Shown: piece after piece, positions 1 through 64,000 of the stretch | Numbering within the stretch: the stretch's first letter is position 1 | Layout of the letters: every line of letters begins with the position of its first letter | NCBI GenBank assembly: GCA_948543815.1 | Contig: CAOVHW010000001.1 | Location: 9,186-73,185 of the forward strand | Direction: 5' to 3' | DNA: 64,000 nt | Source of the DNA: an uncultured Eubacteriales bacterium | Lineage (GTDB): Bacteria > Bacillota > Clostridia > Lachnospirales > CAMVHY01 | Notes under the pieces: generated by a model | Told to the model about the DNA's origin: nothing | What the model saw: only the letters and a program-made list of their open reading frames with translations | The model's database searches: none | Translations under genes and position numbers: made by a program

Positions 1-489
1 GATACAAAAATTGCCGGTATTGCTCATGAAAAAGGCAAGCCGACAATTATTGCAATAAATAAATGGGATAAAATTGAGAAAGATAATAAGACAACCCAAA
101 AATTTTTACAAGCTATTGATAAAAAATTAAGCTATATGCCGTACGCACAAAAAATTTTTGTATCGGCATTAACTGGTCAGCGACTCGTAAAACTTTTTGA
201 TTTGATACAAATAGCTTGGCAAAATACAAATTTACGTATAAAAACAGGCGTACTCAATGAATTATTGCTTGAAGCAATAACAATGAATCCGCCAAAAGCT
301 GATAAAGGCCGTCAACTAAAAATTTATTATATAACGCAAGTATCAGTTTGTCCGCCAACTTTTATACTTTTTGTAAATGATAGTCAACTTTTACATTTCT
401 CATATCGTCGTTATCTTGAAAATCAAATTCGAAACGCATTTGGATTTTTAGGTACACCAATTCATTTTATAGTTCGAAATAAAAATTAA
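1..489 (+). CDS. der: GTPase Der (EngA), C-terminal part; the 5' end lies outside the window
   Basis: Frame 1 is open from nt 1 (DTKIAGIAHEKGKPTIIAINKWD...). It has the NKxD G4 motif of the second GTPase domain, followed by the KH-like C-terminal domain (KIYYITQVSVCPPTFILFVN...YLENQIR). Confidence 0.9.
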   Translation, partial: DTKIAGIAHEKGKPTIIAINKWDKIEKDNKTTQKFLQAIDKKLSYMPYAQKIFVSALTGQRLVKLFDLIQIAWQNTNLRIKTGVLNELLLEAITMNPPKADKGRQLKIYYITQVSVCPPTFILFVNDSQLLHFSYRRYLENQIRNAFGFLGTPIHFIVRNKN

Positions 490-499
490 GGAGATTACG

Positions 500-1072
500 A
501 TGTTCAGAATTTATTCGCTATTAATTGGTTATATTTTTGGCTGCTTCCAAACTTCTTACTTTTTAGGCAAGCTTAACAAAATTGATATCCGTAACTATGG
601 CAGTAAAAATGCTGGAACTACAAATGCAAATCGTATACTTGGTAAAAAAATTGCTGCCATAGTTTTTTTTGCCGATATCACTAAATCTGTTTTAGCTTTC
701 ATTTTTTGCTCCTACTTATTTAAAAATAATTTAGCTGGAATTTGGAGTGGACTTGGCGTAATTTTAGGACATGATTTTCCATTTTTTTTAAACTTTAAAG
801 GTGGTAAAGGTATTGCCTCAACAATTGGTTTAGTTCTAATTTTTAACTATAAACTCGCCGCAATTTCTTATCTAATTGGCATCGTTACTCTTTTAATTTC
901 GCGTAAAGTTTCTATTGCATCATTAATATTTGTATCTTCATTACCTTTTATATTTATGAAAAGTAATTATGAAACACTTTGCATTTTTATAATCATAACT
1001 ATTTTAGATATCTGGCAGCATCGTCAAAATATTAAACGTATAATTGAGAAGAGTGAGCCAAATCTTTTTTAA
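500..1072 (+). CDS. plsY: Acyl-phosphate:glycerol-3-phosphate acyltransferase PlsY
   Basis: 190 aa polytopic membrane protein. The motif FGCFQTSYFLGK...YGSKNAGTTNANRILG and the HDFPFFLNFKGGKG motif are typical of PlsY. A GGAG RBS precedes the ATG. Confidence 0.9.
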   Translation: MFRIYSLLIGYIFGCFQTSYFLGKLNKIDIRNYGSKNAGTTNANRILGKKIAAIVFFADITKSVLAFIFCSYLFKNNLAGIWSGLGVILGHDFPFFLNFKGGKGIASTIGLVLIFNYKLAAISYLIGIVTLLISRKVSIASLIFVSSLPFIFMKSNYETLCIFIIITILDIWQHRQNIKRIIEKSEPNLF

Positions 1073-1705
1073 CTACTTCTTCATCGTACTAATTCGTATC
1101 TTACTCGCACTCATTCCTGTTTTACGTTTTACAATATCTTCAATTTGAGCAATTTCTGCCTGCGATAGTGCTTCCTTATTAACTACGACATCAACGGTTT
1201 CATCATCGATACGAACATAAACTTCACTAAAACCTTTTGACTCAATCATTGATTCCGCCGCAGTTTCTTTTTCAATACGTTTTTGGATTTCAATTTTTTG
1301 GTCGGCACATTCTGAACGTTTACTATCATTCAAATTTTTATTATTAATCATTTCATCTAATATTTCTTTTTGTTTTGAACGAGCCTGCTCACGTTCAAGT
1401 TTTACCTGAACGAAATATGAAGAATCAATTGAATTATTAACGAAGACAGCGGTCCCAGGTTCACTAGCATTAGTTTTTTTCTCATCATTTTCATCAGGAG
1501 TTAAAGCGATACCGACTTCAGAATCCATATTAGAATTTGCGGGCAAACTATCATTAGGGACTAATGCGGCAACTTCCCCATCATCATTTAACATAATTTC
1601 ATTTCCAACGGATGAGTTATCGACATAATTTAAATATCCGGCAACTGCAACCATAATAACTAAAGCAGTAATAATAACTTGATTTCTTTTAATCACGAAC
1701 ATCAC
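1073..1705 (-). CDS. spoIIIAH: Stage III sporulation protein AH (SpoIIIAH-like)
   Basis: It has an N-terminal TM anchor (VIITALVIMVAVAGYLNY), a polar linker and a YscJ/FliF-like C-terminal domain. It is the last gene of the spoIIIAE-AF-AG-AH string. Confidence 0.75.
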   Translation of the reverse strand: MMFVIKRNQVIITALVIMVAVAGYLNYVDNSSVGNEIMLNDDGEVAALVPNDSLPANSNMDSEVGIALTPDENDEKKTNASEPGTAVFVNNSIDSSYFVQVKLEREQARSKQKEILDEMINNKNLNDSKRSECADQKIEIQKRIEKETAAESMIESKGFSEVYVRIDDETVDVVVNKEALSQAEIAQIEDIVKRKTGMSASKIRISTMKK

Positions 1706-1723
1706 CTTTTTCCTCCAAAATTA

Positions 1724-2257
1724 TTACTTCATTTTCATAACATGAATTTTATGAGCGTCAACATTTAATATAGTTTGTGCTGACTTTATCAGTTCATTTT
1801 TTATAAATATGTTGTCACCACCTTGTGCAATTATTATTATCCCTTCAATTTTTGGTTCAATTTCTTTTAGTGCCAAAGGATTTTTACCGTCCAATATTAT
1901 TTTTTTGGACTCTTTTTTTTTATCACTACTTTCTTTCGTACTCCCAACCTTATCAATTTCTTTTACCATTGACTCATTTGTATTTATATCTTCAGCTAAA
2001 ATAATTTCCTTACTTGATGCTAATGTAATCATTACTTTTACATTCCCAACTCCATAAACTTGTGATAATAAATTTTCAAGCCGTAGCTCTAAATCTCGCT
2101 CATAATTATTTGTATGCTCAATATTTTGTATCGGTTTTACTTCTTTTTTTGTCGGTATTGAAAATATTAAAATTACCAGCCCTAAAATAAATACCGAAAT
2201 TAATTTCATTACCATATTCTTATCCCGATTACCAAATAAATTTTGTATCAGGTTCAT
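1724..2257 (-). CDS. spoIIIAG: Stage III sporulation protein AG
   Basis: It has an N-terminal TM segment. The motifs LENLLSQVYGVGNVKVMITL and EPKIEGIIIIAQGGDN are characteristic of SpoIIIAG, and its operon position fits. Confidence 0.85.
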   Translation of the reverse strand: MNLIQNLFGNRDKNMVMKLISVFILGLVILIFSIPTKKEVKPIQNIEHTNNYERDLELRLENLLSQVYGVGNVKVMITLASSKEIILAEDINTNESMVKEIDKVGSTKESSDKKKESKKIILDGKNPLALKEIEPKIEGIIIIAQGGDNIFIKNELIKSAQTILNVDAHKIHVMKMK

Positions 2258-2269
2258 TCGTATCGCTCC

Positions 2270-2668
2270 TCAATTAAATTCTATCTTTTGCATGTCAATA
2301 TCGTATAGTAATCCTAATGTTTTCCTAAAATCTTCTACCTGCTTCTCACTTATTTCATCTCTTACTTTTATCTTTAGCTCTGTAATTTTATTAGTATCTT
2401 CAAAAATTTGAATGTGAGAGATATCAAAGCCTATGTTTTGTGCGATACTTTCAATTTGTTTTTTAATTGCATTATTACGCACCTCCATCATATTTAATTT
2501 ATGAAAACTATTAGAAAAAAGATTATTAATCGGTGTAAGCATTATTAATATCAAAATAAAACCTGATACAAGGCTTATATATTTTTTATATTTATCTGAC
2601 GGTAAAATTATTCCAATAAATGCATCAAATATTAGATACATTGCGAGATTCCGTAAGTAATCTTCCAT
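2270..2668 (-). CDS. spoIIIAF: Stage III sporulation protein AF
   Basis: 132 aa with two N-terminal TM helices. It has the ...PSDKYKKYISLVSGFILILIML motif typical of SpoIIIAF, and its operon position fits. Confidence 0.8.
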   Translation of the reverse strand: MEDYLRNLAMYLIFDAFIGIILPSDKYKKYISLVSGFILILIMLTPINNLFSNSFHKLNMMEVRNNAIKKQIESIAQNIGFDISHIQIFEDTNKITELKIKVRDEISEKQVEDFRKTLGLLYDIDMQKIEFN

Positions 2669-2678
2669 CTCTATCTCC

Positions 2679-3767
2679 CTATATCGATATAAAAATAATT
2701 ACGGCAAATAAAAAAATAATTACCGCACTAAAACAACAACTAAGTAAAAGACTACATGCAACCGTAATCGCTTCAATACATTTCGTAATACGTTCATCAC
2801 TTATTGGTTGAATTACCGCCCCAAAAATTTTGTAGATAAAAATAAATACTGCAAGTTTTATAATTGGTGCGATACATAAAAAAAATACCGCAATAATTAT
2901 TGCAACTAGTGCCCCATTTTTTATTACGTACGCCCATGAAATTACTGAGTCAACTGCACTACTAAAAACTTCCCCAACAATTGGTACAGTATTTACGGCA
3001 AACTTCGCACTTTTTATTGCCGCAGTTTCTAAAAGTGGCGCCGTTATTCGCTGTAATGATAAAATTGACATAAAAGTAAATGAAATTAATTTAAGTGACC
3101 AACTTACTAAACTTTTTATTAGCTCACCAAGATTCGCTATTAAATTCCTACCGGTCATATTATTTATAACTTGAACCGTTACGAACATAACGATAGCGGG
3201 AAGTAGAAAATTTATAATTAAAATTAAGATATCAGATATCAGAAAAATAATTGGATGGAATATGAAATTCCCACTCATTGTCATTAAACTTATAATAATT
3301 GGTAATGCTGCTTGTATCGTCTGTAATAAATTTTGTAGGAGATTTTGTGCAATCCCTACCGAAATTTTAAAACTCGCAAATAAATTTGTAATGATAACCA
3401 TATAAGTAATATAGAAAGCAATTTCTGCTGTTGACTTCGCATTAAATGAATCTGCTAAGTTTTTTATTATCCCGGCAAATATTACTAACATAAATAAATT
3501 TCGTATGTCATAAATATTTTCACGTACGTCTCGTAAAAAAATATCTATTGCCGTATCAATTAAACTTATAAAATCAAATTGCCCACTTATAATTTTTTTT
3601 GTCAGTACTTTAAAATCTACACGCTCAATATCTTTATCAAGTCCTCCATTAATTACACTGCTAATCGTCGTAAAATCAAAATCATTTATATGCTCGTCCA
3701 TCTCACCGGCTAAAATATTTTGCGGTATAAATAATAAAATTAATACCGCTAATAAATATTTTTTCAT
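2679..3767 (-). CDS. spoIIIAE: Stage III sporulation protein AE (polytopic membrane protein)
   Basis: It has a signal-like N-terminus followed by multiple TM helices and the TVPIVGEVFSSAVDSV motif. The ORF track starts at 3782, but that ATG lies inside the GAGGTG RBS. The ATG at 3767 (MKKYLL...) has proper SD spacing. Confidence 0.88.
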   Translation of the reverse strand: MKKYLLAVLILLFIPQNILAGEMDEHINDFDFTTISSVINGGLDKDIERVDFKVLTKKIISGQFDFISLIDTAIDIFLRDVRENIYDIRNLFMLVIFAGIIKNLADSFNAKSTAEIAFYITYMVIITNLFASFKISVGIAQNLLQNLLQTIQAALPIIISLMTMSGNFIFHPIIFLISDILILIINFLLPAIVMFVTVQVINNMTGRNLIANLGELIKSLVSWSLKLISFTFMSILSLQRITAPLLETAAIKSAKFAVNTVPIVGEVFSSAVDSVISWAYVIKNGALVAIIIAVFFLCIAPIIKLAVFIFIYKIFGAVIQPISDERITKCIEAITVACSLLLSCCFSAVIIFLFAVIIFISI

Positions 3768-3822
3768 ATGTACGCACCTCATCTGCTAAAATATATGCAG
3801 ATAAATTTTCGTTAATGACAAG

Positions 3823-4671
3823 GTGAATAAGTTGATTGAATTTACTAAAATGCATGGCCTCGGTAATGATTACATCTATATCGATTGCACTAAAAAATAT
3901 TCTGTAAAAAATCTTATTGCCACTGCTAAAAATTTAAGTAATCGTCATTTTGGTATCGGTAGTGATGGTTTGATTTTAATTTCGCCAAGTAATATCGCTG
4001 ACTTTAAAATGCAAATAATAAATTCTGATGGCAGTCAGGCACAAATGTGTGGGAATGGAATAAGATGTGTCGGAAAATTTATTTTTGATAATAAACTTTC
4101 CGATAAAACAAATTTAACAATTGAAACTCTAGCCGGTATAAAAAAATTACAACTCAATCTCAAAAATAATTCTGTCGATACCGTTACAGTTGATATGGGT
4201 AAACCAATATTTACGCCCGAAAAAATTCCACTACTCGCAAAAAATAATTCCATTGAAATAAATTCAATGAAATTTACTTGTCTCTCACTCGGTAATCCTC
4301 ACGCCGTTACAATCGTTAATGATATAAATAGAATTGATGTAGAAAAAATTGGCCCGCTCATAGAAAATGACAAACATTTCCCTCAAAAAATTAATGTAGA
4401 ATTCATAGAAATCGTTAATAAAAATCATGTTAAAATGAAAGTTTGGGAACGTGGTAGCGGTTTGACTTTAGCTTGTGGAACTGGCGCATGTGCATGCTGT
4501 GTCGCCGCAATAGAAAATAATTTGGCAAATAAAAATGAAAATATAAAAGTTGAATTGCCCGGCGGTTTCTTGACAATAAATTGGCACGAAAATATTTTTA
4601 TGACCGGACCTGCAACTACCGTTTTTACTGGAAAAATTGATGAAAAACTTTTTGGCTTGGAGGAATTTTAA
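3823..4671 (+). CDS. dapF: Diaminopimelate epimerase
   Basis: It has the FTKMHGLGNDYIYID N-terminal motif, the catalytic Cys motifs (MCGNGIRC, ACGTGACA), and is ~280 aa long. The TTG at 3832 has better AAGGTG spacing and may be the true start. Confidence 0.92.
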   Translation: MNKLIEFTKMHGLGNDYIYIDCTKKYSVKNLIATAKNLSNRHFGIGSDGLILISPSNIADFKMQIINSDGSQAQMCGNGIRCVGKFIFDNKLSDKTNLTIETLAGIKKLQLNLKNNSVDTVTVDMGKPIFTPEKIPLLAKNNSIEINSMKFTCLSLGNPHAVTIVNDINRIDVEKIGPLIENDKHFPQKINVEFIEIVNKNHVKMKVWERGSGLTLACGTGACACCVAAIENNLANKNENIKVELPGGFLTINWHENIFMTGPATTVFTGKIDEKLFGLEEF

Positions 4672-5844
4672 ATGTATATTAATGAAAATTTTTTGGCACT
4701 CCAAAATAATTATTTGTTTACTGAAATTGAAAAACGTGTCAATGAATACAAAAAAAATAATCCGGATAAACATGTTATAAAATTAGGCGTCGGCGACGTC
4801 TCTCAACCTATTCCGCAAATTATTGCTGACGAAATGAAAAAAGCGGCCGACGAAATGACAAATATCAAAACTTTTCATGGATACGGCCCTGAAACCGGCT
4901 ACGATTTCCTCAAACAAACTATCTTGGAAAATGAATATAAAAATATTTCACTGTCGGAAATTTTTATCTCTGACGGTATCGCTTCCGATATCGGCAATAT
5001 TCTCGATTTATTCTCTGAAAAAAATACTGTCGCAATAACTGACCCCGTTTACCCCGAATATCTCGACACAAATATCATGAATGGACGCCGAATAATTTTT
5101 TTGCCATGCGTTTCTGAAAATAATTTTGTTCCACCAATCCCTAATGAAAAAGTTGACTTGATTTATATCTGTAATCCTAATAATCCTACGGGCACCGCAA
5201 TAAATAAAAATGATTTGCAAAAATGGGTTGACTACGCCGTCGAAAATAATTCCGTAATTTTGTACGATGGTGCTTATGAAAAATTTATTTCGTCAGAAAA
5301 TATCCCACACTCTATTTATGAAATACCAAACGCAAAAAAATGTGCAATAGAATTCCGTAGCTTCTCAAAATCTGCAGGTTTTACTGGACTTCGCTGCTCT
5401 TATACAATCGTTCCAAATGAATTAGTTGAGCAAACAAAAAATATTTCACTAAATAAACTTTGGAATCGCCGACAATGTACAAAAACTAACGGCGTTTCGT
5501 ATATAATTCAACGCGCCGCACAAGCTGTTTATTCTCCTGAAGGCAAAAAAAATTGCGCCGCCAATATAAAATATTACATGGACAACGCAAAAATAATTTA
5601 TGACGGATTAAAAAAATCCGGATACGAAACTTACGGTGGTATTGATGCTCCATATATTTGGTTCAAAATCCCGGAAAAATTTTCATGTTGGGATTGGTTC
5701 GATTACTGGCTGAAAAATTTAGGAATCGTTGGTACTCCCGGTATCGGTTTCGGCAAAAATGGTCAAAAATATTTTCGCCTCTCAGCTTTTGGCAACCGAA
5801 ATGAAACTTTACAAGCAATGGATAGAATTTTAAATAAAAATTAA
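4672..5844 (+). CDS. dapL: LL-diaminopimelate aminotransferase (DapL-type)
   Basis: 390 aa fold-type I aminotransferase. The N-terminus (INENFLALQNNYLFTEIEKRV...IKLGVGDV) and the SFSKSAGFTGLRC PLP-lysine motif are typical of DapL. It is translationally coupled to dapF. Confidence 0.88.
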   Translation: MYINENFLALQNNYLFTEIEKRVNEYKKNNPDKHVIKLGVGDVSQPIPQIIADEMKKAADEMTNIKTFHGYGPETGYDFLKQTILENEYKNISLSEIFISDGIASDIGNILDLFSEKNTVAITDPVYPEYLDTNIMNGRRIIFLPCVSENNFVPPIPNEKVDLIYICNPNNPTGTAINKNDLQKWVDYAVENNSVILYDGAYEKFISSENIPHSIYEIPNAKKCAIEFRSFSKSAGFTGLRCSYTIVPNELVEQTKNISLNKLWNRRQCTKTNGVSYIIQRAAQAVYSPEGKKNCAANIKYYMDNAKIIYDGLKKSGYETYGGIDAPYIWFKIPEKFSCWDWFDYWLKNLGIVGTPGIGFGKNGQKYFRLSAFGNRNETLQAMDRILNKN

Positions 5845-5967
5845 TTTTTACCAGAAAATTTTATATTAGTAAGTGTTTTTAAATTGTAACGTAAAAAAAT
5901 TTGCAATTTATAAAAAATTATTATACAATAATTTTGTAAGTATTTATCAAAAAAAGAGGTGATAAAA

Positions 5968-6351
5968 ATGGAAGAAATGGCAAATTCATTAAAATCATCA
6001 TGGAGTAATTGGGTAAACAAAATAAAATCACAAGAATCAGAAATACAAGATGAAATTAAACAACACAAGAGCATTATAGAAATCATATGCCGTATATTTT
6101 GGTTTTCCCATATAATAATACCTCTCCAAAAATCTTCTATAGAAAGCCAAAGAAATAGATTAAATAAAATTCAAACTCCAGTACTAAAGGACGTTGCATT
6201 AAATATCTTGCAGGATTCTGAATTGGCACATGAAGAAACAGAAGAATATTTGCAAGCTTTAAAAAGTCGATTAGCAGAACTACAAAATCAACAAACAACA
6301 GATAACGTTCCTACTTTAGATACAAATCAAAATCTTGAACAAGAAATGTAA
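5968..6351 (+). CDS. Hypothetical protein (127 aa), helical, with a Q/E-rich C-terminus
   Basis: ORF with an AGAGGTGA RBS 5 nt upstream of the ATG at 5968; the track's GTG at 5959 lies inside the RBS. It is followed by a terminator hairpin. I recognise no family. Confidence 0.6.
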   Translation: MEEMANSLKSSWSNWVNKIKSQESEIQDEIKQHKSIIEIICRIFWFSHIIIPLQKSSIESQRNRLNKIQTPVLKDVALNILQDSELAHEETEEYLQALKSRLAELQNQQTTDNVPTLDTNQNLEQEM

Positions 6352-6368
6352 TAAACATTTTTACAAAA

Positions 6369-6405
6369 AATCCGAACTTTCACTGATGAAATTCGGATTT
6401 TTTTA
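6369..6405. terminator. Bidirectional rho-independent terminator between convergent genes
   Basis: The stem aatccgaa / ttcggatt is flanked by an A-run and a T-run. Confidence 0.7.
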
Positions 6406-6422
6406 TTTGCAAAAAATAATTT

Positions 6423-7043
6423 TCATAATTCAATTGCATTAAATTTTTTAATGAAAAAATCACCGGTAAACAATAACAACAAAGAATTTATCACGCCGCC
6501 AATTAAATCAAAAATATTCCAAACGCAACCAAAATTTTTTACGTAACTAAAAATTATGACGCTTATAATTCCAAAATATATTCTATCAATTTTATTCACT
6601 CTAAAAGATTTTCCACACGCTCCCGAAAATATCCCGACGACAGAATATGCAATGATTTGCAGCAAAAAATTTTCTTTGACAAAAAAACTTGTAACAATTC
6701 CCGCTATTAATCCAGCAAAAAATGCTGATGGAAATCCAAAAATCATTCCCGCCAAAATAATTATAAATAAATCCAAGTACAAAAATGAAATTGGTGAAAA
6801 AATAATTTTACTTAATGCGGCCAATGCTGCTAAAAGTGAAATTAAAATAAATTTGTCAAGTTTACATCCATTTACTAAAAAATTTCGGAATAAAATTAAA
6901 ATCAAAGTAACAACAGCCGCAATAAATCCTTCGATACGTACAGCGTCGTCAGGTTCCTTACCCGCTATCGAAAACATAAATGCCGCTACTAAAATTAAAA
7001 TGAATGTAAAATAATCTTTTCGCATTTTTAAAAATTCCCCCAT
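6423..7043 (-). CDS. Hypothetical polytopic membrane protein (about 6 TM; size and shape resemble an ECF S-component, family not recognised)
   Basis: 206 aa, almost entirely hydrophobic helices. The overlapping + strand ORF 6556-7014 is its mirror artefact. Confidence 0.7.
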   Translation of the reverse strand: MGEFLKMRKDYFTFILILVAAFMFSIAGKEPDDAVRIEGFIAAVVTLILILFRNFLVNGCKLDKFILISLLAALAALSKIIFSPISFLYLDLFIIILAGMIFGFPSAFFAGLIAGIVTSFFVKENFLLQIIAYSVVGIFSGACGKSFRVNKIDRIYFGIISVIIFSYVKNFGCVWNIFDLIGGVINSLLLLFTGDFFIKKFNAIEL

Positions 7044-7105
7044 ATTTTCATATCCTATCGCATTCTAAAATATAAATAAGTATAACACAAAAGCAGGGAT
7101 TTAAA

Positions 7106-8167
7106 ATGCAGAAACTTGTGGAATTTTTTCGGCTTAGTGCCTATGGCACAATTATTTCTTTCATTATGTTAATTACTATTTTTATTACTAAAAATTATAT
7201 GCCGTACGAATTATTTTTACGTGAGGCACTTCCATTTTATAAAACTGATTTCAAATTTCTATTCACTACTAAAAATTATAATTTAACTAATGAAAATGAA
7301 AATGATTTTAATAATAACTGTGAAGTTTTTAATAAAATTGAACCATCTGATTTGATTAACGATATTGAATATAAAAAAGTTACTAAACCAATTTTCGATA
7401 GTGAGCAACTTTGTGATTTAACTTTCTTGAAAAGTAAATTTTATTCCGTTGATAAAAAAACTGATTTGACATTAAATGATTTTGACGTAAAAAAATTCTT
7501 AGCCGCCGATACTTCTATTAATAATTCTACCGATAAGGTTAAAATTTTAATTTTCCATACTCATTCTACTGAAATGTATAAAGATAGTGATAATAATAAT
7601 ATGTATGATGGAGTTGTCGGGCTCGGCGCTAAATTAGCTCAAATCTTAAATGATAAGTATAAAATTAAAACGCTACATCATACTAAAAGATATGATATCG
7701 TAAATTCGAAACCGGATAAACGTGGCGCATACGAACGTATGGAAACTGACGTTATCAAAATCATTAAGGCTAATCCATCTATTGAAGTCGCTATTGATAT
7801 CCATCGTGATGGCGTCGCTGAAAATATCCATCTCGTTGAAAATATAAATGGTAAACCTACCGCTAAAATTATGTTCGTCGATGGACTTTGTAAATTATTC
7901 CGTAATAATATTTTGACTCCAATAAATAATTTACCAAATCCATACCTAGATACGAATTTAGCTTTAAGTTTTAAAATGCAACTAAAATGTTACGAACTAT
8001 ATCCTAATCTCGCTCGTAAAATTTATATCAATGCCTACCGCTATAGTTTAAATATGTTGCCAAAATCTTTATTAGTTGAAGTTGGCGCTCAAACAAATAC
8101 TAAACAGGAAGCATTAAATGCCATCGAACCTTTAGCTGATGTATTAGCAAAAGTTTTATTGGAATAA
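7106..8167 (+). CDS. spoIIP: Stage II sporulation protein P (engulfment amidase/endopeptidase)
   Basis: It has an N-terminal TM anchor, an ILIFHTHSTEMY motif, a DIHRDG motif and LLVEVGAQTNT, all typical of SpoIIP. Confidence 0.85.
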   Translation: MQKLVEFFRLSAYGTIISFIMLITIFITKNYMPYELFLREALPFYKTDFKFLFTTKNYNLTNENENDFNNNCEVFNKIEPSDLINDIEYKKVTKPIFDSEQLCDLTFLKSKFYSVDKKTDLTLNDFDVKKFLAADTSINNSTDKVKILIFHTHSTEMYKDSDNNNMYDGVVGLGAKLAQILNDKYKIKTLHHTKRYDIVNSKPDKRGAYERMETDVIKIIKANPSIEVAIDIHRDGVAENIHLVENINGKPTAKIMFVDGLCKLFRNNILTPINNLPNPYLDTNLALSFKMQLKCYELYPNLARKIYINAYRYSLNMLPKSLLVEVGAQTNTKQEALNAIEPLADVLAKVLLE

Positions 8168-8196
8168 TAAAAAAATTCGCAGATGCGAATTTTTTT

Positions 8197-8868
8197 TTAA
8201 TAATTTTCTCGGTACTCATCCATATACTTTTTTAATAATTTTGCTGTAGTCGGTGGTGTGTATGAAATTGCATTCGCTCCAGCCTTAATCGTTTTCAATA
8301 TACTTTCATCCGTTTTTCCGCCCGTCGCTATTATCGGAATATCTTTAAATTTTTTACGTATCTGTCCAACAATTTTTGCTGTATTCTCACCGCCACTTAC
8401 ATTTAAAATATCTGCGCCGGCTTTTAATTTTTGTTCAATATCTACATTTTCTGACACAATCGTAATAATTACCGGAATATCCACAACACTTTTTACCTGC
8501 GAAATCGTTTGTAGTGACGTCGGTGCGTTTAAAACAACTGCTAGTGCACCTTGAAATTCTGCGTGCAATGCAACATTTTTTGACCGTAAACCTTCTGTAA
8601 TTCCTCCGCCAACTCCACAAAATACTGGCATATCTGCTATCGATATAATTGCTTGCGTAATTGTAGGATGCGGTGTAAATGGATAAACTGCAATAATTGC
8701 ATCGGCATCTGAATTTTTTATAATTGCTACATCGGTTGAAAATAAAATTGAATAAATAGTCTTTCCAATAATCGTTATGCCACTTGCTTTCTCTCGTATT
8801 ATCGCCGGCACTTTTACTAAATTTTTATGCAAATTAGTTGTATATTGCGGACTAGTTTTCTTGACCAT
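8197..8868 (-). CDS. Uncharacterised alpha/beta (TIM-barrel-like) protein
   Basis: 223 aa with an alternating beta-alpha pattern and Gly-rich phosphate-binding-like loops (VFCGVGGG, IIATGGK). The exact family is not recognised. Confidence 0.65.
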   Translation of the reverse strand: MVKKTSPQYTTNLHKNLVKVPAIIREKASGITIIGKTIYSILFSTDVAIIKNSDADAIIAVYPFTPHPTITQAIISIADMPVFCGVGGGITEGLRSKNVALHAEFQGALAVVLNAPTSLQTISQVKSVVDIPVIITIVSENVDIEQKLKAGADILNVSGGENTAKIVGQIRKKFKDIPIIATGGKTDESILKTIKAGANAISYTPPTTAKLLKKYMDEYRENY

Positions 8869-8897
8869 ATGTTCTCCTTCTATTTCAAAAATTTGTA

Positions 8898-8933
8898 TAA
8901 AAAAATGAACGGCAAACTATTTGCAGCGTTCAT
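8898..8933 (-). terminator. Terminator downstream of tRNA-Pro
   Basis: On the - strand, the stem atgaacg / cgttcat is followed by a T7 run. Confidence 0.6.
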
Positions 8934-8939
8934 ATTTAA

Positions 8940-9013
8940 TCGGAGAAACAGGATTTGAACCTGCGACCTCTTGGTCCCGAACCAAGCGCTCTACCAAGCT
9001 GAGCCATTCCCCG
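8940..9013 (-). tRNA. tRNA-Pro (anticodon CGG), CCA not encoded
   Basis: The reverse complement CGGGGAATGGCTCAGCTTGGTAGAGCGCTTGGTTCGGGACCAAGAGGTCGCAGGTTCAAATCCTGTTTCTCCGA folds as a cloverleaf. It has a 7-bp acceptor stem (one G-U), a GGTTCAAATCC T-arm, and an anticodon stem CTTGG/CCAAG with loop TTCGGGA. Confidence 0.95.
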
Positions 9014-9163
9014 TTTCCCTCACTTAATATACAATATTTAATTTATACTGTCAAGTTCATAGCTTTGCAAATAAAATTTATTTGTATTGAAAAATATCTT
9101 TGAATTTATCTTGTAATTATTTTATAATAAAATTATGAATTTTTATTTGTGAGGTGAAAAAAC

Positions 9164-17537: not shown

Positions 17538-17608
17538 TTTTTGATACCTAAAAATTTTTTAAGAATCGCACCAAAAAATTTTGGTAATTTAATGACTTTA
17601 AATTTCAT
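17534..17608 (-). CDS. spoVM: Stage V sporulation protein M (24 aa amphipathic peptide); below the ORF-track cutoff
   Basis: The translation MKFKVIKLPKFFGAILKKFLGIKN aligns closely with B. subtilis SpoVM (MKFYTIKLPKFLGGIVRAMLGSFRKD). A GAGGTG RBS lies 7 nt upstream. Confidence 0.8.
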   Translation of the reverse strand: MKFKVIKLPKFFGAILKKFLGIKN

Positions 17609-17619
17609 TTACATTCACC

Positions 17620-17751
17620 TCAACAATAAAGAATCCAGAAGCCGACAATTATCATAATAACGGCAAGGAAATATCCCCATACCGGTACGAATAGGACTAA
17701 AAACATTCCGAGGCCCATTGAAAATAGGACTAGCCCGATAACTTTTTTCAT
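17620..17751 (-). CDS. Small hydrophobic protein (43 aa, two TM segments) immediately upstream of spoVM
   Basis: MKKVIGLVLFSMGLGMFLVLFVPVWGYFLAVIMIIVGFWILYC has a GAGGTG RBS 7 nt upstream of the ATG. Its stop overlaps the spoVM RBS. Confidence 0.5.
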   Translation of the reverse strand: MKKVIGLVLFSMGLGMFLVLFVPVWGYFLAVIMIIVGFWILYC

Positions 17752-17912
17752 TAATTACACCTCAGAGTTTTTTTTGATATATAATACGGCTCGTAAGTTT
17801 AAGAAGTTACAAAAAAAATGGCGCGTAGTGCGTCATTTTTTATCAACTTGATTACTAAAAATATTTCTGATAGAATTTAAGTTAACTGTAAACAAATGAA
17901 ATTTTCTATAAG

Positions 17913-18011
17913 TTATTCACAACCTGTTGATAATTTTGTGTATAACTTACCTATATTTTTCATAAAATCGTACAAGTTTTTAGTTTGTATTGTATATAAT
18001 TTTTATCCACA
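17913..18011 (+). promoter_or_regulatory. DnaA-box cluster upstream of dnaA (candidate oriC / dnaA autoregulatory region)
   Basis: The boxes are TTATTCACA (17913-17921), TGTTGATAA (17925-17933), TGTGTATAA (17937-17945) and a perfect TTATCCACA (18003-18011). They sit in an AT-rich non-coding stretch. Confidence 0.7.
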
Positions 18012-18092
18012 ATTGTTTGTATCATATCAAAATATATGTACAAAAAAATTTTTTTATGCGTACCTACGTAAAAAAAATGGAGGCACAAAGTT

Positions 18093-19403
18093 ATGCACAA
18101 TCCTCAATCTCTTTGGAATGATACTTTAAAATTATTAGAGAATAATTTTACTGAAGTCGTTTTTAATACTTGGATAAAAAAATTAGTACCAATTAAAATC
18201 GAAAATAATTGCCTAATCCTTAAAACTGACCAGAATTTTTTTAAAACAACTATCGAACAACGCTACCTAAATACAATTATAAATTGCCTGCAATCCGTCT
18301 CAAATTCAACTATTACCGCTAAAATAGTAATTGATAGTGAATTATCTAACGAGCCAAAAATAAAATCGTCTAAAAAAAATAATTTAAATCCTAAATATAT
18401 TTTTGAAACATTTGTGCGCGGTAAAAGTAATGAATTGGCATATGCAGCAGCATTAGCAATTGCTGAAGCGCCCGGCCAAACAACTTATAATCCTTTGTTT
18501 CTATACGGAGGAGTTGGGCTTGGCAAAACACATCTTATGCATTCAATCGGTAACTATATTTTGAATCAATCGCCGAATTCAAAAGTTCTTTACGCATCAA
18601 CTGAAACTTTTACAAATGAATTGATAAATTCTATTCGCGAACGTAAAAATCAAGAATTCCGAAATAAATACCGTGATATTGATGTTTTGCTCATCGACGA
18701 TATTCAATTTTTATCAGATAAAGAAGGAACGCAAGAGGAATTTTTCCACACGTTCAACACTTTGTACGATGCAAATAAACAAATTGTAATTTCGAGTGAC
18801 CAACCGCCAAAAGAAATTAAAACTTTGGAAAATCGTCTGCGCTCACGATTTGGTTGCGGTTTAATAGTTGATATAACGCCGCCAGATTTTGAAACTCGTA
18901 GTGCAATTGTTGAAAAAAAAGCGGAACTCGACCATATAAAAATTTCTCCTGAAGTTACGAAATTTATTGCAAAAAATATCGCATCAAATATTCGTGAACT
19001 TGAAGGCGCATTGAATAAAGTTGCGGCATATTCTAAATTAACTAACACACAAATTACATTGGAATTAGCTGAAAATGCACTGCGAGATTTAATCAGTGAA
19101 GCAGCGCGCCCAGATATAACTGTTGAGTTCATACAGGAAATTGTGGCAAATTATTTTAACATAACAGTCGAAGATATGCGTGGGAAAAAGCGTACGCAAA
19201 ATATAGCTTATCCGCGTCAAATTGCAATGTATCTTTCACGTAAATTAATTGATACATCTCTGCCGAAAATTGGTGAAAAATTTGGCGGACGCGACCACTC
19301 AACCGTTATTCATGGTTGTGAAAAAATTTTTAAGGAACTCGAAAACGATATTGAATTAAAAAAAACAATTGAAGACCTAGAAAAAAAGATAAAATGTGAA
19401 TAA
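18093..19403 (+). CDS. dnaA: Chromosomal replication initiator protein DnaA
   Basis: 436 aa with Walker A GGVGLGKTHL, DVLLIDDIQF, sensor motifs, and the C-terminal DNA-binding domain (IAYPRQIAMYLSR...GGRDHSTVIH). Confidence 0.97.
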   Translation: MHNPQSLWNDTLKLLENNFTEVVFNTWIKKLVPIKIENNCLILKTDQNFFKTTIEQRYLNTIINCLQSVSNSTITAKIVIDSELSNEPKIKSSKKNNLNPKYIFETFVRGKSNELAYAAALAIAEAPGQTTYNPLFLYGGVGLGKTHLMHSIGNYILNQSPNSKVLYASTETFTNELINSIRERKNQEFRNKYRDIDVLLIDDIQFLSDKEGTQEEFFHTFNTLYDANKQIVISSDQPPKEIKTLENRLRSRFGCGLIVDITPPDFETRSAIVEKKAELDHIKISPEVTKFIAKNIASNIRELEGALNKVAAYSKLTNTQITLELAENALRDLISEAARPDITVEFIQEIVANYFNITVEDMRGKKRTQNIAYPRQIAMYLSRKLIDTSLPKIGEKFGGRDHSTVIHGCEKIFKELENDIELKKTIEDLEKKIKCE

Positions 19404-19429
19404 AATCGCGCCACTCAAAATAAATTATT

Positions 19430-20101
19430 TTGGGTGATATTTTGATTTTCATAACTGCAAACAGTGAACAAAATAATTTTTGCATCAATAAAAATTATTG
19501 CGATGCGATAGCTTCATTCGGGCAAACTCCGATTTTAATTTCAACTTATAATATAAATCTTATTGACAAAATAATTTCCGTGGCAGATGGAATTTTATTG
19601 AGCGGTGGCGCCGACATTCATGCAAAATTCTTCAATCAAGAATTACATCCCGCAGCTCAAAATATAAATGAAAAACGTGACGAGTTTGAAATTTTGCTTT
19701 GCCAAAAAGCAATAGCAAAAAATTTGCCAGTGCTAGGAATTTGTCGCGGTATTCAAATTTTAAATATTGCGCTCGGCGGAAATATTTTTCAGGATATTCC
19801 TAATCATATGCAAACTACTCCGCGCGATCTTCCATCTCATCGTATAATGGTAAAAAAATCTTCAATGCTTTTTAAAATCACGAATGCAACTGAAATTGAT
19901 GTAAACTCTTTTCATCATCAAGCAGTAAATGTTTTAGGTAAAGATTTAGCGATAAGTGCAACAGCTGATGATGGAACAATCGAAGCAATTGAACATACTC
20001 AAAAAAAATTTGTGATTGGTGTTCAGTGGCATCCAGAAGCGTTAAATAAAGTTTACGCTGTACATAATAAAATTTTTGAAGCATTTGTCAATGCAACTTA
20101 A
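19430..20101 (+). CDS. Class I glutamine amidotransferase, peptidase C26 / PuuD-like gamma-glutamyl hydrolase family
   Basis: It has [15 protein letters not shown] (nucleophile Cys), SFHHQA, and WHPE motifs. The start is uncertain (TTG at 19430 or 19442). Confidence 0.8.
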
Positions 20102-20151
20102 CTTTACTGTTAATATTTTTTGTGATACAATTTTTCGTGGAGGCGATATTT

Positions 20152-20691
20152 ATGGATTTAAAAGGCAGTAAAACTGAAAAAAATTTAATGGCGGCATTCG
20201 CTGGTGAATCGCAAGCCCGTAACAAATACACATATTATGCATCGCGTGCAAAAAAAGATGGCTTTGAGCAAATCGCTAATATTTTTTTGGAAACCGCTAA
20301 CAATGAAAAAGAACATGCAAAAATTTGGTTTAAATTGTTAAATGATGGCGACATTAAAGATACAGCTGAAAACTTAGCTGATGCAGCTGCAGGTGAAAAT
20401 TACGAATGGACTGATATGTATAAAACTTTTGCTGCTGAAGCAAAAGAAGAAGGATTTAACAAAATCGCATATTTGTTCGAAGCTGTAGGTGAAATTGAAA
20501 AAGAACATGAACAACGTTATTTAGCATTATTAAAAAATCTTGAAACGCATCGAGTTTTTGAGAAAGATGGAAAAGTTTATTGGCAATGTTTAAATTGCGG
20601 ACATATTGTTGAAGCAACAAAAGCTCCTGATATTTGCCCGGTTTGCTCGCATGCAAAATCTTACTTTGAATTAAAAAAACAAAATTATTGA
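20152..20691 (+). CDS. rbr: Rubrerythrin
   Basis: It has the N-terminal ferritin-like diiron domain ([26 protein letters not shown] repeats) and a C-terminal rubredoxin-like CxxC...CPVC. A GGAGG RBS precedes the ATG at 20152; the track's 20122 start is an upstream extension. Confidence 0.92.
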
Positions 20692-20735
20692 TAATTTTTT
20701 TAGACTAATTTAAATTTGATGTTGATTTTCAAAAC

Positions 20736-20764
20736 AAAAAAGCGCTTAATTAGCGCTTTTTTTC
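20736..20764 (+). terminator. Rho-independent terminator after rubrerythrin
   Basis: aaaAGCGCTtaattAGCGCTtttttt. Confidence 0.75.
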
Positions 20765-20829
20765 ATATAATTTAAACCAAAGTTGTGATATAATACCGAA
20801 TAAATTTAATTTGAAAGGAAAGAAAAATT

Positions 20830-22227
20830 ATGAGCGAAAAAAATAAAAGTAGTTTCTCTGACAGATTAGGATTTGTAATGGCTGCTGCTGGTAGCGCTGT
20901 CGGTCTCGGAAATATTTGGCGTTTCCCTTATTTAGCAGCAAAAGATGGTGGCGGAATTTTTATTTTTTGCTACATCATATTGGCTGCAACTTTTGGCTTC
21001 ACTCTCCTTACTACCGAAGTTGCAATTGGCCGAAAAACAGGTAAAAGTCCATTGACAGCTTATGGCCAACTCCATAAAAAATGGGGTGGCATCGGAATTA
21101 TTACAACGCTCGTACCAATCATGATTTTGCCATATTATTGCGCAATTGGCGGCTGGATTCTGAAATATTTTGAAATATATCTAACCGGGCAAACGCAACT
21201 TGCGGCCACTGATAAATATTTTTCTGAATACATATCTAGCAACTTTCAACCCGAAATTTTTATGATTATTTTTCTTGTCATCTCCGCCGCAATAGTTTTT
21301 TTAGGCGTCGACAAAGGAATTGAACGGCTCGGCAAAATTTTAATGCCAATACTTTTAGTCATCATTACCGCAATTTCCATTTACTCAATAACTATTCGCC
21401 GCACCGATATTAACGGCATTGTACGAACAGGTATTGACGGCTTAAAGATGTACGTTATTCCCGATTTCACCGGCTTAACCTTGAAAAAATTTGTCATCAT
21501 CATGATTGACGCAATGGGTCAACTTTTCTTTTCAATCAGTGTCGCTACCGGCATCATGGTTACCTACGGCTCATATGTAAAAAAAGATGTCAACTTGATG
21601 AAATCAATCAACCAAGTTGAAATTTTTGATACAATTGTCGCTATCCTCGCCGGGCTTATGATTGTCCCAGCCGTTTACGTTTTCATGGGCACAGATGGAA
21701 TGTCGGCCGGTCCCGGCTTAATGTTCGTCTCATTGCCAAAAATTTTTTACTCAATGGGAAAAATCGGAACGCTATTCGGCGCAATATTCTTTTTGATGGT
21801 AATATTCGCCGCAATTACCTCAGCCGTATCCGTTATCGAAACTATCGTATCAAATCTTATTGACAAATTTAATTTCTCACGCACAAATAGTTGCATAATT
21901 GTGTCCTTATACGGACTTATCGGTGGAATTATTATGTGCTTGGGCTATCAACAATTATATTTTGAATTTAAATTACCAAACGGCGTTACCGGCCAAATCC
22001 TAGATATTTTCGATTATGTCAGCAACAATTGTCTAATGCCATTAGTCGCACTTTTGACTTGCATATTAATCGGATGGGTAGTCGGCCCAAAAGCTATCAT
22101 AGATGAAGTTTGCCTTGGCGGATACAAATTTAGCCGTCAAAAATTATATATCATAATGGTAAAATTTATCGCACCCGCAATGTTATTTTTCGTATTACTA
22201 CAATCGATAGGAATAATGAAACTTTAA
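20830..22227 (+). CDS. Sodium-dependent transporter, NSS/SNF family
   Basis: 465 aa with the N-terminal AAGSAVGLGNIWRFPY motif and ~12 TM helices. Confidence 0.9.
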   Translation: MSEKNKSSFSDRLGFVMAAAGSAVGLGNIWRFPYLAAKDGGGIFIFCYIILAATFGFTLLTTEVAIGRKTGKSPLTAYGQLHKKWGGIGIITTLVPIMILPYYCAIGGWILKYFEIYLTGQTQLAATDKYFSEYISSNFQPEIFMIIFLVISAAIVFLGVDKGIERLGKILMPILLVIITAISIYSITIRRTDINGIVRTGIDGLKMYVIPDFTGLTLKKFVIIMIDAMGQLFFSISVATGIMVTYGSYVKKDVNLMKSINQVEIFDTIVAILAGLMIVPAVYVFMGTDGMSAGPGLMFVSLPKIFYSMGKIGTLFGAIFFLMVIFAAITSAVSVIETIVSNLIDKFNFSRTNSCIIVSLYGLIGGIIMCLGYQQLYFEFKLPNGVTGQILDIFDYVSNNCLMPLVALLTCILIGWVVGPKAIIDEVCLGGYKFSRQKLYIIMVKFIAPAMLFFVLLQSIGIMKL

Positions 22228-22350
22228 AAATCCGTCCTTTTTTTATAAAAAAAGTATAAAAAAAATCTTTGTGTGGGTTCACACAAAGATTTTTTTGTTA
22301 AAGTTTATTTTTGTTACTTTTTCTTTTCAAAGAAAAAGTAAGGTTTTGTT
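22226..22350. repeat. Mosaic palindromic repeat locus R1 (modules C-degenerate, A, B)
   Basis: A: atctttgtgtgggttcacacaaagat. B: ttactttttcttttcaaagaaaaagtaagg. Linkers are shared with R2-R6. Confidence 0.85.
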
Positions 22351-22359
22351 AAAATAAGT

Positions 22360-23727
22360 TTAATCTATTTTTTTCAATCCAATTCCTGTTACACCACTCA
22401 AAATTGAAAAAATCGGACAAATAAAACTAAAGAATGCAAACGGTAAAAAATTTATTACGGACACACCTAAAGTATTTGCTGCAAATGCACCTTCAATTCC
22501 CCACGGTATAATGTAATTCGTTAAAGTTACACTGTCTTCGAGCGAGCGACTTAAACTTACTGGCGCCAAATTTAATTTACGATAAATCGGTTTGAATGCG
22601 TTGCCCGTCAAAATAATTGCCAAATACATTTCACCAATGAAAAGATTCATGAAAATTCCTACTAACACTGTCGCGAAAATTAAAGCTGCGGGCGTTTTTA
22701 ATTTCACAATTAATGGATTCATTGCCGTTTCAATAATTTTTAGGCGCATTAACAATCCACCTAATGCCAACGCCATTACTATTAAAAATACGCTTTCCAT
22801 CATGCTATCAATACCGCCACGACTTAAAAGTGAATCAATAATTTGATTGCCCGTTTGCAGCGCATAACCTGACTGCAAAAGATTTGCCAATTTCAAAAAA
22901 TTAAATGTTGCATCGTTAAAAAAAATTAACACAACAGAAACTACAATATTCAAAAAAAGTGTCGGTATCGCCGGCAATTTAAACCATGCGCAACCAAACA
23001 TCAATAGCACCGGAATTATCGTCCACACGCTAACATTAAAATTTGCCTCTAGCAAATTAATCATATTTTGTATCTCACACAAATCTGCCGTCGAATGTGT
23101 TTGCCCCAAAATAAAAAACAAAATCAGCGAAATGATAAAAGCCGGAACCGTTGTCCACATCATATTTTTTATATGTGCGAATAAATCTGCACCTGCAACT
23201 CCCGGAGCAAGATTAGTTGTGTCAGATATTGGCGACATTTTATCGCCAAACATTGCGCCCGAAATAATTGCGCCACAAGTCAAGGACGGATTAATTCCTA
23301 AAGTATAACCAATGCCGAGCGTTGCAATTCCAATTGTGGAAATCGTAGTCATACCACTACCAATGAATAAACCAACTAATGAGCAAACGATGAAAACGGA
23401 CGGTACAAAAAATTTGATATTGATTAACTTAAATCCCCAAAACATCAGTGATGGAATAACGCCAGCTTTCACCCATACAGCAATTAACGCGCCGATTAAA
23501 ATAAAAATAACGATTGGAATGACGGCAACTTTGATGCCGTCGACAATTCCAGAATCTATGTCGTCCCAATCATATCGACAAATATAACGGCCATAAAAAA
23601 TCAAAACGCCAATGAAAAATAATATTGGCATTTGCGGCGAAATTCCTAACCCAATTACACTGACGCCTAAAATTATTAGCATTAGCGACAAAATTAAAAT
23701 GCTTTCTGTAAAAGTAATTTCCCTCAT
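22360..23727 (-). CDS. nhaC: Na+/H+ antiporter NhaC family
   Basis: 455 aa polytopic membrane protein. It has the GAMFGDKMSPISDTTNLAP motif typical of NhaC. Confidence 0.85.
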   Translation of the reverse strand: MREITFTESILILSLMLIILGVSVIGLGISPQMPILFFIGVLIFYGRYICRYDWDDIDSGIVDGIKVAVIPIVIFILIGALIAVWVKAGVIPSLMFWGFKLINIKFFVPSVFIVCSLVGLFIGSGMTTISTIGIATLGIGYTLGINPSLTCGAIISGAMFGDKMSPISDTTNLAPGVAGADLFAHIKNMMWTTVPAFIISLILFFILGQTHSTADLCEIQNMINLLEANFNVSVWTIIPVLLMFGCAWFKLPAIPTLFLNIVVSVVLIFFNDATFNFLKLANLLQSGYALQTGNQIIDSLLSRGGIDSMMESVFLIVMALALGGLLMRLKIIETAMNPLIVKLKTPAALIFATVLVGIFMNLFIGEMYLAIILTGNAFKPIYRKLNLAPVSLSRSLEDSVTLTNYIIPWGIEGAFAANTLGVSVINFLPFAFFSFICPIFSILSGVTGIGLKKID

Positions 23728-23742
23728 AATTTTTGCGCCTCA

Positions 23743-24696
23743 TTAATTAAAAAGTTGCGAAACGGATAAACCTTCATGTACATGCTGAATCGCGGCAGAA
23801 AAAATATGTGCAACCGAAATCAATTTTAATTTGTCAAATATTTTTTCCTTCGGCAAATTAATCGTATCTAATACAACCAACTCATTTATGTCAGATTTAT
23901 TTATCTTTTCAATCGCGTTTGCCGACAACAACGCATGCGTACAGCAAGTATAAATTTCTTTTGCGCCACGTTCTTTCAACGCATTCGCCGCATTTGTAAT
24001 CGTTCCCGCCGTGTCAATTATATCGTCAACCAAAATCACCGACCTATCATTGACATCGCCAATTATATTCAAAATTTCTGAAACATTTGGCTCTGGCCGC
24101 CGCTTATCAATTATCGCCATTGGCGCATTTAATTTTTCTGCAAAACTTCTTGCACGTGCAACACTACCAAAATCCGGCGCAACAATCGTAATATTTTCAT
24201 GCTCGCCATTAAATTTATTTTTAAAATATTCTACAAATAAAGGCACACCAACAAGATGATCAACAGGTATGTCAAAAAAACCTTGAATCTGCGCACAATG
24301 CAAATCCATAGTCAAAATTCTATTCGCTCCGGCACATGTAATAATATCTGCAACAAGTTTCGCGCTAATTGGATCACGCGCGCGTGTCTTACGATCTTGA
24401 CGTGCATAACCAAAATACGGAATAACTGCATTAATACTACCAGCCGATGCCCGCCGCATTGCATCTATCATAATTAAAAGTTCCATTAAATTTTCATTTA
24501 CGGGCGGTGAAGTTGATTGGACAATAAAAACATCGTTGTCGCGTACCGTTTCATTTATTTGCATATTAATCTCGCCGTCACTAAATCGTTTGACCTCCGA
24601 TAAACCTAATGATAAGCCGAGATTAGCAGCAATAGCTTCAGCTAAATTTTTATTTGCATTACATGCGAAAATTTTAATGCTACCATCTTTTAGCAT
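23743..24696 (-). CDS. prs: Ribose-phosphate pyrophosphokinase
   Basis: 317 aa with IPYFGYARQDRK, the DLHCAQIQGFF motif, and the PRPP-binding loop VILVDDIIDTAGT. Confidence 0.95.
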   Translation of the reverse strand: MLKDGSIKIFACNANKNLAEAIAANLGLSLGLSEVKRFSDGEINMQINETVRDNDVFIVQSTSPPVNENLMELLIMIDAMRRASAGSINAVIPYFGYARQDRKTRARDPISAKLVADIITCAGANRILTMDLHCAQIQGFFDIPVDHLVGVPLFVEYFKNKFNGEHENITIVAPDFGSVARARSFAEKLNAPMAIIDKRRPEPNVSEILNIIGDVNDRSVILVDDIIDTAGTITNAANALKERGAKEIYTCCTHALLSANAIEKINKSDINELVVLDTINLPKEKIFDKLKLISVAHIFSAAIQHVHEGLSVSQLFN

Positions 24697-24798
24697 ATGT
24701 ATACCTCTTTTTCAGAAAAATTATTAATTCCGAAACGATTATAACACTTGTCATGAAATAAGTTCAAACTGAAAAAATTTTTTACGTATAAAATGTAC

Positions 24799-24833
24799 AA
24801 AAAAAATTCCCATGATATCATTGGGAATTTTTT
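24799..24833. terminator. Bidirectional terminator downstream of locus B gene 4
   Basis: The stem aattccca / tgggaatt is flanked by an A-run and a T-run. Confidence 0.7.
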
Positions 24834-24905
24834 ATGAAAAAATTTATATATCAATAACAAATTTTTTATTATTTGTCACCAATATTAATTTTGATTTTAT
24901 ATATT

Positions 24906-25940
24906 TTAATGTTCTTGAGATCTTGGCATATTATTTAAATTAGGAATTGGAACAGGCTTTTGCGATTCAATAGCATTTAATTTGTCCAAAACTAACTTTT
25001 GTTTAAATTTCGGATAGCTATTAGCCAGATTTTTAAGGTATAAACGACAGGCTAAAATTTGGGCATCACTTAAATTATTAAACCGCTTAATATTTAATCC
25101 AAGAGATATTATATCAATTAACTCTCTAGTATCCATATCATTTATAATTGGCGGATTAAAAATATAGTCCAAATAAACTTTCTTATCATCTTCTGAATAA
25201 TTATTAGCCGGATCTTGTACATATGAAACACATTCTAAAAATTTGTCTTTGCTTAATTTAGCAAATGCACTCTTAGCAAAGAATATATCATAATCAATTA
25301 TTTCAAATAAAAGTTTAGGTTCCATAACATTAAAAACTTCTCGATTAATATTAATTAATTTAGGCACCATTATTAGCTTTTTTTCTGTTTCATTAGTTTG
25401 TACATATTTAATACAATCTAAAATTTTGTTTGCACTTAAAGCAGCTAACGTGGCTTCATTTAATAGACCACTTTCTACTATTTCAACTAAAGATTTAGCA
25501 TCTATATTATTTATAATTTGTGGATTAAGAGAGATTACTTTCTCTAAAAATTTTTTTCCTAAATTACTCCATTCCCCCGAATTTTGTATATAGGAAACGC
25601 ACTCTATAATTTTTTCGTTGCTTAATTCATTCAAGCTATCATTATTCAATAAGTCAAAATTAAGCAACATAATCAAATTGTCAGACGTTAGTCTATTTAT
25701 ACAACTCGGTTTACTATCGACTAAGTTGCTCAAGATAGTTATATCTCGTACCGGTCTCGCTCCCTTGTATCCTTGCGCAACTTCAAGGAGCTCTTGAAAT
25801 TTTTCATCATTTAAATCGACTAATGATTTAGTAGATAATGATTTATTATACAACATTTTATATAAACGTTTAGATTCCATATTATTTAAATCTTTAGACG
25901 CCGCATCATTATTTAATACAAAATTTCCATTTTCATTCAT
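24906..25940 (-). CDS. Locus B gene 4: soluble repeat protein (344 aa), 4-5 copies of a ~61 aa helical repeat; no TM hairpin
   Basis: Repeats start at LSNEKIIECVSYIQN, LSANKILDCIKYVQT, LSKDKFLECVSYVQD and LSDAQILACRLYLKN. The same repeat occurs in the 833 aa and ~1456 aa proteins. GGAGA RBS. Confidence 0.85.
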   Translation of the reverse strand: MNENGNFVLNNDAASKDLNNMESKRLYKMLYNKSLSTKSLVDLNDEKFQELLEVAQGYKGARPVRDITILSNLVDSKPSCINRLTSDNLIMLLNFDLLNNDSLNELSNEKIIECVSYIQNSGEWSNLGKKFLEKVISLNPQIINNIDAKSLVEIVESGLLNEATLAALSANKILDCIKYVQTNETEKKLIMVPKLININREVFNVMEPKLLFEIIDYDIFFAKSAFAKLSKDKFLECVSYVQDPANNYSEDDKKVYLDYIFNPPIINDMDTRELIDIISLGLNIKRFNNLSDAQILACRLYLKNLANSYPKFKQKLVLDKLNAIESQKPVPIPNLNNMPRSQEH

Positions 25941-25996
25941 AGTTAACCATCTCCTATTAATATAATTTATAATAAAGCATTTATACCAATAATTCT

Positions 25997-26025
25997 ATTA
26001 TATTACATGAAAATTAAAAAGTCAA
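25997..26025 (-). promoter_or_regulatory. Near-consensus sigma-A promoter of locus B gene 4 (TTGACT-17-TATAAT)
   Basis: The - strand reads TTGACTttttaattttcatgtaaTATAAT. The -10 plus downstream TATAATAGAATTAT box is shared with the other two locus B transcription units. Confidence 0.7.
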
Positions 26026-26149
26026 CCCATAAATCAAAAAAAATTTATATATAAAAAAATCCACTCATATAGATTTTTTTAACTGCAGCTTTTTCAAAAA
26101 GATAACACTCACAAAATAACTATAACATTTGGTAAAAAATAAGTTCAAA

Positions 26150-26180
26150 TAAAAAAAATTCCCTTTGCAATAAGGGAACT
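26150..26180 (-). terminator. Rho-independent terminator after the 833 aa gene
   Basis: On the - strand, gttccctt-attgca-aagggaa is followed by a T8 run. Confidence 0.75.
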
Positions 26181-26194
26181 TTTTTCGAAAAAAT

Positions 26195-28696
26195 TTATAT
26201 TACCTCTTGAATCATTTCATTATTTTGCATCGGTGGAATTCCATTTTGTTGATTATTTTCATGATTTTGAATTTGCATATTTTGTTGTTCTTGTACTTTT
26301 TGAACATCATTTAAATTTGGAACTAGATCATGATTTTCAACAATTACTCTATTTGATTTTTGTTTTTTATTTTTATGATTAAAAGCAAAAGTAGAAAAAC
26401 TAGCCAAACCAGTGATAGATAAACCTACTGCTACTCCCAATCCAATTCCAAAAGGTATAACGGATGCAACAAAAGTTAAAATCGCAATAGTAACTGCAGC
26501 TACTATCAAAGTAATACCTGTTATAGTAAAAGTCAAATTACAAGCTTTGTCAAAAGATTTCTCTTCATTTTGTTCAGAAATAGAAATATTTTCTTTAAAA
26601 GATTCAATTCGCATTTCTAAGGCTTCAGGATCGTTTCTAACTCCCCGCCTAATATTATCGAAAAAAGGTTTATATCTATTTCTTAATAAAATTTTTTTAC
26701 GAACACAAAAACCTTTTGCAATAAAACTAACTGCACTAGCCGCAAAGAAACTTACTAGTGAACTCAAACCAATAGCTAAAGGTATAAAAGGTACAGCAAA
26801 AGTTAAAACGGTAATAGCAATAGAAATTAATGTAAAAGCGGTACTCATTATAGTAAATGCTAAGTTATAAGATCTATTTAAAAAATTTTCTTTCAAAATT
26901 TCTAATATACATTTAGGAATTTTTTTCTTTTTTCTACTTGCATAATTTAAAAAAATATCATACCCATATTTTACATAATCCAAAAAGCTGTCACAGATAT
27001 CAGTTATCAATGAATAATTACTAAAATAATGATATTTTTCTTCCGCAGCTGACGCTAACAATAATTTAAAATATAACTTTGTCTTTTCTATATTTTGTGC
27101 ATCATCACCTATTTCACAACTTATAATAAAATCAAACATTTTTTTAAGCGTTAAATTTTCAAGATAATGTACTCTTGATAAAAAAACAAAAAACATTTTT
27201 TGCAAGATTTCAAAATTTGCACCTTTTTTCTCTATAAAAATATCAAGTAAATATTTAAACTCTTCTTCTTGATATAAATGATTAAGATTTTCATAGCTCA
27301 TATTCGGCAAATTTTCATAAATTATTTCTTTAGTAACATCATTTTTATTTTCAAATAAATACTCAAAAAATTCACTTCTCTCTGATGCTTTTTTCGCCAA
27401 GAGTTTTATATCACTTCTTTCAAAATTTATACAAATAAATTCAAAAAGAGGTCCCAACCAAACTCGATTATAACGATAATAATCTTCACCATGAATATAA
27501 TAACTTTTCTCATTAATAAAAGAAAAATCAATATAATCTTTATATATAATCATTTTTTCAAAAAATTTATGATTAAAAATATTCCGGCATGCGTCTAAAC
27601 TATGACGTTCAATATAAGCAAAAATTGAATGATTTTTTATTGAAAACAAATTAAAAAGCTCTTTTACAAAATCTCCTGGCAAATTATCATTATTTTTAAA
27701 ATACTCAATTAGCTCAATAGCTTTTCCGACATTAAACCAAGCAAAACATTTAATATCAATAAATTGATACCACTCAATAATTTTTCTACACGTTACCTTA
27801 TCTATAATCGATGGTCTAATAATTAATTTTTTAAAAGTTTCTTGTTTCACTTCTCCAGAATAATTATTATTCGGATTTTGTACGTATGCCATACAAGCTA
27901 AAATTTTTTCGTCATTTAACCACGACAGTTGCTCACTGCTAAAATAATTTATATAGTTAATTATTTTTTTTGGTTCCCATTGATTTAACTCATCCTTTGA
28001 AACATTAACAGAAGTCCGACCAGTTTCATATTTATAAGCTTTAACTTCATCCGGCCAATTTTCATAAATTTCTTCAAGGTCAGGAGATAAAATTAATTCT
28101 TCACCTACAACAATTTTATAAGCTGTCTTAAAATCAACTAAAATTACAGAGCCTAATTTTTCATCACCTAAACTCAAAAGTTGTTTTTGAGGCTTTAATA
28201 AATTACTCTGTGTAACGTGAAAATTTTCCACATTTTGTCTTGCTTCTTCGGAATATAAAAAATCATACAAATTCTTTATTATAGTTTTTATTTCTCCATA
28301 ATCGTTTTGATTAACAAAATCTTGACAAATAAATTTTATGGAAAAATCTAATATTTGCTCCGGATTTGATACTTTTTTATTTTTAGCAAGCAATGCAAAT
28401 TCAGTTTTTGCGAATTCTTCAGGCATTTTTTGAAAAATTTCTCTTAAATCTATAATTTTTATAATAATAGCTTTTCTGGCTTGAGGAAATAAATTTAAAC
28501 AATGTATCATACATGCAAAAAAAATACATTGAAAATAATGAACATGAAAAAAAGAATCGCTTAACATATCATTATTTACGATTATGTCTTTATATATTTC
28601 TGGTTGAAAATATCTTTTTTCTTTATTAATCTCGTCGAGAAACCAATATCTTATATCAGAAACATAAGCTTCTTTACCATCTTGCAGAGAGTTCAT
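26195..28696 (-). CDS. Locus B gene 3: paralogue of residues ~260-end of the giant protein, with two bilobed TM hairpins (833 aa as an ATG-initiated ORF)
   Basis: It aligns with the giant protein (DSFFHVHYFQCIFFACMIHCL vs DSFATIHYFQCIVTACIMHFL; DEKILACMAYVQNPNNNYS vs DKILQCIFYVLKPERNYT). There is no SD in front of ATG 28696. The frame stays open upstream to 28771, overlapping the end of the 239 aa ORF in the -1 frame. Confidence 0.8.
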   Translation of the reverse strand: MNSLQDGKEAYVSDIRYWFLDEINKEKRYFQPEIYKDIIVNNDMLSDSFFHVHYFQCIFFACMIHCLNLFPQARKAIIIKIIDLREIFQKMPEEFAKTEFALLAKNKKVSNPEQILDFSIKFICQDFVNQNDYGEIKTIIKNLYDFLYSEEARQNVENFHVTQSNLLKPQKQLLSLGDEKLGSVILVDFKTAYKIVVGEELILSPDLEEIYENWPDEVKAYKYETGRTSVNVSKDELNQWEPKKIINYINYFSSEQLSWLNDEKILACMAYVQNPNNNYSGEVKQETFKKLIIRPSIIDKVTCRKIIEWYQFIDIKCFAWFNVGKAIELIEYFKNNDNLPGDFVKELFNLFSIKNHSIFAYIERHSLDACRNIFNHKFFEKMIIYKDYIDFSFINEKSYYIHGEDYYRYNRVWLGPLFEFICINFERSDIKLLAKKASERSEFFEYLFENKNDVTKEIIYENLPNMSYENLNHLYQEEEFKYLLDIFIEKKGANFEILQKMFFVFLSRVHYLENLTLKKMFDFIISCEIGDDAQNIEKTKLYFKLLLASAAEEKYHYFSNYSLITDICDSFLDYVKYGYDIFLNYASRKKKKIPKCILEILKENFLNRSYNLAFTIMSTAFTLISIAITVLTFAVPFIPLAIGLSSLVSFFAASAVSFIAKGFCVRKKILLRNRYKPFFDNIRRGVRNDPEALEMRIESFKENISISEQNEEKSFDKACNLTFTITGITLIVAAVTIAILTFVASVIPFGIGLGVAVGLSITGLASFSTFAFNHKNKKQKSNRVIVENHDLVPNLNDVQKVQEQQNMQIQNHENNQQNGIPPMQNNEMIQEVI
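26381..26536 (-). other. Second bilobed hydrophobic hairpin of the 833 aa protein
   Basis: LTFTITGITLIVAAVTIAILTFVASVIPFGIGLGVAVGLSITGLASFSTFAF is followed by NHKNKKQK and a Q/N-rich tail. Confidence 0.7.
26720..26863 (-). other. First bilobed hydrophobic hairpin of the 833 aa protein
   Basis: LAFTIMSTAFTLISIAITVLTFAVPFIPLAIGLSSLVSFFAASAVSFI is followed by a basic patch (AKGFCVRKKILLRNRYK). Confidence 0.7.
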
Positions 28697-28740
28697 GGAA
28701 TCTTCTGAAAATTTTTTGGCAGCATTTACTATACATCTTT

Positions 28741-29454
28741 TTAAACTTTCTTTTTTATGTAAGGAAATTTTTCACTCAAAGCATTTAATATTTTGTCATC
28801 AATTTTAAGTTTAAATGTTTTATTTTCAATAAAAATAAATTCATTCAATAAATCCAAATTTAAAAAATCAATATCATTTTCTGTAATCGTTTCATTGCAT
28901 TGTGTTAAAAATGTCTGCGTATTCTTTGCAATATTTATTAATAAATCACCTTTAATTTTATTCAATAAAACTGGTAATCCTGCATTTAGCGGAAGATTAT
29001 AAAATTGATATTGCTTTTCATTTTCATAAAATTCAATTCCATCCCAAAACATTTTGAAAAGATTATTTTCTGAATTTCTATTAACACTATAATAATCACT
29101 ATCACCATAACCAACAGCATTTATATCAAATGTCTCACATTGTAAAAAATCCGTAGGTCTTATTTTTTTCCTGCCAATAACATTACCTAATTTATCAAGA
29201 AATTCTCTCAAAACACTTTTAGAAATTCCTGAAATTTCAGATACTTCATCAATTTGATTGCTAATATAAATATGGTAAATTTCTAACGCTCTATATGTTT
29301 GACATGTATTTAAAACTGAAACAAAAAGTCCAGTAGTTATTTGAACTACAGAAGTTACTGCAACTGTCAACATTGGCTTCCCCGAAGAGTCAATAATATA
29401 TTTTGATGTAATTGTCTCACGATTAATTATACTTTCATCTATATTTTCGTTCAC
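28741..29454 (-). CDS. Locus B gene 2: paralogue of the N-terminal ~250 aa of the giant protein (237-239 aa)
   Basis: Shared motifs are VSVLNTCQT vs VSNLNTCQT, LREFLDKLG vs LRECLEKLG, and MFWDGIEF vs NFWEFLNK. AGGAGG RBS. The GTG at 29454 has better spacing than the TTG at 29460. Confidence 0.8.
   Translation of the reverse strand: MNENIDESIINRETITSKYIIDSSGKPMLTVAVTSVVQITTGLFVSVLNTCQTYRALEIYHIYISNQIDEVSEISGISKSVLREFLDKLGNVIGRKKIRPTDFLQCETFDINAVGYGDSDYYSVNRNSENNLFKMFWDGIEFYENEKQYQFYNLPLNAGLPVLLNKIKGDLLINIAKNTQTFLTQCNETITENDIDFLNLDLLNEFIFIENKTFKLKIDDKILNALSEKFPYIKKKV
28750..28756 (-). other. A_AAA_AAG heptamer in the zero frame of the 239 aa ORF; candidate -1 frameshift or slippage site joining it to the 833 aa ORF
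   Basis: The - strand reads tac atA AAA AAG aaa gtt taa. The -1 frame reads ..AAA AAA gaa agt tta aaa aga ... tcc ATG aac, which is the 833 aa frame. Confidence 0.45.
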
Positions 29455-29534
29455 AATCAAATCCTCCTTTACAACGTAATCTATTGTATATAATTTTATT
29501 ATACTAAAAATTTCATTAAAATAAAAGAAATTTA

Positions 29535-32500
29535 TTACATTTCTTTTTGACTTAAACTATTTTCAGATTCCGGTCTATCTGTTTGTGCAAAATTTTTGAT
29601 ACGTTCTTTAATTGGTTTGCGCCAACCATATAAAACTTTTTCAGTTTTTGTATAAGTTTCTGGATCTCTTTTCATTAATTCATCATTTTTTCCTTTATCA
29701 AAAAATTTTGAAGCTAAACCAGTGCTTACTGCTCCAATAACAAATAATGCTACAGCTATACCTAATCCAATTCCAAAAGATAAAAAACCAAGTAAAGCTA
29801 AAGGCAATAGTGTAATTGAAGCTGAAACTGCAGCAATTCCTGAACTTATAAACGCTATATTACGTTTTTTGTGCAATGATTTTTCTTCTGTGTTTTCATT
29901 TTCCATTGCTACTGTTTCATTTTTACCTTCAATTTTTACATTGCTTTTATCTTCAGCTTTTCGCTTTTTCTCTTCTTCCTCATCTTTTGCTTCCATTTTT
30001 ACTTCTGATTTTACAGTTTTTTCAGTAACTTCAGATTTTTTCTTTGTTTCTATTTTTTCATCTAAATTTTTTAATAACAAATTAACATTATTTCCAAATT
30101 TTTCTATTAACGTTCTAATTTCTTCTTCTGATATAAACGACCTATATCTAACAAATAATGAATTTAATACGCTTTCTTGATTAGGCAACTTTAACAATAT
30201 TTCATTAAATCTTTTATCACTAACTGCTCGTATAACAGCACAGCTATTACTTTCAAAAGCATCTATTAAGATTTCATCAGATAAATCATCAACATATTTA
30301 TTAAAGTAGCTTATTATAATATTTAAATTATCAGGTTTAGAATTAACCAAATTTATAAAACTATCTTTACTAATCAAATTTTTTATATTTTCATTTTTAA
30401 ATTTGCATAATTTTAATAAATTATCATTATTAACTTTACTATTAATATAAGCAATCAAATTTGCTTTAAAGTTTTCATTTTGTAGCATATCAACTATTAA
30501 ATTTTCATATTCATTCAATATTTCTATAAAATCATCATCATTTGAAATATTATTAGGGAAAATAGACATAAGCTTATTTTTATAATTTTCATCTAAAATT
30601 GATAATTTCAACATTGCTTCTACTGGTAATTTTGTAAATTCTGAAGATATTACTTCATTTATTGCCTTAACAAAACTATTTTCACTTGAGTTGTCTTTTA
30701 CATATTCTATCGTTTTAAGTACATAATTACTATCCAGTAAAAAATTTTTTAATAAAGTTTTTGTTTTTGTTTTTTCTGCATCTTTGTCAAAATCAAAATA
30801 AAGTTTTGTTGCAAAAATTCTTGACTCAAAATCAAGATTATAAAAAGATTTGTTCTCAAATAATTTTTTTTCTATAAGAATTAAAAAAAATGATTTTATG
30901 TTCTCTGGCATATTATCAACTGAATAATTTTTTTGGCCAAATCTCATTAATAGTGAAAATTTACTGTCCTTTATCTTCGGAGCTATAACATTTAACAGCT
31001 CTTCATCTTTTACCATTAAATCTAACAAAATTTCATTGTTATTTATCTCATTTATAAAATCTGGACTATTTTTTAATATTTTCTGCAAAATTTTAATACC
31101 GTTATCATCTTTTTTACCATATACGAAATTCACTAAATCATTAAAGTGCATAAATTTTCCATCAATTAAATCAAAAAAATAATCAAACCTAGCATAAATT
31201 TGTTCTATTAGTACATAATTTATTGCTTGCGGTACAATTTTTAATATATATTTGGGCACCTTTGATACTTTCTCAGCAATATATTTTAAGAAATCAACAT
31301 TTTTTGCACTATTTTGGCATAAATCATTAAAATATAATTTTAAACGTTCTTGTTTTTCAAAATCATTCTCATTTATTTTGCAATATATTATAAGGTCAAA
31401 AATTTGTTTCGGTTGCATAGTTTTAAACAAATCTCTATTAAAATAAGCAGTAGCAAATACTTTTTTTAACCATTCGAATCCTATACTTTTTTTATCTAAA
31501 AAATAATTTATTAAGTCTGTAAATTTTCCTACGTTTAAATATTTTAATATTCTAGCTCCAATATAATTATAATTAGTTTCAATTTCTTCCGGCGTAAAAT
31601 ATAAAATGAATTCAGGATAATATCTTATTTTTTTCATTAAAATTGATTTTGCTAAACCAGTATCTTGATGAGTTTTATTTTCTCTTATAAACGTAATTAA
31701 TTCTCTAACTTTTTCATTCGGAAATTTTGAAATAGAACCTTCATCAACGTCTCTAAAAAACTCTAAAATATTTTTTATTTGAGCACAATTTAAAACTTTA
31801 TCACAATATAAATTCAAAAAAGGACCTCTTACTAAGCTTTGAACATTATCATTTTCTATATTACGACCAAGATAATTCAAAAAATTATTTAATAAAATAT
31901 CATTATCACCGCCACCAATCATTGATCTAAAACAATCATAACGACGCTCAAAAAATTTATCAAATTCTATAACATTCTGAAATTCTACTATTTTTGCAAA
32001 AAATTCTTCATCTCTTATAAAATTTTGCTTTACTGTATTATTATTTGTCAACAATTTAAAAACTTTTTCAGAAAGGCTAATTGGAACATTATTTCCATGT
32101 TTAATATAATTTACTAAATTAATAAGTTTATTATTATCTATATTGCAATGATTAATATCAATGTAGTCAAATAATTCAACAATTTGCTGCGCTGTTAAAG
32201 AATTAATTATATTAGAGTTAAGATTAACAAAAACTCTAAGCAAATCATTTTTTCTTTCAGCAGTATAATTTCTTTCTGGCTTTAGCACATAAAAAATACA
32301 TTGCAAAATTTTATCTGTTTTCAATGAATTTAATTGTGCAGATCTTAATAACGCAATATGCTCAACTAAATCTTCAACTGATACATTATTTATTTCTTGT
32401 CCTCTTAAACGATCTATTGTAACTTCATAATCAAATAATTCTGGATTAGAAGTATCAAAATTTGTGTAAGCATCCATAACTTCTTGTGATAAATTTAATT

Positions 32501-33905
32501 TTCTACCTGTAACAACTTCATATAATATTGGTAAAGGAACTTTTACTTCACCATTTTTCTCTATAAATAAATCTTTTGAATTTAAAAAAGTAAATTGCGT
32601 AGTATGATAATTAGTACCTGATACTACTTGTCGTGCTTCATTTGAAAATAGATCAGCATATATATTTGTTGTTGTATTTAATATTTTTTCTAAAACATTT
32701 TCTGAAATATCATCGCCACAAAATTTTTTTATAATAAACTTTACTTTTTCAGCAGGCGATAAAATTAAAGCATGTTCTGCAACTTTGAAATCATCTGAAG
32801 CTTTGAAATCATCTAATGTCATTTTTTCAAAATCACTTCTAACTTTTATAATTCTATCAATTATATTCTTTCTTGTATTAACATCTGCATCCACACTTAA
32901 AAAATGCATAATACACGCCGTGACAATACATTGAAAATAATGAATCGTAGCAAAAGAATCATTTAAAAGACCATTTTGGCTTATTTCTATTGGTTTATAA
33001 ATTTCTTCTGAAAAAAATTTATCTTTATTAAAACTATCTACAAGCGAACTAGATATCAAGTCTATATAATCTTCTATTTCTCTGCAATAATATACAAAAG
33101 CAGATACCGCGTCTTTCGTTTTATTGTTTTTAAGATGTTGCAAAATTTTTTGTGGACTAATTCGATGCGAAAGATTTTCACATAACTTATCATATATAAG
33201 TTGGCCTGTTTCATTTAATTCACCTTCCGCATCATAAATTGTAAATTCATCATCGTCATTTTTACTACCTTTACATTTTTCAATAAAAACATCTTGTTTT
33301 AAAAATTCAAAATCTGTAACTTCATAAGGTTTTTCACCTTTATTTAAAAATTCCCAAAAATTTTTTGCTAAATTTACTGTTTCTGGTTCATCCTTATCAT
33401 GTAATATGGTTTTTAAGCTATATCCTGCACTTTCACTAGAATTATCGCCCCAAATACTCATCTCATATCCAGTGTCATTAGTAAATAACCATAAAAAATT
33501 TATTTCATCGTCTCGAAGGACATCCACAAAATCTTTATCACCAAATCCATTATAATTCATGTATCTAACTGCACATTCTTTCCCCAATTTTTCTAAACAT
33601 TCTCTTAATAAAATCATCGGATTTTTTCTGTCTCTATTAAATTGACTTATGAAATAATTTAAATCGTTTTCTGAGATATCTGTTTGCCTTAAAGCATCAA
33701 TAATTCTATCTCTATTTACATTAAAAGAGTTAATACCTCTATCTTTCGCAGCATTTGTTTGGCATGTATTTAAATTTGAAACAGAATTATCATCATCTAT
33801 TGGTGTTACTGAAGTTAATGGTAAAAAATATAATGGAATTTCCCCATTTTTTCCACCTTTATAAATATCTTTATGACTAAAATGAAACTGCACTCCTCGA
33901 TTCAT
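29535..33905 (-). CDS. Locus B gene 1: giant (~1456 aa) helical-repeat protein with an acidic/lysine-rich spacer and a C-terminal bilobed TM hairpin
   Basis: The ORF is uninterrupted. The AAGGAG RBS is 8 nt from the ATG at 33905; the track's GTG at 33914 lies inside the RBS. There is no signal peptide. The hairpin is at nt 29709-29858. Confidence 0.9.
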   Translation of the reverse strand: MNRGVQFHFSHKDIYKGGKNGEIPLYFLPLTSVTPIDDDNSVSNLNTCQTNAAKDRGINSFNVNRDRIIDALRQTDISENDLNYFISQFNRDRKNPMILLRECLEKLGKECAVRYMNYNGFGDKDFVDVLRDDEINFLWLFTNDTGYEMSIWGDNSSESAGYSLKTILHDKDEPETVNLAKNFWEFLNKGEKPYEVTDFEFLKQDVFIEKCKGSKNDDDEFTIYDAEGELNETGQLIYDKLCENLSHRISPQKILQHLKNNKTKDAVSAFVYYCREIEDYIDLISSSLVDSFNKDKFFSEEIYKPIEISQNGLLNDSFATIHYFQCIVTACIMHFLSVDADVNTRKNIIDRIIKVRSDFEKMTLDDFKASDDFKVAEHALILSPAEKVKFIIKKFCGDDISENVLEKILNTTTNIYADLFSNEARQVVSGTNYHTTQFTFLNSKDLFIEKNGEVKVPLPILYEVVTGRKLNLSQEVMDAYTNFDTSNPELFDYEVTIDRLRGQEINNVSVEDLVEHIALLRSAQLNSLKTDKILQCIFYVLKPERNYTAERKNDLLRVFVNLNSNIINSLTAQQIVELFDYIDINHCNIDNNKLINLVNYIKHGNNVPISLSEKVFKLLTNNNTVKQNFIRDEEFFAKIVEFQNVIEFDKFFERRYDCFRSMIGGGDNDILLNNFLNYLGRNIENDNVQSLVRGPFLNLYCDKVLNCAQIKNILEFFRDVDEGSISKFPNEKVRELITFIRENKTHQDTGLAKSILMKKIRYYPEFILYFTPEEIETNYNYIGARILKYLNVGKFTDLINYFLDKKSIGFEWLKKVFATAYFNRDLFKTMQPKQIFDLIIYCKINENDFEKQERLKLYFNDLCQNSAKNVDFLKYIAEKVSKVPKYILKIVPQAINYVLIEQIYARFDYFFDLIDGKFMHFNDLVNFVYGKKDDNGIKILQKILKNSPDFINEINNNEILLDLMVKDEELLNVIAPKIKDSKFSLLMRFGQKNYSVDNMPENIKSFFLILIEKKLFENKSFYNLDFESRIFATKLYFDFDKDAEKTKTKTLLKNFLLDSNYVLKTIEYVKDNSSENSFVKAINEVISSEFTKLPVEAMLKLSILDENYKNKLMSIFPNNISNDDDFIEILNEYENLIVDMLQNENFKANLIAYINSKVNNDNLLKLCKFKNENIKNLISKDSFINLVNSKPDNLNIIISYFNKYVDDLSDEILIDAFESNSCAVIRAVSDKRFNEILLKLPNQESVLNSLFVRYRSFISEEEIRTLIEKFGNNVNLLLKNLDEKIETKKKSEVTEKTVKSEVKMEAKDEEEEKKRKAEDKSNVKIEGKNETVAMENENTEEKSLHKKRNIAFISSGIAAVSASITLLPLALLGFLSFGIGLGIAVALFVIGAVSTGLASKFFDKGKNDELMKRDPETYTKTEKVLYGWRKPIKERIKNFAQTDRPESENSLSQKEM
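29709..29858 (-). other. Bilobed hydrophobic hairpin of the giant protein
   Basis: IAFISSGIAAVSASITLLPLALLGFLSFGIGLGIAVALFVIGAVSTGLAS is preceded by an E/K-rich low-complexity block and followed by a 57 aa charged tail. Confidence 0.7.
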
Positions 33906-34011
33906 AAAAATCACTCCTTCGATTTTTATTTACTTCAATAATTTTATTATACATTATTTCAACGAAAAATTAAATCATAAATTAAAAAAATTTTTGTATG
34001 TAAAAAAGGTA

Positions 34012-34041
34012 TAAAAAAAATCCACATATGTGGATTTTTTT
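34012..34041. terminator. Bidirectional terminator downstream of frr
   Basis: The perfect palindrome atccacatatgtggat lies between an A8 run and a T7 run. Confidence 0.8.
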
Positions 34042-34046
34042 AATAG

Positions 34047-34598
34047 TTAAACCGTCATAATTTCTTTATTTTTATCATCAGTTAATTGATCGATTTGCGC
34101 AATATATTTATCAGTAAGCTTTTGAATTTTATTTTCACAGCCTGCCAAATCATCTTCGGTAATTTCATTTTGCTTATGCAACTTTTTAAAATTGTCAATC
34201 GCATCACGACGAATATTTCTTACAGCAATTTTACAGTCTTCGCTTTTCTTTTTTACATCTTTTGTCAAAGATTTTCTACGTTCTTCAGTAAGCGGCGGCA
34301 ATGTTAAGCGTAAAACTTTTCCGTCATTCGTTGGATTTATTCCCAAATCTGAAGCCTGTATCGATTTCTCAATTAGCTTTAACATATTTAAATCCCACGG
34401 CTGAATAACAATCATACGCGCTTCAGGAATAGTTATATTTGCAACTTGATTAAGCGGCGAATCGGCGCCGTAATACTCAACAGTAATTTTGTCAAGCATA
34501 TGTGGATTGGCACGCCCGGCACGAATCGAATTCAATTCTTCCTTAAAATTTTGTATAGATTTTTGCATATTCGTCTCATAAACAGAGATATCAGGCAT
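34047..34598 (-). CDS. frr: Ribosome recycling factor
   Basis: The sequence MPDISVYETNMQKSIQNFKEELNSIRAGRANPHMLDKI... is typical of Frr. An AGGAGG RBS precedes the ATG at 34598; the track's 34706 start is an artefactual extension into pyrH. Confidence 0.95.
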   Translation of the reverse strand: MPDISVYETNMQKSIQNFKEELNSIRAGRANPHMLDKITVEYYGADSPLNQVANITIPEARMIVIQPWDLNMLKLIEKSIQASDLGINPTNDGKVLRLTLPPLTEERRKSLTKDVKKKSEDCKIAVRNIRRDAIDNFKKLHKQNEITEDDLAGCENKIQKLTDKYIAQIDQLTDDKNKEIMTV

Positions 34599-35319
34599 AA
34601 AATTCCTCCTCAATATTATTTGACACAAGCGTTCCAAACTCAAAAATTTTTTCATTATCCAAAACAGCAGTTTCAATACTATTTTTATGCTGCAACGCAA
34701 AAACAATGGATGGAATCGCGCGCGATAGATTCATCGCAGAAATATCGATTGCTGACAAATTATCTTGAATTATTTTTTGGTAAGAAATTTTTTTATATTT
34801 TTTAGCGGATGGATTTAATTTTGGATCGCTGTCATATATTCCATCAACATTTTTCGCATAAAGTATACAATCGGCTTCGAGTTCAGCCGCCCGCAACGCC
34901 GTTATGGTATCAGTCGAAAAAAATGGATGACCGATACCGCCACCAAAAATCAAAACATTTCCATTGTTCATATTTTTCAACGCTGATTCTTTAGAAAATT
35001 GTTTTGTCATCATCCCGACAATAAACGGTGTCATAATTTTATTTTTAATGTCGTGTTGATTGAACGCATCAGAAAGATACAACGCATTCATAACCGTTGC
35101 AAGCATTCCAATTTGGTCAGCTTTAACCTTGTCCATACGCGGATTGGCACTGCGGCCACGCCAAAAATTTCCGCCGCCGACAACAATTCCTATCTGAATT
35201 TGCTTTTGTAAAATATTTTTGAACTGCCTTGCCAAATCGGAAATAATTTCATCGTCAAATTTATTATTCACGCCGGCCAACGACTCGCCACTTAATTTTA
35301 TTATCACGCGCTTGTACAT
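34591..35319 (-). CDS. pyrH: UMP kinase
   Basis: It has KRVIIKLSGESL, VVGGGNFWRG and GHPFFSTDT motifs. 242 aa. Confidence 0.95.
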   Translation of the reverse strand: MYKRVIIKLSGESLAGVNNKFDDEIISDLARQFKNILQKQIQIGIVVGGGNFWRGRSANPRMDKVKADQIGMLATVMNALYLSDAFNQHDIKNKIMTPFIVGMMTKQFSKESALKNMNNGNVLIFGGGIGHPFFSTDTITALRAAELEADCILYAKNVDGIYDSDPKLNPSAKKYKKISYQKIIQDNLSAIDISAMNLSRAIPSIVFALQHKNSIETAVLDNEKIFEFGTLVSNNIEEEFYA

Positions 35320-35320
35320 T

Positions 35321-37780
35321 TTATTCCTCCAAATTGGTTTGCTCCAAATTTATTTGTTCTTCAGAAATTTTTGCGGTGCTGATAACGCAAGAATCTTTGT
35401 CAAGATTAATTAACTTGACACCGGTTGCGTATCTGCTTTGCGTTGATATATCGCTGACACGGATTCGGATTATCACGCCTTCTGAATTTATAAGCATAAC
35501 TTCGTCAGAATCTTTGACAAATTCGAGCGCAATAACTTCGCCTTTATTTTCACGAATTTTGTAATAAATTCGGCCTTTGCCGCCACGTTTTTGAACCACA
35601 AAATTTTCATACTCAACACATTTACCAAAACCGTTTTTGGATACGAACAACGTTTTCAAATTCTCCGCAATTAATCCAGCACCAACAACTTTATCATTTT
35701 GTGATAATTTTATCGCGCGTACACCCATAGCTGTTCGGCCCGTTGGACGTATATCATTTTCGTCAAAAGTTATGCCAAAACCTTTTTGCGTTGCAACAAA
35801 AACTTTTTGATTGCCAACGGATTTCAAGACGCAAATTAATTCGTCATTGTCGCGGATACTTATCGCCTGCAAGCCGTTACGATTTATATTTTTAAATTGA
35901 GCAATGCTAGTTTTTTTTACCAAACCATTTTTCGTTACCATTATCAAATAATCATCGGCGGACGATTCGTTGATAGGTACAACGGTAGAAATTTTTTCAT
36001 TTTCATTTAGTTTCAACAAATTCACGATTGCTAAACCTTTTGCCATGCGTCCAGCTTCCGGAATTTCGTACGCCTTATTTTTATAAACACGTCCAAGATT
36101 TGTGAAATACAAAATCAAACTGTGTGTATTAGTCACAAAAATATCTTTGACCAAATCTTCTTCGCGCATTTGCATACCGATAACACCGCGTCCACCACGA
36201 TTTTGTCGCTTATACGTATCAAGCGGCAATCGTTTTATATAATCAAATTTTGTTAGCGTAATAACGCTTGGCTCATCGGCAATTAAATCCTCAATGACAA
36301 TTTCATTTTCCATCGGTAAAATTTTTGTACGGCGCGCATCACCATATTTATTTTTAATAGCGGCAAGTTCATCTTTCAAAACGCTGTAAAGTTTATTTTC
36401 ATCTTCCAAAATATTTTTCAATTCAGCAACAAGTTCATTAATTTGAGCGTATTCATCTTCCAACTTTTTACGCTCCATTCCCGTTAAACTTCTGAAGCGC
36501 ATTTCAACTATTGCCGTAGCCTGTTCCATTGACAAATTAAATTTTTCCATTAATGAATCTTTAGCTGCGGCCGTATCTTTTGAACTACGAATTGTATTCA
36601 AAACTTCATCGATATGGTCTAGTGCAATTAAATATCCTTCTAAAATATGTTGACGGCGAAGCGCTTTATTTAAATCAAATTTCGTACGGCGTGTCAAAAC
36701 ATTTTTCTGATGTTCAATATAATAATTCAAAATTTCTTTTAGATTTAAAACTTTTGGCTCATTGTCAACAAGTACTAACATTATTATTCCAAAAGTTTCT
36801 TGGAGTTGTGAGAACTTATAGAGTTGATTCAAAACGATATTTGCATTTGCATCACGCTTTACTTCGATAACTATACGGATTCCATTACGGTCGGTCTCAT
36901 CACGTATATCTGAAATTCCATCAATCTTTTTATCTTTAATGAGCTCAGCAATTTTTTCAATCATTCGTGACTTATTAACTTGATACGGCAATTCAGTTAC
37001 AATAATTGATTCACGACCATTTTTTGCTGTTTCAATCTCAGCGCTCGCACGCATTATAATTTTTCCGCGGCCAGTCTTATACGCTTGCCTTATACCATTT
37101 ATTCCTAAAATTGATGCACCAGTTGGAAAATCAGGGCCTTTTATAATTGTCAATAAATCGTCTAGCTCAACCTCTACGTTTTGCATTCGGCAATCTATCA
37201 TCTTAAAGATTGCATCAATTAATTCGGAAATATTATGTGGCGGAATATTTGTTGCCATTCCAACTGCAATTCCTGATGAACCATTTGCGAGTAAATTTGG
37301 GAATTTTGACGGTAAAACTGATGGTTCTGAAAACTCACCATCATAATTTGGAATAAAGTCAACAGTATCTTTATCGATATCAGTTAGCATTGCAGTTGAT
37401 ATGTAACTTAAACGAGCTTCAGTATAACGTGGAGCGGCCGCTCCATCACCATCAATTGAACCAAAATTTCCATGGCCATCAACTAACATATAACGCATAG
37501 AGAAATCTTGAGCCATTCGAACCATAGCTTCATAGATAGATGAATCACCATGAGGATGATACTTACCCATTGTATCGCCAACGATACGAGCGGATTTTTT
37601 ATAAGCTTTATTTGGTTCGAGATTTAATTCATTCATAGCGTAAAGGATACGACGATGGACAGGTTTAAGGCCATCACGTACATCAGGTAATGCACGAGCG
37701 GCAATAACACTCATAGCATAATCGATATAAGATTTTTTAATTTCATCTTTAATTTCAACTTGAATTATTTTATTTTCCAT
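35321..37780 (-). CDS. gyrA: DNA gyrase subunit A
   Basis: 819 aa. It has the N-terminal [28 protein letters not shown] motif, the catalytic Tyr region [11 protein letters not shown], and C-terminal beta-pinwheel repeats. Confidence 0.97.
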
Positions 37781-37874
37781 AGTTACCTCAGATTTTTTTT
37801 ACATATATTTGCAAGTGATTGTACAATAATTAAAAATGAAAAGCAAACAAAAAAAATAAAAGGTCATCAACCTT

Positions 37875-38021
37875 TTATTTACACTCACAAATAAAAAAAA
37901 GTAATAAGAGGAAAAGGAATTTATCAAAATTATTATTACTAGAAGAATGGCATGAATTTTTTTCAATCGGTTCAGAGTAACGAGTAAAACCTTCCGGAAT
38001 ATCGTCAGTATTATTATTCAT
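37875..38021 (-). CDS. Possible small protein (48 aa) with a hydrophobic C-terminus
   Basis: MNNNTDDIPEGFTRYSEPIEKNSCHSSSNNNFDKFLFLLLLFFICECK has a GAGGTGG RBS 6 nt upstream. It is below the ORF-track cutoff. Confidence 0.3.
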   Translation of the reverse strand: MNNNTDDIPEGFTRYSEPIEKNSCHSSSNNNFDKFLFLLLLFFICECK

Positions 38022-38069
38022 AATAACCACCTCTAAAATTATCATATTAAAGTGATAAAAAATTTATTC

Positions 38070-38201
38070 TTAAAAATTACGTTCAGTAAAATACGGGCAA
38101 TCATTTTCATAGGAAAAGGAATCAATCGGCATAGTTAATTCATTAAAAGTACATTTACCATCTAACTGATAGATGCAATTACTCGTACAATTAATATTCA
38201 T
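38070..38201 (-). CDS. Possible small Cys-rich protein (43 aa), DUF1540-like pattern
   Basis: MNINCTSNCIYQLDGKCTFNELTM... has a GAGGTG RBS. The C-x3-C-x-Y-x4-G-x-C spacing resembles the small sporulation-associated DUF1540 proteins. Confidence 0.4.
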   Translation of the reverse strand: MNINCTSNCIYQLDGKCTFNELTMPIDSFSYENDCPYFTERNF

Positions 38202-38307
38202 AGAAAAATCACCTCAATATAATTATGCCCGACAAGATTTAGAATAATTCGAGATAAAAATAATAAATGTGGTAGAATAGGAGAAAAAAATCAAAGAGGT
38301 TATAAAG

Positions 38308-39969
38308 ATGAAAATAAAACTGAAATGGTTACTATTTTTTTTATTAATAATAATTGGCGCGATAGTGATGAAAAAAAATTTATCTAGCTTTCGCCGCCAA
38401 AATTTTTATGAGCATTTTAATTTATCACGTAAAAATATTTACGTAGCAATTGAAGATAAATATGATTTAGAAAATCCGGTAGCGATAAAAAATAATCAAA
38501 TATATTTTCCAGTTGAACTCATCCAGAATTATATTGATAAATATATTTTTTGGGATAGCACGCAAAATCAATTAACAATAACGAATTGGGATGAAGTTAT
38601 AAAAATTCGCCCAGATAATTTGACTTATTATACGAATAACGAACCAGTGATAATGGATACGGAAATTTATAAAGAGAATGGGAGAGTTTATATCCCACAA
38701 GATTTTTTGTCAGAAAATTATAACCTTGATATAAATTACAATGAGAAAAATAAAATTGTAACAGTTGACTTCAAAAATAAAACATACTCACAAGCAAAAG
38801 TAAAACATAAAACAAGCTTGCGATATATTCCAAATAAAAAAGGTTATATTGCGGGAAAAGTTTCAAAACGTGAAAAATTTTATGTATACGAAGAAAAAGA
38901 TGGCTTTACACGAATCCGTAGCAACGGATTAATCGGCTATATCCCAACAAAAAAAATAATTGACACGCAACAAATTGCAGCAGAAAAAATTAATTTGCCA
39001 CCACAAAAAAAATTTGATGGAAAAATAAAAATGGCATGGGAATTAACAACAAATACAACGGCAAATTATTATGCGCTACAAAAAAAATTTCCCGATACAT
39101 TAAATGTTATCTCGCCAACATGGTTTACATTTGATACGGAAAAATTAAACGGCGATATAATTGATATCGTCGACAAAAATTATATTGAGAAAGCGCGACA
39201 AAATAATTGTCAAATTTGGCCGTCATTAACTGACAATCTTGACTACAAATTAACTGACGCAATTTTTTCTGACACGATAAAACGCAGCCACGTCATAAAT
39301 CAATTGCTTGATTATGTTGCGGAATATAATTTTGAAGGAATAAATATAGATATCGAAGCGATTTCAAAAGATACCGCAAAATATTTTTTACAATTCTTAC
39401 GTGAACTGGCGCCACTCATACGAAAACAGAATGCAATTTTATCCGTTAATATTTTTGTGCCACAAGCTTGGTCAATATATCACGACAGAAAAATGATTGG
39501 ACAAACTGCTGATTATGTTTGCCTGATGGCGTACGACGAACATACAAATGGTTCAAATAAAAGCGGTCCGGTTGCATCGTATGAATTTGTTTTGAATGGA
39601 ATAAAAGATACGCTCAAAGAAGTTTCGAAAGAAAAAATTTTGCTTGGTATTCCATTTTACGTTCGTATTTGGCGTGAAACTGACAGCTCACTTACACTTG
39701 AAAATTATTCGATGGACGATGGATTTAGATTTTTTGATAAACGAAATGTAAAATTTGAATGGCTTGATTTTGAAAAATGCTATTACTGTGAATTTTCTAA
39801 ATCGGAAAATCATGAAACTGTTACCTATAAAACTTGGCTTGAAGATGAAAAATCTATTGAGGAAAAATTAAAGCTGGCAAAAAAATTTGACTTGGCAGGA
39901 ATTTGTGCGTGGCGCAAAAATCTTGAAACCAATAACATCTGGAATTTAATTGATGAATATATAAGATAA
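38308..39969 (+). CDS. Glycoside hydrolase family 18, YaaH/YdhD-like spore peptidoglycan hydrolase
   Basis: It has an N-terminal TM/signal segment, a copper-amine-oxidase-N-like domain, an SH3-like segment, and a GH18 catalytic region with FEGINIDIEA (DxxDxDxE-type motif). Confidence 0.8.
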   Translation: MKIKLKWLLFFLLIIIGAIVMKKNLSSFRRQNFYEHFNLSRKNIYVAIEDKYDLENPVAIKNNQIYFPVELIQNYIDKYIFWDSTQNQLTITNWDEVIKIRPDNLTYYTNNEPVIMDTEIYKENGRVYIPQDFLSENYNLDINYNEKNKIVTVDFKNKTYSQAKVKHKTSLRYIPNKKGYIAGKVSKREKFYVYEEKDGFTRIRSNGLIGYIPTKKIIDTQQIAAEKINLPPQKKFDGKIKMAWELTTNTTANYYALQKKFPDTLNVISPTWFTFDTEKLNGDIIDIVDKNYIEKARQNNCQIWPSLTDNLDYKLTDAIFSDTIKRSHVINQLLDYVAEYNFEGINIDIEAISKDTAKYFLQFLRELAPLIRKQNAILSVNIFVPQAWSIYHDRKMIGQTADYVCLMAYDEHTNGSNKSGPVASYEFVLNGIKDTLKEVSKEKILLGIPFYVRIWRETDSSLTLENYSMDDGFRFFDKRNVKFEWLDFEKCYYCEFSKSENHETVTYKTWLEDEKSIEEKLKLAKKFDLAGICAWRKNLETNNIWNLIDEYIR

Positions 39970-40100
39970 AACCTTACTTTTCTTGAAAGAAAAGTAAGCA
40001 AAAGAACTTTAACAAAAAATCTTTGTGCAAACGCACAAAGATTTTTTATAAAGTTTCTTTTTGTTTTACTTTTTCTTTTCAAAGAAAAAGTAAAGGTTTT
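39970..40100. repeat. Mosaic palindromic repeat locus R2 (modules B, A, B; the whole element is one nested palindrome)
   Basis: aaaccttacttttcttgaaagaaaagtaagc ... atctttgtgcaaacgcacaaagat ... ttactttttcttttcaaagaaaaagtaaaggtttt. Confidence 0.9.
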
Positions 40101-40103
40101 AGT

Positions 40104-40370
40104 TTAAATTCTAAAGCTATTTAGTAGAGACAAATATTTTTCTTTGGTAGCTAGACCACCTCTTATATGGCGTTCAGCTTTATTTACATCCAAAATTCTT
40201 TTTGCCTCTAGGGCAAGTTTAGGATTTATTTTCTTTAGGCGCTCAGTTACATCTTTATGTACAGTTGATTTACTTATACCAAATTTTTTAGCGGTTTGCC
40301 GAACAGTTGCATTACTTTTAATTATAAAGTTAGCGATTTGAACGGCTCTCTCTTCTATGTATGTTTTCAT
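40104..40370 (-). CDS. spoIIID: Stage III sporulation protein D (mother-cell transcription regulator)
   Basis: The sequence MKTYIEERAVQIANFIIKSNATVRQTAKKFGISKSTVHKDVTERL is a near-canonical SpoIIID HTH. An AGGAGG RBS precedes the ATG at 40370. Confidence 0.93.
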   Translation of the reverse strand: MKTYIEERAVQIANFIIKSNATVRQTAKKFGISKSTVHKDVTERLKKINPKLALEAKRILDVNKAERHIRGGLATKEKYLSLLNSFRI

Positions 40371-40490
40371 TGACACGCCTCCTTTATTATGTAGTGACAA
40401 TTAAATTTATGCCAGATACATAATTTTTATGAGGCTTATATCTATAATTTTTGTATAATATCATAAAAATTTATAAGTATGAGGAACGAT

Positions 40491-41555
40491 ATGAAAAAAA
40501 TTATGGTAGCAATGAGTGGCGGCGTTGATAGTTCTGTAGCCGCATTAATTTTAAAAAATAATGGCGATGAAATTTGTGGCGCTACAATGAAATTATTTAG
40601 CAATGAAAATATTGGCGAGCATTCAAAAACTTGTTGTGCACTAAATGATGTATTCGACGCAAAAAATATTGCGGCGCGCTTGAATTTTAATCACTACGTA
40701 TTTAATTTTGGCGACGATTTTTTTCACTACGTCATCAAAAAATTTGCCAACGAATATATTAATGGCCGCACGCCAAATCCTTGTCTCGACTGTAATCGTT
40801 TTATAAAGTTCAAGAAATTTTTACAGCGCGCAAATCTTTTAGGCTACGATTATATTGCGACGGGACATTACGCGCAAATTTTTTACGATGAAAATTCAAA
40901 TCGATATGTATTAAAAAAATCGATGGACACTACGAAAGACCAAACTTATTTTTTATACGCAATGACACAAGATGAATTGGCAAAAACAATTTTCCCACTA
41001 GGAAATTTGTTGAAATCAGAAGTACGTGAAATTGCCGCAAAAAATAATTTGATAAATGCGCAAAAGCCCGACAGTCAAGATATTTGTTTCGTTAAAAATA
41101 AAAATTACAGTCAATTCTTACGTGAAAATTTTCAATTTGAAAACAAATCAGGAAATTTTGTTGACAAGCATGGAAAAATTCTTGGACGTCACAACGGCAG
41201 TATAAATTATACAATCGGCCAGCGCAAAGGTTTAGGAATAAGTTTCGGCAAACATATGTATGTTATTGCAAAAACTTGCGACACAATTGTCTTGGGCGAT
41301 GAAAACGATTTATACCAAAAAAAATTAATTGCGCACGATATAAATTTGATTGCGATTGAAAAATTAATCAAACCAATGAAAATCACTGCAAAAATTCGTT
41401 ATAATCAACCTGAAACGCCTGCAACTATCAAACCGCTAAATGAAAATGAAATCGAAGTTGAATTTGAAAATCCACAGCGCGCCATAACTCCCGGACAAGC
41501 CGTTGTATTTTACGACGGTGATAATGTTCTCGGAGGCGGAATAATTAAAGAATGA
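40491..41555 (+). CDS. mnmA: tRNA-specific 2-thiouridylase MnmA
   Basis: It has the MKKIMVAMSGGVDSSV PP-loop, the catalytic Cys motifs (NPCLDCN, DSQDICF), and is ~355 aa long. Confidence 0.93.
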   Translation: MKKIMVAMSGGVDSSVAALILKNNGDEICGATMKLFSNENIGEHSKTCCALNDVFDAKNIAARLNFNHYVFNFGDDFFHYVIKKFANEYINGRTPNPCLDCNRFIKFKKFLQRANLLGYDYIATGHYAQIFYDENSNRYVLKKSMDTTKDQTYFLYAMTQDELAKTIFPLGNLLKSEVREIAAKNNLINAQKPDSQDICFVKNKNYSQFLRENFQFENKSGNFVDKHGKILGRHNGSINYTIGQRKGLGISFGKHMYVIAKTCDTIVLGDENDLYQKKLIAHDINLIAIEKLIKPMKITAKIRYNQPETPATIKPLNENEIEVEFENPQRAITPGQAVVFYDGDNVLGGGIIKE

Positions 41556-42592
41556 AAAAATTAATTGACAAACTCGAACGTCAAAAAATTTTAGCAGCCG
41601 ATGAATTTTTGATTTTGCTGCAAAAATTTTCTGACGCCGAAAATTCAAATTATCTTGCACAAAAAGCACGCGCTATTACGCAAAAACATTTTGACAATAA
41701 AATTTACATACGCGGCTTAATTGAGTTTACAAATTACTGCCGCAATGACTGTTTTTACTGCGGAATTCGTAAAAGTAATTTGAACGCACAACGATATCGA
41801 TTGTCGAATCAAGAAATTTTTACATGCTGTGAAAAAGGTTATGCGCTCGGCTTTCGCACGTTTGTTTTACAAGGCGGCGAAGACTTATATTTTACTGATG
41901 AAAAATTGGTTGAAATAATTTCACACATCAAAAAAAATTTCCGTGATTGCGCAATAACTTTGTCAATCGGGGAAAAAAGTTTTGACACATATAAAAAATA
42001 TTTTGATGCAGGCGCCGACCGATTTTTATTACGTCATGAAACTGCAAACGATTCACATTATAAAAAATTACATCCAAAAAATTTGTCATTAGCACACCGA
42101 AAAAAATGCCTGTACGATTTGAAAAAAATTGGCTATCAAGTTGGCTGTGGGTTCATGGTTGGCTCACCATTTCAAACTTTTGAAAATGTCGTGGAAGATT
42201 TACTTTTCATTCAAAAATTTTCACCGCATATGGTTGGTATCGGCCCATTCATCGCACATAAAGATACAAAATTTTCTGCAATGCCAAATGGAAATCTTGC
42301 GCTCACATTATTTTTAATTTCGATAATTCGATTGATGTTGCCCAACGCATTAATCCCGGCGACAACAGCTTTAGGCACGATAGATAATAATGGTCGTGAA
42401 AAAGGAATTTTACACGGTGCAAATGTTTTAATGCCAAATTTGTCGCCCATTTCCGTACGAAAAAAATATTCACTGTATGACAACAAAATTTGTACGGGCG
42501 AAGAAGCTGCTGAATGTATAAAATGTTTGGCATCGCGCGTAAATAAAATTGGATATGAAATTGTTGTCGACCGCGGAGATTATAAACATTAA
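41552..42592 (+). CDS. hydE: [FeFe]-hydrogenase maturase HydE (radical SAM)
   Basis: 346 aa with the CRNDCFYCGIR radical-SAM cluster motif and biotin-synthase-like length. It lies directly upstream of hydG. Confidence 0.85.
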   Translation: MKKLIDKLERQKILAADEFLILLQKFSDAENSNYLAQKARAITQKHFDNKIYIRGLIEFTNYCRNDCFYCGIRKSNLNAQRYRLSNQEIFTCCEKGYALGFRTFVLQGGEDLYFTDEKLVEIISHIKKNFRDCAITLSIGEKSFDTYKKYFDAGADRFLLRHETANDSHYKKLHPKNLSLAHRKKCLYDLKKIGYQVGCGFMVGSPFQTFENVVEDLLFIQKFSPHMVGIGPFIAHKDTKFSAMPNGNLALTLFLISIIRLMLPNALIPATTALGTIDNNGREKGILHGANVLMPNLSPISVRKKYSLYDNKICTGEEAAECIKCLASRVNKIGYEIVVDRGDYKH

Positions 42593-42608
42593 TGAAAGGA
42601 TGTTTTTT

Positions 42609-44015
42609 ATGTACAAAATTGACTCTGAAATCGCCGACGAATTTATTAATCATGATGAAATTATGTCAACAATTGATTACATGCAAAAAAATAAATCGAA
42701 CAAATCGCTTGCCCAAAATATTTTACATAAAGCTGAAAATTTCACCGGCTTAAATTATAAAGATGCGGCAATTCTTTTGGAATGTGATGATGCCGAAATT
42801 AATCAACAAATTTTTGATTTAGCCGGCCGCGTTAAAAAAAAATTTTACGGCAATCGAATCGTTATGTTCGCACCACTTTATATATCAAATTATTGCGTCA
42901 ACGGCTGCGTCTATTGCCCTTATCATTTCAAAAATAAAAACATGTCGCGCAAAAAACTCTCGCAAACTGAAATTAAAAATGAAGTTATCGCACTACAAGA
43001 TATGGGTCATAAACGTTTGGCACTTGAAACCGGTGAAGACCCTAAAAATTGCTCAATCGATTATGTTTTGGAAAGCATCAAAACTATTTATTCAATAAAG
43101 CATAAAAATGGTGCAATTCGCCGGATTAATGTCAACATCGCCGCAACAACAATTGAAAATTATAAAAAATTGCACAACGCCGGAATTGGAACTTACATTT
43201 TATTTCAAGAAACTTATAACAAAAAAAATTATGAGCTACTGCATCCATACGGGCCAAAACATAATTACAATTATCATACAGAAGCAATGGATCGCGCTAT
43301 GCTCGGCGGAATAGATGACGTCGGACTCGGCGTATTATTCGGTTTGAATTCATACCGCTATGATTTTATTGGATTGCTTATGCACGCCGCACATCTTGAA
43401 AAAAAATTTGGCGTCGGCCCACATACTATAAGTGTGCCACGAATTCGTCCGGCAAATGATATTGACACAAATGATTTTAATTGCGTACCGGATAAAATTT
43501 TTGAAAAAATCGTCGCCGTATTACGCATCGCAGTCCCATACACCGGTATGATTATTTCTACACGTGAATCTGCAGCCGCACGTGAAAAAGTTTTACAACT
43601 TGGCATTTCACAAATTAGCGCAGCATCTAGTACAAGTGTTGGCGGCTACACTGAAAAAAATAATGAATGCGCACAATTTGATTTAAACGATACACGAACG
43701 CTTGACGAAATTGTACGATGGCTTTTACAACTCGGCTACATTCCAAGTTTTTGTACAGCATGTTATCGTGAAAATCGAACCGGCGACAGATTTATGAATT
43801 TGCTTAAAGCGGGCCAAATTGCAAATTGTTGTCAACCCAACGCACTCATAACGTTGAAAGAATATTTAGAAGATTATGCGTCGCCGCAGACAAAATTAAT
43901 CGGCGAAAAAGTTATACACAACGAAATTCAAAACATACCGAACGAAAAAATCCGTCAGCTTGTTCAAAATTACATGACTGATTTAAATAACGGCGCGCGC
44001 GATTTCAGATTTTAG
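42609..44015 (+). CDS. hydG: [FeFe]-hydrogenase maturase HydG (radical SAM tyrosine lyase)
   Basis: It has the NYCVNGCVYCPY motif and the C-terminal Cys cluster (FCTACYRENRTGDRF...CC). The ATG at 42609 has an upstream AAAGGA; the track's start at 42549 overlaps hydE. Confidence 0.88.
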   Translation: MYKIDSEIADEFINHDEIMSTIDYMQKNKSNKSLAQNILHKAENFTGLNYKDAAILLECDDAEINQQIFDLAGRVKKKFYGNRIVMFAPLYISNYCVNGCVYCPYHFKNKNMSRKKLSQTEIKNEVIALQDMGHKRLALETGEDPKNCSIDYVLESIKTIYSIKHKNGAIRRINVNIAATTIENYKKLHNAGIGTYILFQETYNKKNYELLHPYGPKHNYNYHTEAMDRAMLGGIDDVGLGVLFGLNSYRYDFIGLLMHAAHLEKKFGVGPHTISVPRIRPANDIDTNDFNCVPDKIFEKIVAVLRIAVPYTGMIISTRESAAAREKVLQLGISQISAASSTSVGGYTEKNNECAQFDLNDTRTLDEIVRWLLQLGYIPSFCTACYRENRTGDRFMNLLKAGQIANCCQPNALITLKEYLEDYASPQTKLIGEKVIHNEIQNIPNEKIRQLVQNYMTDLNNGARDFRF

Positions 44016-44018
44016 AAA

Positions 44019-44128
44019 CAAACTACTAAAAAAGTAATCAAAAGAAATCGAACAAAAAATCACGCATAGCGTGATTTTTTTGTTAAAATTTTTTTGGTTC
44101 TTTTTTTATAAAAAAAGAACGGTTTTTA
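44019..44128. repeat. Mosaic palindromic repeat locus R3 (half-B, variant A, C) between hydG and hydF
   Basis: The variant A stem is aaaatcacgc-atag-cgtgatttt, with the same linkers. C: tttggttctttttttataaaaaaagaacggttttt. Confidence 0.8.
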
Positions 44129-44160
44129 AATTATTTAGCTATAAATTTTAGGAGGCAAAA

Positions 44161-45321
44161 ATGAGTCTTGATAAAACGCCAAACGCTAACCGTTTTCAAA
44201 TTGGAATATTCGGCAAGAGAAACACTGGCAAATCCTCATTGATTAATGCAATCACAAATAAAAATGTTTCACTCGTGTCAAATATTGCCGGCACAACAAC
44301 CGATCCCGTTCAAAAAGCAATGGAAATTCACGGCATCGGCCCATGTTTATTTATTGATACGGCCGGGTTTGATGACAAAGGCGATTTGGGCAAACTACGC
44401 AATCAAAAAACTTTTGACATCGCAAAAAAAATTGACGCCGCAATTATTTTGATAAATGATGAAAATTTTGATATGGAGTTAAATTTTTTTGATAAAAATG
44501 TTCCAACAATCTTTGCAATAAATAAATGTGATGAGTTAAAAAATATTGACACGCTAAAAAATAAAATACGTGAAAAAACAAATTTTGAACCGATTTGTAT
44601 CAGTACAAAAACAAAAAAAAATATCGATGCACTGATAAACGCATTGATAAAAATTAAACCGTATACCGAAAAAAATATTGTTAACGATTTGGTCGATAAA
44701 AATGATTTGGTAATGCTCGTCATGCCGCAAGATATTCAAGCTCCACAAGGTCGATTAATTTTACCGCAAGTTCAAACTATTCGAAGTTTACTTGACAAAA
44801 AATGTATAACAATTTGTACAACGACAGATAATTTTACGACAGCGTTGAAATTTTTAAAATCTGCGCCAAAATTAATTATTACTGACTCACAAGCGTTCAA
44901 ATTTGTTTACGAAAATAAACCGCCAAACTCACTCATATCATCATTTTCAATTTTGTTTGCAAAATATAAAGGTGATATTGAAGAATTTATTCGTGGCGCA
45001 CAAAAAATTGATCAACTCAATAAAAATTCTCAAGTTTTAATTGCGGAAGCTTGTACGCATGTTCCACTCGAAGAAGATATTGGGCGCGTAAAAATTCCAC
45101 AACTTTTGAAAAATAAATTTGGTTGTCAAATAGAATTTGCACATGATTTCCCGGATGATTTGTCACAATTTGATTTGATTATTCATTGTGGCGCGTGTAT
45201 GTTTAATCGAAAATATATGCTTGCAAGAATCGCGCAAGCAAAAAATCAAAATGTTCCTATTACAAATTACGGATTAGCAATTGCGAAATTGACAGGAATT
45301 TTAGACAAAGTTGTTTATTAA
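44161..45321 (+). CDS. hydF: [FeFe]-hydrogenase maturation GTPase HydF
   Basis: It has the P-loop GKRNTGKSSLINA, DTAG and NKCD motifs, and the C-terminal CxHxxxxxxxxxxxxx...HCGAC cluster-binding region. Confidence 0.88.
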   Translation: MSLDKTPNANRFQIGIFGKRNTGKSSLINAITNKNVSLVSNIAGTTTDPVQKAMEIHGIGPCLFIDTAGFDDKGDLGKLRNQKTFDIAKKIDAAIILINDENFDMELNFFDKNVPTIFAINKCDELKNIDTLKNKIREKTNFEPICISTKTKKNIDALINALIKIKPYTEKNIVNDLVDKNDLVMLVMPQDIQAPQGRLILPQVQTIRSLLDKKCITICTTTDNFTTALKFLKSAPKLIITDSQAFKFVYENKPPNSLISSFSILFAKYKGDIEEFIRGAQKIDQLNKNSQVLIAEACTHVPLEEDIGRVKIPQLLKNKFGCQIEFAHDFPDDLSQFDLIIHCGACMFNRKYMLARIAQAKNQNVPITNYGLAIAKLTGILDKVVY

Positions 45322-45340
45322 AAAATCCAGCAATAATAAA

Positions 45341-45378
45341 AATCTCTTGCGCTATTTTTAACGTAAGAGATTTTTTTT
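45341..45378 (+). terminator. Rho-independent terminator after hydF
   Basis: The 11-bp stem aatctcttgcg / cgtaagagatt (one G-U) is followed by a T8 run. Confidence 0.8.
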
Positions 45379-45499
45379 GATTGCCTAAAACGAAATGAAT
45401 ATATTCATCACTTGACTTCCCTATAAAAACATATGTTATAAGTAATAATATTGGTATTTTTACCATAAAATTTAATTATTATTGGGAGGGTTTTAAAGT

Positions 45500-46369
45500 A
45501 TGGGAATTGGAGTAAGCAGTAACGGACCTGCTTATCAAACTAGGGAGTACAAAGATTTATCCAGGAGTGAAAAACTAATTTATAATAGTCGCTCTACAGA
45601 TGATTTTGACAGAAATATACTTCTTACTTTAAATGCAACAGGTTGTAATATATATTTTAATTTAAAAGCTAAAGAAAAAGCAGCTTTTAAGAGCTTAGAT
45701 AGAGATAATAGAATATATTTTTTAGCAATGTCAGATAGTCTTAGATCTAGATATGTTAAGTTAGAAGACGAAGGCGAAAAAGCATTCATTTTAGAAAACT
45801 ATTATTTTGATATAGACACATTTAATCGTATGTTTGTAAGTTATAGAATGGATGTTCAATATAGAAAAACCAGTGCAGTTCTTGATGAAAATAAAGCGGC
45901 TCTTGAAGAAACTACAAATAGAATTAAAAAAACTGGGGAAGAAAACACAAGAGCTTATGAGGCTTTTATGAGAAGATTTAATGGCATAGAAGATGACGTT
46001 AACGAATTAAGAGACGATGTTGATACTTTACAAACGGATATGACTAATGTGAAGAACAATGTCAATGGGTTAGCTATAAGAACTGATAATTTACGAAATA
46101 ATGTTAATGATATCCAAACACGAACAACTAACTTAGAACGTAATGTTAATAGAGTAGAAGATACTACTGATAAAAACACTGAAGAAATAAACAACATAAA
46201 AGTAAGACAAGAAGAAGATAGAAGGGAAAAAGAGGATATGAAAAATTTTCTTCAGGAGAGGTTCCATTACGGGATGAAGAAGGTGAACGAGTTGTCGAGT
46301 TCAACAAGCTCGACATCATCGGAGATACCTCTCCAGGAAATAGAGACAGAACATTCGGAGATTCTGTAA
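45500..46369 (+). CDS. Hypothetical coiled-coil protein (289 aa in the zero frame); probably the 5' part of a longer frame-split gene
   Basis: GGGAGGG RBS. It has heptad-like repeats (VNELRDDVDTLQTDMTNVKNNVNGLAIRTDNLRNNVNDIQTRTTNLERNVNRVED). Arg is encoded almost only by AGA/AGG, unlike the housekeeping genes here. Confidence 0.75.
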   Translation: MGIGVSSNGPAYQTREYKDLSRSEKLIYNSRSTDDFDRNILLTLNATGCNIYFNLKAKEKAAFKSLDRDNRIYFLAMSDSLRSRYVKLEDEGEKAFILENYYFDIDTFNRMFVSYRMDVQYRKTSAVLDENKAALEETTNRIKKTGEENTRAYEAFMRRFNGIEDDVNELRDDVDTLQTDMTNVKNNVNGLAIRTDNLRNNVNDIQTRTTNLERNVNRVEDTTDKNTEEINNIKVRQEEDRREKEDMKNFLQERFHYGMKKVNELSSSTSSTSSEIPLQEIETEHSEIL

Positions 46370-46599
46370 AAGCCTTCTTCATAAGTGTTTATGATTGGTT
46401 TGGTTATATTTTTAGTGTCATAGCCGATTGGTTTAGACGGACTTTTAGCAGACAGACCGAAGCATTAGCAGCTCCCAGTCAAATCACTCCTAATGCTCTC
46501 GACCAAAATGAAACAGAAAATAAATTAAATAAAGAAACAATCGAAAAACCTGCAATGACAAATCAAGTAGAAAATCAAACAGAAAATCATCTACCATAA
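46222..46599 (+). other. Stop-free -1-frame continuation (125 codons, no usable start codon) with a hydrophobic segment, ending inside the terminator loop
   Basis: KGKRGYEKFSSGEVPLRDEEGERVVEFNKLDIIGDTSPGNRDRTFGDSVKAFFISVYDWFGYIFSVIADWFRRTFSRQTEALAAPSQ...NHLP*. It is bounded by TAG 46219-46221 and TAA 46597-46599. Confidence 0.55.
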
Positions 46600-46620
46600 A
46601 AATTTGGAGATGATTTTTTT
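46586..46620 (+). terminator. Rho-independent terminator of the 45500 transcription unit
   Basis: The stem atcatct(a)cca / tggagatgat is followed by a T7 run. The -1-frame stop codon sits in the loop. Confidence 0.75.
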
Positions 46621-46716
46621 GTTGTATAATTACATCCTTTTTATAAATTGATTTATAAACGTCGCCATGATATTATATTTACAATATTACAACTTTATCG
46701 CAGGAGTGTTTTCCAA

Positions 46717-47910
46717 ATGAAAAAATTAGGATTTGTTCCGAAATTAATTATCGCAATTATCATTGGCATTTTAATTGGGCAATTTATGCCCGAATACGTT
46801 TGTCGCTTAGTCGTAACATTGTCCGGTATATTTAGTACATTCTTGAAATTTATCATACCTCTTATGATTTTAGCTTATGTAACGATGGGGATTGCAGATT
46901 TATCACACGGTGCTGGAAAACTTTTAGGCATAACCGTTATTTTATCGTATTTGTCAACTTTATTTGCCGGTTCTGTTTCATATTTGATATCTTCTTTCTT
47001 GTTTCCACATTTCATGAGTGCAAATGCTCTTGTACAAATTGCGGCTACTACTAACATTTCTGTAAAACCTTATTTTAATTTGACAATCCCACCGTTTATG
47101 GATACTTTGTCAGCAGTAGTTTTGGCTTTCACTTTAGGATTAAGTTTCTCCGCTATGAAAGGAAAAGAAATTGGAAACACACTTTATAATGCATTCAAAG
47201 ATTTGTCAAAAATTATTGATAATGTTTTGCATAAAACGATTATTCCGTTGCTGCCACTTTATATTTGTGGAACTTTTACCGATATGACTAAATCCGGTAA
47301 AACTTTTGCCGTTTTAAGTATTTTATGGAAAGTATTTTTGGTCGTAATTCTTATGCATATGGCGTGCATTTTGATTCAATTTTGTATCGCTGGCGCCATT
47401 AGCAAAAAAAATCCGTTAGTTTTAATCAAAAATCAAATTCCGGGATATACTACCGCACTCGGAACACAATCTTCCGCCGCAACAATTCCTGTTAATCTGC
47501 AATGTGCAGCTGCGGACGGAATCAGCGAACAAATTCGTAATTTCGTCGTCCCACTCTGCGCCAACATTCATATGCCCGGCTCAATGATAACTATCTCGGC
47601 TTGTGCAACTGCCGTTTGCCTGATGAATCAATTACCACTCAATTTAATAACCGTAATTCAATTTATCATGACTCTTGGAGTCGCATTGGTAGCTTCACCG
47701 GGCGCACCCGGCGGTTCTATCATGACTGCATTACCATTTTTATATATAATTTTCGGTGCAGAAGCCGGTAATATAAACGGACCGATTTGTGCAATTATGG
47801 TAGCACTCTATATCACACAAGATTCTTTCGGCACCGCTTGCAATATATCATGCGATAATGCTATTGGCGTCATAATCGACACCATTTACAAAAAATTTAT
47901 CAAAAAATAA
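46717..47910 (+). CDS. Dicarboxylate/amino acid:cation symporter family (SstT-like serine/threonine transporter)
   Basis: Polytopic membrane protein with a GTQSSAATIPVN motif and PGAPGG. An AGGAG RBS precedes the ATG at 46717; the track's 46648 start is an extension. Confidence 0.85.
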   Translation: MKKLGFVPKLIIAIIIGILIGQFMPEYVCRLVVTLSGIFSTFLKFIIPLMILAYVTMGIADLSHGAGKLLGITVILSYLSTLFAGSVSYLISSFLFPHFMSANALVQIAATTNISVKPYFNLTIPPFMDTLSAVVLAFTLGLSFSAMKGKEIGNTLYNAFKDLSKIIDNVLHKTIIPLLPLYICGTFTDMTKSGKTFAVLSILWKVFLVVILMHMACILIQFCIAGAISKKNPLVLIKNQIPGYTTALGTQSSAATIPVNLQCAAADGISEQIRNFVVPLCANIHMPGSMITISACATAVCLMNQLPLNLITVIQFIMTLGVALVASPGAPGGSIMTALPFLYIIFGAEAGNINGPICAIMVALYITQDSFGTACNISCDNAIGVIIDTIYKKFIKK

Positions 47911-47965
47911 TTTTCGTCAAAATATTTTGCCATCGTAAAAAGACACAAATTTAAGTTTGTGTCTT

Positions 47966-48319
47966 TTATTTTTCTTTTGGGTCAAAAATCAACGCATTTA
48001 GCAAACTAAAAATTACTGCGGCAGTTATACCAGCTGAACCCGCTTTCAATCCGCCAGTTAAAATTCCTATTGCGCCTTCTGAATCAATTTCTTCTTTGAC
48101 ACCATTTGCCAATAAATTTCCGAATCCGGGCAATGGAACGGCGGCACCGGCGCCCGCATAAGAAATTAATTTATCATATAAATCGAAACCGCCGAGGATA
48201 CAGCCGATAACGACGAACAAAACTAAAATTCTGGCGGAAGTTATTTTAGTTTTGTCAATCAAAATTTGCCCGATAACGCAAATTACACCGCCGACCCAAA
48301 ACGCATTTAAGTAATCCAT
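47966..48319 (-). CDS. spoVAE: Stage V sporulation protein AE (SpoVAEB-type)
   Basis: 117 aa membrane protein with AFWVGGVICVIGQIL and GAGAAVPLPGFGN motifs. It is the last gene of the spoVA string. Confidence 0.88.
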   Translation of the reverse strand: MDYLNAFWVGGVICVIGQILIDKTKITSARILVLFVVIGCILGGFDLYDKLISYAGAGAAVPLPGFGNLLANGVKEEIDSEGAIGILTGGLKAGSAGITAAVIFSLLNALIFDPKEK

Positions 48320-48331
48320 TTTTTCACCTCA

Positions 48332-49348
48332 CTATAAATTTTCAATTGCAACTGCATATGCAATTCCCGGAATTGTTTCACCTTGTTGCGCGGAAATTTG
48401 ACTCATCAATGCGCCCGTTGGTACAAACAAAATTTTATTTAGCTGATGCTGCTGCAATTTTTTGTAAAGATATCCTGCAAAAGTTACAGCTGAGCACGCA
48501 CAACCACTACCGCCCGAATTTGTTCCTTGTGAATTTTTATCGAATATGAGCATTCCGCAATCACTATAATTTTTTTCGAGGTCAATATTTTTTTCGCCAA
48601 ACATTTGTAAAACCAAATCGTGTCCCACGTAGCCCAAATCGCCTGTTATTATCAAATCATAATACTCCGGGCCAATTGCTAAATCCGTAAAATGATTGTA
48701 AATTGTATCGAACGCCGCCGGCGCCATCGCCGCCCCCATATTATTCACATCCGTTATTCCCATATCTATTACTTTGCCAGTCGTAATTGCCGTGATACGC
48801 GGACAATTTTCTCTTATATCATTTGACAAAATAACTGAACCTTGTCCCGTAACAGTCCATGTTGAAGTTGGCGTACGTTGCGTGCCCAACTCTAATGGAA
48901 ATCGAAATTGTTTTTCACTCGCACAAAAATGACTTGACGCCCCAACCAAAATATTATTGGCGAATCCACCGTCAATCATTATTGCACCCAAACTCATTCC
49001 TTCACCAAAAGTTGAGCACGCACCAAAAATTCCCCAAAATGGAATAGCAAAGTTTCGAATTGCAAAAGTTGAGCCACTATTTTGATTAAGTAAATCGCCA
49101 GAAATTACGTAATCAATATTTTCTATTGGGATTTTTGATTTTGCGATTGCCACCTCAAACGTATCTTTTACTATTTTACTTTCAGCTTTTTCCCATGAAT
49201 CTTCACCGCATAATGAATCAGGTAAAATTGTATCAAAATATTCAGCTAACGGACCTTCACCTTCTTTTGGGCCAACAGTTGATGCACTTGTAATAATTGC
49301 GATAGGATTGTCAAAACGAATTGATTGTCTTCCACAATGTTTGCTCAA
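48332..49348 (-). CDS. spoVAD: Stage V sporulation protein AD (thiolase-fold, DPA-binding)
   Basis: 338 aa with a beta-ketoacyl-synthase-like fold (GACSTFGEG, GGSGCACSA). Its operon position fits. Confidence 0.92.
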   Translation of the reverse strand: MSKHCGRQSIRFDNPIAIITSASTVGPKEGEGPLAEYFDTILPDSLCGEDSWEKAESKIVKDTFEVAIAKSKIPIENIDYVISGDLLNQNSGSTFAIRNFAIPFWGIFGACSTFGEGMSLGAIMIDGGFANNILVGASSHFCASEKQFRFPLELGTQRTPTSTWTVTGQGSVILSNDIRENCPRITAITTGKVIDMGITDVNNMGAAMAPAAFDTIYNHFTDLAIGPEYYDLIITGDLGYVGHDLVLQMFGEKNIDLEKNYSDCGMLIFDKNSQGTNSGGSGCACSAVTFAGYLYKKLQQHQLNKILFVPTGALMSQISAQQGETIPGIAYAVAIENL

Positions 49349-49359
49349 AAAATCATCTC

Positions 49360-49806
49360 CTATTTACTCAAATAATAAATAATTCCGACTAAAACTGAAG
49401 TTAATGTACTATAAACGATAACGGGTCCGGCAATAATAAACATTTTTGCACCGACACCAAAAATAAAACCTTCCTTTTTAAATTCGAGAGCGGGAGCGGC
49501 AACAGAATTAGCGAAACCGGTTATAGGAACGACAGAGCCAGCGCCAGCAATTTTTCCGATTTCATCATATATACCGAAACCGGTTAAAAGGATACCGATA
49601 AAAATTAAGATAATGGAAGTAAGCGTACGAGAAATTTCTAAATCACAGCCAAAATTCAGGAGTGAATTAGTAATAAATTGACCGATGACACAAATTAAAC
49701 CGCCAGACCAAAACGCATTTAAACAATTCAGGAACAAATTAGTATTGGGAGAAGATTTCTCAACCATTTTTTGATACTTACCTTTATTATTTTGCATAGA
49801 ACTCAC
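49360..49806 (-). CDS. spoVAC: Stage V sporulation protein AC
   Basis: 148 aa membrane protein with NAFWSGGLICVIGQ and GAGSVVPITGFANS motifs. Confidence 0.92.
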   Translation of the reverse strand: MSSMQNNKGKYQKMVEKSSPNTNLFLNCLNAFWSGGLICVIGQFITNSLLNFGCDLEISRTLTSIILIFIGILLTGFGIYDEIGKIAGAGSVVPITGFANSVAAPALEFKKEGFIFGVGAKMFIIAGPVIVYSTLTSVLVGIIYYLSK

Positions 49807-49809
49807 CTT

Positions 49810-50232
49810 CTAAAAATGATAAAAGCCAGGGATGCAGTAATATAATAATGAACCAAAAAATTTTCCAAGCGCAATAGCGATAATAAAAAAGTAGAGACCA
49901 TTTTGAATTGAGCCACGACGAATTAAAATTGGGATAACGTTTAGCATTTCAGCTAATGACATTGCTAAGCATCCATAAAAAATTCCGATACAAAAACTAA
50001 GGAACCCGACTAATAATTTTCCAATAGGAATATAAAAATTAAATAAGTCGGTAGAGATTCCAAAGATACCGCCAAAAATAATAGCTTGTTCGTAAAGCTT
50101 TACAAATTTTTCACTTGAAGTTTTTTTAGCGAGACGTTGGACAATCCCGAGAGTAGTTATGAAAGCGAAAACGGCGCCGGAAATAATTAATCCGGAACTA
50201 AATCCGATATAGATTAAGATTAAATTACGCAT
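49810..50232 (-). CDS. spoVAB: Stage V sporulation protein AB
   Basis: 140 aa, 4-TM protein located between spoVAA and spoVAC. Confidence 0.75.
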   Translation of the reverse strand: MRNLILIYIGFSSGLIISGAVFAFITTLGIVQRLAKKTSSEKFVKLYEQAIIFGGIFGISTDLFNFYIPIGKLLVGFLSFCIGIFYGCLAMSLAEMLNVIPILIRRGSIQNGLYFFIIAIALGKFFGSLLYYCIPGFYHF

Positions 50233-50861
50233 TATCCGCCTCCAATTTCTTTTTTCGTATTATTTTGTTCAGTTTGAATTGAATCGACTAACGTATTATA
50301 GATATCAGTATCGTAGAGCGACATTTCAACTTCAATTGGAGTAGGGTCACGCGTAATTTTTATATTACCTAAATGATTAAAGAAAACAATTATACCGACA
50401 GCTAAACCAAGTGAATAAGGGACAGCAATAATTTTTGGATTATCTAATTCATAGCCAAAAAATATTTTGTAATAATTTTTAAATACATCAGGGATTTGTG
50501 CATCAGAATGGAAACTCATAATAGCAGTAGCGGCGCCCATAAATAAAACGATACAAACAAAAATAATACGTAAGATTTTTAGGAATTGATTTTCCTTTAC
50601 GATTACTGGCGAATAATCAATTATGGTATCCTTTTCACCTAAATTAATAACGGAATAATCGGGGAATTTTTTTTTAATAATTTTAATGATATCGGTAATG
50701 GAAACGACATAATTTTTACGGATTTTTAATGGGATTCTTAAAATTTTCTCATGTTTTAACTTATCCGCAACATCAGAAATAATTTCGGTAATATCTTGGA
50801 GGTAAACATCTTGACGTTGTTCGAGTAAAATTTTTTTAACCGGCTTAATATATATTTCCAT
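50232..50861 (-). CDS. spoVAA: Stage V sporulation protein AA
   Basis: 209 aa with a soluble N-terminal domain (VYLQDITEI...) followed by two TM segments. It is the first gene of the spoVA string, and its stop overlaps the spoVAB start. Confidence 0.75.
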   Translation of the reverse strand: MEIYIKPVKKILLEQRQDVYLQDITEIISDVADKLKHEKILRIPLKIRKNYVVSITDIIKIIKKKFPDYSVINLGEKDTIIDYSPVIVKENQFLKILRIIFVCIVLFMGAATAIMSFHSDAQIPDVFKNYYKIFFGYELDNPKIIAVPYSLGLAVGIIVFFNHLGNIKITRDPTPIEVEMSLYDTDIYNTLVDSIQTEQNNTKKEIGGG

Positions 50862-50895
50862 TTATAAAATCCCTTTCATTTTTTATTTTCAAATT

Positions 50896-50924
50896 TATAT
50901 TTCCCATTCTTTTCATTCGTATGC
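50896..50924 (-). promoter_or_regulatory. Candidate forespore (sigma-F/G-type) promoter of the spoVA operon
   Basis: The - strand reads GCATA-14 nt-GGGAAATATA. This resembles the GCATA / GGnnAnAnTA forespore promoter pattern, and spoVA is sigma-G dependent in B. subtilis. Confidence 0.4.
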
Positions 50925-50989
50925 ATTGAATAAATTATTTTTATAAGTAAATACTAACTTTGCAAAAAATTTTGTGAGGTGTTTTTAAT

Positions 50990-51601
50990 ATGAAATTCAA
51001 AAAAATTTTAGCGCTAACTTTTTCATTAGCATTGATAAATCCTATAAATGTTTTTGCCGCAACTGAAACTTATACGGTAAAATCGGGCGATAGTTTATGG
51101 AAAATTGCTCAAAAATATCAAGTTGGTATCTCTGAAATAATAAGTGCCAATGACCAATTTAAAAATCCAAATTTAATCTATCCCGGTGATAAAGTTACTA
51201 TCCCATTGCTCGATGAAACTACAAAAAGTATCGAACAACAAGTTGTTGACTTAGTAAATCAACAACGTTCAAAAAATGGATTGTCACCATTAACTTTAAA
51301 TTGGCAAGTATCACGTGTTGCACGCTATAAATCACAAGATATGTGCGAAAAAAATTATTTCAGTCATACTTCTCCAACTTATGGCTCACCATTTGATATG
51401 CTCAAAAAATTTAATATCAATTATTCGACAGCCGGTGAAAATATTGCGAAGGGTCAAAAAACTGCTCAAGCCGTTATGAATTCATGGATGAATTCGGAGG
51501 GACATCGCGCTAATATTTTAAATAAAAATTTTAAAGAAATTGGTGTCGGCTACTATAATAAAAATGGTTCAATCTATTGGACTCAAATGTTTATACGATA
51601 A
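50990..51601 (+). CDS. Secreted LysM + CAP/SCP (YkwD-like) domain protein
   Basis: It has a signal peptide, a LysM domain (YTVKSGDSLWKIAQKYQVGISEIISAN), and a CAP domain (GENIAKG...WMNSEGHRANILN). Confidence 0.88.
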   Translation: MKFKKILALTFSLALINPINVFAATETYTVKSGDSLWKIAQKYQVGISEIISANDQFKNPNLIYPGDKVTIPLLDETTKSIEQQVVDLVNQQRSKNGLSPLTLNWQVSRVARYKSQDMCEKNYFSHTSPTYGSPFDMLKKFNINYSTAGENIAKGQKTAQAVMNSWMNSEGHRANILNKNFKEIGVGYYNKNGSIYWTQMFIR

Positions 51602-51604
51602 ATC

Positions 51605-51786
51605 TTTAACAAAAAAAGATAAAACCTTTACTTTTTTCTTTGAAAAGAAAAAAGTAAAACAATAAGCAGTTCCTTTGGAACTGCTTCATGAAAAGAAACT
51701 TTATAAAAAATCTTTGTGCGAGTGCACAAAGATTTTTTTGTTAAAATTTTTTTGGTTCTTTTTTTATAAAAAAAGAACGGTTTTTA
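51605..51786. repeat. Mosaic palindromic repeat locus R4 (B, extra hairpin, A, C)
   Basis: B: tttacttttttctttgaaaagaaaaaagtaaa. Extra hairpin: aagcagttcctttggaactgctt. A: atctttgtgcgagtgcacaaagat. C: tttggttctttttttataaaaaaagaacggttttt. Confidence 0.9.
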
Positions 51787-51861
51787 TTTCTATATTTTAC
51801 TTTTGAATACGTATTAATTTATAATAAAGTTGAAATAAAAATTTGTAAGGGGAAGATTTTT

Positions 51862-53196
51862 GTGGCTAACAACGAAAAAAAAACGCAAAAAAATCCTATG
51901 GCATTACTGCCAATTTTTGCGTTTTTATTTTTATATCTAGGACTCGGACTGATTTTCGAATACATTTTACATATTGAAATGGGTTTTTATAAAATCCCAA
52001 TCGTTGTAATTTTTATGATTGCTTTATTTATCGCATGCATCCAAAATCATAAATTAACTCTCGATGAAAAATTAAACATTATGGCTAAAGGTATCGGTGA
52101 TAAAAATATCGTTACTATGATTTTAATTTTCTTAGTCGCTGGGATTTTCGTCGGCGTTATCGGCCGTAATAGTGCTGAAGCTGTCGCATATTTCCTTTTG
52201 TCAGTAACTCCGTCGCGTTTCTCTGTCGCCGTATTATTTCTAGCCGCATGCATCGTCTCAACTGCAATGGGAACTTCCGTCGGTACTATAACTTTAATCA
52301 TTCCAATTGCTGCTGCCGTCTCAAAAGTTTCAGGATTTTCTCTGCCATTATGTATCGGCGCCGTTATGGGCGGCTCAATGTTCGGCGATAATTTGTCATT
52401 TATCTCTGACACAACTATTGCCGCATGTAGCTCACAAGGTTGTGAAATGAAAGATAAATTTCGTGCGAATATCAAAATTGCTTTACCATCCGCAATAATT
52501 ACTCTGATAATTATTTTGGCAAAATCTTTTTACGTCAAGTCAAATCCAATTGAAATTCCACAATACAATCTTTTGCTACTCATTCCATACATATTAGTTT
52601 TAATTGGTGGAATTTGCGGCTTGAATGTCTTTACAGTTTTACTTACAGGAATTTTGTCAGGAACATTTATCACTTTAATTTCCGGCACGACAAATTTCGT
52701 TGATATTTTAAATAATATGGGACTCGGTACATGTCAAATGTTCGAAACAATTATGGTAACAATTTTGGTATCGGCAATGTGTGCATTAATTCGTGAATTC
52801 GGCGGCTTCGACGCACTCTTATCTTTCATTCGCCACGTATTTAAAGGAAAAATTGGCGGACGTTTAGGCGTTGGATTATTAGTCGGCACTATGGATCTAG
52901 CTACTGCCAACAATACAATTGCAATTGTAATGGCCGGCCCAATTGCAAAAGAAATTAGTCATGAATATAATATCAGTCCAAAAGAATCTGCATCTTTACT
53001 CGATACATTTTCATGCGTCTTTCAAGGCATTATTCCTTACGGCGCACAAATGTTAATTGCGGTATCAACCGCGTCAGAATTAGGCAACAATATCAGTGCA
53101 TTTCAAATCATTCCGTGCTTACATTATCCATTTTTGCTAGCTGCTTCATCAATTATTTTTATCATAGTTGGTGCAAAACGAAATGATAAAAATTAA
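51862..53196 (+). CDS. nhaC: Na+/H+ antiporter NhaC family (second paralogue)
   Basis: 444 aa polytopic membrane protein with a GGSMFGDNLSFISDTTIAA motif. GTG start. Confidence 0.85.
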   Translation: MANNEKKTQKNPMALLPIFAFLFLYLGLGLIFEYILHIEMGFYKIPIVVIFMIALFIACIQNHKLTLDEKLNIMAKGIGDKNIVTMILIFLVAGIFVGVIGRNSAEAVAYFLLSVTPSRFSVAVLFLAACIVSTAMGTSVGTITLIIPIAAAVSKVSGFSLPLCIGAVMGGSMFGDNLSFISDTTIAACSSQGCEMKDKFRANIKIALPSAIITLIIILAKSFYVKSNPIEIPQYNLLLLIPYILVLIGGICGLNVFTVLLTGILSGTFITLISGTTNFVDILNNMGLGTCQMFETIMVTILVSAMCALIREFGGFDALLSFIRHVFKGKIGGRLGVGLLVGTMDLATANNTIAIVMAGPIAKEISHEYNISPKESASLLDTFSCVFQGIIPYGAQMLIAVSTASELGNNISAFQIIPCLHYPFLLAASSIIFIIVGAKRNDKN

Positions 53197-54752
53197 ACGG
53201 TAACATTTTTTAAAATCAAAAGTTTTTGACCAACCTGTACGTCATCTTCAATTTCATTTACATCTTTTAATTCATCGATACTCATATTATATCTTTTAGC
53301 GATATCCCACAAACGGTCGCCATTTTGCACAATATATACAACCATGCTTGGCATATTTTCTAAAATTTCCTTGTCAATCTCACTAAATTTTATATCCGTA
53401 ATAATTTTTGATTGCTGCTGCTTTATAACTTCTGCATTAAAGCCTAATAAAATTCGTAAATCAATCTCATCGTTACTTAGCATATTAAATCCAATATGCT
53501 CAATTGTTGTGTCAATATTCATTTCCATTTCTGGTAATGCACCACGTACTTCTAATGTTTGTCGGTATGGTAAAACAGTTTTATACGAATAAATTGGTGA
53601 CTCATCACTTTTTGCAATATAAAGAATATCGATATCAATAATTCCCTCAACCATTGCTTTATCATTAATTATATGACTATCGTCAATATTTACTGTCGCA
53701 TTTATTTTTAATATCTGTAAAATATCGGGGCAATTCTCATCAAGTTGAATAATTTCTTTTATCGGTGATTGCATCTTATTCCGGCAGATAATATTTGAAT
53801 AGCTAACCGTCTCACGTATTATTTCTAATTTCTCATCAATACAATATGCGTCACTTAAAATCTCAAAATCTTCCTGCGAATTTATTTTTATATTCGCTCC
53901 AATAAAAATTTCTGTATCAAGTACTCGGTCCTCTCCATCTTCATTTGGTTTTATATGAATATATTTATCCTGTACGAAAAGTTTTACGTCTGCCAGCATA
54001 AAGTCTTTAGCTTTTGGGACATCAAATACTCCGTTAAAAGGTAGCTCATGCTCGACAATCTCAATAATATTCTCACTTGAATCACTTTTATATAAAGTTT
54101 TTAGTAAAAGTTCACCATTAACTGTAATCTTACCATTACCCGATTTTATATCACGTGATACGATATCGATATCAGTTTGTAAAATCTCACGGATATTTGG
54201 CTTCCCTGATGGAATATTTAATTCGTCCTTAACAATAAATCTATCGGAACGATTTTCAATTAATCGATTTACAGTAAAATTTTCTTTTAATAATTGAGAA
54301 GACGGGATATTTTTAATAGCCGAAACAATTTCGTACTCAGATTCTTGTAAGACATTAGCGATAATATCAATAACGGCACGGAAATTAATTTTACGGTCAT
54401 TTAGCATTTTATAGTCAATTTTATTTATAGAAACTTTAACATCGGTAAACATTTCACTATCGGCACCATCAATATTTATAAATTCATCGATAGCAATTGA
54501 ATTATTAATACAGAAGATAGGATTATCAGAATCTTTAGCGATATAGAAAAGATTAAGATCTAAGCGGCCGATAAAATTTAATTTATCATGGAGGAGTTCA
54601 ATTTTATCAGTAATAATATTCGCATGAGTTTGAAGGATAGAACTCATATCAGGTTTTATATCAGGGACAATAATATCGCCCTCAACTAAAAATTGAGAAG
54701 ATTCCGTACCAATTTTTTTATCCAAATAAATTTTATCTTTAACTAAATCCAT
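53193..54752 (-). CDS. sipL: SipL/SpoVID-like spore coat morphogenetic protein (repeated DUF3794/SPOCS-type domains + C-terminal LysM)
   Basis: The N-terminus (GTESSQFLVEGDIIVPDIKPDMSSILQ) is repeated later (NIREILQTDI.., CPDILQILKI..). The C-terminal LysM is YIVQNGDRLWDIAKRYNMSIDELKDVN. The size matches C. difficile SipL. Confidence 0.7.
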   Translation of the reverse strand: MDLVKDKIYLDKKIGTESSQFLVEGDIIVPDIKPDMSSILQTHANIITDKIELLHDKLNFIGRLDLNLFYIAKDSDNPIFCINNSIAIDEFINIDGADSEMFTDVKVSINKIDYKMLNDRKINFRAVIDIIANVLQESEYEIVSAIKNIPSSQLLKENFTVNRLIENRSDRFIVKDELNIPSGKPNIREILQTDIDIVSRDIKSGNGKITVNGELLLKTLYKSDSSENIIEIVEHELPFNGVFDVPKAKDFMLADVKLFVQDKYIHIKPNEDGEDRVLDTEIFIGANIKINSQEDFEILSDAYCIDEKLEIIRETVSYSNIICRNKMQSPIKEIIQLDENCPDILQILKINATVNIDDSHIINDKAMVEGIIDIDILYIAKSDESPIYSYKTVLPYRQTLEVRGALPEMEMNIDTTIEHIGFNMLSNDEIDLRILLGFNAEVIKQQQSKIITDIKFSEIDKEILENMPSMVVYIVQNGDRLWDIAKRYNMSIDELKDVNEIEDDVQVGQKLLILKNVTV

Positions 54753-54866
54753 TATGAATCATCCTTTATGATTAAAATATAATAAAATTTATGCATGGAA
54801 AAAAATTTTTATACCGCATTGCCATTAAAATAAAATAATGCTAATATTTCTACGAGGTGGTAACTA

Positions 54867-56285
54867 TTGAAAAAATATGTTGAGGCAATTACGGATATGG
54901 ATAAAGATTTCGCACTATGGTATACGGATATTGTAAAGAAAGCCGAACTAATTGATTACTCATCCGTACGCGGATGTATGATTTTAAAACCATATGGGTA
55001 TGCGATATGGGAAAGAATACAAAAAATTTTAGACCAAAAATTTAAAGAAACTAATCACGAAAATGTTTATATGCCAATATTTATTCCGGAATCACTTTTA
55101 CAAAAAGAAAAGGAACATGTAGAAGGATTTGCACCTGAAGTTGCATGGGTAACTCATGGAGGAAATGAGAAACTAACTGAAAAATTATGCGTACGTCCAA
55201 CTTCGGAAACTTTATTTTGTGAGCACTATGCAAATGTTATCCAATCGTATCGTGATTTACCAAAACTTTATAATCAATGGTGTTCAGTAGTACGTTGGGA
55301 GAAAACGACACGACCATTTTTACGTAGTTTAGAATTTTTATGGCAGGAAGGCCATACGGCACATGCAACATTTGACGAAGCAGAACAAGAAACATTAAAA
55401 ATGTTAAACATTTATGCAGATTTTTGTGAAAAGATATTAGCAATACCAATGATAAAAGGTAAGAAGACCGAGAATGAGAAATTTGCGGGCGCACTTTCAA
55501 CTTATACGATAGAGAGTTTAATGCACGATGGACGCGCATTACAATCAGGAACATCGCATAATTTTGGCGATGGATTTGCAAAAGCTTTTGGCATTCAATA
55601 CACTGACAAGCAAAACAAATTGCAATATGTTTTTCAAACATCATGGGGAATATCGACAAGAATAATTGGCGCAATAATTATGGTTCACGGAGATAATAAT
55701 GGATTAGTTTTGCCGCCAAATATTGCTCCAATTCAAATTGCAATTATTCCAATCACAACAAAAAAATCTGAAATAATTGACGCCGCAAAAATGATTGAAG
55801 CAAAATTAAAATCACAAAATTTGCGTACAAAACTTGACTTGACTGATAAATCGGCCGGCTGGAAATTTAGTGAATATGAAATGAAAGGTGTACCACTACG
55901 AATTGAAATTGGCCCGCGCGATTTAGAAAATAATTCGGCAACATTTGTGCGACGTGATACAAATGAAAAAATTACATTGCCATTAAATAATTTTGACGCA
56001 AAAGAAATTTTGGACGCAATACAAAAAAATTTGTTTGATAAAGCTTTAGCACATCGAAATAAAAATACATTCAATGCAGAAAATTTGGAGCAAATTGAAG
56101 AAATTTTGTCAAACACTCCTGGCTTTATAAAAGCAAATTGGTGTGGCGATTTAAATTGTGAATTAGCTGTTAAAGAAAAAACTGGCGCAACTGCTCGTTG
56201 TATTTCATTTGAACCTGCAAATGGAAAATGTGTTTGCTGTGGGAAAAACGCCCAGCATTTAGTTTATTGGGCAAAATCATACTAA
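54867..56285 (+). CDS. proS: Prolyl-tRNA synthetase (short archaeal/eukaryote-like type)
   Basis: 472 aa with class II motifs ([38 protein letters not shown]) and a C-terminal Cys-rich domain. TTG start with a GAGGTGG RBS. Confidence 0.93.
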
Positions 56286-56297
56286 GAGGTGGAAAAA

Positions 56298-57773
56298 ATG
56301 TATCTGGCTCTCTACCGAAAATATCGGCCAAAAAAATTTGCGGATGTCGTCGGCCAAAAACATATCGTAAAAACTTTACTTAATCAAATTACTGCTAATC
56401 GTATCTCTCACGCTTATTTATTTTGTGGGACACATGGCACTGGTAAAACTTCTATTGCAAAAATTTTCGCAATGGCGGTAAATTGTTTTGACAATAAAAA
56501 TGGTGAACCATGTATGAAATGTGAAAGCTGTAAAAATGTTTTGAGTAAACAAGACCCGAACATAATTGAAATTGATGCCGCAAGTAATAATGGCGTCGAC
56601 AATATCCGTGATATTCGCGACGAAGTGAAATATCCACCAATTAACGGTAAGTACAAAATTTATATCATCGACGAAGTTCATATGCTATCAGTTGGCGCGT
56701 TCAATGCGTTATTGAAAACTTTGGAGGAACCGCCATCACACGTAATTTTTATATTGGCGACAACGGATCCACAAAAAATTCCCGCCACAATTCATTCACG
56801 AACGCAACGATTTGATTTCAAACGAATTTTACCGCAAGAAATGTTTGACGCAATAAAAAAATATATGGCGGCCGAAAAAATTAATATAAGTGATGAGGCA
56901 ATAAATTATGTAATACGATTGTCGGACGGCGCGATGCGTGACGCATTGAGCATTTTGGATCAGTGTATATCATTTTACTTCGGCGAGGAAATTTCGCTGT
57001 CAAAAGTTATAAACATTACCGGTAATATTGACGATAAAAATTGCTGTGAATTCCTAAATGCATTGAATGAAAAAAATGTAAAAAAAATTTTGGATATGAC
57101 AAACAAAATTGTTATGGATGGCAAAGAAATTTCACATTTCCTCTCTGCTTTAATTATATTTTTACGCGATTGTCTTGTGTTCAAAAATATTGGTGATGAC
57201 GAAAATGTTTTACAATTATGGAATGACCGTGCACAAATTTTACAAAATTGTCAACTTTCTTCACCAAATCAAATAAAATTGCTGGAAGTTTTCTCACAAT
57301 TACAAAATGAACTAAAATATGCTATCAATCCACGAATTTCATTTGAAATTTCGTGCATAAAATTTTGCTCTGATGATGAAAAAAAAAATACTAACCAAAC
57401 CAATGACGAAATAAAAATTTCAAAAAAAATTGACACGCCTGTAAAAAAAATAATACCAACTGACGTAAAAGAATTGATAAAAAAATGGCCGCAGATTGTC
57501 GCAAAATCTTCCGGCCTCTTAAAAGAAATTTTGAATTTGTCGTACATCGGCTCGCTCAAAAATAATGTCGTCTATATAATTACAAATGATGCCGGTAGTA
57601 ATGCAATATTAAAACAAAAAAAAGATGAAATTAAAAATTTAATTGATTTAGATTGCGAAATAGATTTCATTTGTAAAGATGATTACGAAGCCGAACATAA
57701 AAAAATTTTCAATCAAGACGATGAAGAACTAAAAAAACAACTCAAAAAAATTAATTTCCCTATTGAAAGCTAA
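56298..57773 (+). CDS. dnaX: DNA polymerase III subunit gamma/tau
   Basis: It has LYRKYRPKKFADVVGQ, the Walker A GTHGTGKTS, a Zn module CxxCxxC, and IDEVHML. The ATG at 56298 follows a GAGGTGG RBS; the track's GTG at 56289 lies in the RBS. Confidence 0.93.
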   Translation: MYLALYRKYRPKKFADVVGQKHIVKTLLNQITANRISHAYLFCGTHGTGKTSIAKIFAMAVNCFDNKNGEPCMKCESCKNVLSKQDPNIIEIDAASNNGVDNIRDIRDEVKYPPINGKYKIYIIDEVHMLSVGAFNALLKTLEEPPSHVIFILATTDPQKIPATIHSRTQRFDFKRILPQEMFDAIKKYMAAEKINISDEAINYVIRLSDGAMRDALSILDQCISFYFGEEISLSKVINITGNIDDKNCCEFLNALNEKNVKKILDMTNKIVMDGKEISHFLSALIIFLRDCLVFKNIGDDENVLQLWNDRAQILQNCQLSSPNQIKLLEVFSQLQNELKYAINPRISFEISCIKFCSDDEKKNTNQTNDEIKISKKIDTPVKKIIPTDVKELIKKWPQIVAKSSGLLKEILNLSYIGSLKNNVVYIITNDAGSNAILKQKKDEIKNLIDLDCEIDFICKDDYEAEHKKIFNQDDEELKKQLKKINFPIES

Positions 57774-57775
57774 AA

Positions 57776-57908
57776 AATTAAAACCGTTCTTTTTTTTGTA
57801 AAAAAAAGAACCAAAAAAAACTTTATAAAAATCTTTGTGCAAATGCACAAAGATTTTTTGTTAAAGTTCTTTTGTTACTTTTCTTTCAAGAAAAGTAAGG
57901 TTTTTTTA
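57776..57908. repeat. Mosaic palindromic repeat locus R5 (C inverted, A, B)
   Basis: aaaaccgttcttttttttgtaaaaaaaagaaccaaa ... atctttgtgcaaatgcacaaagat ... ttacttttctttcaagaaaagtaaggttt. Confidence 0.9.
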
Positions 57909-57917
57909 GTAAAAATT

Positions 57918-58466
57918 TTAGTCTTTAGTTGATTTTTTATAAATATTGCCAAAGGATGGCGACGTTCGAAACAATGCTTTGCCTAATATTCTTTCACGTT
58001 TCAAAAAAGTATTGCCCCAATATCGAGAATCATTTGAATTATTTCGGTTATCTCCCATCATAAAATAGCAACCATTAGGAATATAATACGGGCCGGCAAA
58101 TTCATAAGTTTCCTTATCCAAAAAATTTTCTTCTAACGGCTCATCATTTATATAAACTTTTCCTGATACAACTTCTAATTTTTCTCCGGGCATTCCAATG
58201 ATACGCTTTATGAACAAATTTTTTTCATTATCAGGTGGAATAAATACGACAATATCAAAACGTTTTGGAGTTGAAAATAAATAATTCAAACGGTTAACTA
58301 ATAAACTATCGCCAGTCATTAAAGTTTTTTCCATTGAACTTGATGGGATATATGCATTTAAAATTACGAAGCGATTAAAAAATAAAGCGATAACGATAGA
58401 GGTACATATTAAGATAATAAAATCGAAAGCCTCAAGAAAACGCTCTGAGCATAAAAAATTTTTCAT
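57918..58466 (-). CDS. lepB: Signal peptidase I
   Basis: It has an N-terminal TM segment, the SSSMEKTL (catalytic Ser) motif, KRIIGMPGE (catalytic Lys), and GDNRNNSNDSR. Confidence 0.92.
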   Translation of the reverse strand: MKNFLCSERFLEAFDFIILICTSIVIALFFNRFVILNAYIPSSSMEKTLMTGDSLLVNRLNYLFSTPKRFDIVVFIPPDNEKNLFIKRIIGMPGEKLEVVSGKVYINDEPLEENFLDKETYEFAGPYYIPNGCYFMMGDNRNNSNDSRYWGNTFLKRERILGKALFRTSPSFGNIYKKSTKD

Positions 58467-58483
58467 CGATATTAATTCACTTC

Positions 58484-58804
58484 CTAATCATTTTGTTCGC
58501 TATCAGATTTATCTGATAATTTATTAGATAAATCCTGAATAACGTTAGCAGTTTTTTGGATAACAGATTGAGTAGTTTTTCTAACTTTTGGCTCCATATT
58601 TTTATATACTTCACTAACTTTATTACCTAAATCTTTAGCGATACTATCAACATTTTTAGAGAGTTTTTTAATTTTTTCCTCAAAGTCTTTAGATTTATTA
58701 TCACATTCTTTAAACTTCATAGAATCAAATAATTTTACGGCGTCGTCAACATTAATTTTACCATCTTCAAGCATTTGTAAAACTTTCAAACGTTCTTCTT
58801 TCAT
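58484..58804 (-). CDS. Hypothetical helical protein with an N-terminal SHOCT-like/YvlB-like motif
   Basis: MKEERLKVLQMLEDGKINVDDAVKLFDSM... A GGAGGA RBS precedes the ATG at 58804; the track's 58861 start is an extension. Confidence 0.65.
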   Translation of the reverse strand: MKEERLKVLQMLEDGKINVDDAVKLFDSMKFKECDNKSKDFEEKIKKLSKNVDSIAKDLGNKVSEVYKNMEPKVRKTTQSVIQKTANVIQDLSNKLSDKSDSEQND

Positions 58805-58926
58805 AAAAATTCCTCCATAAAAAAAATATTTCGATGAAAAAGGTTCAAAGCGTTTTATCATTATTATAACTCAAAAATACGAGAAAAATTATCAATGCAA
58901 AAAATTAATTTGTAATACGTATCTTC

Positions 58927-58956
58927 TTGCATAAATTTATTTCTACATGATATAAT
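58927..58956 (+). promoter_or_regulatory. Strong sigma-A promoter (TTGCAT-18-TGaTATAAT) with no ORF behind it
   Basis: It has a near-consensus -35 and an extended -10. It drives the ~135 nt transcript candidate listed next. Confidence 0.55.
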
Positions 58957-58962
58957 AATTAT

Positions 58963-59101
58963 ATGAAAAAAGAGAGAGTATTAACTCTCCCTTGTGGCAA
59001 TCCGCTAAAAAGGCGGAGGCTTGCTAACGGTTAATTAAAAAAGTTTATACTAATTCTTTACCGTTGCTTACCTTTACGAGAGGAGCAACGGTTCTTTTTT
59101 G
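58963..59101 (+). ncRNA. Candidate small RNA (~135 nt), convergent with and 3'-overlapping the 60 aa membrane-peptide gene
   Basis: It has a promoter, internal hairpins (gagagag..ctctc; ccgc..gcgg), and a long terminator stem accgttgct...agcaacggt followed by a T-run at 59093-59100. I recognise no Rfam family. Confidence 0.3.
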
Positions 59102-59240
59102 TAATTTTTGGTTTTATCTCATTTAGTTTTTGATTAATTTTATAATCAATAAACCAATCGAGTAAACCAAATAACAAAACCAGAACACTGGCGATTTTTG
59201 AAATGATATCAATAATCAGATTCAAATCTGCCACTTGCAT
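59058..59240 (-). CDS. Small membrane peptide (58-60 aa), type I toxin-like or holin-like
   Basis: MQVADLNLIIDIISKIASVLVLLFGLLDWFIDYKINQKLNEIKPKITKKNRCSSRKGKQR has one TM segment and a basic tail. A GGAGGG RBS is present. An extended -10 promoter (TGcTATAAT) lies at 59307-59315. Confidence 0.5.
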   Translation of the reverse strand: MQVADLNLIIDIISKIASVLVLLFGLLDWFIDYKINQKLNEIKPKITKKNRCSSRKGKQR

Positions 59241-59351
59241 CGCCCTCCTTTCTTTTGAGGGTTAAGCAAGTCTCCGTTGTCCCTTTATCGCAATTGCCAT
59301 ATCTTTATTATAGCAAATTATTCACGTATTTAAAATATCACCATTTTTTTA

Positions 59352-59392
59352 TAAAAAAAGGATGCATTCTTTGTTTGCATCCTCTTTTTTTT
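59352..59392. terminator. Bidirectional terminator downstream of the TfoX-like gene
   Basis: The stem aggatgca / tgcatcct lies between an A-run and a T-run. Confidence 0.75.
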
Positions 59393-59406
59393 ATAACAAC
59401 TTTAAT

Positions 59407-59730
59407 TTATTCATCATATTTTTTTGAATTAGGTAACTCATCAAAAATTTTGTTAATCAATCCTGTTAAATATTCTTTATCATCAACATTATCCACGAGC
59501 AACATTTGTTTTGCTCCAGCATAAGGCAATTCATATTTTACATTTGACATATATGAAACTACTGACTTCACCGGTTTTACAAGAAACCGATTATCGTAAA
59601 TTCCACCAATAATTTTTCCTTTGTAGTAAATGATGTATTCTCCCATCATAGCTTTATATGAAATATCATCCAATCCACTTAATTGTTCAATGATAAAATT
59701 CAAATATTCTTTACTTGTCGCCATTACCAC
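59407..59730 (-). CDS. TfoX N-terminal domain family protein
   Basis: 107 aa. The sequence SKEYLNFIIEQLSGLDDISYKAMMGEYIIYYKGKIIGGIYDNRFLVK is typical of the TfoX/Sxy N-terminal domain. Confidence 0.75.
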   Translation of the reverse strand: MVMATSKEYLNFIIEQLSGLDDISYKAMMGEYIIYYKGKIIGGIYDNRFLVKPVKSVVSYMSNVKYELPYAGAKQMLLVDNVDDKEYLTGLINKIFDELPNSKKYDE

Positions 59731-59770
59731 AACTCCTAATCTTCAAACTCACTATCATTTATCGTATAAA

Positions 59771-61237
59771 TTATTTGTCGCTCGGTAGTGACTTCATTGT
59801 GGGAAATAATAAAATATCACGAATTGAAGCTGAATCCGTAAACAACATAACTAATCTATCAATACCGATACCAAGTCCACCAGTTGGCGGCATTCCATAT
59901 TCCATTGCTGTCAAAAAATCTTCATCAATCATATTAGCTTCATCATCGCCCGCATCACGCAATTTTTCTTGATATAAAAATCTTTCACGCTGATCAATCG
60001 GGTCATTTAATTCTGAATAAGCATTTGCAAATTCGCGCCCCATAATAAATAATTCAAAGCGCTCAGTATAATCTGGATTATCAGGTTTTCGTTTTGTAAG
60101 CGGTGAAATCTCAACCGGATGATCCAACAAAAATGTCGGCATTACCAAATTTTTTTCAGCGTATTCTTCAAAAAATAAATTTAACAAATCACCTTTACGA
60201 TGATACGGTTCATATTTTATATTTCGCTCGTCAGCTAATTTTTTTGCTTGTTCAAGATTAATTTGCGTAAAATCAATGTCGGCATATTTTTTCACAGCAT
60301 CAAGCATTGTAATTTTCTCAAATGGTTTTTCCAAATCAATTTCAACGTCGCCAAATTTTATCACATACGAATTATAAATTTGTTTAGCAATAAATTTAAA
60401 CAAATTTTCGGTTAAATCCATCATATCATTATAGTCAGCATAAGCCTGATACAATTCTAACAAAGTAAATTCAGGATTATGTTTGATACTGATACCTTCG
60501 TTACGAAAAACGCGTCCCATTTCATAAACTTTATCAAAGCCACCGATAATTAATTTTTTCAGCGGCAATTCAAGTGCTATTCGCATATACATATCAATAT
60601 TCAAAGCATTATGATGCGTAATAAACGGGCGAGCATTTGCGCCACCGGGAATAGTTTGCAGAATTGGCGTTTCAACTTCGAGGAAATTTTTTTCGTCCAA
60701 AAATTTTCTAATAGCTTTAATGATATTTGAGCGCAGCAAAAACTTATTTTTTACGTCAGAATTTACAATCAAATCCAAATATCTTTGACGATAGCGAATT
60801 TCCTGGTCGACAAGTCCATGAAATTTTTCAGGTAATGCGCGCAAACTTTTTGCAAGCAGTATAATTTTTTCGACGCGTATTGAAATTTCACCTTTATGCG
60901 TTTTAAAAACGACGCCATTTATACCAACGAAATCACCGATATCAAATTTTTTGAACTCATTATAAAAATCTTCACCGATTTCGTCACGTTTTACATAAAT
61001 TTGAATTCGAACAGATGAATCTTGTAAGTCACCGAACGATGCTTTACCCATAATTCTTTTAGTCATTAAGCGTCCAGCAACTTTTACGTTTTTATTTTCG
61101 AACGTATCGAAATTTTCGATTATAGATTTATTTAAAGTATCCGTTTGGAATTTAACGATTTCGAACGGATTTTTATTTGCTAATTTCAAGTCATTTAATT
61201 TTTCAGTGCGAACATCGTCTATCAATTTTTTATTCAC
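59771..61237 (-). CDS. lysS: Lysyl-tRNA synthetase, class II
   Basis: It has an OB-fold N-domain and class II motifs ([44 protein letters not shown]). The GTG at 61237 abuts the AAGGTG RBS, so the TTG at 61225 may be the real start. Confidence 0.93.
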
Positions 61238-61375
61238 CTTTTTACTTTTGTTTTTTAATCACAGTCTTTATTAATATAATAAATTTATTTTAGTAGATAA
61301 AGTAGTAGGGATTGTTGATATGTATAAAACATGTTAAAAATATCTCGTAATGATTAAGAAAGAAATTGAAAACAT

Positions 61376-61487
61376 TGTGGATAACTTCTTCAAAACTGTA
61401 ATTTAATCCACATTATACACAATTTATTTTTTTAATTGCAATTATGAACAATTTCTCAACACTTTCCTCTCTTTAATATGTTGATAA
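61376..61487. promoter_or_regulatory. Second DnaA-box cluster (upstream of lysS)
   Basis: The boxes are a perfect TGTGGATAA (61376-61384), TAATCCACA (61404-61412), TTATACACA (61413-61421) and TGTTGATAA (61479-61487). Confidence 0.5.
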
Positions 61488-61762
61488 GTTCTTTACTTTT
61501 TTCTTTGAAAAGAAAAAAGTAAAACAAAAAAGAAACTTTATATAAAAAATCTTTGTGCGCTTGCACAAAGATTTTTTAGTTAAAGTTCTTTTGTTACTTT
61601 TCTTTCAAGAAAAGTAAGGTTTAAATATAGAAATAAAAACCGTTCTTTTTTTATAAAAAAAAGAACCAAAAAAATTTTAATAAAAAAATCTTTGTGCGTT
61701 TGCACAAAGATTTTTTAGTTAAAGTTCTTTTGTTTACTTTTCTTTCAAGAAAAGTAAGGTCT
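61488..61762. repeat. Mosaic palindromic repeat locus R6 (B, A, B, C, A, B), the largest array
   Basis: It has two A modules (atctttgtgcgcttgcacaaagat; atctttgtgcgtttgcacaaagat), three B modules and one C module, in the divergent lysS / malQ intergenic region. Confidence 0.9.
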
Positions 61763-62006
61763 TATAATTTCAAGCGTAAACTTTTTGGGAAAATATTATA
61801 AGCAGAAGAAGAAAGATTATAATTACAGAAATATTTTTTTTCATTTTGTAATACCTCCATGAAAAAATTTTATTGTACGGACTTCAGAATTTACTATCGA
61901 ATTTATGCAGAATTTTTTTACATTCTTCGCTATAACTTGTCATATTGAATTGATTTTTTTTATTCAGTTATAATAAACAATTAAAATGGTTAAGGAGGCT
62001 TTACTT

Positions 62007-63584
62007 ATGATATTAAAAAGATGTGCGGGAGTTTTACTTCATCCAACTTCTTTATATGGAAAGCATGGGATAGGAGATTTAGGTCAAGCATGTTACGAGT
62101 TCATTGATTTTTTACATGCGAGCCATCAGAAAATTTGGCAAGTTTTACCGATAAATCCAATAAGTTTTGGTAATTCACCATATCAAAGTTTTTCTACATT
62201 CGCTAAAAATTATTTACTAATAAGTCCAGAAATTTTATTACAAAAAAAATATTTATCATCTGAAAATCTTACCGATATTCCTAATTTTGACCAATATAAT
62301 GTAGATTATGAACGTGTCGCACAATTTAAATCAAATCTATTTCGTATCGCATTCGCAAATTTTTGTAAGGATATCCCTAAAAAATTTATTGAGTTTTGTG
62401 AGGAAAATTCAGATTGGCTCGATGATTACTCACTTTTTTTATCATTAAAAAATTATTTTGTTTCGTATCGTACTAAAAATAAAAATAGTGCTGAAATTGA
62501 AAATGATTTAAAAAAATTAGCGGACATGCTCCCACTAAATCTCGTAAATGATTATTATTTTGGTGCGGTTTGGTCTACTTGGCCTCAAGATATTGTGCAA
62601 CGTGATAAAAATTGTTTGGATAAATGGCGTAAAATTTTTTCCGATGAAATCCTCTACCATAAATTTTTACAGTTCGAATTCTTTGAGCAATGGATTGCTA
62701 TTAAAAATTATGCAAACTCGAAAAATGTTTCTATCATTGGTGATATTCCAATCTTTGTCGCGTATGATAGTGCTGATGTTTGGGTTAATAAAAATTTATT
62801 TGAATTGGATTCAAATTTCTTCCCAACTGTTATCGCTGGAGTTCCTCCTGATTATTTTAGTACGACTGGCCAACTTTGGGGTAATCCACTTTATAAATGG
62901 AGTGCACATAAAAATTCCGGATATAATTGGTGGATTAAACGCATAAAAAATATTTTTCAGTACGTTAATATTTTACGTATTGATCATTTTCGTGGCTTTG
63001 AATCTTATTGGGCAGTTCCATTTGGTGAAAAAACTGCTGTTAATGGAAAATGGGAAATAGGGCCCGGTAAAAATTTTTTCGATATCGTTGAAAAAAAATT
63101 AGGTAAGCTTCCAATTATCGCTGAAGATTTAGGAATAATTACGGAGAAAGTTTTAATTTTACGTGATAGTTGTAATTTTCCTGGAATGAAAATTTTACAG
63201 TTCGCATTTGATGGTACAAATAATAATTATCATTTACCGCATAATTTTGAAACGACAAATATTGTTGCTTATACCGGAACACATGATAATGATACGACAG
63301 TTGGTTGGTATGAGAAATCTCCTGAAAATTTTAAAGATCAATTTCGACGCTATATGAATGTTTCGGGGAATGACCCTGCTTGGGATTTAATTAAATTGTT
63401 ATATTCAAGTGTGGCTGCTTATGCAATTGTTCCTATTCAAGATTTAATGGGTTTAAATTCTTCCGCACGTATGAATTTACCCGGAAATTCTAATGATAAT
63501 TGGCGCTTTAGATTTACTAAACAAATGTTATCCGATGAGATAAAAAATAAATTGCTTTATTTTTGTAATTTGTTTAATAGATAA
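62007..63584 (+). CDS. malQ: 4-alpha-glucanotransferase (amylomaltase, GH77)
   Basis: It has RCAGVLLHPTSLYGKHGIGDLG, LRIDHFRGF, PIIAEDLG and YTGTHDNDT motifs. An AAGGAGG RBS precedes the ATG at 62007. Confidence 0.93.
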   Translation: MILKRCAGVLLHPTSLYGKHGIGDLGQACYEFIDFLHASHQKIWQVLPINPISFGNSPYQSFSTFAKNYLLISPEILLQKKYLSSENLTDIPNFDQYNVDYERVAQFKSNLFRIAFANFCKDIPKKFIEFCEENSDWLDDYSLFLSLKNYFVSYRTKNKNSAEIENDLKKLADMLPLNLVNDYYFGAVWSTWPQDIVQRDKNCLDKWRKIFSDEILYHKFLQFEFFEQWIAIKNYANSKNVSIIGDIPIFVAYDSADVWVNKNLFELDSNFFPTVIAGVPPDYFSTTGQLWGNPLYKWSAHKNSGYNWWIKRIKNIFQYVNILRIDHFRGFESYWAVPFGEKTAVNGKWEIGPGKNFFDIVEKKLGKLPIIAEDLGIITEKVLILRDSCNFPGMKILQFAFDGTNNNYHLPHNFETTNIVAYTGTHDNDTTVGWYEKSPENFKDQFRRYMNVSGNDPAWDLIKLLYSSVAAYAIVPIQDLMGLNSSARMNLPGNSNDNWRFRFTKQMLSDEIKNKLLYFCNLFNR

Positions 63585-63644
63585 ATTTCCTTGACAATTA
63601 TTTTTGTATGTGATTAAATTTCTCAAAAGTTTGTGGTGATTTAT

Positions 63645-64000: not shown

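Follow-up and report, generated by a model that had tools for sequence, protein, structure and literature searches.

What are the short palindromic sequences that recur in six intergenic regions of this stretch of DNA (the window, 64,000 nucleotides), and what do they do for their host, an uncultured spore-forming member of the Clostridia? A sequence-only reading had described them as a mosaic of three palindromic modules, A, B and C, resembling either the REP/BIME sequences of enterobacteria or a family of non-autonomous MITEs. When the window was re-examined, all modules of the six loci were present where they had been placed. We propose, with a probability of about 0.6, that they form a family of AT-rich foldback small interspersed repeats that likely function as two-way terminators and that evolve mainly via DNA exchange between copies.

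The modules cannot be the product of chance. In the window, the pattern for A has five exact matches compared with 0.01 expected and the pattern for C four compared with 0 expected, and half-motifs are never found outside the elements. In the window, the only matches to a covariance model derived from 14 copies are seven elements; the six regions correspond to these seven copies:

R1, 22229-22346, no strand: 82.6 bits in the covariance model; degenerate C arm (22230-22257), A of the GTGTG/CACAC subfamily (22259-22296) and B arm (22312-22346).
R2, 39967-40101 (covariance-model match 39969-40099), no strand: 129.4 bits; B1 (39969-39999), A (40014-40047) and B2' (40063-40099).
R3, 44020-44125, no strand: between hydG and hydF, 66.4 bits; B-arm remnant, variant central hairpin AAAAAATCACGC-ATA-GCGTGATTTTTT (44054-44080) and C' arm (44095-44125).
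R4, 51621-51784 (covariance-model match 51659-51783 plus the B arm from 51621), no strand: 109.8 bits; B2 (51621-51660), D (51664-51686), A (51705-51738) and C' (51753-51784).
R5, 57780-57904 (covariance-model match 57781-57903), no strand: 112.1 bits; C (57780-57813), A (57826-57859) and B1' (57873-57904).
R6a, 61487-61622, no strand: 121.1 bits; B2 (61487-61525), A (61544-61577) and B1' (61592-61622).
R6b, 61636-61763 (covariance-model match 61637-61762), no strand: 123.2 bits; C (61636-61668), A (61683-61716) and B1' (61731-61763).

Contrary to the free mosaic order originally proposed, the order of the modules is fixed. Every copy is a single foldback unit of 118-190 bp in which the central hairpin A, with a linker on either side, is always in the middle between two inverted terminal hairpins; its GC content is about 22% compared with 30.8% for the window. 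A copy thus consists of two inverted, non-identical half-units joined at a 4-nt centre, and each half-unit comprises a terminal hairpin (B1, B2 or C), a linker, sometimes a hairpin D, and one arm of A. The terminal hairpins (22-32 nt) have AAAACC at their outer end and lie about 65 nt from the centre on each side. B and C are homologous variants of the terminal hairpin (AAAACC-TTAC-TTTTCTT.. and AAAACC-GTTC-TTTTTTT.., respectively), and a B/C hybrid is present at L013 6891-6917. Other parts of the sequence-only reading are refined in a similar way. The extra hairpin of R4 is indeed there and recurs in seven other arms as the optional module D. The modules read as B-A-B-C-A-B in R6 are all present but belong to two elements in tandem, R6a and R6b, with the junction sequence AAATATAGAAAT. 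The half B of R3 is also present and marks a deletion derivative, in which the B arm is 31 nt shorter than in a second lineage of ~95% identity. By contrast, the GTGTG/CACAC stem of R1, previously attributed to drift, defines a recurrent subfamily with three more copies in the flanks of the window. In R4, the left flank (51603-51620) is linker-like and a vestige of further element sequence, and the right flank (51785-51810) consists of ATTTCTATATTT and a truncated B, the same junction as in R6a/R6b.

With the copies aligned arm to arm, the two arms of a copy are 53-81% identical, and the perfect central palindrome measures 15-16 bp. The arms are of unlike type (B1/B2, B1/C or B2/C) in 27-28 of 28 copies, a rule that may arise because long perfect palindromes are avoided or because the mechanism of mobilisation is asymmetric. 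Single-stranded RNA or DNA of either strand folds into a closing stem with three (or four) hairpins, e.g. -52.7 kcal/mol (z -9.3) for R2 as RNA and -36.8 kcal/mol (z -7.7) for R5 as DNA. Compensatory changes in the stems are expected in any DNA palindrome and, therefore, are no proof that selection acts on the RNA.

The dispersed, multi-copy intergenic family of palindromic modules with conserved linkers that had been postulated extends beyond the window: the covariance model detected three further copies within 10 kb on either side and, in a conspecific, ~95%-identical MAG, 20 spread over 10 contigs, the latter a biased sample because these copies were picked up via the exact A pattern. The source strain carries 10 copies in about 84 kb, and several copies are decaying (R1, R3, L004 4554-4682 and L007). 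The family has been seen in a single species-level lineage only. In ~93 kb of genus-level relatives, the covariance model found no copy, and the hydG-hydF spacer of these relatives is empty and 46 nt long compared with 145-176 nt here. Thus, the family probably expanded after the split from the sampled genus-level relatives. Viral contigs and a phage search gave no match to the family, and a plasmid search gave one weak, short match. Matches in JGI metagenomes were unrelated and due to chance, and the sequence at 59329-59363 that resembles C is one of the ordinary terminators and not a family member. Full-text searches of a collection of papers on REPIN/RAYT in Firmicutes and on MITE-type terminators in Clostridia returned no comparable family.

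What might such an element do? A has a 10-bp stem with four GC pairs and a 4-nt loop (-12.6 kcal/mol), followed on both strands by 5-8 T in the 8 nt downstream and preceded by an A-run of at least 4. It is built like the ordinary bidirectional terminators of the window, and its flanks (AAAAAATC...GATTTTTT) resemble those of ordinary terminators of the genome, e.g. at 34015-34040. Of the eight ordinary bidirectional terminators tested, one near 59345 is about as strong as A, and the other seven are weaker (-4.6 to -10 kcal/mol). A thus has the design of a bidirectional intrinsic terminator; judged by its anatomy and position, a hairpin of this A-run/10-bp stem/T-run type should terminate transcription entering from either side. 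The T-tails of the terminal hairpins point in the outward direction only (G-TTTT); the distal terminal hairpin could act as a back-up terminator, and the proximal one would stay at the 3' end of the transcript, possibly blocking exonucleases. A consensus terminator scanner flagged only some copies, probably because it prolongs stems into the A/T runs.

All 30 copies are intergenic, with none inside an ORF. The 23 classifiable copies lie between convergent (10), tandem (10) or divergent (3) genes, and convergent junctions are enriched, making up 7/17 of those with an element compared with 14/100 of those without (odds ratio 4.3, P = 0.014). Between convergent genes, the element spans the gap from stop to stop with a slack of at most 14 nt. 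The gene contexts originally assigned hold, with R1, R2 and R5 between convergent genes, R3 and R4 between co-directional genes, and R6 between the divergent lysS and malQ; Pfam also confirms the identities of HydG and HydF. For instance, R1 fills the gap between the stops of genes for an SNF symporter (ending at 22227, +) and an NhaC antiporter (ending at 22360, -), and R5 lies between the stops of dnaX (57773, +) and lepB (57918, -). At R2, the TAA stop of a GH18/YaaH-like gene (39967-39969) falls within the conserved terminus GATAAAACC, and the stop of spoIIID (40104-40106, - strand) lies 3 nt past the other end. The flanking genes are housekeeping genes, e.g. gap, dnaK, ffh, ispH-rpsA and plsX. 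R6 is flanked by divergent promoters and lies clear of the best promoter-like sites of either gene; R3 is located within a likely hydE-G-F operon.

At R6 and R3, a strong terminator is not obviously useful; a tolerated insertion fits as well as a function. Could the repeats, then, be a purely selfish non-autonomous transposon (MITE or REPIN-like) that has no function for the host, is found where insertions are tolerated and contains a terminator-like hairpin only incidentally? The copies in the divergent promoter region and within the hyd cluster agree with this idea, as do the confinement to a single species-level lineage, the high density and the tandem and decaying copies, and the same argument has been applied to SPRITE, BOX and RUP (PMC3049150). 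The MITE assignment made earlier also agrees with the whole element being an imperfect inverted repeat shorter than about 300 bp with no ORFs called inside, but the hallmarks of movement were sought without success. Direct repeats of at least 2 nt flank 5/23 copies compared with 3.7 expected from shuffled flank pairs, a test in which the element boundaries are somewhat uncertain and a TA- or T-type duplication is possible in a 70% AT genome. Across about 10% of the genome, no transposase, RAYT or Y1_Tnp Pfam match was found in the about 50 ORFs of the window, the genes called in the ±10 kb flanks or 20 ORFs adjacent to copies in the MAG. All four sites that can be compared between the two ~95% lineages (R2, R3, R5 and R6) are occupied in both, which lends no support to recent transposition. 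With all four sites occupied and neither a target-site duplication nor a cognate transposase detected, mobility in the strict sense is putative. Moreover, an alignment of half-units shows that conservation peaks in the A-run/stem/T-run core and not at the termini, which is unusual for a transposase substrate. Overall, we consider a purely selfish element unlikely.

In the same comparison, the composition and orientation of the arms vary between strains. R2 is flipped between the lineages, with two alleles in the population; on the GH18 side, one lineage has a B1 arm and another a C arm; at R5 and R6a, an arm has been replaced and the loop inverted. The flanks of these exchanged arms and loops differ by only about 5% between strains. 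Within the window, the right arm of R3 (44073-44128) and an arm of R4 (51731-51786) are 100% identical over 56 nt; the loci are 7.6 kb apart. Other copies were duplicated along with the 3' ends of SLH genes that are paralogous, the only long repeats among the window and 14 MAG loci. At present, the repeat evolves chiefly through DNA exchange among its copies, by way of arm swaps, flips of whole elements and of loops, tandem duplication, deletion and co-duplication with paralogous genes. Rearrangement extends to the flanks: in the other lineage, an F153-element-spoIIID junction, confirmed by independent contigs of 35-76 kb, fuses the flanks of two different copies that are about 46 kb apart in this strain. 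This strain-level synteny break, which involves the dnaN-recF-gyrB block, falls exactly in a copy; no element is present at the second breakpoint.

These exchanges also suit an explanation without any mobility, in which gene conversion and ectopic recombination homogenise host terminator cassettes and copy them among 3' intergenic regions, while segmental duplication supplies more copies. Recombination would then act via the shared hairpins flanked by A/T runs. The arms and loops exchanged or flipped within little-diverged flanks, the identical 56-nt arms, the co-duplication with SLH genes and the match of the A flanks to ordinary terminators can all be read in this way. On the other hand, a defined unit is suggested by the outer termini, which are conserved as AAAACC/GGTTTT and, in several copies, as GATAAAACC. 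Because recombination requires pre-existing homology, it cannot seed a 130-bp unit at about 30+ unrelated intergenic sites or in the 46-nt hydG-hydF spacer. Thus, this explanation appears quite doubtful to us.

A very improbable alternative is that the copies form an array of protein-binding sites or RNA genes, serving as DNA-uptake signals, as genes for small RNAs or as operators bound by a regulator or nucleoid protein. The dyad TTGTGC-N4-GCACAA within A and the very stable folds of the elements would be in line with this, and BIMEs bind IHF and gyrase (PMC2817692). But half-sites never occur alone or within genes, which is not like uptake signals, and the copies are located at 3' ends and not at promoters. 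Rfam returned no family above the threshold, only generic sub-threshold hairpin matches on both strands, and the elements contain no convincing internal promoter.

Returning to foldback repeats with a terminator core, a more speculative reading would account for the unlike arms. Rather improbably, the family could be the substrate of an unrecognised, hairpin-specific DNA enzyme of Clostridia that recognises the terminal hairpins and requires two unlike ends. It might be a single-strand transposase, of the HUH/Y1 type or another, or else a structure-specific recombinase. Its action would explain together why unlike arms are near-obligate, why whole elements flip while staying at their sites and why target duplications are missing. 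One possible lead is that the TTAC paired at the base of the B hairpins matches the target tetranucleotide of IS608.

The repeat family joins the REPIN/BIME/SPRITE/BOX-like small interspersed repeats as a new example. As in the REPINs of Pseudomonas fluorescens and others, short inverted palindromes surround a spacer in a foldback unit of about 90-130 bp that is extragenic, occurs in tandem arrays and differs between close strains; the A and T runs flanking REPINs have been interpreted as co-option for termination (PMC3337134, PMC3116915). However, the GC-rich REPs bear an unpaired GTAG or CGTC tag at one end, while the hairpins here are AT-rich, lack such a tag and have TTAC/GTAA (or GTTC/GAAC) base-paired in the stem (PMC3733652). 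The two arms of a REPIN are always of one REP group (PMC3337134), while arms here are almost always unlike; the REPIN spacer is the least conserved part, while the centre is the most conserved here; and REPINs have a cognate RAYT, typically single-copy and REP-flanked. The likeness to REP/BIME noted earlier thus applies to the architecture of inverted, non-identical hairpins with conserved linkers and not to the tag. BIMEs similarly contain palindromic units of different types in alternating orientation with conserved linker motifs, are located in 3' intergenic regions and vary between strains (PMC2817692), and they pair unlike units (Y and Z). They differ in forming open-ended Y/Z arrays instead of a fixed three-hairpin unit with an intrinsic-terminator core, have no sequence relation to the family and occur in another phylum.

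The pneumococcal SPRITE is also AT-rich, about 100-130 bp long and from a Firmicute, with a terminator-like stem, a T-rich tract and AAAA/TTTT-type ends; it lies near CDS 3' ends with strong enrichment between convergent genes, and neither a TSD nor a cognate IS is established. But SPRITE is directional, with a single long 18-bp duplex and then a U-rich tract, while the element here, compared by architecture, is symmetric with three hairpins, variant arms and a bidirectional design; given these differences, sequence homology is unlikely. BOX of S. pneumoniae (boxA-boxB(n)-boxC) is modular as well, with ends that pair mutually and an optional or variable internal module, boxB, which D resembles and which varies without disturbing the remaining fold; by contrast, TIRs, TSDs and a suspected partner IS are features of BOX, which does not resemble a terminator and whose individual modules are not palindromic in the manner seen here (PMC3049150). 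Finally, foldback MITEs of the ERIC and Correia type, likewise imperfect palindromes (about 100-160 bp) located in intergenic regions that are transcribed, can influence termination, RNA processing and stability, but have TA target duplications and defined TIRs (PMC3184786).

The family is a well-resolved case from an uncultured low-GC Clostridia lineage in a class of repeats so far described mostly in Proteobacteria and streptococci. Many independent short-read contigs terminate within copies, and the repeats explain why assemblies and MAGs of this species break recurrently at the same intergenic points. Copies also coincide with the break in synteny between strains that involves the dnaN-recF-gyrB block, and they mark probable ends of transcription units in the genome. 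With about 35 bp for A and about 130 bp for the full unit, they offer a compact, symmetric natural design for predicted bidirectional termination. Were a hairpin-specific enzyme to act on them, the family would parallel the REPIN-RAYT system in a Gram-positive, AT-rich form and would, in addition, distribute portable two-way terminators.

The repeats in the six intergenic regions of the window (R1 to R6) are real and belong to a family of foldback small interspersed repeats with a fixed architecture. Direct reading of the sequence recovered every module (A, B and C) where the sequence-only reading had placed it, and pattern searches with regular expressions counted six canonical A hairpins and one with a variant core, eight B and five C, all of them intergenic, for module counts expected by chance at ≤0.01 in this window with a GC content of 30.8%. 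The proposal that the three modules form a free mosaic did not hold. When each copy was split at the centre of A and both halves were written from the outside inwards, A was central in every copy, and a terminal hairpin lay about 20 nt from it on each side, the two in inverted orientation. Three related forms of this hairpin occur, and each has a characteristic linker:

B1, AAAACC-TTAC-TTTTCTT-GA-AAGAAAA-GTAA, linker ..CAAAAGAACTTTAAC
B2, with a longer T-run, linker ..AACAAAAAAGAAACTTTAT
C, AAAACC-GTTC-TTTTTTT-AT-AAAAAAA-GAAC, linker ..CAAAAAAATTTTAAT

Because the changes that separate B from C are paired (compensated), and because a B/C hybrid hairpin is present at 6891-6917 of locus L013, these forms are variants of one module. 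R6 (lysS/malQ) is a tandem pair of complete elements, R6a and R6b. Seven other arms contain the additional hairpin seen in R4, CATAAGC-stem-loop-stem-GCTTCATGAAA; their stems differ in sequence, mostly by compensated changes, and this hairpin is a fourth module, D, whose presence is optional. Compared with its orthologue in a lineage about 95% identical to the window (the ~95% lineage), the R3 (hydG-hydF) copy has lost 31 nt, which accounts for its "half B"; the GTGTG/CACAC stem of A in R1 (SNF symporter/NhaC) was found in three further copies, and one 56-nt arm is identical between R3 and R4.

On either strand, the predicted fold consists of a closing stem, AAAACC/GGTTTT, and three hairpins, or four with D (-29 to -62 kcal/mol), and the consensus structure of the alignment has the same three hairpins as the folds of single copies. 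For R2 (GH18/spoIIID) the RNA fold has an energy of -52.7 kcal/mol (z = -9.3), and for R5 (dnaX/lepB) the DNA fold has one of -36.8 kcal/mol (z = -7.7). In copies armed with B1 and B2, one long foldback competes with the cloverleaf (R2 centroid); in copies armed with B and C, the cloverleaf dominates (R5).

The two arms of a copy are almost always unlike. Nine copies are B1/C, eight B2/C and seven B1/B2, with a single ambiguous B/B, and three extra copies in the flanks of the window are also heterotypic. With arm types combining at random, at the frequencies seen here, roughly one copy in three would be expected to be homotypic, and the heterotypic excess has a P of roughly 0.006, allowing for the non-independence of orthologous and paralogous copies. 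The arms of a copy are 53-81% identical and the central perfect palindrome spans 15-16 bp. Long perfect palindromes are unstable in bacteria. We suggest that the unlike arms reflect either selection against such palindromes or an asymmetric mechanism.

The modules are not confined to the window, and the dispersal proposed for them is borne out by copies elsewhere. When one genome per species was scanned with an exact pattern, a MAG (CANEHT01, 'uncultured Clostridia') that is ~95% identical to the window over shared stretches accounted for 14 loci; the only other matches were in an unrelated Clostridia MAG and at one site due to chance. A covariance model built from 14 copies found exactly seven copies in the window, 20 in the MAG loci and three more in the window strain within 10 kb on either side, so that about 84 kb hold 10 copies. 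One ENA contig matches the window at 100% identity, and independent short-read contigs often end inside copies: five stop at window position 39989, six stop 29-34 nt beyond spoIIID, one stops in A downstream of the GH18 gene, and one 6.3-kb contig spans exactly R3 to R4. Homologues of HydF are 95-96% identical within the same species cluster, and identity then drops to 71-73%. In genus-level relatives, mnmA-hydE-hydG-hydF is syntenic and the hydG-hydF spacer measures 46 nt and lacks an element, while this spacer is 145 nt in the window strain and 176 nt in the ~95% lineage. No member of the family was detected in the loci of these relatives by blastn-short, repeat finding or the covariance model (93 kb for the model). 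The repeat family is lineage-restricted.

The sequence-only reading had looked to strain comparisons for presence or absence of copies. All four comparable sites are filled in both ~95% lineages, and no empty site was seen within the species; what differs is their content. R2 is flipped as a whole element (B1-A(AAAC)-B2' versus B2-A(GTTT)-B1'), both alleles of its spoIIID-proximal arm occur in independent assemblies, and the GH18-proximal arm is B1 in the window strain and C in another MAG. R5 is C-A-B1' in the window strain versus B2-A*-C' in the ~95% lineage, where the stem is ATGC/GCAT through compensated changes, and R6a has B2 versus C with the loop inverted; loop orientation is independent of arm orientation. 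Some copies arose by co-duplication with the 3' ends of paralogous SLH genes. These SLH/DUF6273 surface-protein genes (L006 2849-3434, L008 2285-3075, L009 251-831 and L049 2372-3153) have 3' ends that are 83-96% identical including the downstream element, pointing to segmental duplication of gene end plus repeat. Apart from these gene ends, no other long repeats were found among the loci.

One synteny break is located exactly in a copy. To the left of the R2 element, the ~95% lineage has an inverted F153-greA-dnaN-recF-gyrB block instead of the GH18 gene, and in the window strain this block adjoins element X, a copy about 46 kb away (L049 3014-3151); homology to each parental flank ends at the element boundary. 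Misassembly of the MAG could have generated such a junction, but independent contigs of 35-76 kb share it, and it is therefore not an assembly error. The arm types seen are not those that a single-crossover inversion between X and R2 would produce, and at the second breakpoint, after gyrB, there is nothing but an ordinary terminator, with no element. The rearrangement was therefore more complex than one repeat-mediated inversion. As regards the dnaA region itself, dnaA lies ~23 kb from dnaN-recF-gyrB in the window strain (window 18093-19403, L049 4430-8496) and dnaN does not come after it; the ~95% lineage has the dnaN block in inverted orientation, directly beside spoIIID. GC skew was uninformative for placing an origin near dnaA.

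The strains and their relatives also differ in gene content. A small TfoX_N-like ORF (59407-59730, minus strand; region 59370-59758), adjoined by an ordinary bidirectional terminator (59340-59400), is present in the window strain; MAG CANEHT01 lacks it, with about 90 nt at this position. A 289-aa ORF without Pfam domain downstream of hydF (45376-46638) is shared with a genus-level relative (L030, 286 aa) and absent from the ~95% lineage (L014, L043). A Peptidase_C39_2 gene between spoIIID and mnmA is present in the ~95% lineage and in the relative L027 and missing from the window strain (window 40438-40490; L014 1147-1998; L053 6962-7756). A low-GC block (24-26%) at 24906-33914 has ORFs of 833 and 1459 aa with internal paralogous segments and no credible Pfam domains; it may encode envelope proteins and is fast-evolving, since 31695-32279 is only 88% identical to the ~95% lineage. 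Three tandem paralogous ORFs without Pfam domain (10622-11713, 11933-13288 and 13497-14858; region 10523-14971) have repeated upstream regions (82% and 65% identical) and near-identical downstream terminator regions (11733-11834 versus 14870-14971, 91%).

Several other origins were considered and rejected. A DNA-uptake signal is not consistent with half-motifs of 8-11 nt that are confined to elements, never single and never in genes. At the Rfam gathering threshold only tRNA-Pro was found in the window, which argues against a known RNA family, and at E ≤ 1 only generic sub-threshold hairpin or attenuator matches appeared, on both strands. A phage or plasmid origin found no backing: nothing matched in viral contigs or phages, and the sole plasmid match was weak and 32 nt long. 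Three JGI metagenome matches, all in GC-rich unrelated contexts, and a Verrucomicrobia match (L011) are due to chance. CRP/Rex-like operator dyads are disfavoured by the location of copies at 3' ends and, presumably, by a half-site spacing that does not fit such operators. Two marks of mobility were sought and not found: target-site duplications gave no signal above shuffled flanks, and Pfam found no transposase or RAYT in the window, the flanks or 20 ORFs beside the MAG copies. In the other Clostridia MAG, CALWAB01 (L005 287-411 and 2554-2662), an A-like hairpin follows a different repeated sequence, and this locus was not accepted as a family member. Its hairpin, AAAAAATCTTTGTGC-GAAA-GCACAAAGATTTTTT, is preceded by a ~60-nt sequence that occurs twice, in inverted orientation, with about 2.2 kb between the copies; this sequence may represent the terminal part of a repeated RNA gene.

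Known repeat families share parts of this design. REPINs likewise form tandem arrays and fold into a hairpin from two palindromes inverted about a spacer (PMC3337134), BIMEs pair unlike units with conserved linkers (PMC2817692), SPRITEs are AT-rich and terminator-like with a bias to convergent genes and without target duplication or partner IS (PMC3049150), and BOX elements have an optional internal module. The GTAG/CGTC tag of REPs (PMC3733652) is absent here, the same-group arm rule of REPINs is broken, and the target duplication of MITEs is not seen. The less usual features are the near-obligate unlike arms and the frequent exchange of arms and orientation at fixed sites.

Design and position point to a role in termination. 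Module A has a 10-bp stem with four GC pairs, a 4-nt loop and a folding energy of -12.6 kcal/mol, and on both strands at least four A precede the stem and 5-8 T lie in the 8 nt after it. This is the layout of the ordinary bidirectional terminators of the window (e.g. 8170, 34015 and 47938); of eight tested, the one near 59345 is about as strong and the other seven are weaker (-4.6 to -10 kcal/mol). These assessments use explicit energy and T-run measurements in place of a consensus terminator scanner, which missed most A hairpins, probably because the A and T runs are paired into the stem and leave no T tail. No copy lies inside an ORF, and the genes beside copies are ordinary housekeeping or sporulation genes. 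The 23 classifiable copies are in convergent (10), tandem (10) and divergent (3) contexts; in a non-redundant set, 7 of 17 junctions with an element are convergent versus 14 of 100 without (odds ratio 4.3, P = 0.014). Between convergent genes, the element occupies the whole gap between both stop codons, and at R2 the TAA of the GH18 gene is inside the recurrent GATAAAACC terminus. Because the terminal hairpins have a T-rich tail in the outward reading only and A reads both ways, a transcript arriving from either side would first encounter a hairpin that lacks a U-tract, next the canonical terminator A and last a second terminator-like hairpin. We therefore suggest that the element has a built-in bidirectional terminator function. 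The A/T flanks of REPINs have been interpreted as terminator co-option (PMC3337134), and REPs in the 3'UTRs of E. coli have been described as combined terminators and stabilisers (bioRxiv 10.64898/2026.03.23.713779); the latter role fits the function proposed here for the repeat family.

Follow-up and report, generated by a model that had tools for sequence, protein, structure and literature searches.

What are the large proteins encoded between frr and prs (locus B), and what might they do for the bacterium that makes them? The window, i.e. the whole 64-kb stretch of DNA analysed, encodes SpoIIIAE, SpoIIP and HydF, which indicates that the host, a gut Clostridium, is a spore-forming anaerobe. 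The nearest genomes bear the label uncultured Clostridia.

Gene content and architecture of locus B

The first-pass annotation described four paralogous minus-strand ORFs between frr and prs. All four are present, and BLASTP pairs them at E = 3e-44 to 4e-8, but the genes number three, one being split by a frameshift. The genes and their parts are as follows.

29535..33905, minus strand: gene B1, 1456 aa, with head, helical-repeat rod, E/K spacer, one hairpin and polar tail
30045..32402, minus strand: helical-repeat rod of B1, about residues 505–1290, with a ~60-aa unit (repeat HMM; DNA repeats D1, D5 and D12)
29865..30044, minus strand: E/K-rich charged spacer of B1, about residues 1291–1350 (read from the translation)
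29700..29861, minus strand: bilobed hydrophobic hairpin of B1, residues 1352–1405, with K/R on both sides (Kyte-Doolittle)
29538..29699, minus strand: charged 54-aa C-terminal tail of B1 (translation)
28741..29460, minus strand: 5' fragment of gene B2, 237/239 aa, which encodes the head's N-lobe (ORF and BLASTP)
28750..28756, minus strand: frameshift site A AAA AAG, at which a -1 shift joins the 239-aa and 833-aa frames
26195..28696, minus strand: 3' fragment of gene B2 (833 aa), with the remaining head, repeats, two hairpins and a Q/N-rich tail
26702..26866, minus strand: hairpin 1 of B2, residues 611–665 of the 833-aa product (Kyte-Doolittle)
26396..26545, minus strand: hairpin 2 of B2, residues 718–767 of the 833-aa product (Kyte-Doolittle)
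24906..25940, minus strand: gene B3 (344 aa), five ~60-aa repeats, soluble

The longest ORF of B1 (29535–33914, minus strand) gives 1459 aa counted from a GTG at 33914. In public gene calls, as in the orthologues, the start codon is the ATG at 33905; the resulting 1456-aa product is called in six public assemblies, and the orthologues in L007 and L023 have 1503 and 1529 aa. The frame is open over 1456 codons at 22–26% GC, where stops are expected at about 9% of random codons of this base composition. Such a frame is not explained by chance, which points to its maintenance by selection. The 1459-aa product aligns with the 833-aa product over residues 281–896 and 9–603, respectively (E = 3e-44), and the hairpins of the two align as well (E = 2e-10). 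It also aligns with the 239-aa product (residues 27–212 and 29–212; E = 1e-8), while the 344-aa product matches the repeat regions of the 1459-aa (E = 4e-8) and 833-aa (E = 2e-11) proteins.

The 239-aa and 833-aa ORFs, earlier taken for separate proteins, exist as such, but represent one gene with a 1-nt frameshift, as revealed by an intact 1087-aa orthologue. The 5' fragment corresponds to residues 1 to ~240 of the intact 1087-aa P0024, and the 833-aa fragment is 67% identical to the intact 1087-aa gene of L023. The two frames are offset by -1, the zero-frame codons at the slip site are AAA AAG, and the sequence of the site is the same in five assemblies. An in-phase X XXY YYZ heptamer, at which a -1 slip restores the full-length frame, recalls dnaX-type programmed frameshifting. 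Unlike dnaX, however, the site lacks an upstream Shine-Dalgarno-like element and a stimulatory RNA structure downstream of the heptamer (MFE -11 kcal/mol, z = 0.51 versus shuffles), and the intact orthologue carries unrelated sequence at the slip point. A 1-nt deletion in the A-run is a simpler explanation of the break than programmed frameshifting. Frameshifted family copies occur in this window and in L009, L010 and L036.

Full-length members share one plan: a head of ~500 aa, a rod of ~60-aa repeats, an E/K-rich spacer, one or two hairpins and a polar tail. The helical repeats, and the repeat-only nature of the 344-aa ORF, were borne out by a repeat HMM seeded on the 344-aa protein, which detects five copies of the unit in that protein (residues 35–332) and no fewer than six and four, respectively, in the 1459-aa and 833-aa proteins; the periodicity in the DNA is 183–186 nt. 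No hydrophobic block was found in B3 by Kyte-Doolittle analysis. Long arrays of helical units are also characteristic of ARM/HEAT-type proteins, and in L034 a family member adjoins an 870-aa repeat-only protein with 'faint' precomputed Arm/HEAT_2 matches. The locus-B unit differs in its length of ~60 aa, and a Pfam search of the window proteins for ARM, HEAT and TPR gave no match.

The Kyte-Doolittle blocks of the three locus-B hairpins agree with the nucleotide positions given previously. The blocks comprise 46–56 aa with 0–2 charged residues, 32–50% G/A/S, a central P/G turn and GxxxG/A-type spacing, and each flank has 2–6 K/R within 15 residues. The last hairpin is followed by 54–86 residues, and hairpin 1 of the 833-aa protein by 170. 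A scan of the window for stretches of at least 36 residues without D, E, K, R, Q, N or H matched the hairpin proteins and one segment of an NhaC transporter only. The earlier tally of seven hairpins, spread over six proteins, is correct; in locus B, C-terminal hairpins are found on all members but the repeat-only 344-aa ORF.

The proposed lack of signal peptides also stands. When the maximum 10-residue hydropathy in the first 40 residues was compared with that of two controls from the same window, SpoIIP (2.95) and a GH18 protein (3.40), none of eight proteins had a signal-like N-terminus. Values were at most 1.4 apart from the 237-aa ORF (2.2), whose peak falls in a segment that lines up with the beta-strand region at the N-terminal end of the head model. 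The flanking basic residues and the lack of an export signal favour proteins that face the cytoplasm from the membrane of the bacterium itself; by the positive-inside rule alone, the hairpin would insert with both ends cytoplasmic.

The head domain and divergence of the family

The conserved features of the head, in B1, are listed below.

32415..33914, minus strand: conserved head of ~500 aa, residues 1–500 (11-member alignment; AlphaFold2 model)
33762..33770, minus strand: near-invariant N49-T50-C51 of the LNTCQT motif (10/10 aligned sequences covering the region)
33531..33557, minus strand: motif N120-x2-G123-x2-D126-x-D128 (alignment)
32931..32942, minus strand: HYFQ motif, residues 325–328, conserved but not invariant (alignment)
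32595..32606, minus strand: H-x-T-Q motif, residues 437–440, which opens a predicted beta strand (alignment)

An N-terminal domain and a HYFQC region had been regarded as separate parts. This division is not upheld, as the alignment and the AlphaFold model both reveal a single head of ~500 aa. It aligns over 11 family members at 20–31% identity, and the AlphaFold2 model built on the 11-sequence alignment is confident (pLDDT 83, pTM 0.78), with a mixed alpha/beta plus helical fold. Foldseek comparison of the model with PDB and BFVD revealed no neighbour; against PDB the best E was 0.41, with a TM-score of about 0.1. Residues N120, D126, D128 and N185 are invariant in the alignment and G123 is nearly so. 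In the HYFQ motif, Y replaces H in P0033 and M replaces Q in P0027, and in P0027 the His of H-x-T-Q is also displaced. The head would be an enzyme or a ligand-binding module; the homology searches point to no activity, however, and although Cys and Asp residues are conserved, neither His motif is invariant.

The family is very narrowly distributed, with 14 clusters among 1.84 billion representatives. The first-pass annotation recognised no described family and this remains so: searches of Pfam, NCBIfam, PHROGs, PADLOC, PDB (sequence and profile) and, by Foldseek, PDB and BFVD were all negative, and the predicted hairpins are present. Large clostridial toxins, defined by an N-terminal glucosyltransferase fold, a cysteine-protease domain and a delivery domain, were considered and rejected (the 50 best Foldseek matches listed include no toxin chain; no Pfam match), as were LXG/type VII polymorphic toxins, defined by an N-terminal LXG domain (no Pfam or NCBIfam match on any member; a mixed alpha/beta head of ~500 aa) and known anti-phage defence proteins. 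For the last of these, the sole PADLOC match was a sub-threshold one to LeoBC (E = 8e-6 to 8e-4) over the hairpin/charged region; the head and repeats matched nothing, and neither NTPase nor nuclease domains came to light. Within the 64-kb window, no secretion or defence genes were seen and no type III genes are present.

Flanking proteins are 96–99.5% identical between strains whose locus-B genes differ in number and content, and in other strains the frr–prs slot holds family variants only, never known defence systems. Synonymous divergence of the B1 orthologues (dS 0.16–0.17) lies within the range for gyrA, pyrH, prs and nhaC (0.08–0.29), whereas dN/dS is 0.81–0.85 for B1 versus 0.01–0.13 for these genes. 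Sliding windows along B1 span dN/dS values of 0.3 to 3.1. The hairpins remain uncharged though local dN/dS is about 1, and open frames of 4.4–4.6 kb are retained in at least three strains at 22–26% GC. In related strains, two variable neighbour genes have CLIA, a CaaX-like sequence, at their end; a CaaX ending was sought in the window itself and is absent.

Promoters and the relation to locus A

The elements upstream of the locus-B genes, and the hairpin genes of locus A, are as follows.

33938..33951, minus strand: promoter palindrome TATAATAAAATTAT before B1; the -10 element overlaps ATAAT-AAA-ATTAT
29490..29503, minus strand: promoter palindrome before B2 (motif search)
25989..26025, minus strand: B3 promoter TTGACT-17-TATAAT and palindrome variant TATAATAGAATTAT (11/12 consensus matches)
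34014..34041, minus strand: terminator-like hairpin downstream of frr, which parts frr from B1 (DNA repeat D11)
9123..10456, plus strand: locus-A 430-aa hairpin protein, with promoter palindrome at 9123–9136 (Kyte-Doolittle; motif search)
10569..14858, plus strand: three paralogous locus-A hairpin proteins of 363, 451 and 453 aa, with TATAATAAAAATGTAATGTT-type promoters at 10569, 11880 and 13443

A separate near-consensus promoter of the housekeeping type (TTGACx-17-TATAAT) serves each locus-B gene, and the promoters and ribosome-binding sites are strong. The 14-nt palindrome has five matches in the window versus 1.31 expected, four of them upstream of hairpin-family genes. It stands before the genes of locus B, before the 430-aa gene of locus A, whose orthologues in L029 and L032 retain it, and before distant family members in other genomes. 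In each of L007, L010, L023, L026, L032 and L036 there is a single match, always 30–50 nt ahead of a family gene; two matches each occur in L009 and L029, also upstream of variable orphan genes. Since the palindrome is shared with an unrelated locus-A gene and with distant members, a common repressor may act over a small regulon of hairpin proteins. Against this, the palindrome overlaps a canonical -10 element in an AT-rich genome, and the copies within locus B may have been inherited through duplication, as the upstream regions of the paralogues are homologous.

Loci A and B had been linked through a shared hairpin anchor. The likeness holds for composition and architecture but not for sequence, as homology between the hairpins of the two loci is not detectable (best score of a locus-B hairpin HMM, 10.6 bits); three unrelated N-terminal families share one anchor type. 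The palindrome common to the 430-aa gene and three locus-B transcription units adds weight to a link between the loci, as does the hypervariability of both among strains. The other three locus-A genes carry the TATAATAAAAATGTAATGTT-type motif, which is related to, but distinct from, the TATAATAAAATTAT palindrome. Locus A adjoins spoIIP and the spoIIIA operon. An OTU-like Cys/His-box pattern can be read by eye in the 430-aa protein; assignment as an OTU cysteine protease was rejected (no Pfam match at E up to 10; none in PDB phmmer or profile searches). Terminator-like sequence recurs at 26053–26082, upstream of the 344-aa gene, and in L025 an element like it lies before P0028.

Possible roles

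Locus B may be best explained, at a tentative probability of roughly 0.4, as encoding lineage-specific, tandem-duplicated, fast-evolving giant hairpin-anchored proteins that most likely serve as co-regulated, cytoplasm-facing tethers in the bacterium's own membrane and are engaged in evolutionary conflict. The hairpin would insert in that membrane with both ends cytoplasmic, and the rod and spacer would keep the head far from its inner face. The repeat-only 344-aa paralogue might bind the rods or compete with them, and the shared repressor would control the small regulon. Flank-like dS, near-unconstrained amino-acid change, copy-number differences and frameshifted copies suggest a conflict that is still under way, with phages or other membrane-acting invaders as the most plausible opponents, rather than a housekeeping role. 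However, a dN/dS near 0.8 fits relaxed constraint too, and several copies are frameshifted. As regards defence, the strength of the promoters and ribosome-binding sites would be unusual, the frr–prs slot lacks known defence systems and PADLOC gave one sub-threshold match.

Much of the same evidence bears on other roles. A single-protein abortive-infection or pore system, in which the head and rod would sense an invader and release hairpins that oligomerise into killing pores, is unlikely. The G/A/S content and glycine-zipper-like spacing of the hairpins, the lack of a signal peptide, repeat arrays long enough for sensing, rapid evolution, strain-variable content at a fixed chromosomal slot and inactivated copies, as expected for costly genes, would suit it; yet a pore former would be dangerous under expression signals this strong, one anchor type is spread across three unrelated N-terminal families, the slot never holds other defence systems, and neither a significant PADLOC match nor NTPase/nuclease domains were found. 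Neutral drift of decaying ORFs with no present role is very improbable. It would account for dN/dS values of 0.6–0.85, the frameshifts in the window, L009, L010 and L036 and the very narrow distribution, but not for 4.4–4.6-kb frames kept open at such low GC in at least three strains, head motifs that persist invariant at 20–30% identity across genomes, a confidently predicted fold, hairpins kept free of charge or a promoter motif kept in distant genomes. Spore coats typically have orphan, low-complexity, fast-evolving proteins, and location on the spore surface or forespore membrane is a further, though very unlikely, alternative. Such proteins would be made in the mother cell without a signal peptide and placed on the outer forespore membrane, and exposure after mother-cell lysis would explain their rapid diversification. 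All family-carrying genomes encode sporulation genes, locus A lies beside spoIIP and the spoIIIA operon, and family members adjoin gerM-comEC in two other organisms; neighbouring sporulation genes are nevertheless weak evidence in a compact genome, and the canonical promoters do not fit a sporulation sigma-factor consensus.

It is also unlikely that the proteins are exported effectors that insert in a foreign membrane, be it that of a eukaryotic host cell, of a vacuole or of a competitor; the hairpin would remain soluble up to delivery, after which head and rod would work in the target's cytoplasm. To our knowledge, spore-forming Gram-positive bacteria of the Clostridium type have no type III or IV effector-translocation system, and none is present in the window. 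Points in favour are bilobed hydrophobic domains of 46–56 aa in otherwise hydrophilic proteins of three unrelated families, the CaaX-like ends in related strains, the OTU-like pattern and sub-threshold matches of the hairpins to SidA_fam (E = 4.9e-5) and SidF (E = 0.014); against them, the window itself has no CaaX, OTU is unmatched in Pfam and PDB sequence and profile searches, and the Legionella matches are below cut-off, cover transmembrane segments only and may reflect composition. The Inc hallmark is a bilobed hydrophobic domain of 40–60 residues with two transmembrane helices and a loop of <30 aa (PMC3048545), and the 46–56-aa blocks described here are of this kind. As with Inc proteins, many unrelated families, often helical, carry one anchor type, and their genes are tandem-clustered, lineage-restricted and fast-evolving. 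Inc proteins, however, are type III substrates of obligate intracellular Chlamydiae and lack sequence similarity to the locus-B proteins, in which the hairpins lie near the C-terminus behind >600 to >1300 residues. The host being a spore-forming Clostridium, a simple chlamydial Inc-type reading is disfavoured. An independently evolved Inc-like arsenal, in which co-regulated, unrelated hairpin-anchored proteins are put into a eukaryotic host membrane by an unspecified route, is decidedly unlikely; it would comprise the giant head-rod proteins, the OTU-like protease and the CaaX-tailed proteins of sister strains.

The SidA family and SidF, Dot/Icm effectors of Legionella, resemble the tethers preferred here in carrying large soluble domains on a C-terminal transmembrane helix pair, but no Dot/Icm system accompanies locus B and the soluble parts are dissimilar. 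Membership was rejected, as the scores fall under the curated cut-offs (SidA_fam, 22.3 bits, cut-off 60; SidF, 13.9, cut-off 27.1) and involve the hydrophobic segment of locus-A hairpins only; the Legionella effector models gave no match to the locus-B proteins. Bacterial tail-anchored membrane proteins (TAMPs) have no N-terminal signal and a C-terminal hydrophobic anchor, and most of the protein is cytoplasmic (PMC3087755). The locus-B proteins likewise combine a C-terminal hydrophobic anchor with the lack of an N-terminal signal sequence, but differ in that the anchor consists of one or two two-helix hairpins rather than a single terminal helix, the polar tail has 54–86 aa rather than a few residues, and the proteins exceed TAMPs five- to tenfold in size.

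Architecture and relatives of the locus B proteins

The two hairpin-encoding regions concerned are as follows.

9164-14858 (+): locus A, a 430-aa protein and three paralogous hairpin proteins (363, 451 and 453 aa)
24906-33914 (-): locus B, between prs and frr, comprising B1 (1456 aa, or 1459 aa from a GTG start), B2 (a broken pair of 239, or 237, and 833 aa) and B3 (344 aa, repeats only)

All four minus-strand ORFs reported at locus B in the first-pass annotation are present, and BLASTP confirms that they are paralogous. The 1459-aa form of B1 aligns with the 833-aa ORF starting at residue 281 (E = 3e-44, the hairpins aligning separately) and with the 239-aa ORF over the N-terminal 200 residues (E = 1e-8), while the 344-aa ORF gives multiple alignments to the repeat regions of the 1459- and 833-aa proteins. 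The proposed helical repeats were also recovered: an HMM built from the 344-aa protein as seed detects a unit of ~60 aa, with five copies in that protein, at least six in the 1459-aa and at least four in the 833-aa protein, in agreement with a period of 183–186 nt in the locus B DNA. Three hairpins are located at 29709-29858, 26720-26863 and 26381-26536, as first described; they are about 53–54 aa long, with 0–1 charged residues, 32–43% G/A/S and K/R on either flank. Elsewhere in the window, long stretches lacking charged and polar residues occur only in the locus A hairpin proteins and one segment of an NhaC transporter. The proteins of the hairpin system have no signal-like N-terminus, as had been claimed, in contrast to SpoIIP and GH18 in the window.

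The earlier description requires revision in several details. The 'N-terminal domain' and 'HYFQC region', treated there as distinct parts, together form a single head of ~500 aa, followed by the repeat rod, an E/K spacer, the hairpin and a polar tail. The head is the only part common to B1 and its distant relatives (20–31% identity). In an alignment of 11 head sequences, N120, D126, D128 and N185 are invariant, and N49, T50, C51 and G123 nearly so. An earlier AlphaFold run with a five-sequence alignment was unusable (pLDDT 39.5); with distant homologues added, the 11-sequence alignment gave an AlphaFold2 model (pLDDT 83, pTM 0.78) in which a beta hairpin is predicted at the N-terminus, along with an alpha/beta part and a helical insert.

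In addition, the 239- and 833-aa ORFs, previously counted as separate members, are one frameshifted gene. They are adjacent, with frames offset by -1 and the heptamer A AAA AAG in the overlap zone, and a protein from another strain (P0024, 1087 aa) spans both parts without interruption. Five independent assemblies agree exactly in the broken sequence, the A-run included, so the break is not an assembly error; on the same ground, phase variation at the run was rejected. We read the break as a fixed 1-nt frameshift, and low-level ribosomal slippage is possible. Programmed frameshifting at the heptamer was rejected as the main explanation, as a stimulatory RNA structure is missing downstream and the intact orthologue has other sequence at that point.

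Nothing over cut-off was found in Pfam, NCBIfam, PHROGs or PADLOC for the window proteins or the distant homologues, and PDB sequence and profile searches with the head, the head alignment, the 344-aa protein and the 430-aa family were empty. Foldseek with the head model returned no neighbour in the PDB (best E = 0.41, TM-score ~0.1) and none in BFVD, so that the predicted head fold lacks a detectable relative among solved structures. These results uphold the initial impression that the proteins belong to no described family.

The phyletic range of the family is very narrow. Among 5.8 billion proteins, a word-indexed search matched three clusters, a profile search of that set with the head alignment found three close relatives only, and HMMER, run in full over 1.84 billion representatives, gave 14 matches. 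A genome scan using family peptide patterns found no relatives; the species representative (locus L010) carries a variant without those motifs. Two homologues, P0027 (1441 aa) and P0028 (1671 aa), have the full layout of head, repeats, one C-terminal hairpin and polar tail, and three members (P0032, P0033 and P0034) are without a hairpin. P0029 stops before the hairpin, which is carried by a 255-aa fragment downstream; this gene is therefore also split. Locus L034 encodes two family members and an adjoining 870-aa repeat-only protein with faint Arm/HEAT matches, an arrangement that recalls the 344-aa partner in the window. The second family member there (L034 3472-6111) bears a hairpin.

The family loci all lie amid housekeeping genes of low-GC genomes, with sporulation genes near most. 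A family member is found just upstream of gerM-comEC-holA in each of two further organisms (L034 8001-13549 and L036 8001-11202). Large orphans without a Pfam match stand beside some family loci, namely L032 6659-8977 (772 aa) and L025 15363-19196 (1277 aa), both without a hairpin, and L026 16360-18479 (>2237 aa, incomplete).

Promoters and the associated palindrome

A separate near-consensus promoter (TTGxxx-17-TATAAT) stands before every gene, together with a strong ribosome-binding site; sporulation-type promoters were rejected, since these resemble the housekeeping type. The -10 element lies inside TATAATAAAATTAT, which includes the palindrome ATAAT-AAA-ATTAT. Allowing up to one mismatch, the window contains five copies against 1.31 expected, a number reached in none of 100 shuffles, with the caveat that the similarity within locus B derives partly from duplication of an entire upstream cassette including a terminator-like hairpin. 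The sites are:

upstream of the 430-aa locus A gene
upstream of B1
upstream of B2
upstream of the 344-aa gene
61275-61288 (+), one mismatch, in the lysS-GH77 intergenic region, with no obvious gene after it

The other three locus A genes have a different common extension, TATAATAAAAATGTAATGTT. Among loci from other assemblies, L007, L010, L023, L026 (encoding P0027), L032 and L036 (encoding P0029) each contain one TATAATAAAATTAT in 15–21 kb, always 30–50 nt upstream of a family gene, and L009 and L029 have two sites each, likewise preceding variable orphan genes. Retention of this 14-mer where the proteins are only ~25% identical indicates that it is under constraint. The palindrome offers a testable means to delimit the regulon and find its regulator.

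A copy of the terminator-like hairpin is also found upstream of the 344-aa gene (26053-26082). The gene for P0028 is preceded by a near-identical terminator-like hairpin and T-rich leader (L025 ~4470-4600, compared with window 33906-34046), and its upstream gene differs from that of B1 (frr). As the leader matches the frr-B1 region despite the different neighbour, the family gene seems to travel with its own upstream cassette. Near the intergenic palindrome, at 61450-61860, a short element occurs at least four times, its orientation alternating, and appears as mini-ORFs starting MRLHKDFLVKV or MQ(A/T)HKDF; Tandem Repeats Finder gave nothing relevant.

Variation among closely related strains

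The window (~30% G+C) encodes SpoIIIAE, SpoIIP, HydF and DnaA, and its GyrA shares 99% identity with the protein from a metagenome-assembled genome labelled 'uncultured Clostridia bacterium', followed by relatives at 85% and 76%. On this gene content and these GyrA relationships, the host is an uncultured, spore-forming, anaerobic Clostridium. Searching the literature with run accessions gave no information on its habitat. AT content within the window peaks at loci A and B (22–26% G+C). Both of these hypervariable loci are within ~15 kb of dnaA (18093-19403), and the block between them (cation ATPase, dnaA, GATase, rubrerythrin, SNF, nhaC and prs) is conserved.

In the comparison of five strains, GyrA, PyrH, Frr, Prs and NhaC are 96–99.5% identical to those of the window, and the content of the frr-prs interval differs.

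Table. Content of the frr-prs interval
L007: one gene, 1503 aa
L023: two genes, 1529 and 1087 aa
Window: 1456 aa, broken 237/833-aa pair, 344 aa
L010: divergent frameshifted 845/358-aa variant, 32% identity, without HYFQC motifs
L009: fragmented copy

The apparent breaks in L010 (9600-9700) and L009 (3365-8521, five pieces) are genuine or are assembly errors; they are not located at slippery heptamers. No family member follows frr in L011, at 85% GyrA identity.

Table. Nei-Gojobori estimates
B1 orthologues: dS 0.16–0.17, dN/dS 0.81–0.85
Broken 237/833-aa paralogue: dS 0.25–0.29, dN/dS 0.62–0.79
gyrA, pyrH, prs and nhaC: dS 0.08–0.29, dN/dS 0.01–0.13

By the same method, dN is ~0.14 for B1 and 0.002–0.02 for the flanking genes. 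The amino-acid divergence of B1 is thus 7- to 70-fold above that of the neighbouring housekeeping genes at equal synonymous divergence, and so its divergence time is that of its flanks. In sliding windows of 100 codons, dN/dS in B1 ranges from 0.3 to 3.1, with values above 1 in parts of the head, distal rod and spacer. These estimates suggest that constraint on the B1 protein is almost absent, or that selection is positive. The frames of 4.4–4.6 kb stay open at 22–26% G+C, at which ~1/11 random codons would be a stop, and the hairpins are uncharged across all orthologues. The gene is maintained, with a sequence that either can vary freely or is pushed to do so.

Locus A is likewise variable, with 445 and 242 aa in L029, 556 and 431 aa in L032 and four genes in the window. 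Locus B, differing in gene number among near-identical strains, is a clean natural case of localized diversification and could serve as a strain-typing marker for this uncultured gut lineage.

Proposed membrane tethering and rival explanations

The hairpins of the two loci had been described as of one type. The anchor type is indeed common to both; sequence homology was not supported, an HMM of the locus B hairpins scoring the locus A hairpins at 10.6 bits or less. The two sets share an anchor type, not a module.

Beyond the observed architecture, absent signal peptide, basic hairpin flanks, regulatory motif and evolutionary pattern, we give a probability of about 0.4 to a composite reading. 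The hairpin would insert with both termini in the cytoplasm, and the head, rod and E/K spacer would therefore project into the cytoplasm from the bacterium's own membrane; a shared repressor would bind the palindrome, and the family may be engaged in an antagonistic interaction. Such proteins would be unusual giant membrane tethers, anchored post-translationally, in a Gram-positive cell, and would raise the questions of how the hairpins insert and what a head far from the membrane does. Export as Inc-like effectors, which would make them a new effector class in Firmicutes, is unlikely: the similar anchor type (PMC3048545), weak matches to the hairpin regions of Legionella SidA and SidF, CaaX-like termini in sister strains and motifs in the 430-aa protein whose pattern resembles that of OTU proteases favour it, but the host is Gram-positive and spore-forming, and OTU tests on the 430-aa protein failed. 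A pore-forming abortive-infection system is equally doubtful. A role as spore-surface proteins is improbable given the housekeeping-type promoters. Relaxed constraint at locus B is a live possibility; that the ORFs are drifting and functionless is the least probable of these explanations, as frames are maintained, motifs invariant and the promoter conserved.

With respect to known classes, Inc proteins have a similar anchor, but locus B is in the wrong phylum and there is no type III system within the 64-kb window. Bacterial tail-anchored proteins also have a similar anchor type (PMC3087755); theirs is a single terminal helix, whereas locus B has a two-helix hairpin and a tail of 54–86 aa. As the defining features of both classes are lacking, we file locus B as a variant of hairpin-/tail-anchored membrane proteins based on an orphan family of head and repeats, of relevance to bacterial cell biology and evolution.

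Sub-threshold matches to Legionella effector anchors (SidA_fam, E = 4.9e-5; SidF, E = 0.014), maybe due to composition, fall on locus A-type hairpin regions, in window 10622-11713 (residues 216–317) and in P0041 (residues 316–428). The 430-aa protein (9164-10456, +) has an N-domain nearly invariant among orthologues, with the motifs GGNCVFASI, FIDQYTMQAFC.MTG.NILVF and GNHCTPF in order, which recall the Cys and His boxes of OTU proteases; this identity was not confirmed by Pfam or by PDB sequence or profile searches. No window protein has a CaaX end, the version encoded by ORF 5959-6351 ending ...NLEQEM. In the same slot, L029 (6155-6526) and L032 (3875-4783) encode differing orphans with the same tail, ...NVPPLE..SCLIA, a CaaX-like prenylation motif that is unexpected in Clostridium.

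Follow-up and report, generated by a model that had tools for sequence, protein, structure and literature searches.

The window (the whole 64,000-nt stretch of DNA analyzed here) contains, in the slot between frr and prs, two minus-strand ORFs of 239 and 833 codons whose reading frames change at A_AAA_AAG, a canonical -1 slippery heptamer. The locus raises the question of whether ribosomes are programmed to shift frame at this site and join the two ORFs into one giant protein, as a first-pass annotation had proposed, or whether the heptamer marks a gene broken by mutation.

The two ORFs and their junction

The N-terminal gene fragment (28741..29460, minus strand) encodes 239 aa when read from TTG 29460. 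By the spacing of the Shine-Dalgarno (SD) sequence AAGGAGG (29463..29469, minus strand), its most likely start is GTG 29454, which lies 8 nt past that sequence; independent gene calls on the clone also give the resulting 237 aa. This fragment matches residues 20-256 of the intact protein P0002, which is described below. The C-terminal gene fragment (26195..28750, minus strand) lies in the -1 frame and consists of 18 bridging codons (ESLKRCIVNAAKKFSEDS) followed by the 833-aa ORF from ATG 28696. It is predicted to form membrane helices in two pairs, has a tail rich in Q and N, and is colinear with P0002 and with a second intact protein, P0003. The annotation had remarked that ATG 28696 lacks an SD while other genes have strong ones, and our check bore this out: no SD was found in the sequence upstream of ATG 28696 (cagaagattcc), whereas SDs of the GGAG/GAGG type precede the paralogue, the N-terminal ORF, the 344-aa ORF, prs, pyrH, and gyrA. 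A promoter scan returned 56 sites against 63.9 in shuffled sequences, a result that says nothing on an internal promoter for the 833-aa ORF.

The minus-strand sequence across the junction is ...gaa aaa ttt cct tac atA AAA AAG aaa gtt taa. The heptamer (28756..28750, minus strand), the position of which we rechecked in the sequence, supplies AAA and AAG as 0-frame codons of the N-terminal ORF, and atA AAA AAG thus has the X_XXY_YYZ arrangement of a dnaX- or IS3-type site in the 0 frame. From there, the 0 frame reads ATA AAA AAG AAA GTT TAA, and the TAA (28743..28741, minus strand) terminates the N-terminal ORF. The 833-aa ORF was correctly placed by the annotation in the -1 frame, open from 28771 to its ATG at 28696; this frame continues past the heptamer and via that ATG down to 26195, and its upstream limit, read from the sequence, is a TGA at 28774..28772 (minus strand). 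A -1 shift within the resulting 31-nt rescue window (28771..28741) can join both ORFs, and inspection of these 31 nt revealed no further in-frame heptamer.

The conceptual product of a -1 slip at the heptamer is ...YIKK-ESLKRCIVNAAKKFSEDS-MNSLQDGKEAYV..., with a length of 1088 aa from TTG 29460 or, by arithmetic, 1086 aa from GTG 29454. Upstream lies the intact giant paralogue (29535..33914, minus strand), 1459 aa long when read from a GTG; the gene call starts at an ATG and gives 1456 aa. The 1088-aa fusion aligned with the 1459-aa paralogue in a single BLASTP HSP that crosses the junction (residues 29-858 versus 27-896; 26% identity; E 8e-54), in agreement with the colinear fusion of ~1090 aa that had been predicted from the first inspection. 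The bridge peptide falls opposite the paralogue's ISPQKILQHLKNNKTKDAVSAFV, again as predicted. This colinearity exceeds chance as judged from the alignment, and the continuation in the -1 frame is meaningful in that it is open across the site and makes the fusion colinear with the orthologues as well as the paralogue.

Intact orthologues and a one-base gap

A search of a 5.8-billion-cluster protein collection with the fused protein as the query yielded three clusters, namely the 833-aa fragment itself, P0002, and P0003. P0002 has 1105 aa and shares 76% identity with the query at 100% coverage; P0003 has 1087 aa and shares 66%, also at full coverage. Each is encoded by a single uninterrupted ORF, and both genes lie in the slot seen in the window, gyrA-pyrH-frr-[giant genes]-prs-antiporter. 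P0002 carries DIKKESLKRYIV at the junction, identical to what a -1 slip would yield in the window; the slip would restore the orthologue peptide IKKESLKR exactly. From these comparisons, the predicted 239-aa and 833-aa ORFs are shown to be pieces of one ancestral gene of the giant family. An AlphaFold2 model of P0002 built from a three-sequence alignment was poor (mean pLDDT 41.7; pTM 0.28).

In the DNA alignment, the window (ACATAAA-AAAGAAAG) differs from its closest intact relative, L001 (ACATAAAGAAAGAAAG), by exactly one 1-nt gap, which lies inside the heptamer: L001 reads ACAT AAAG AAAG AAAG TTTAAAAAG and the window ACAT AAA-AAAG AAAG TTTAAAAAG. The intact codons of L001 are ATA AAG AAA GAA AGT. 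L001 carries AAAGAAAGAAAG at the site and thus has no heptamer; L003 carries ATTAATAAAAATAGG, and the heptamer is absent from the P0002 and P0003 genes. Since the two orthologues and the paralogue are all uninterrupted, the intact state appears to be ancestral, and we infer that the direction of change was a deletion in the window lineage. The lost base may have been the G; with an ancestral AAA in place of the AAG of L001, it could instead have been one A from an A7 run. As the single base missing relative to the nearest orthologue, it accounts for the frame break. Among the alternatives that the annotation had listed beside frameshifting, a fixed 1-nt indel therefore fits this gap best.

The lesion proved to be real and clonal. 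The eight contigs retrieved, which come from eight sequencing runs in three separate accession series (SRR72278xx, SRR343430xx, and SRR105938xx), share identical junction DNA, and the same split was found in the Logan assemblies of SRR7227843/45/75/83. The exact 833-aa protein was encoded on 15 contigs, including those of SRR34343000/1 and SRR10593849/50, and NCBI and ENA were also given as its sources. Loci L005-L008 were 99.99% identical to the window, with 1-2 mismatches in up to 16 kb, and L024-L027 were 100% identical to it over 6-8.5 kb. All carriers thus belong to one clone with no divergence among them, and conservation of the frameshift cannot be judged from the carriers. The window and the SRR72278xx sub-clone differ at just two positions: C26475T replaces a Thr with Ile within a membrane helix encoded by the 833-aa ORF, and T35012C falls in the pyrH region. 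The comparison of tract lengths among related sequences that the annotation had suggested gave, at the assembly level, A6 in all eight retrieved assemblies of the clone and a tract interrupted by G in L001. No in-frame version of the window allele was found in the 5.8-billion-cluster protein search. Scans with the orthologue alignment and with a 32-nt junction pattern gave no matches among genome and metagenome contigs, and hence no closer relatives by which to date the deletion; a literature search with the SRA accessions returned no papers.

An age estimate was available from the downstream frame itself. Over 2553 nt (851 codons), this frame contains no second lesion and no secondary stops, while ~5.8% of single substitutions in it would make a stop. 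Under neutrality, the lack of such stops places the deletion at less than about 2% divergence, and the probability of seeing none is ~0.09 if the sequence has been neutral and the timing is uniform since the split from L001 (dS ~0.15). Either the deletion would be recent (less than about 2% divergence), or the downstream frame would still be under selection.

The surroundings of the gene are unstable. The giant-protein family had 12 representatives at E <=1e-3 among 1.84 billion proteins, and in searches of Pfam, NCBIfam, and PADLOC, all matches to the giant proteins or to the 344-aa ORF were sub-threshold. Conserved family motifs include LNTCQT and HYFQC, and the C-terminus carries paired membrane helices and a Q/N-rich tail. 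As judged from five loci (24906-33914 of the window, minus strand, and L001, L003, L009, and L022), the frr-prs slot is a hypervariable island of predicted orphan giant proteins. The 344-aa orphan ORF (24906..25940, minus strand) belongs to the same island and is present in L001 but absent from L003 and L022. The slot in L003 holds giant genes of 1529 and 1087 aa. In L022 (598-2260), the orthologue is cut to pieces of 216, 212, and 104 aa in three frames, with ~500 residues deleted. L009, a metagenome-assembled genome of an uncultured Clostridia (CANEHT01) with a GyrA that is 99% identical, has one divergent giant gene at 7140-10738, 31% identical to the window's 1459-aa paralogue. At CTGAAAAGT (junction about 9640-9680), this gene breaks into two parts (845|358 aa), the second in the -1 frame; the break has no canonical slippery heptamer and resembles the loss of one nucleotide from an A-run. 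At the border of the island, the ORF listed as frr (34047-34706, minus strand; 219 aa from a TTG) overlaps pyrH, and its real start is the ATG behind GAGGAGG, for a product of 183 aa that matches the gene calls on related contigs.

The dN/dS ratio was 0.73-0.83 for all pairs, including intact versus intact, and does not separate the hypotheses, nor did lineage-specific change counts discriminate between them. The excess change in the window lineage was confined to a mosaic patch in alignment columns 600-750: at fused residues about 560-720 (within 26195-28696, minus strand), 150 columns contain 47 changes specific to the window, at which L001 and L003 agree with each other. This pattern suggests that the patch is a mosaic made by recombination and not a product of uniform divergence. 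The comparisons thus describe what is, to all appearance, a fast-evolving dispensable gene repeatedly damaged at different places, unlike a gene with a conserved recoding site.

The heptamer and the rival explanations

The annotation had seen no convincing stem-loop downstream of the heptamer and no internal SD upstream, and our calculations agree. The 100 nt downstream folded at -14.5 kcal/mol (z = -0.30 versus shuffles), with no stimulatory structure, and the first 60 nt, at -1 kcal/mol (z = +1.78), folded worse than the shuffles. No SD-like element was found 10-14 nt upstream of the heptamer, where the sequence is AAATTTCC; the sole purine cluster in the upstream sequence (GAAAAATTTCCTTACAT) is GAGTGA, ~18 nt away, a poor match to GGAGG.

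The motif itself is common here. We counted 7 in-frame copies of A_AAA_AAG (3.5 expected), one of them in frr, and 52 of A_AAA_AAA (35.9 expected) across the window's 17,912 codons; A_AAA_AAG is therefore not avoided in ordinary genes. We also removed, in simulation, each nucleotide of the intact orthologues in turn and counted the heptamers within the rescue window. An in-frame X_XXY_YYZ lay in the rescue window in 31-38% of cases, A_AAA_AAR in 11-12%, and A_AAA_AAG in 1.1-3.7%. Contraction of homopolymer runs is the usual mechanism of deletion mutation, and when deletions were confined to runs of >=5-7 nt, the proportions were 27-85% for any in-frame heptamer and 13-46% for A_AAA_AAN. The presence of the heptamer is itself no more than chance. 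Because deletions in Lys-rich runs readily create heptamers, one found at a frame break carries little evidential weight in AT-rich genomes. In E. coli, heptamers without stimulators shift at only 2-10 times a background of 0.055% (PMC4066793), which makes the expected efficiency low.

The sequence facts given by the first-pass annotation were all correct; its central claim, that the heptamer bridges the ORFs into one protein, is divided by these results. Its idea of one gene whose frame and peptide (IKKESLKR) would be restored by a -1 slip stands; its idea of a programmed, dnaX-like signal does not, the orthologues being uninterrupted and free of the heptamer, stimulators being missing, and the layout being limited to one clone. 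Of the features of dnaX- and IS3-type sites, we found neither a downstream stem-loop or pseudoknot, nor an upstream SD, nor a conserved heptamer with a conserved two-frame layout. Three marks of a frameshift-disrupted gene were present: intact colinear orthologues, an indel at the frame change, and a lesion repeated across runs.

We consider it probable that a recent clonal 1-nt deletion made the heptamer as a by-product, and that any leakiness of the site is incidental rather than the work of an evolved programmed frameshift. The ancestral locus would have been one gene for a lineage-restricted, membrane-anchored giant protein of ~1090 aa. A 1-nt deletion in a Lys-rich purine stretch, in this clonal lineage only, would have cut translation after 237-239 aa; the 851 codons beyond would now lie in the -1 frame, preceded by an internal Met that lacks a ribosome-binding site, and A_AAA_AAG would have arisen from the A-rich sequence in which the base was lost. 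Because this heptamer is intrinsically shift-prone, the mutation may be leaky, with a small fraction of ribosomes slipping -1 to give a full-length protein identical to the ancestral one. We infer that slip efficiency is low and that function is reduced or lost.

The strongest competitor, which we regard as possible though unlikely, is that compensatory -1 slippage makes the locus a 'pseudo-pseudogene', supplying useful full-length protein or acting as an attenuator that also gives a 27-kDa N-terminal product. A_AAA_AAG is the most efficient bacterial -1 motif, and here it is perfect, lies in the correct frame, and would restore the orthologue's peptide unchanged; these facts, like the lesion-free 851 codons downstream with their probability of ~0.09, speak for compensatory slippage and against the reading that we favor. 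The frameshifted clone, present in at least eight runs from three series, is also not obviously unfit. As for decoding, s2U34 modification of tRNA-Lys(UUU) makes AAG decoding shift-prone in E. coli. AAG is the rare Lys codon (9%) in the genes of this window, and mnmA, which encodes a tRNA 2-thiouridylase, is present (40479-41555, plus strand); both are compatible with an E. coli-like shift-prone tRNA-Lys. A tRNA scan of the window and eight loci did not find tRNA-Lys, and an Rfam search returned tRNA-Pro only. Leaky 1-bp deletions have been published (PMC5009743, PMC1851650, PMC10861913): non-programmed suppression of such deletions in E. coli can reach 1-10% (PMC10861913), and with over-expression, rescue of deletions by C_AAA_AAA amounted to 25-60% (PMC1851650), two precedents that count against the favored reading. 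Against compensatory slippage stand the missing stimulators, the restriction of the layout to a single clone, the intact orthologues without the heptamer, the frequency of the heptamer in ordinary genes and its likely origin as a by-product of deletions, and the decay of the gene in sister lineages. It is plausible that some full-length protein is made by slippage. A related possibility, which we consider quite unlikely, is that a recoding site is being born here: the deletion would break the frame and leave an optimal heptamer, the cell would obtain reduced full-length protein plus a free N-terminal domain, and this compensation would sustain a widespread clone.

It is improbable that the two ORFs form a functional split gene, in which a 237-aa N-terminal domain and an 833-aa membrane-anchored part would be made by termination-reinitiation at ATG 28696, 44 nt past the stop. 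The ATG does follow closely behind the stop, its Met is also a Met in P0002, and the break falls in the least conserved segment of the alignment (columns 250-300), where L003 has 30 lineage-specific changes and indels. However, the missing SD sets ATG 28696 apart from every neighboring gene checked, the Met is an ordinary internal residue that is not conserved in P0003, and no other family member has a two-gene layout at this position.

We judge it very improbable that phase variation or transcriptional slippage at the A6 tract toggles the gene ON and OFF. The protein has the look of a variable protein of the surface or membrane, and its gene lies in a hypervariable island; a second family member (that of L009) is also split at an A-run; yet the uniform A6 tracts and the failure to recover an in-frame allele argue against it, so that slippage-based phase variation, another alternative raised in the annotation, found no support. 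An A6 tract is also shorter than typical contingency tracts. For transcriptional slippage, it falls short of the ~9 A/T runs cited for bacteria (PMC5009743). A sequencing or assembly error, suggested by the position of the break in a homopolymer, is effectively excluded because the junction is identical in all eight contigs, from eight runs in three series, because NCBI and ENA are also sources of the exact 833-aa protein, and because the other genes of the window are full length, with full-length domain matches.

As matters stand, the main consequence is for annotation: the 237/239-aa ORF and the 833-aa ORF belong together as a single frameshifted gene, neither two proteins nor a recoding event. 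The locus also carries a caution, since a canonical heptamer at a frame break is weak evidence alone in an AT-rich genome. Were the slip to prove efficient, it would provide a natural case, from a Gram-positive anaerobe, of ribosomal slippage that makes up for an indel, and would illustrate one route by which programmed frameshifts arise. The giant proteins themselves form an orphan family that has hardly been sampled and whose genes lie in a hypervariable island.

Comparison with known systems

The dnaX gene of E. coli has the identical heptamer in the same codon phase with the same direction of shift. It also has an upstream internal SD, a downstream stem-loop, conservation, and a truncated second product (gamma); in contrast, the site in the window has no stimulators and no conservation, and a shift there would repair a disrupted gene. 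The organism's own dnaX, which lies in the window (56289..57773, plus strand; 494 aa) and has clamp-loader domains, contains no in-frame A_AAA_AAG, and the E. coli-type dnaX frameshift is therefore not used here.

Compensatory frameshifting is recognized as a class in the review by Atkins et al. (PMC5009743). In leaky mutants, in the G-run of HSV thymidine kinase, and at C_AAA_AAA in pDEST17, the same kind of deletion lies beside a shift-prone run and slippage regenerates the protein. Those cases were shown by protein analysis; at the locus in the window, slippage and any benefit from it are predicted. Interrupted pilus genes of Bifidobacterium breve have been proposed as 'pseudo-pseudogenes' (PMC5009743). 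They resemble the present locus in being large surface-associated genes one frameshift from a full product; they differ in family and organism, and the interruption described here is not shared by relatives.

Most of the 'fs-genes' in the GeneTack survey were ordinary frameshift pseudogenes (PMC3711429). The locus in the window differs from such pseudogenes in its young lesion, in its 851 stop-free codons, and in the coincidence of the break with the best slippery motif. It resembles them in having a strain-specific indel relative to intact orthologues, in lying within a fast-evolving dispensable gene, and in the other lesions found in its sisters.
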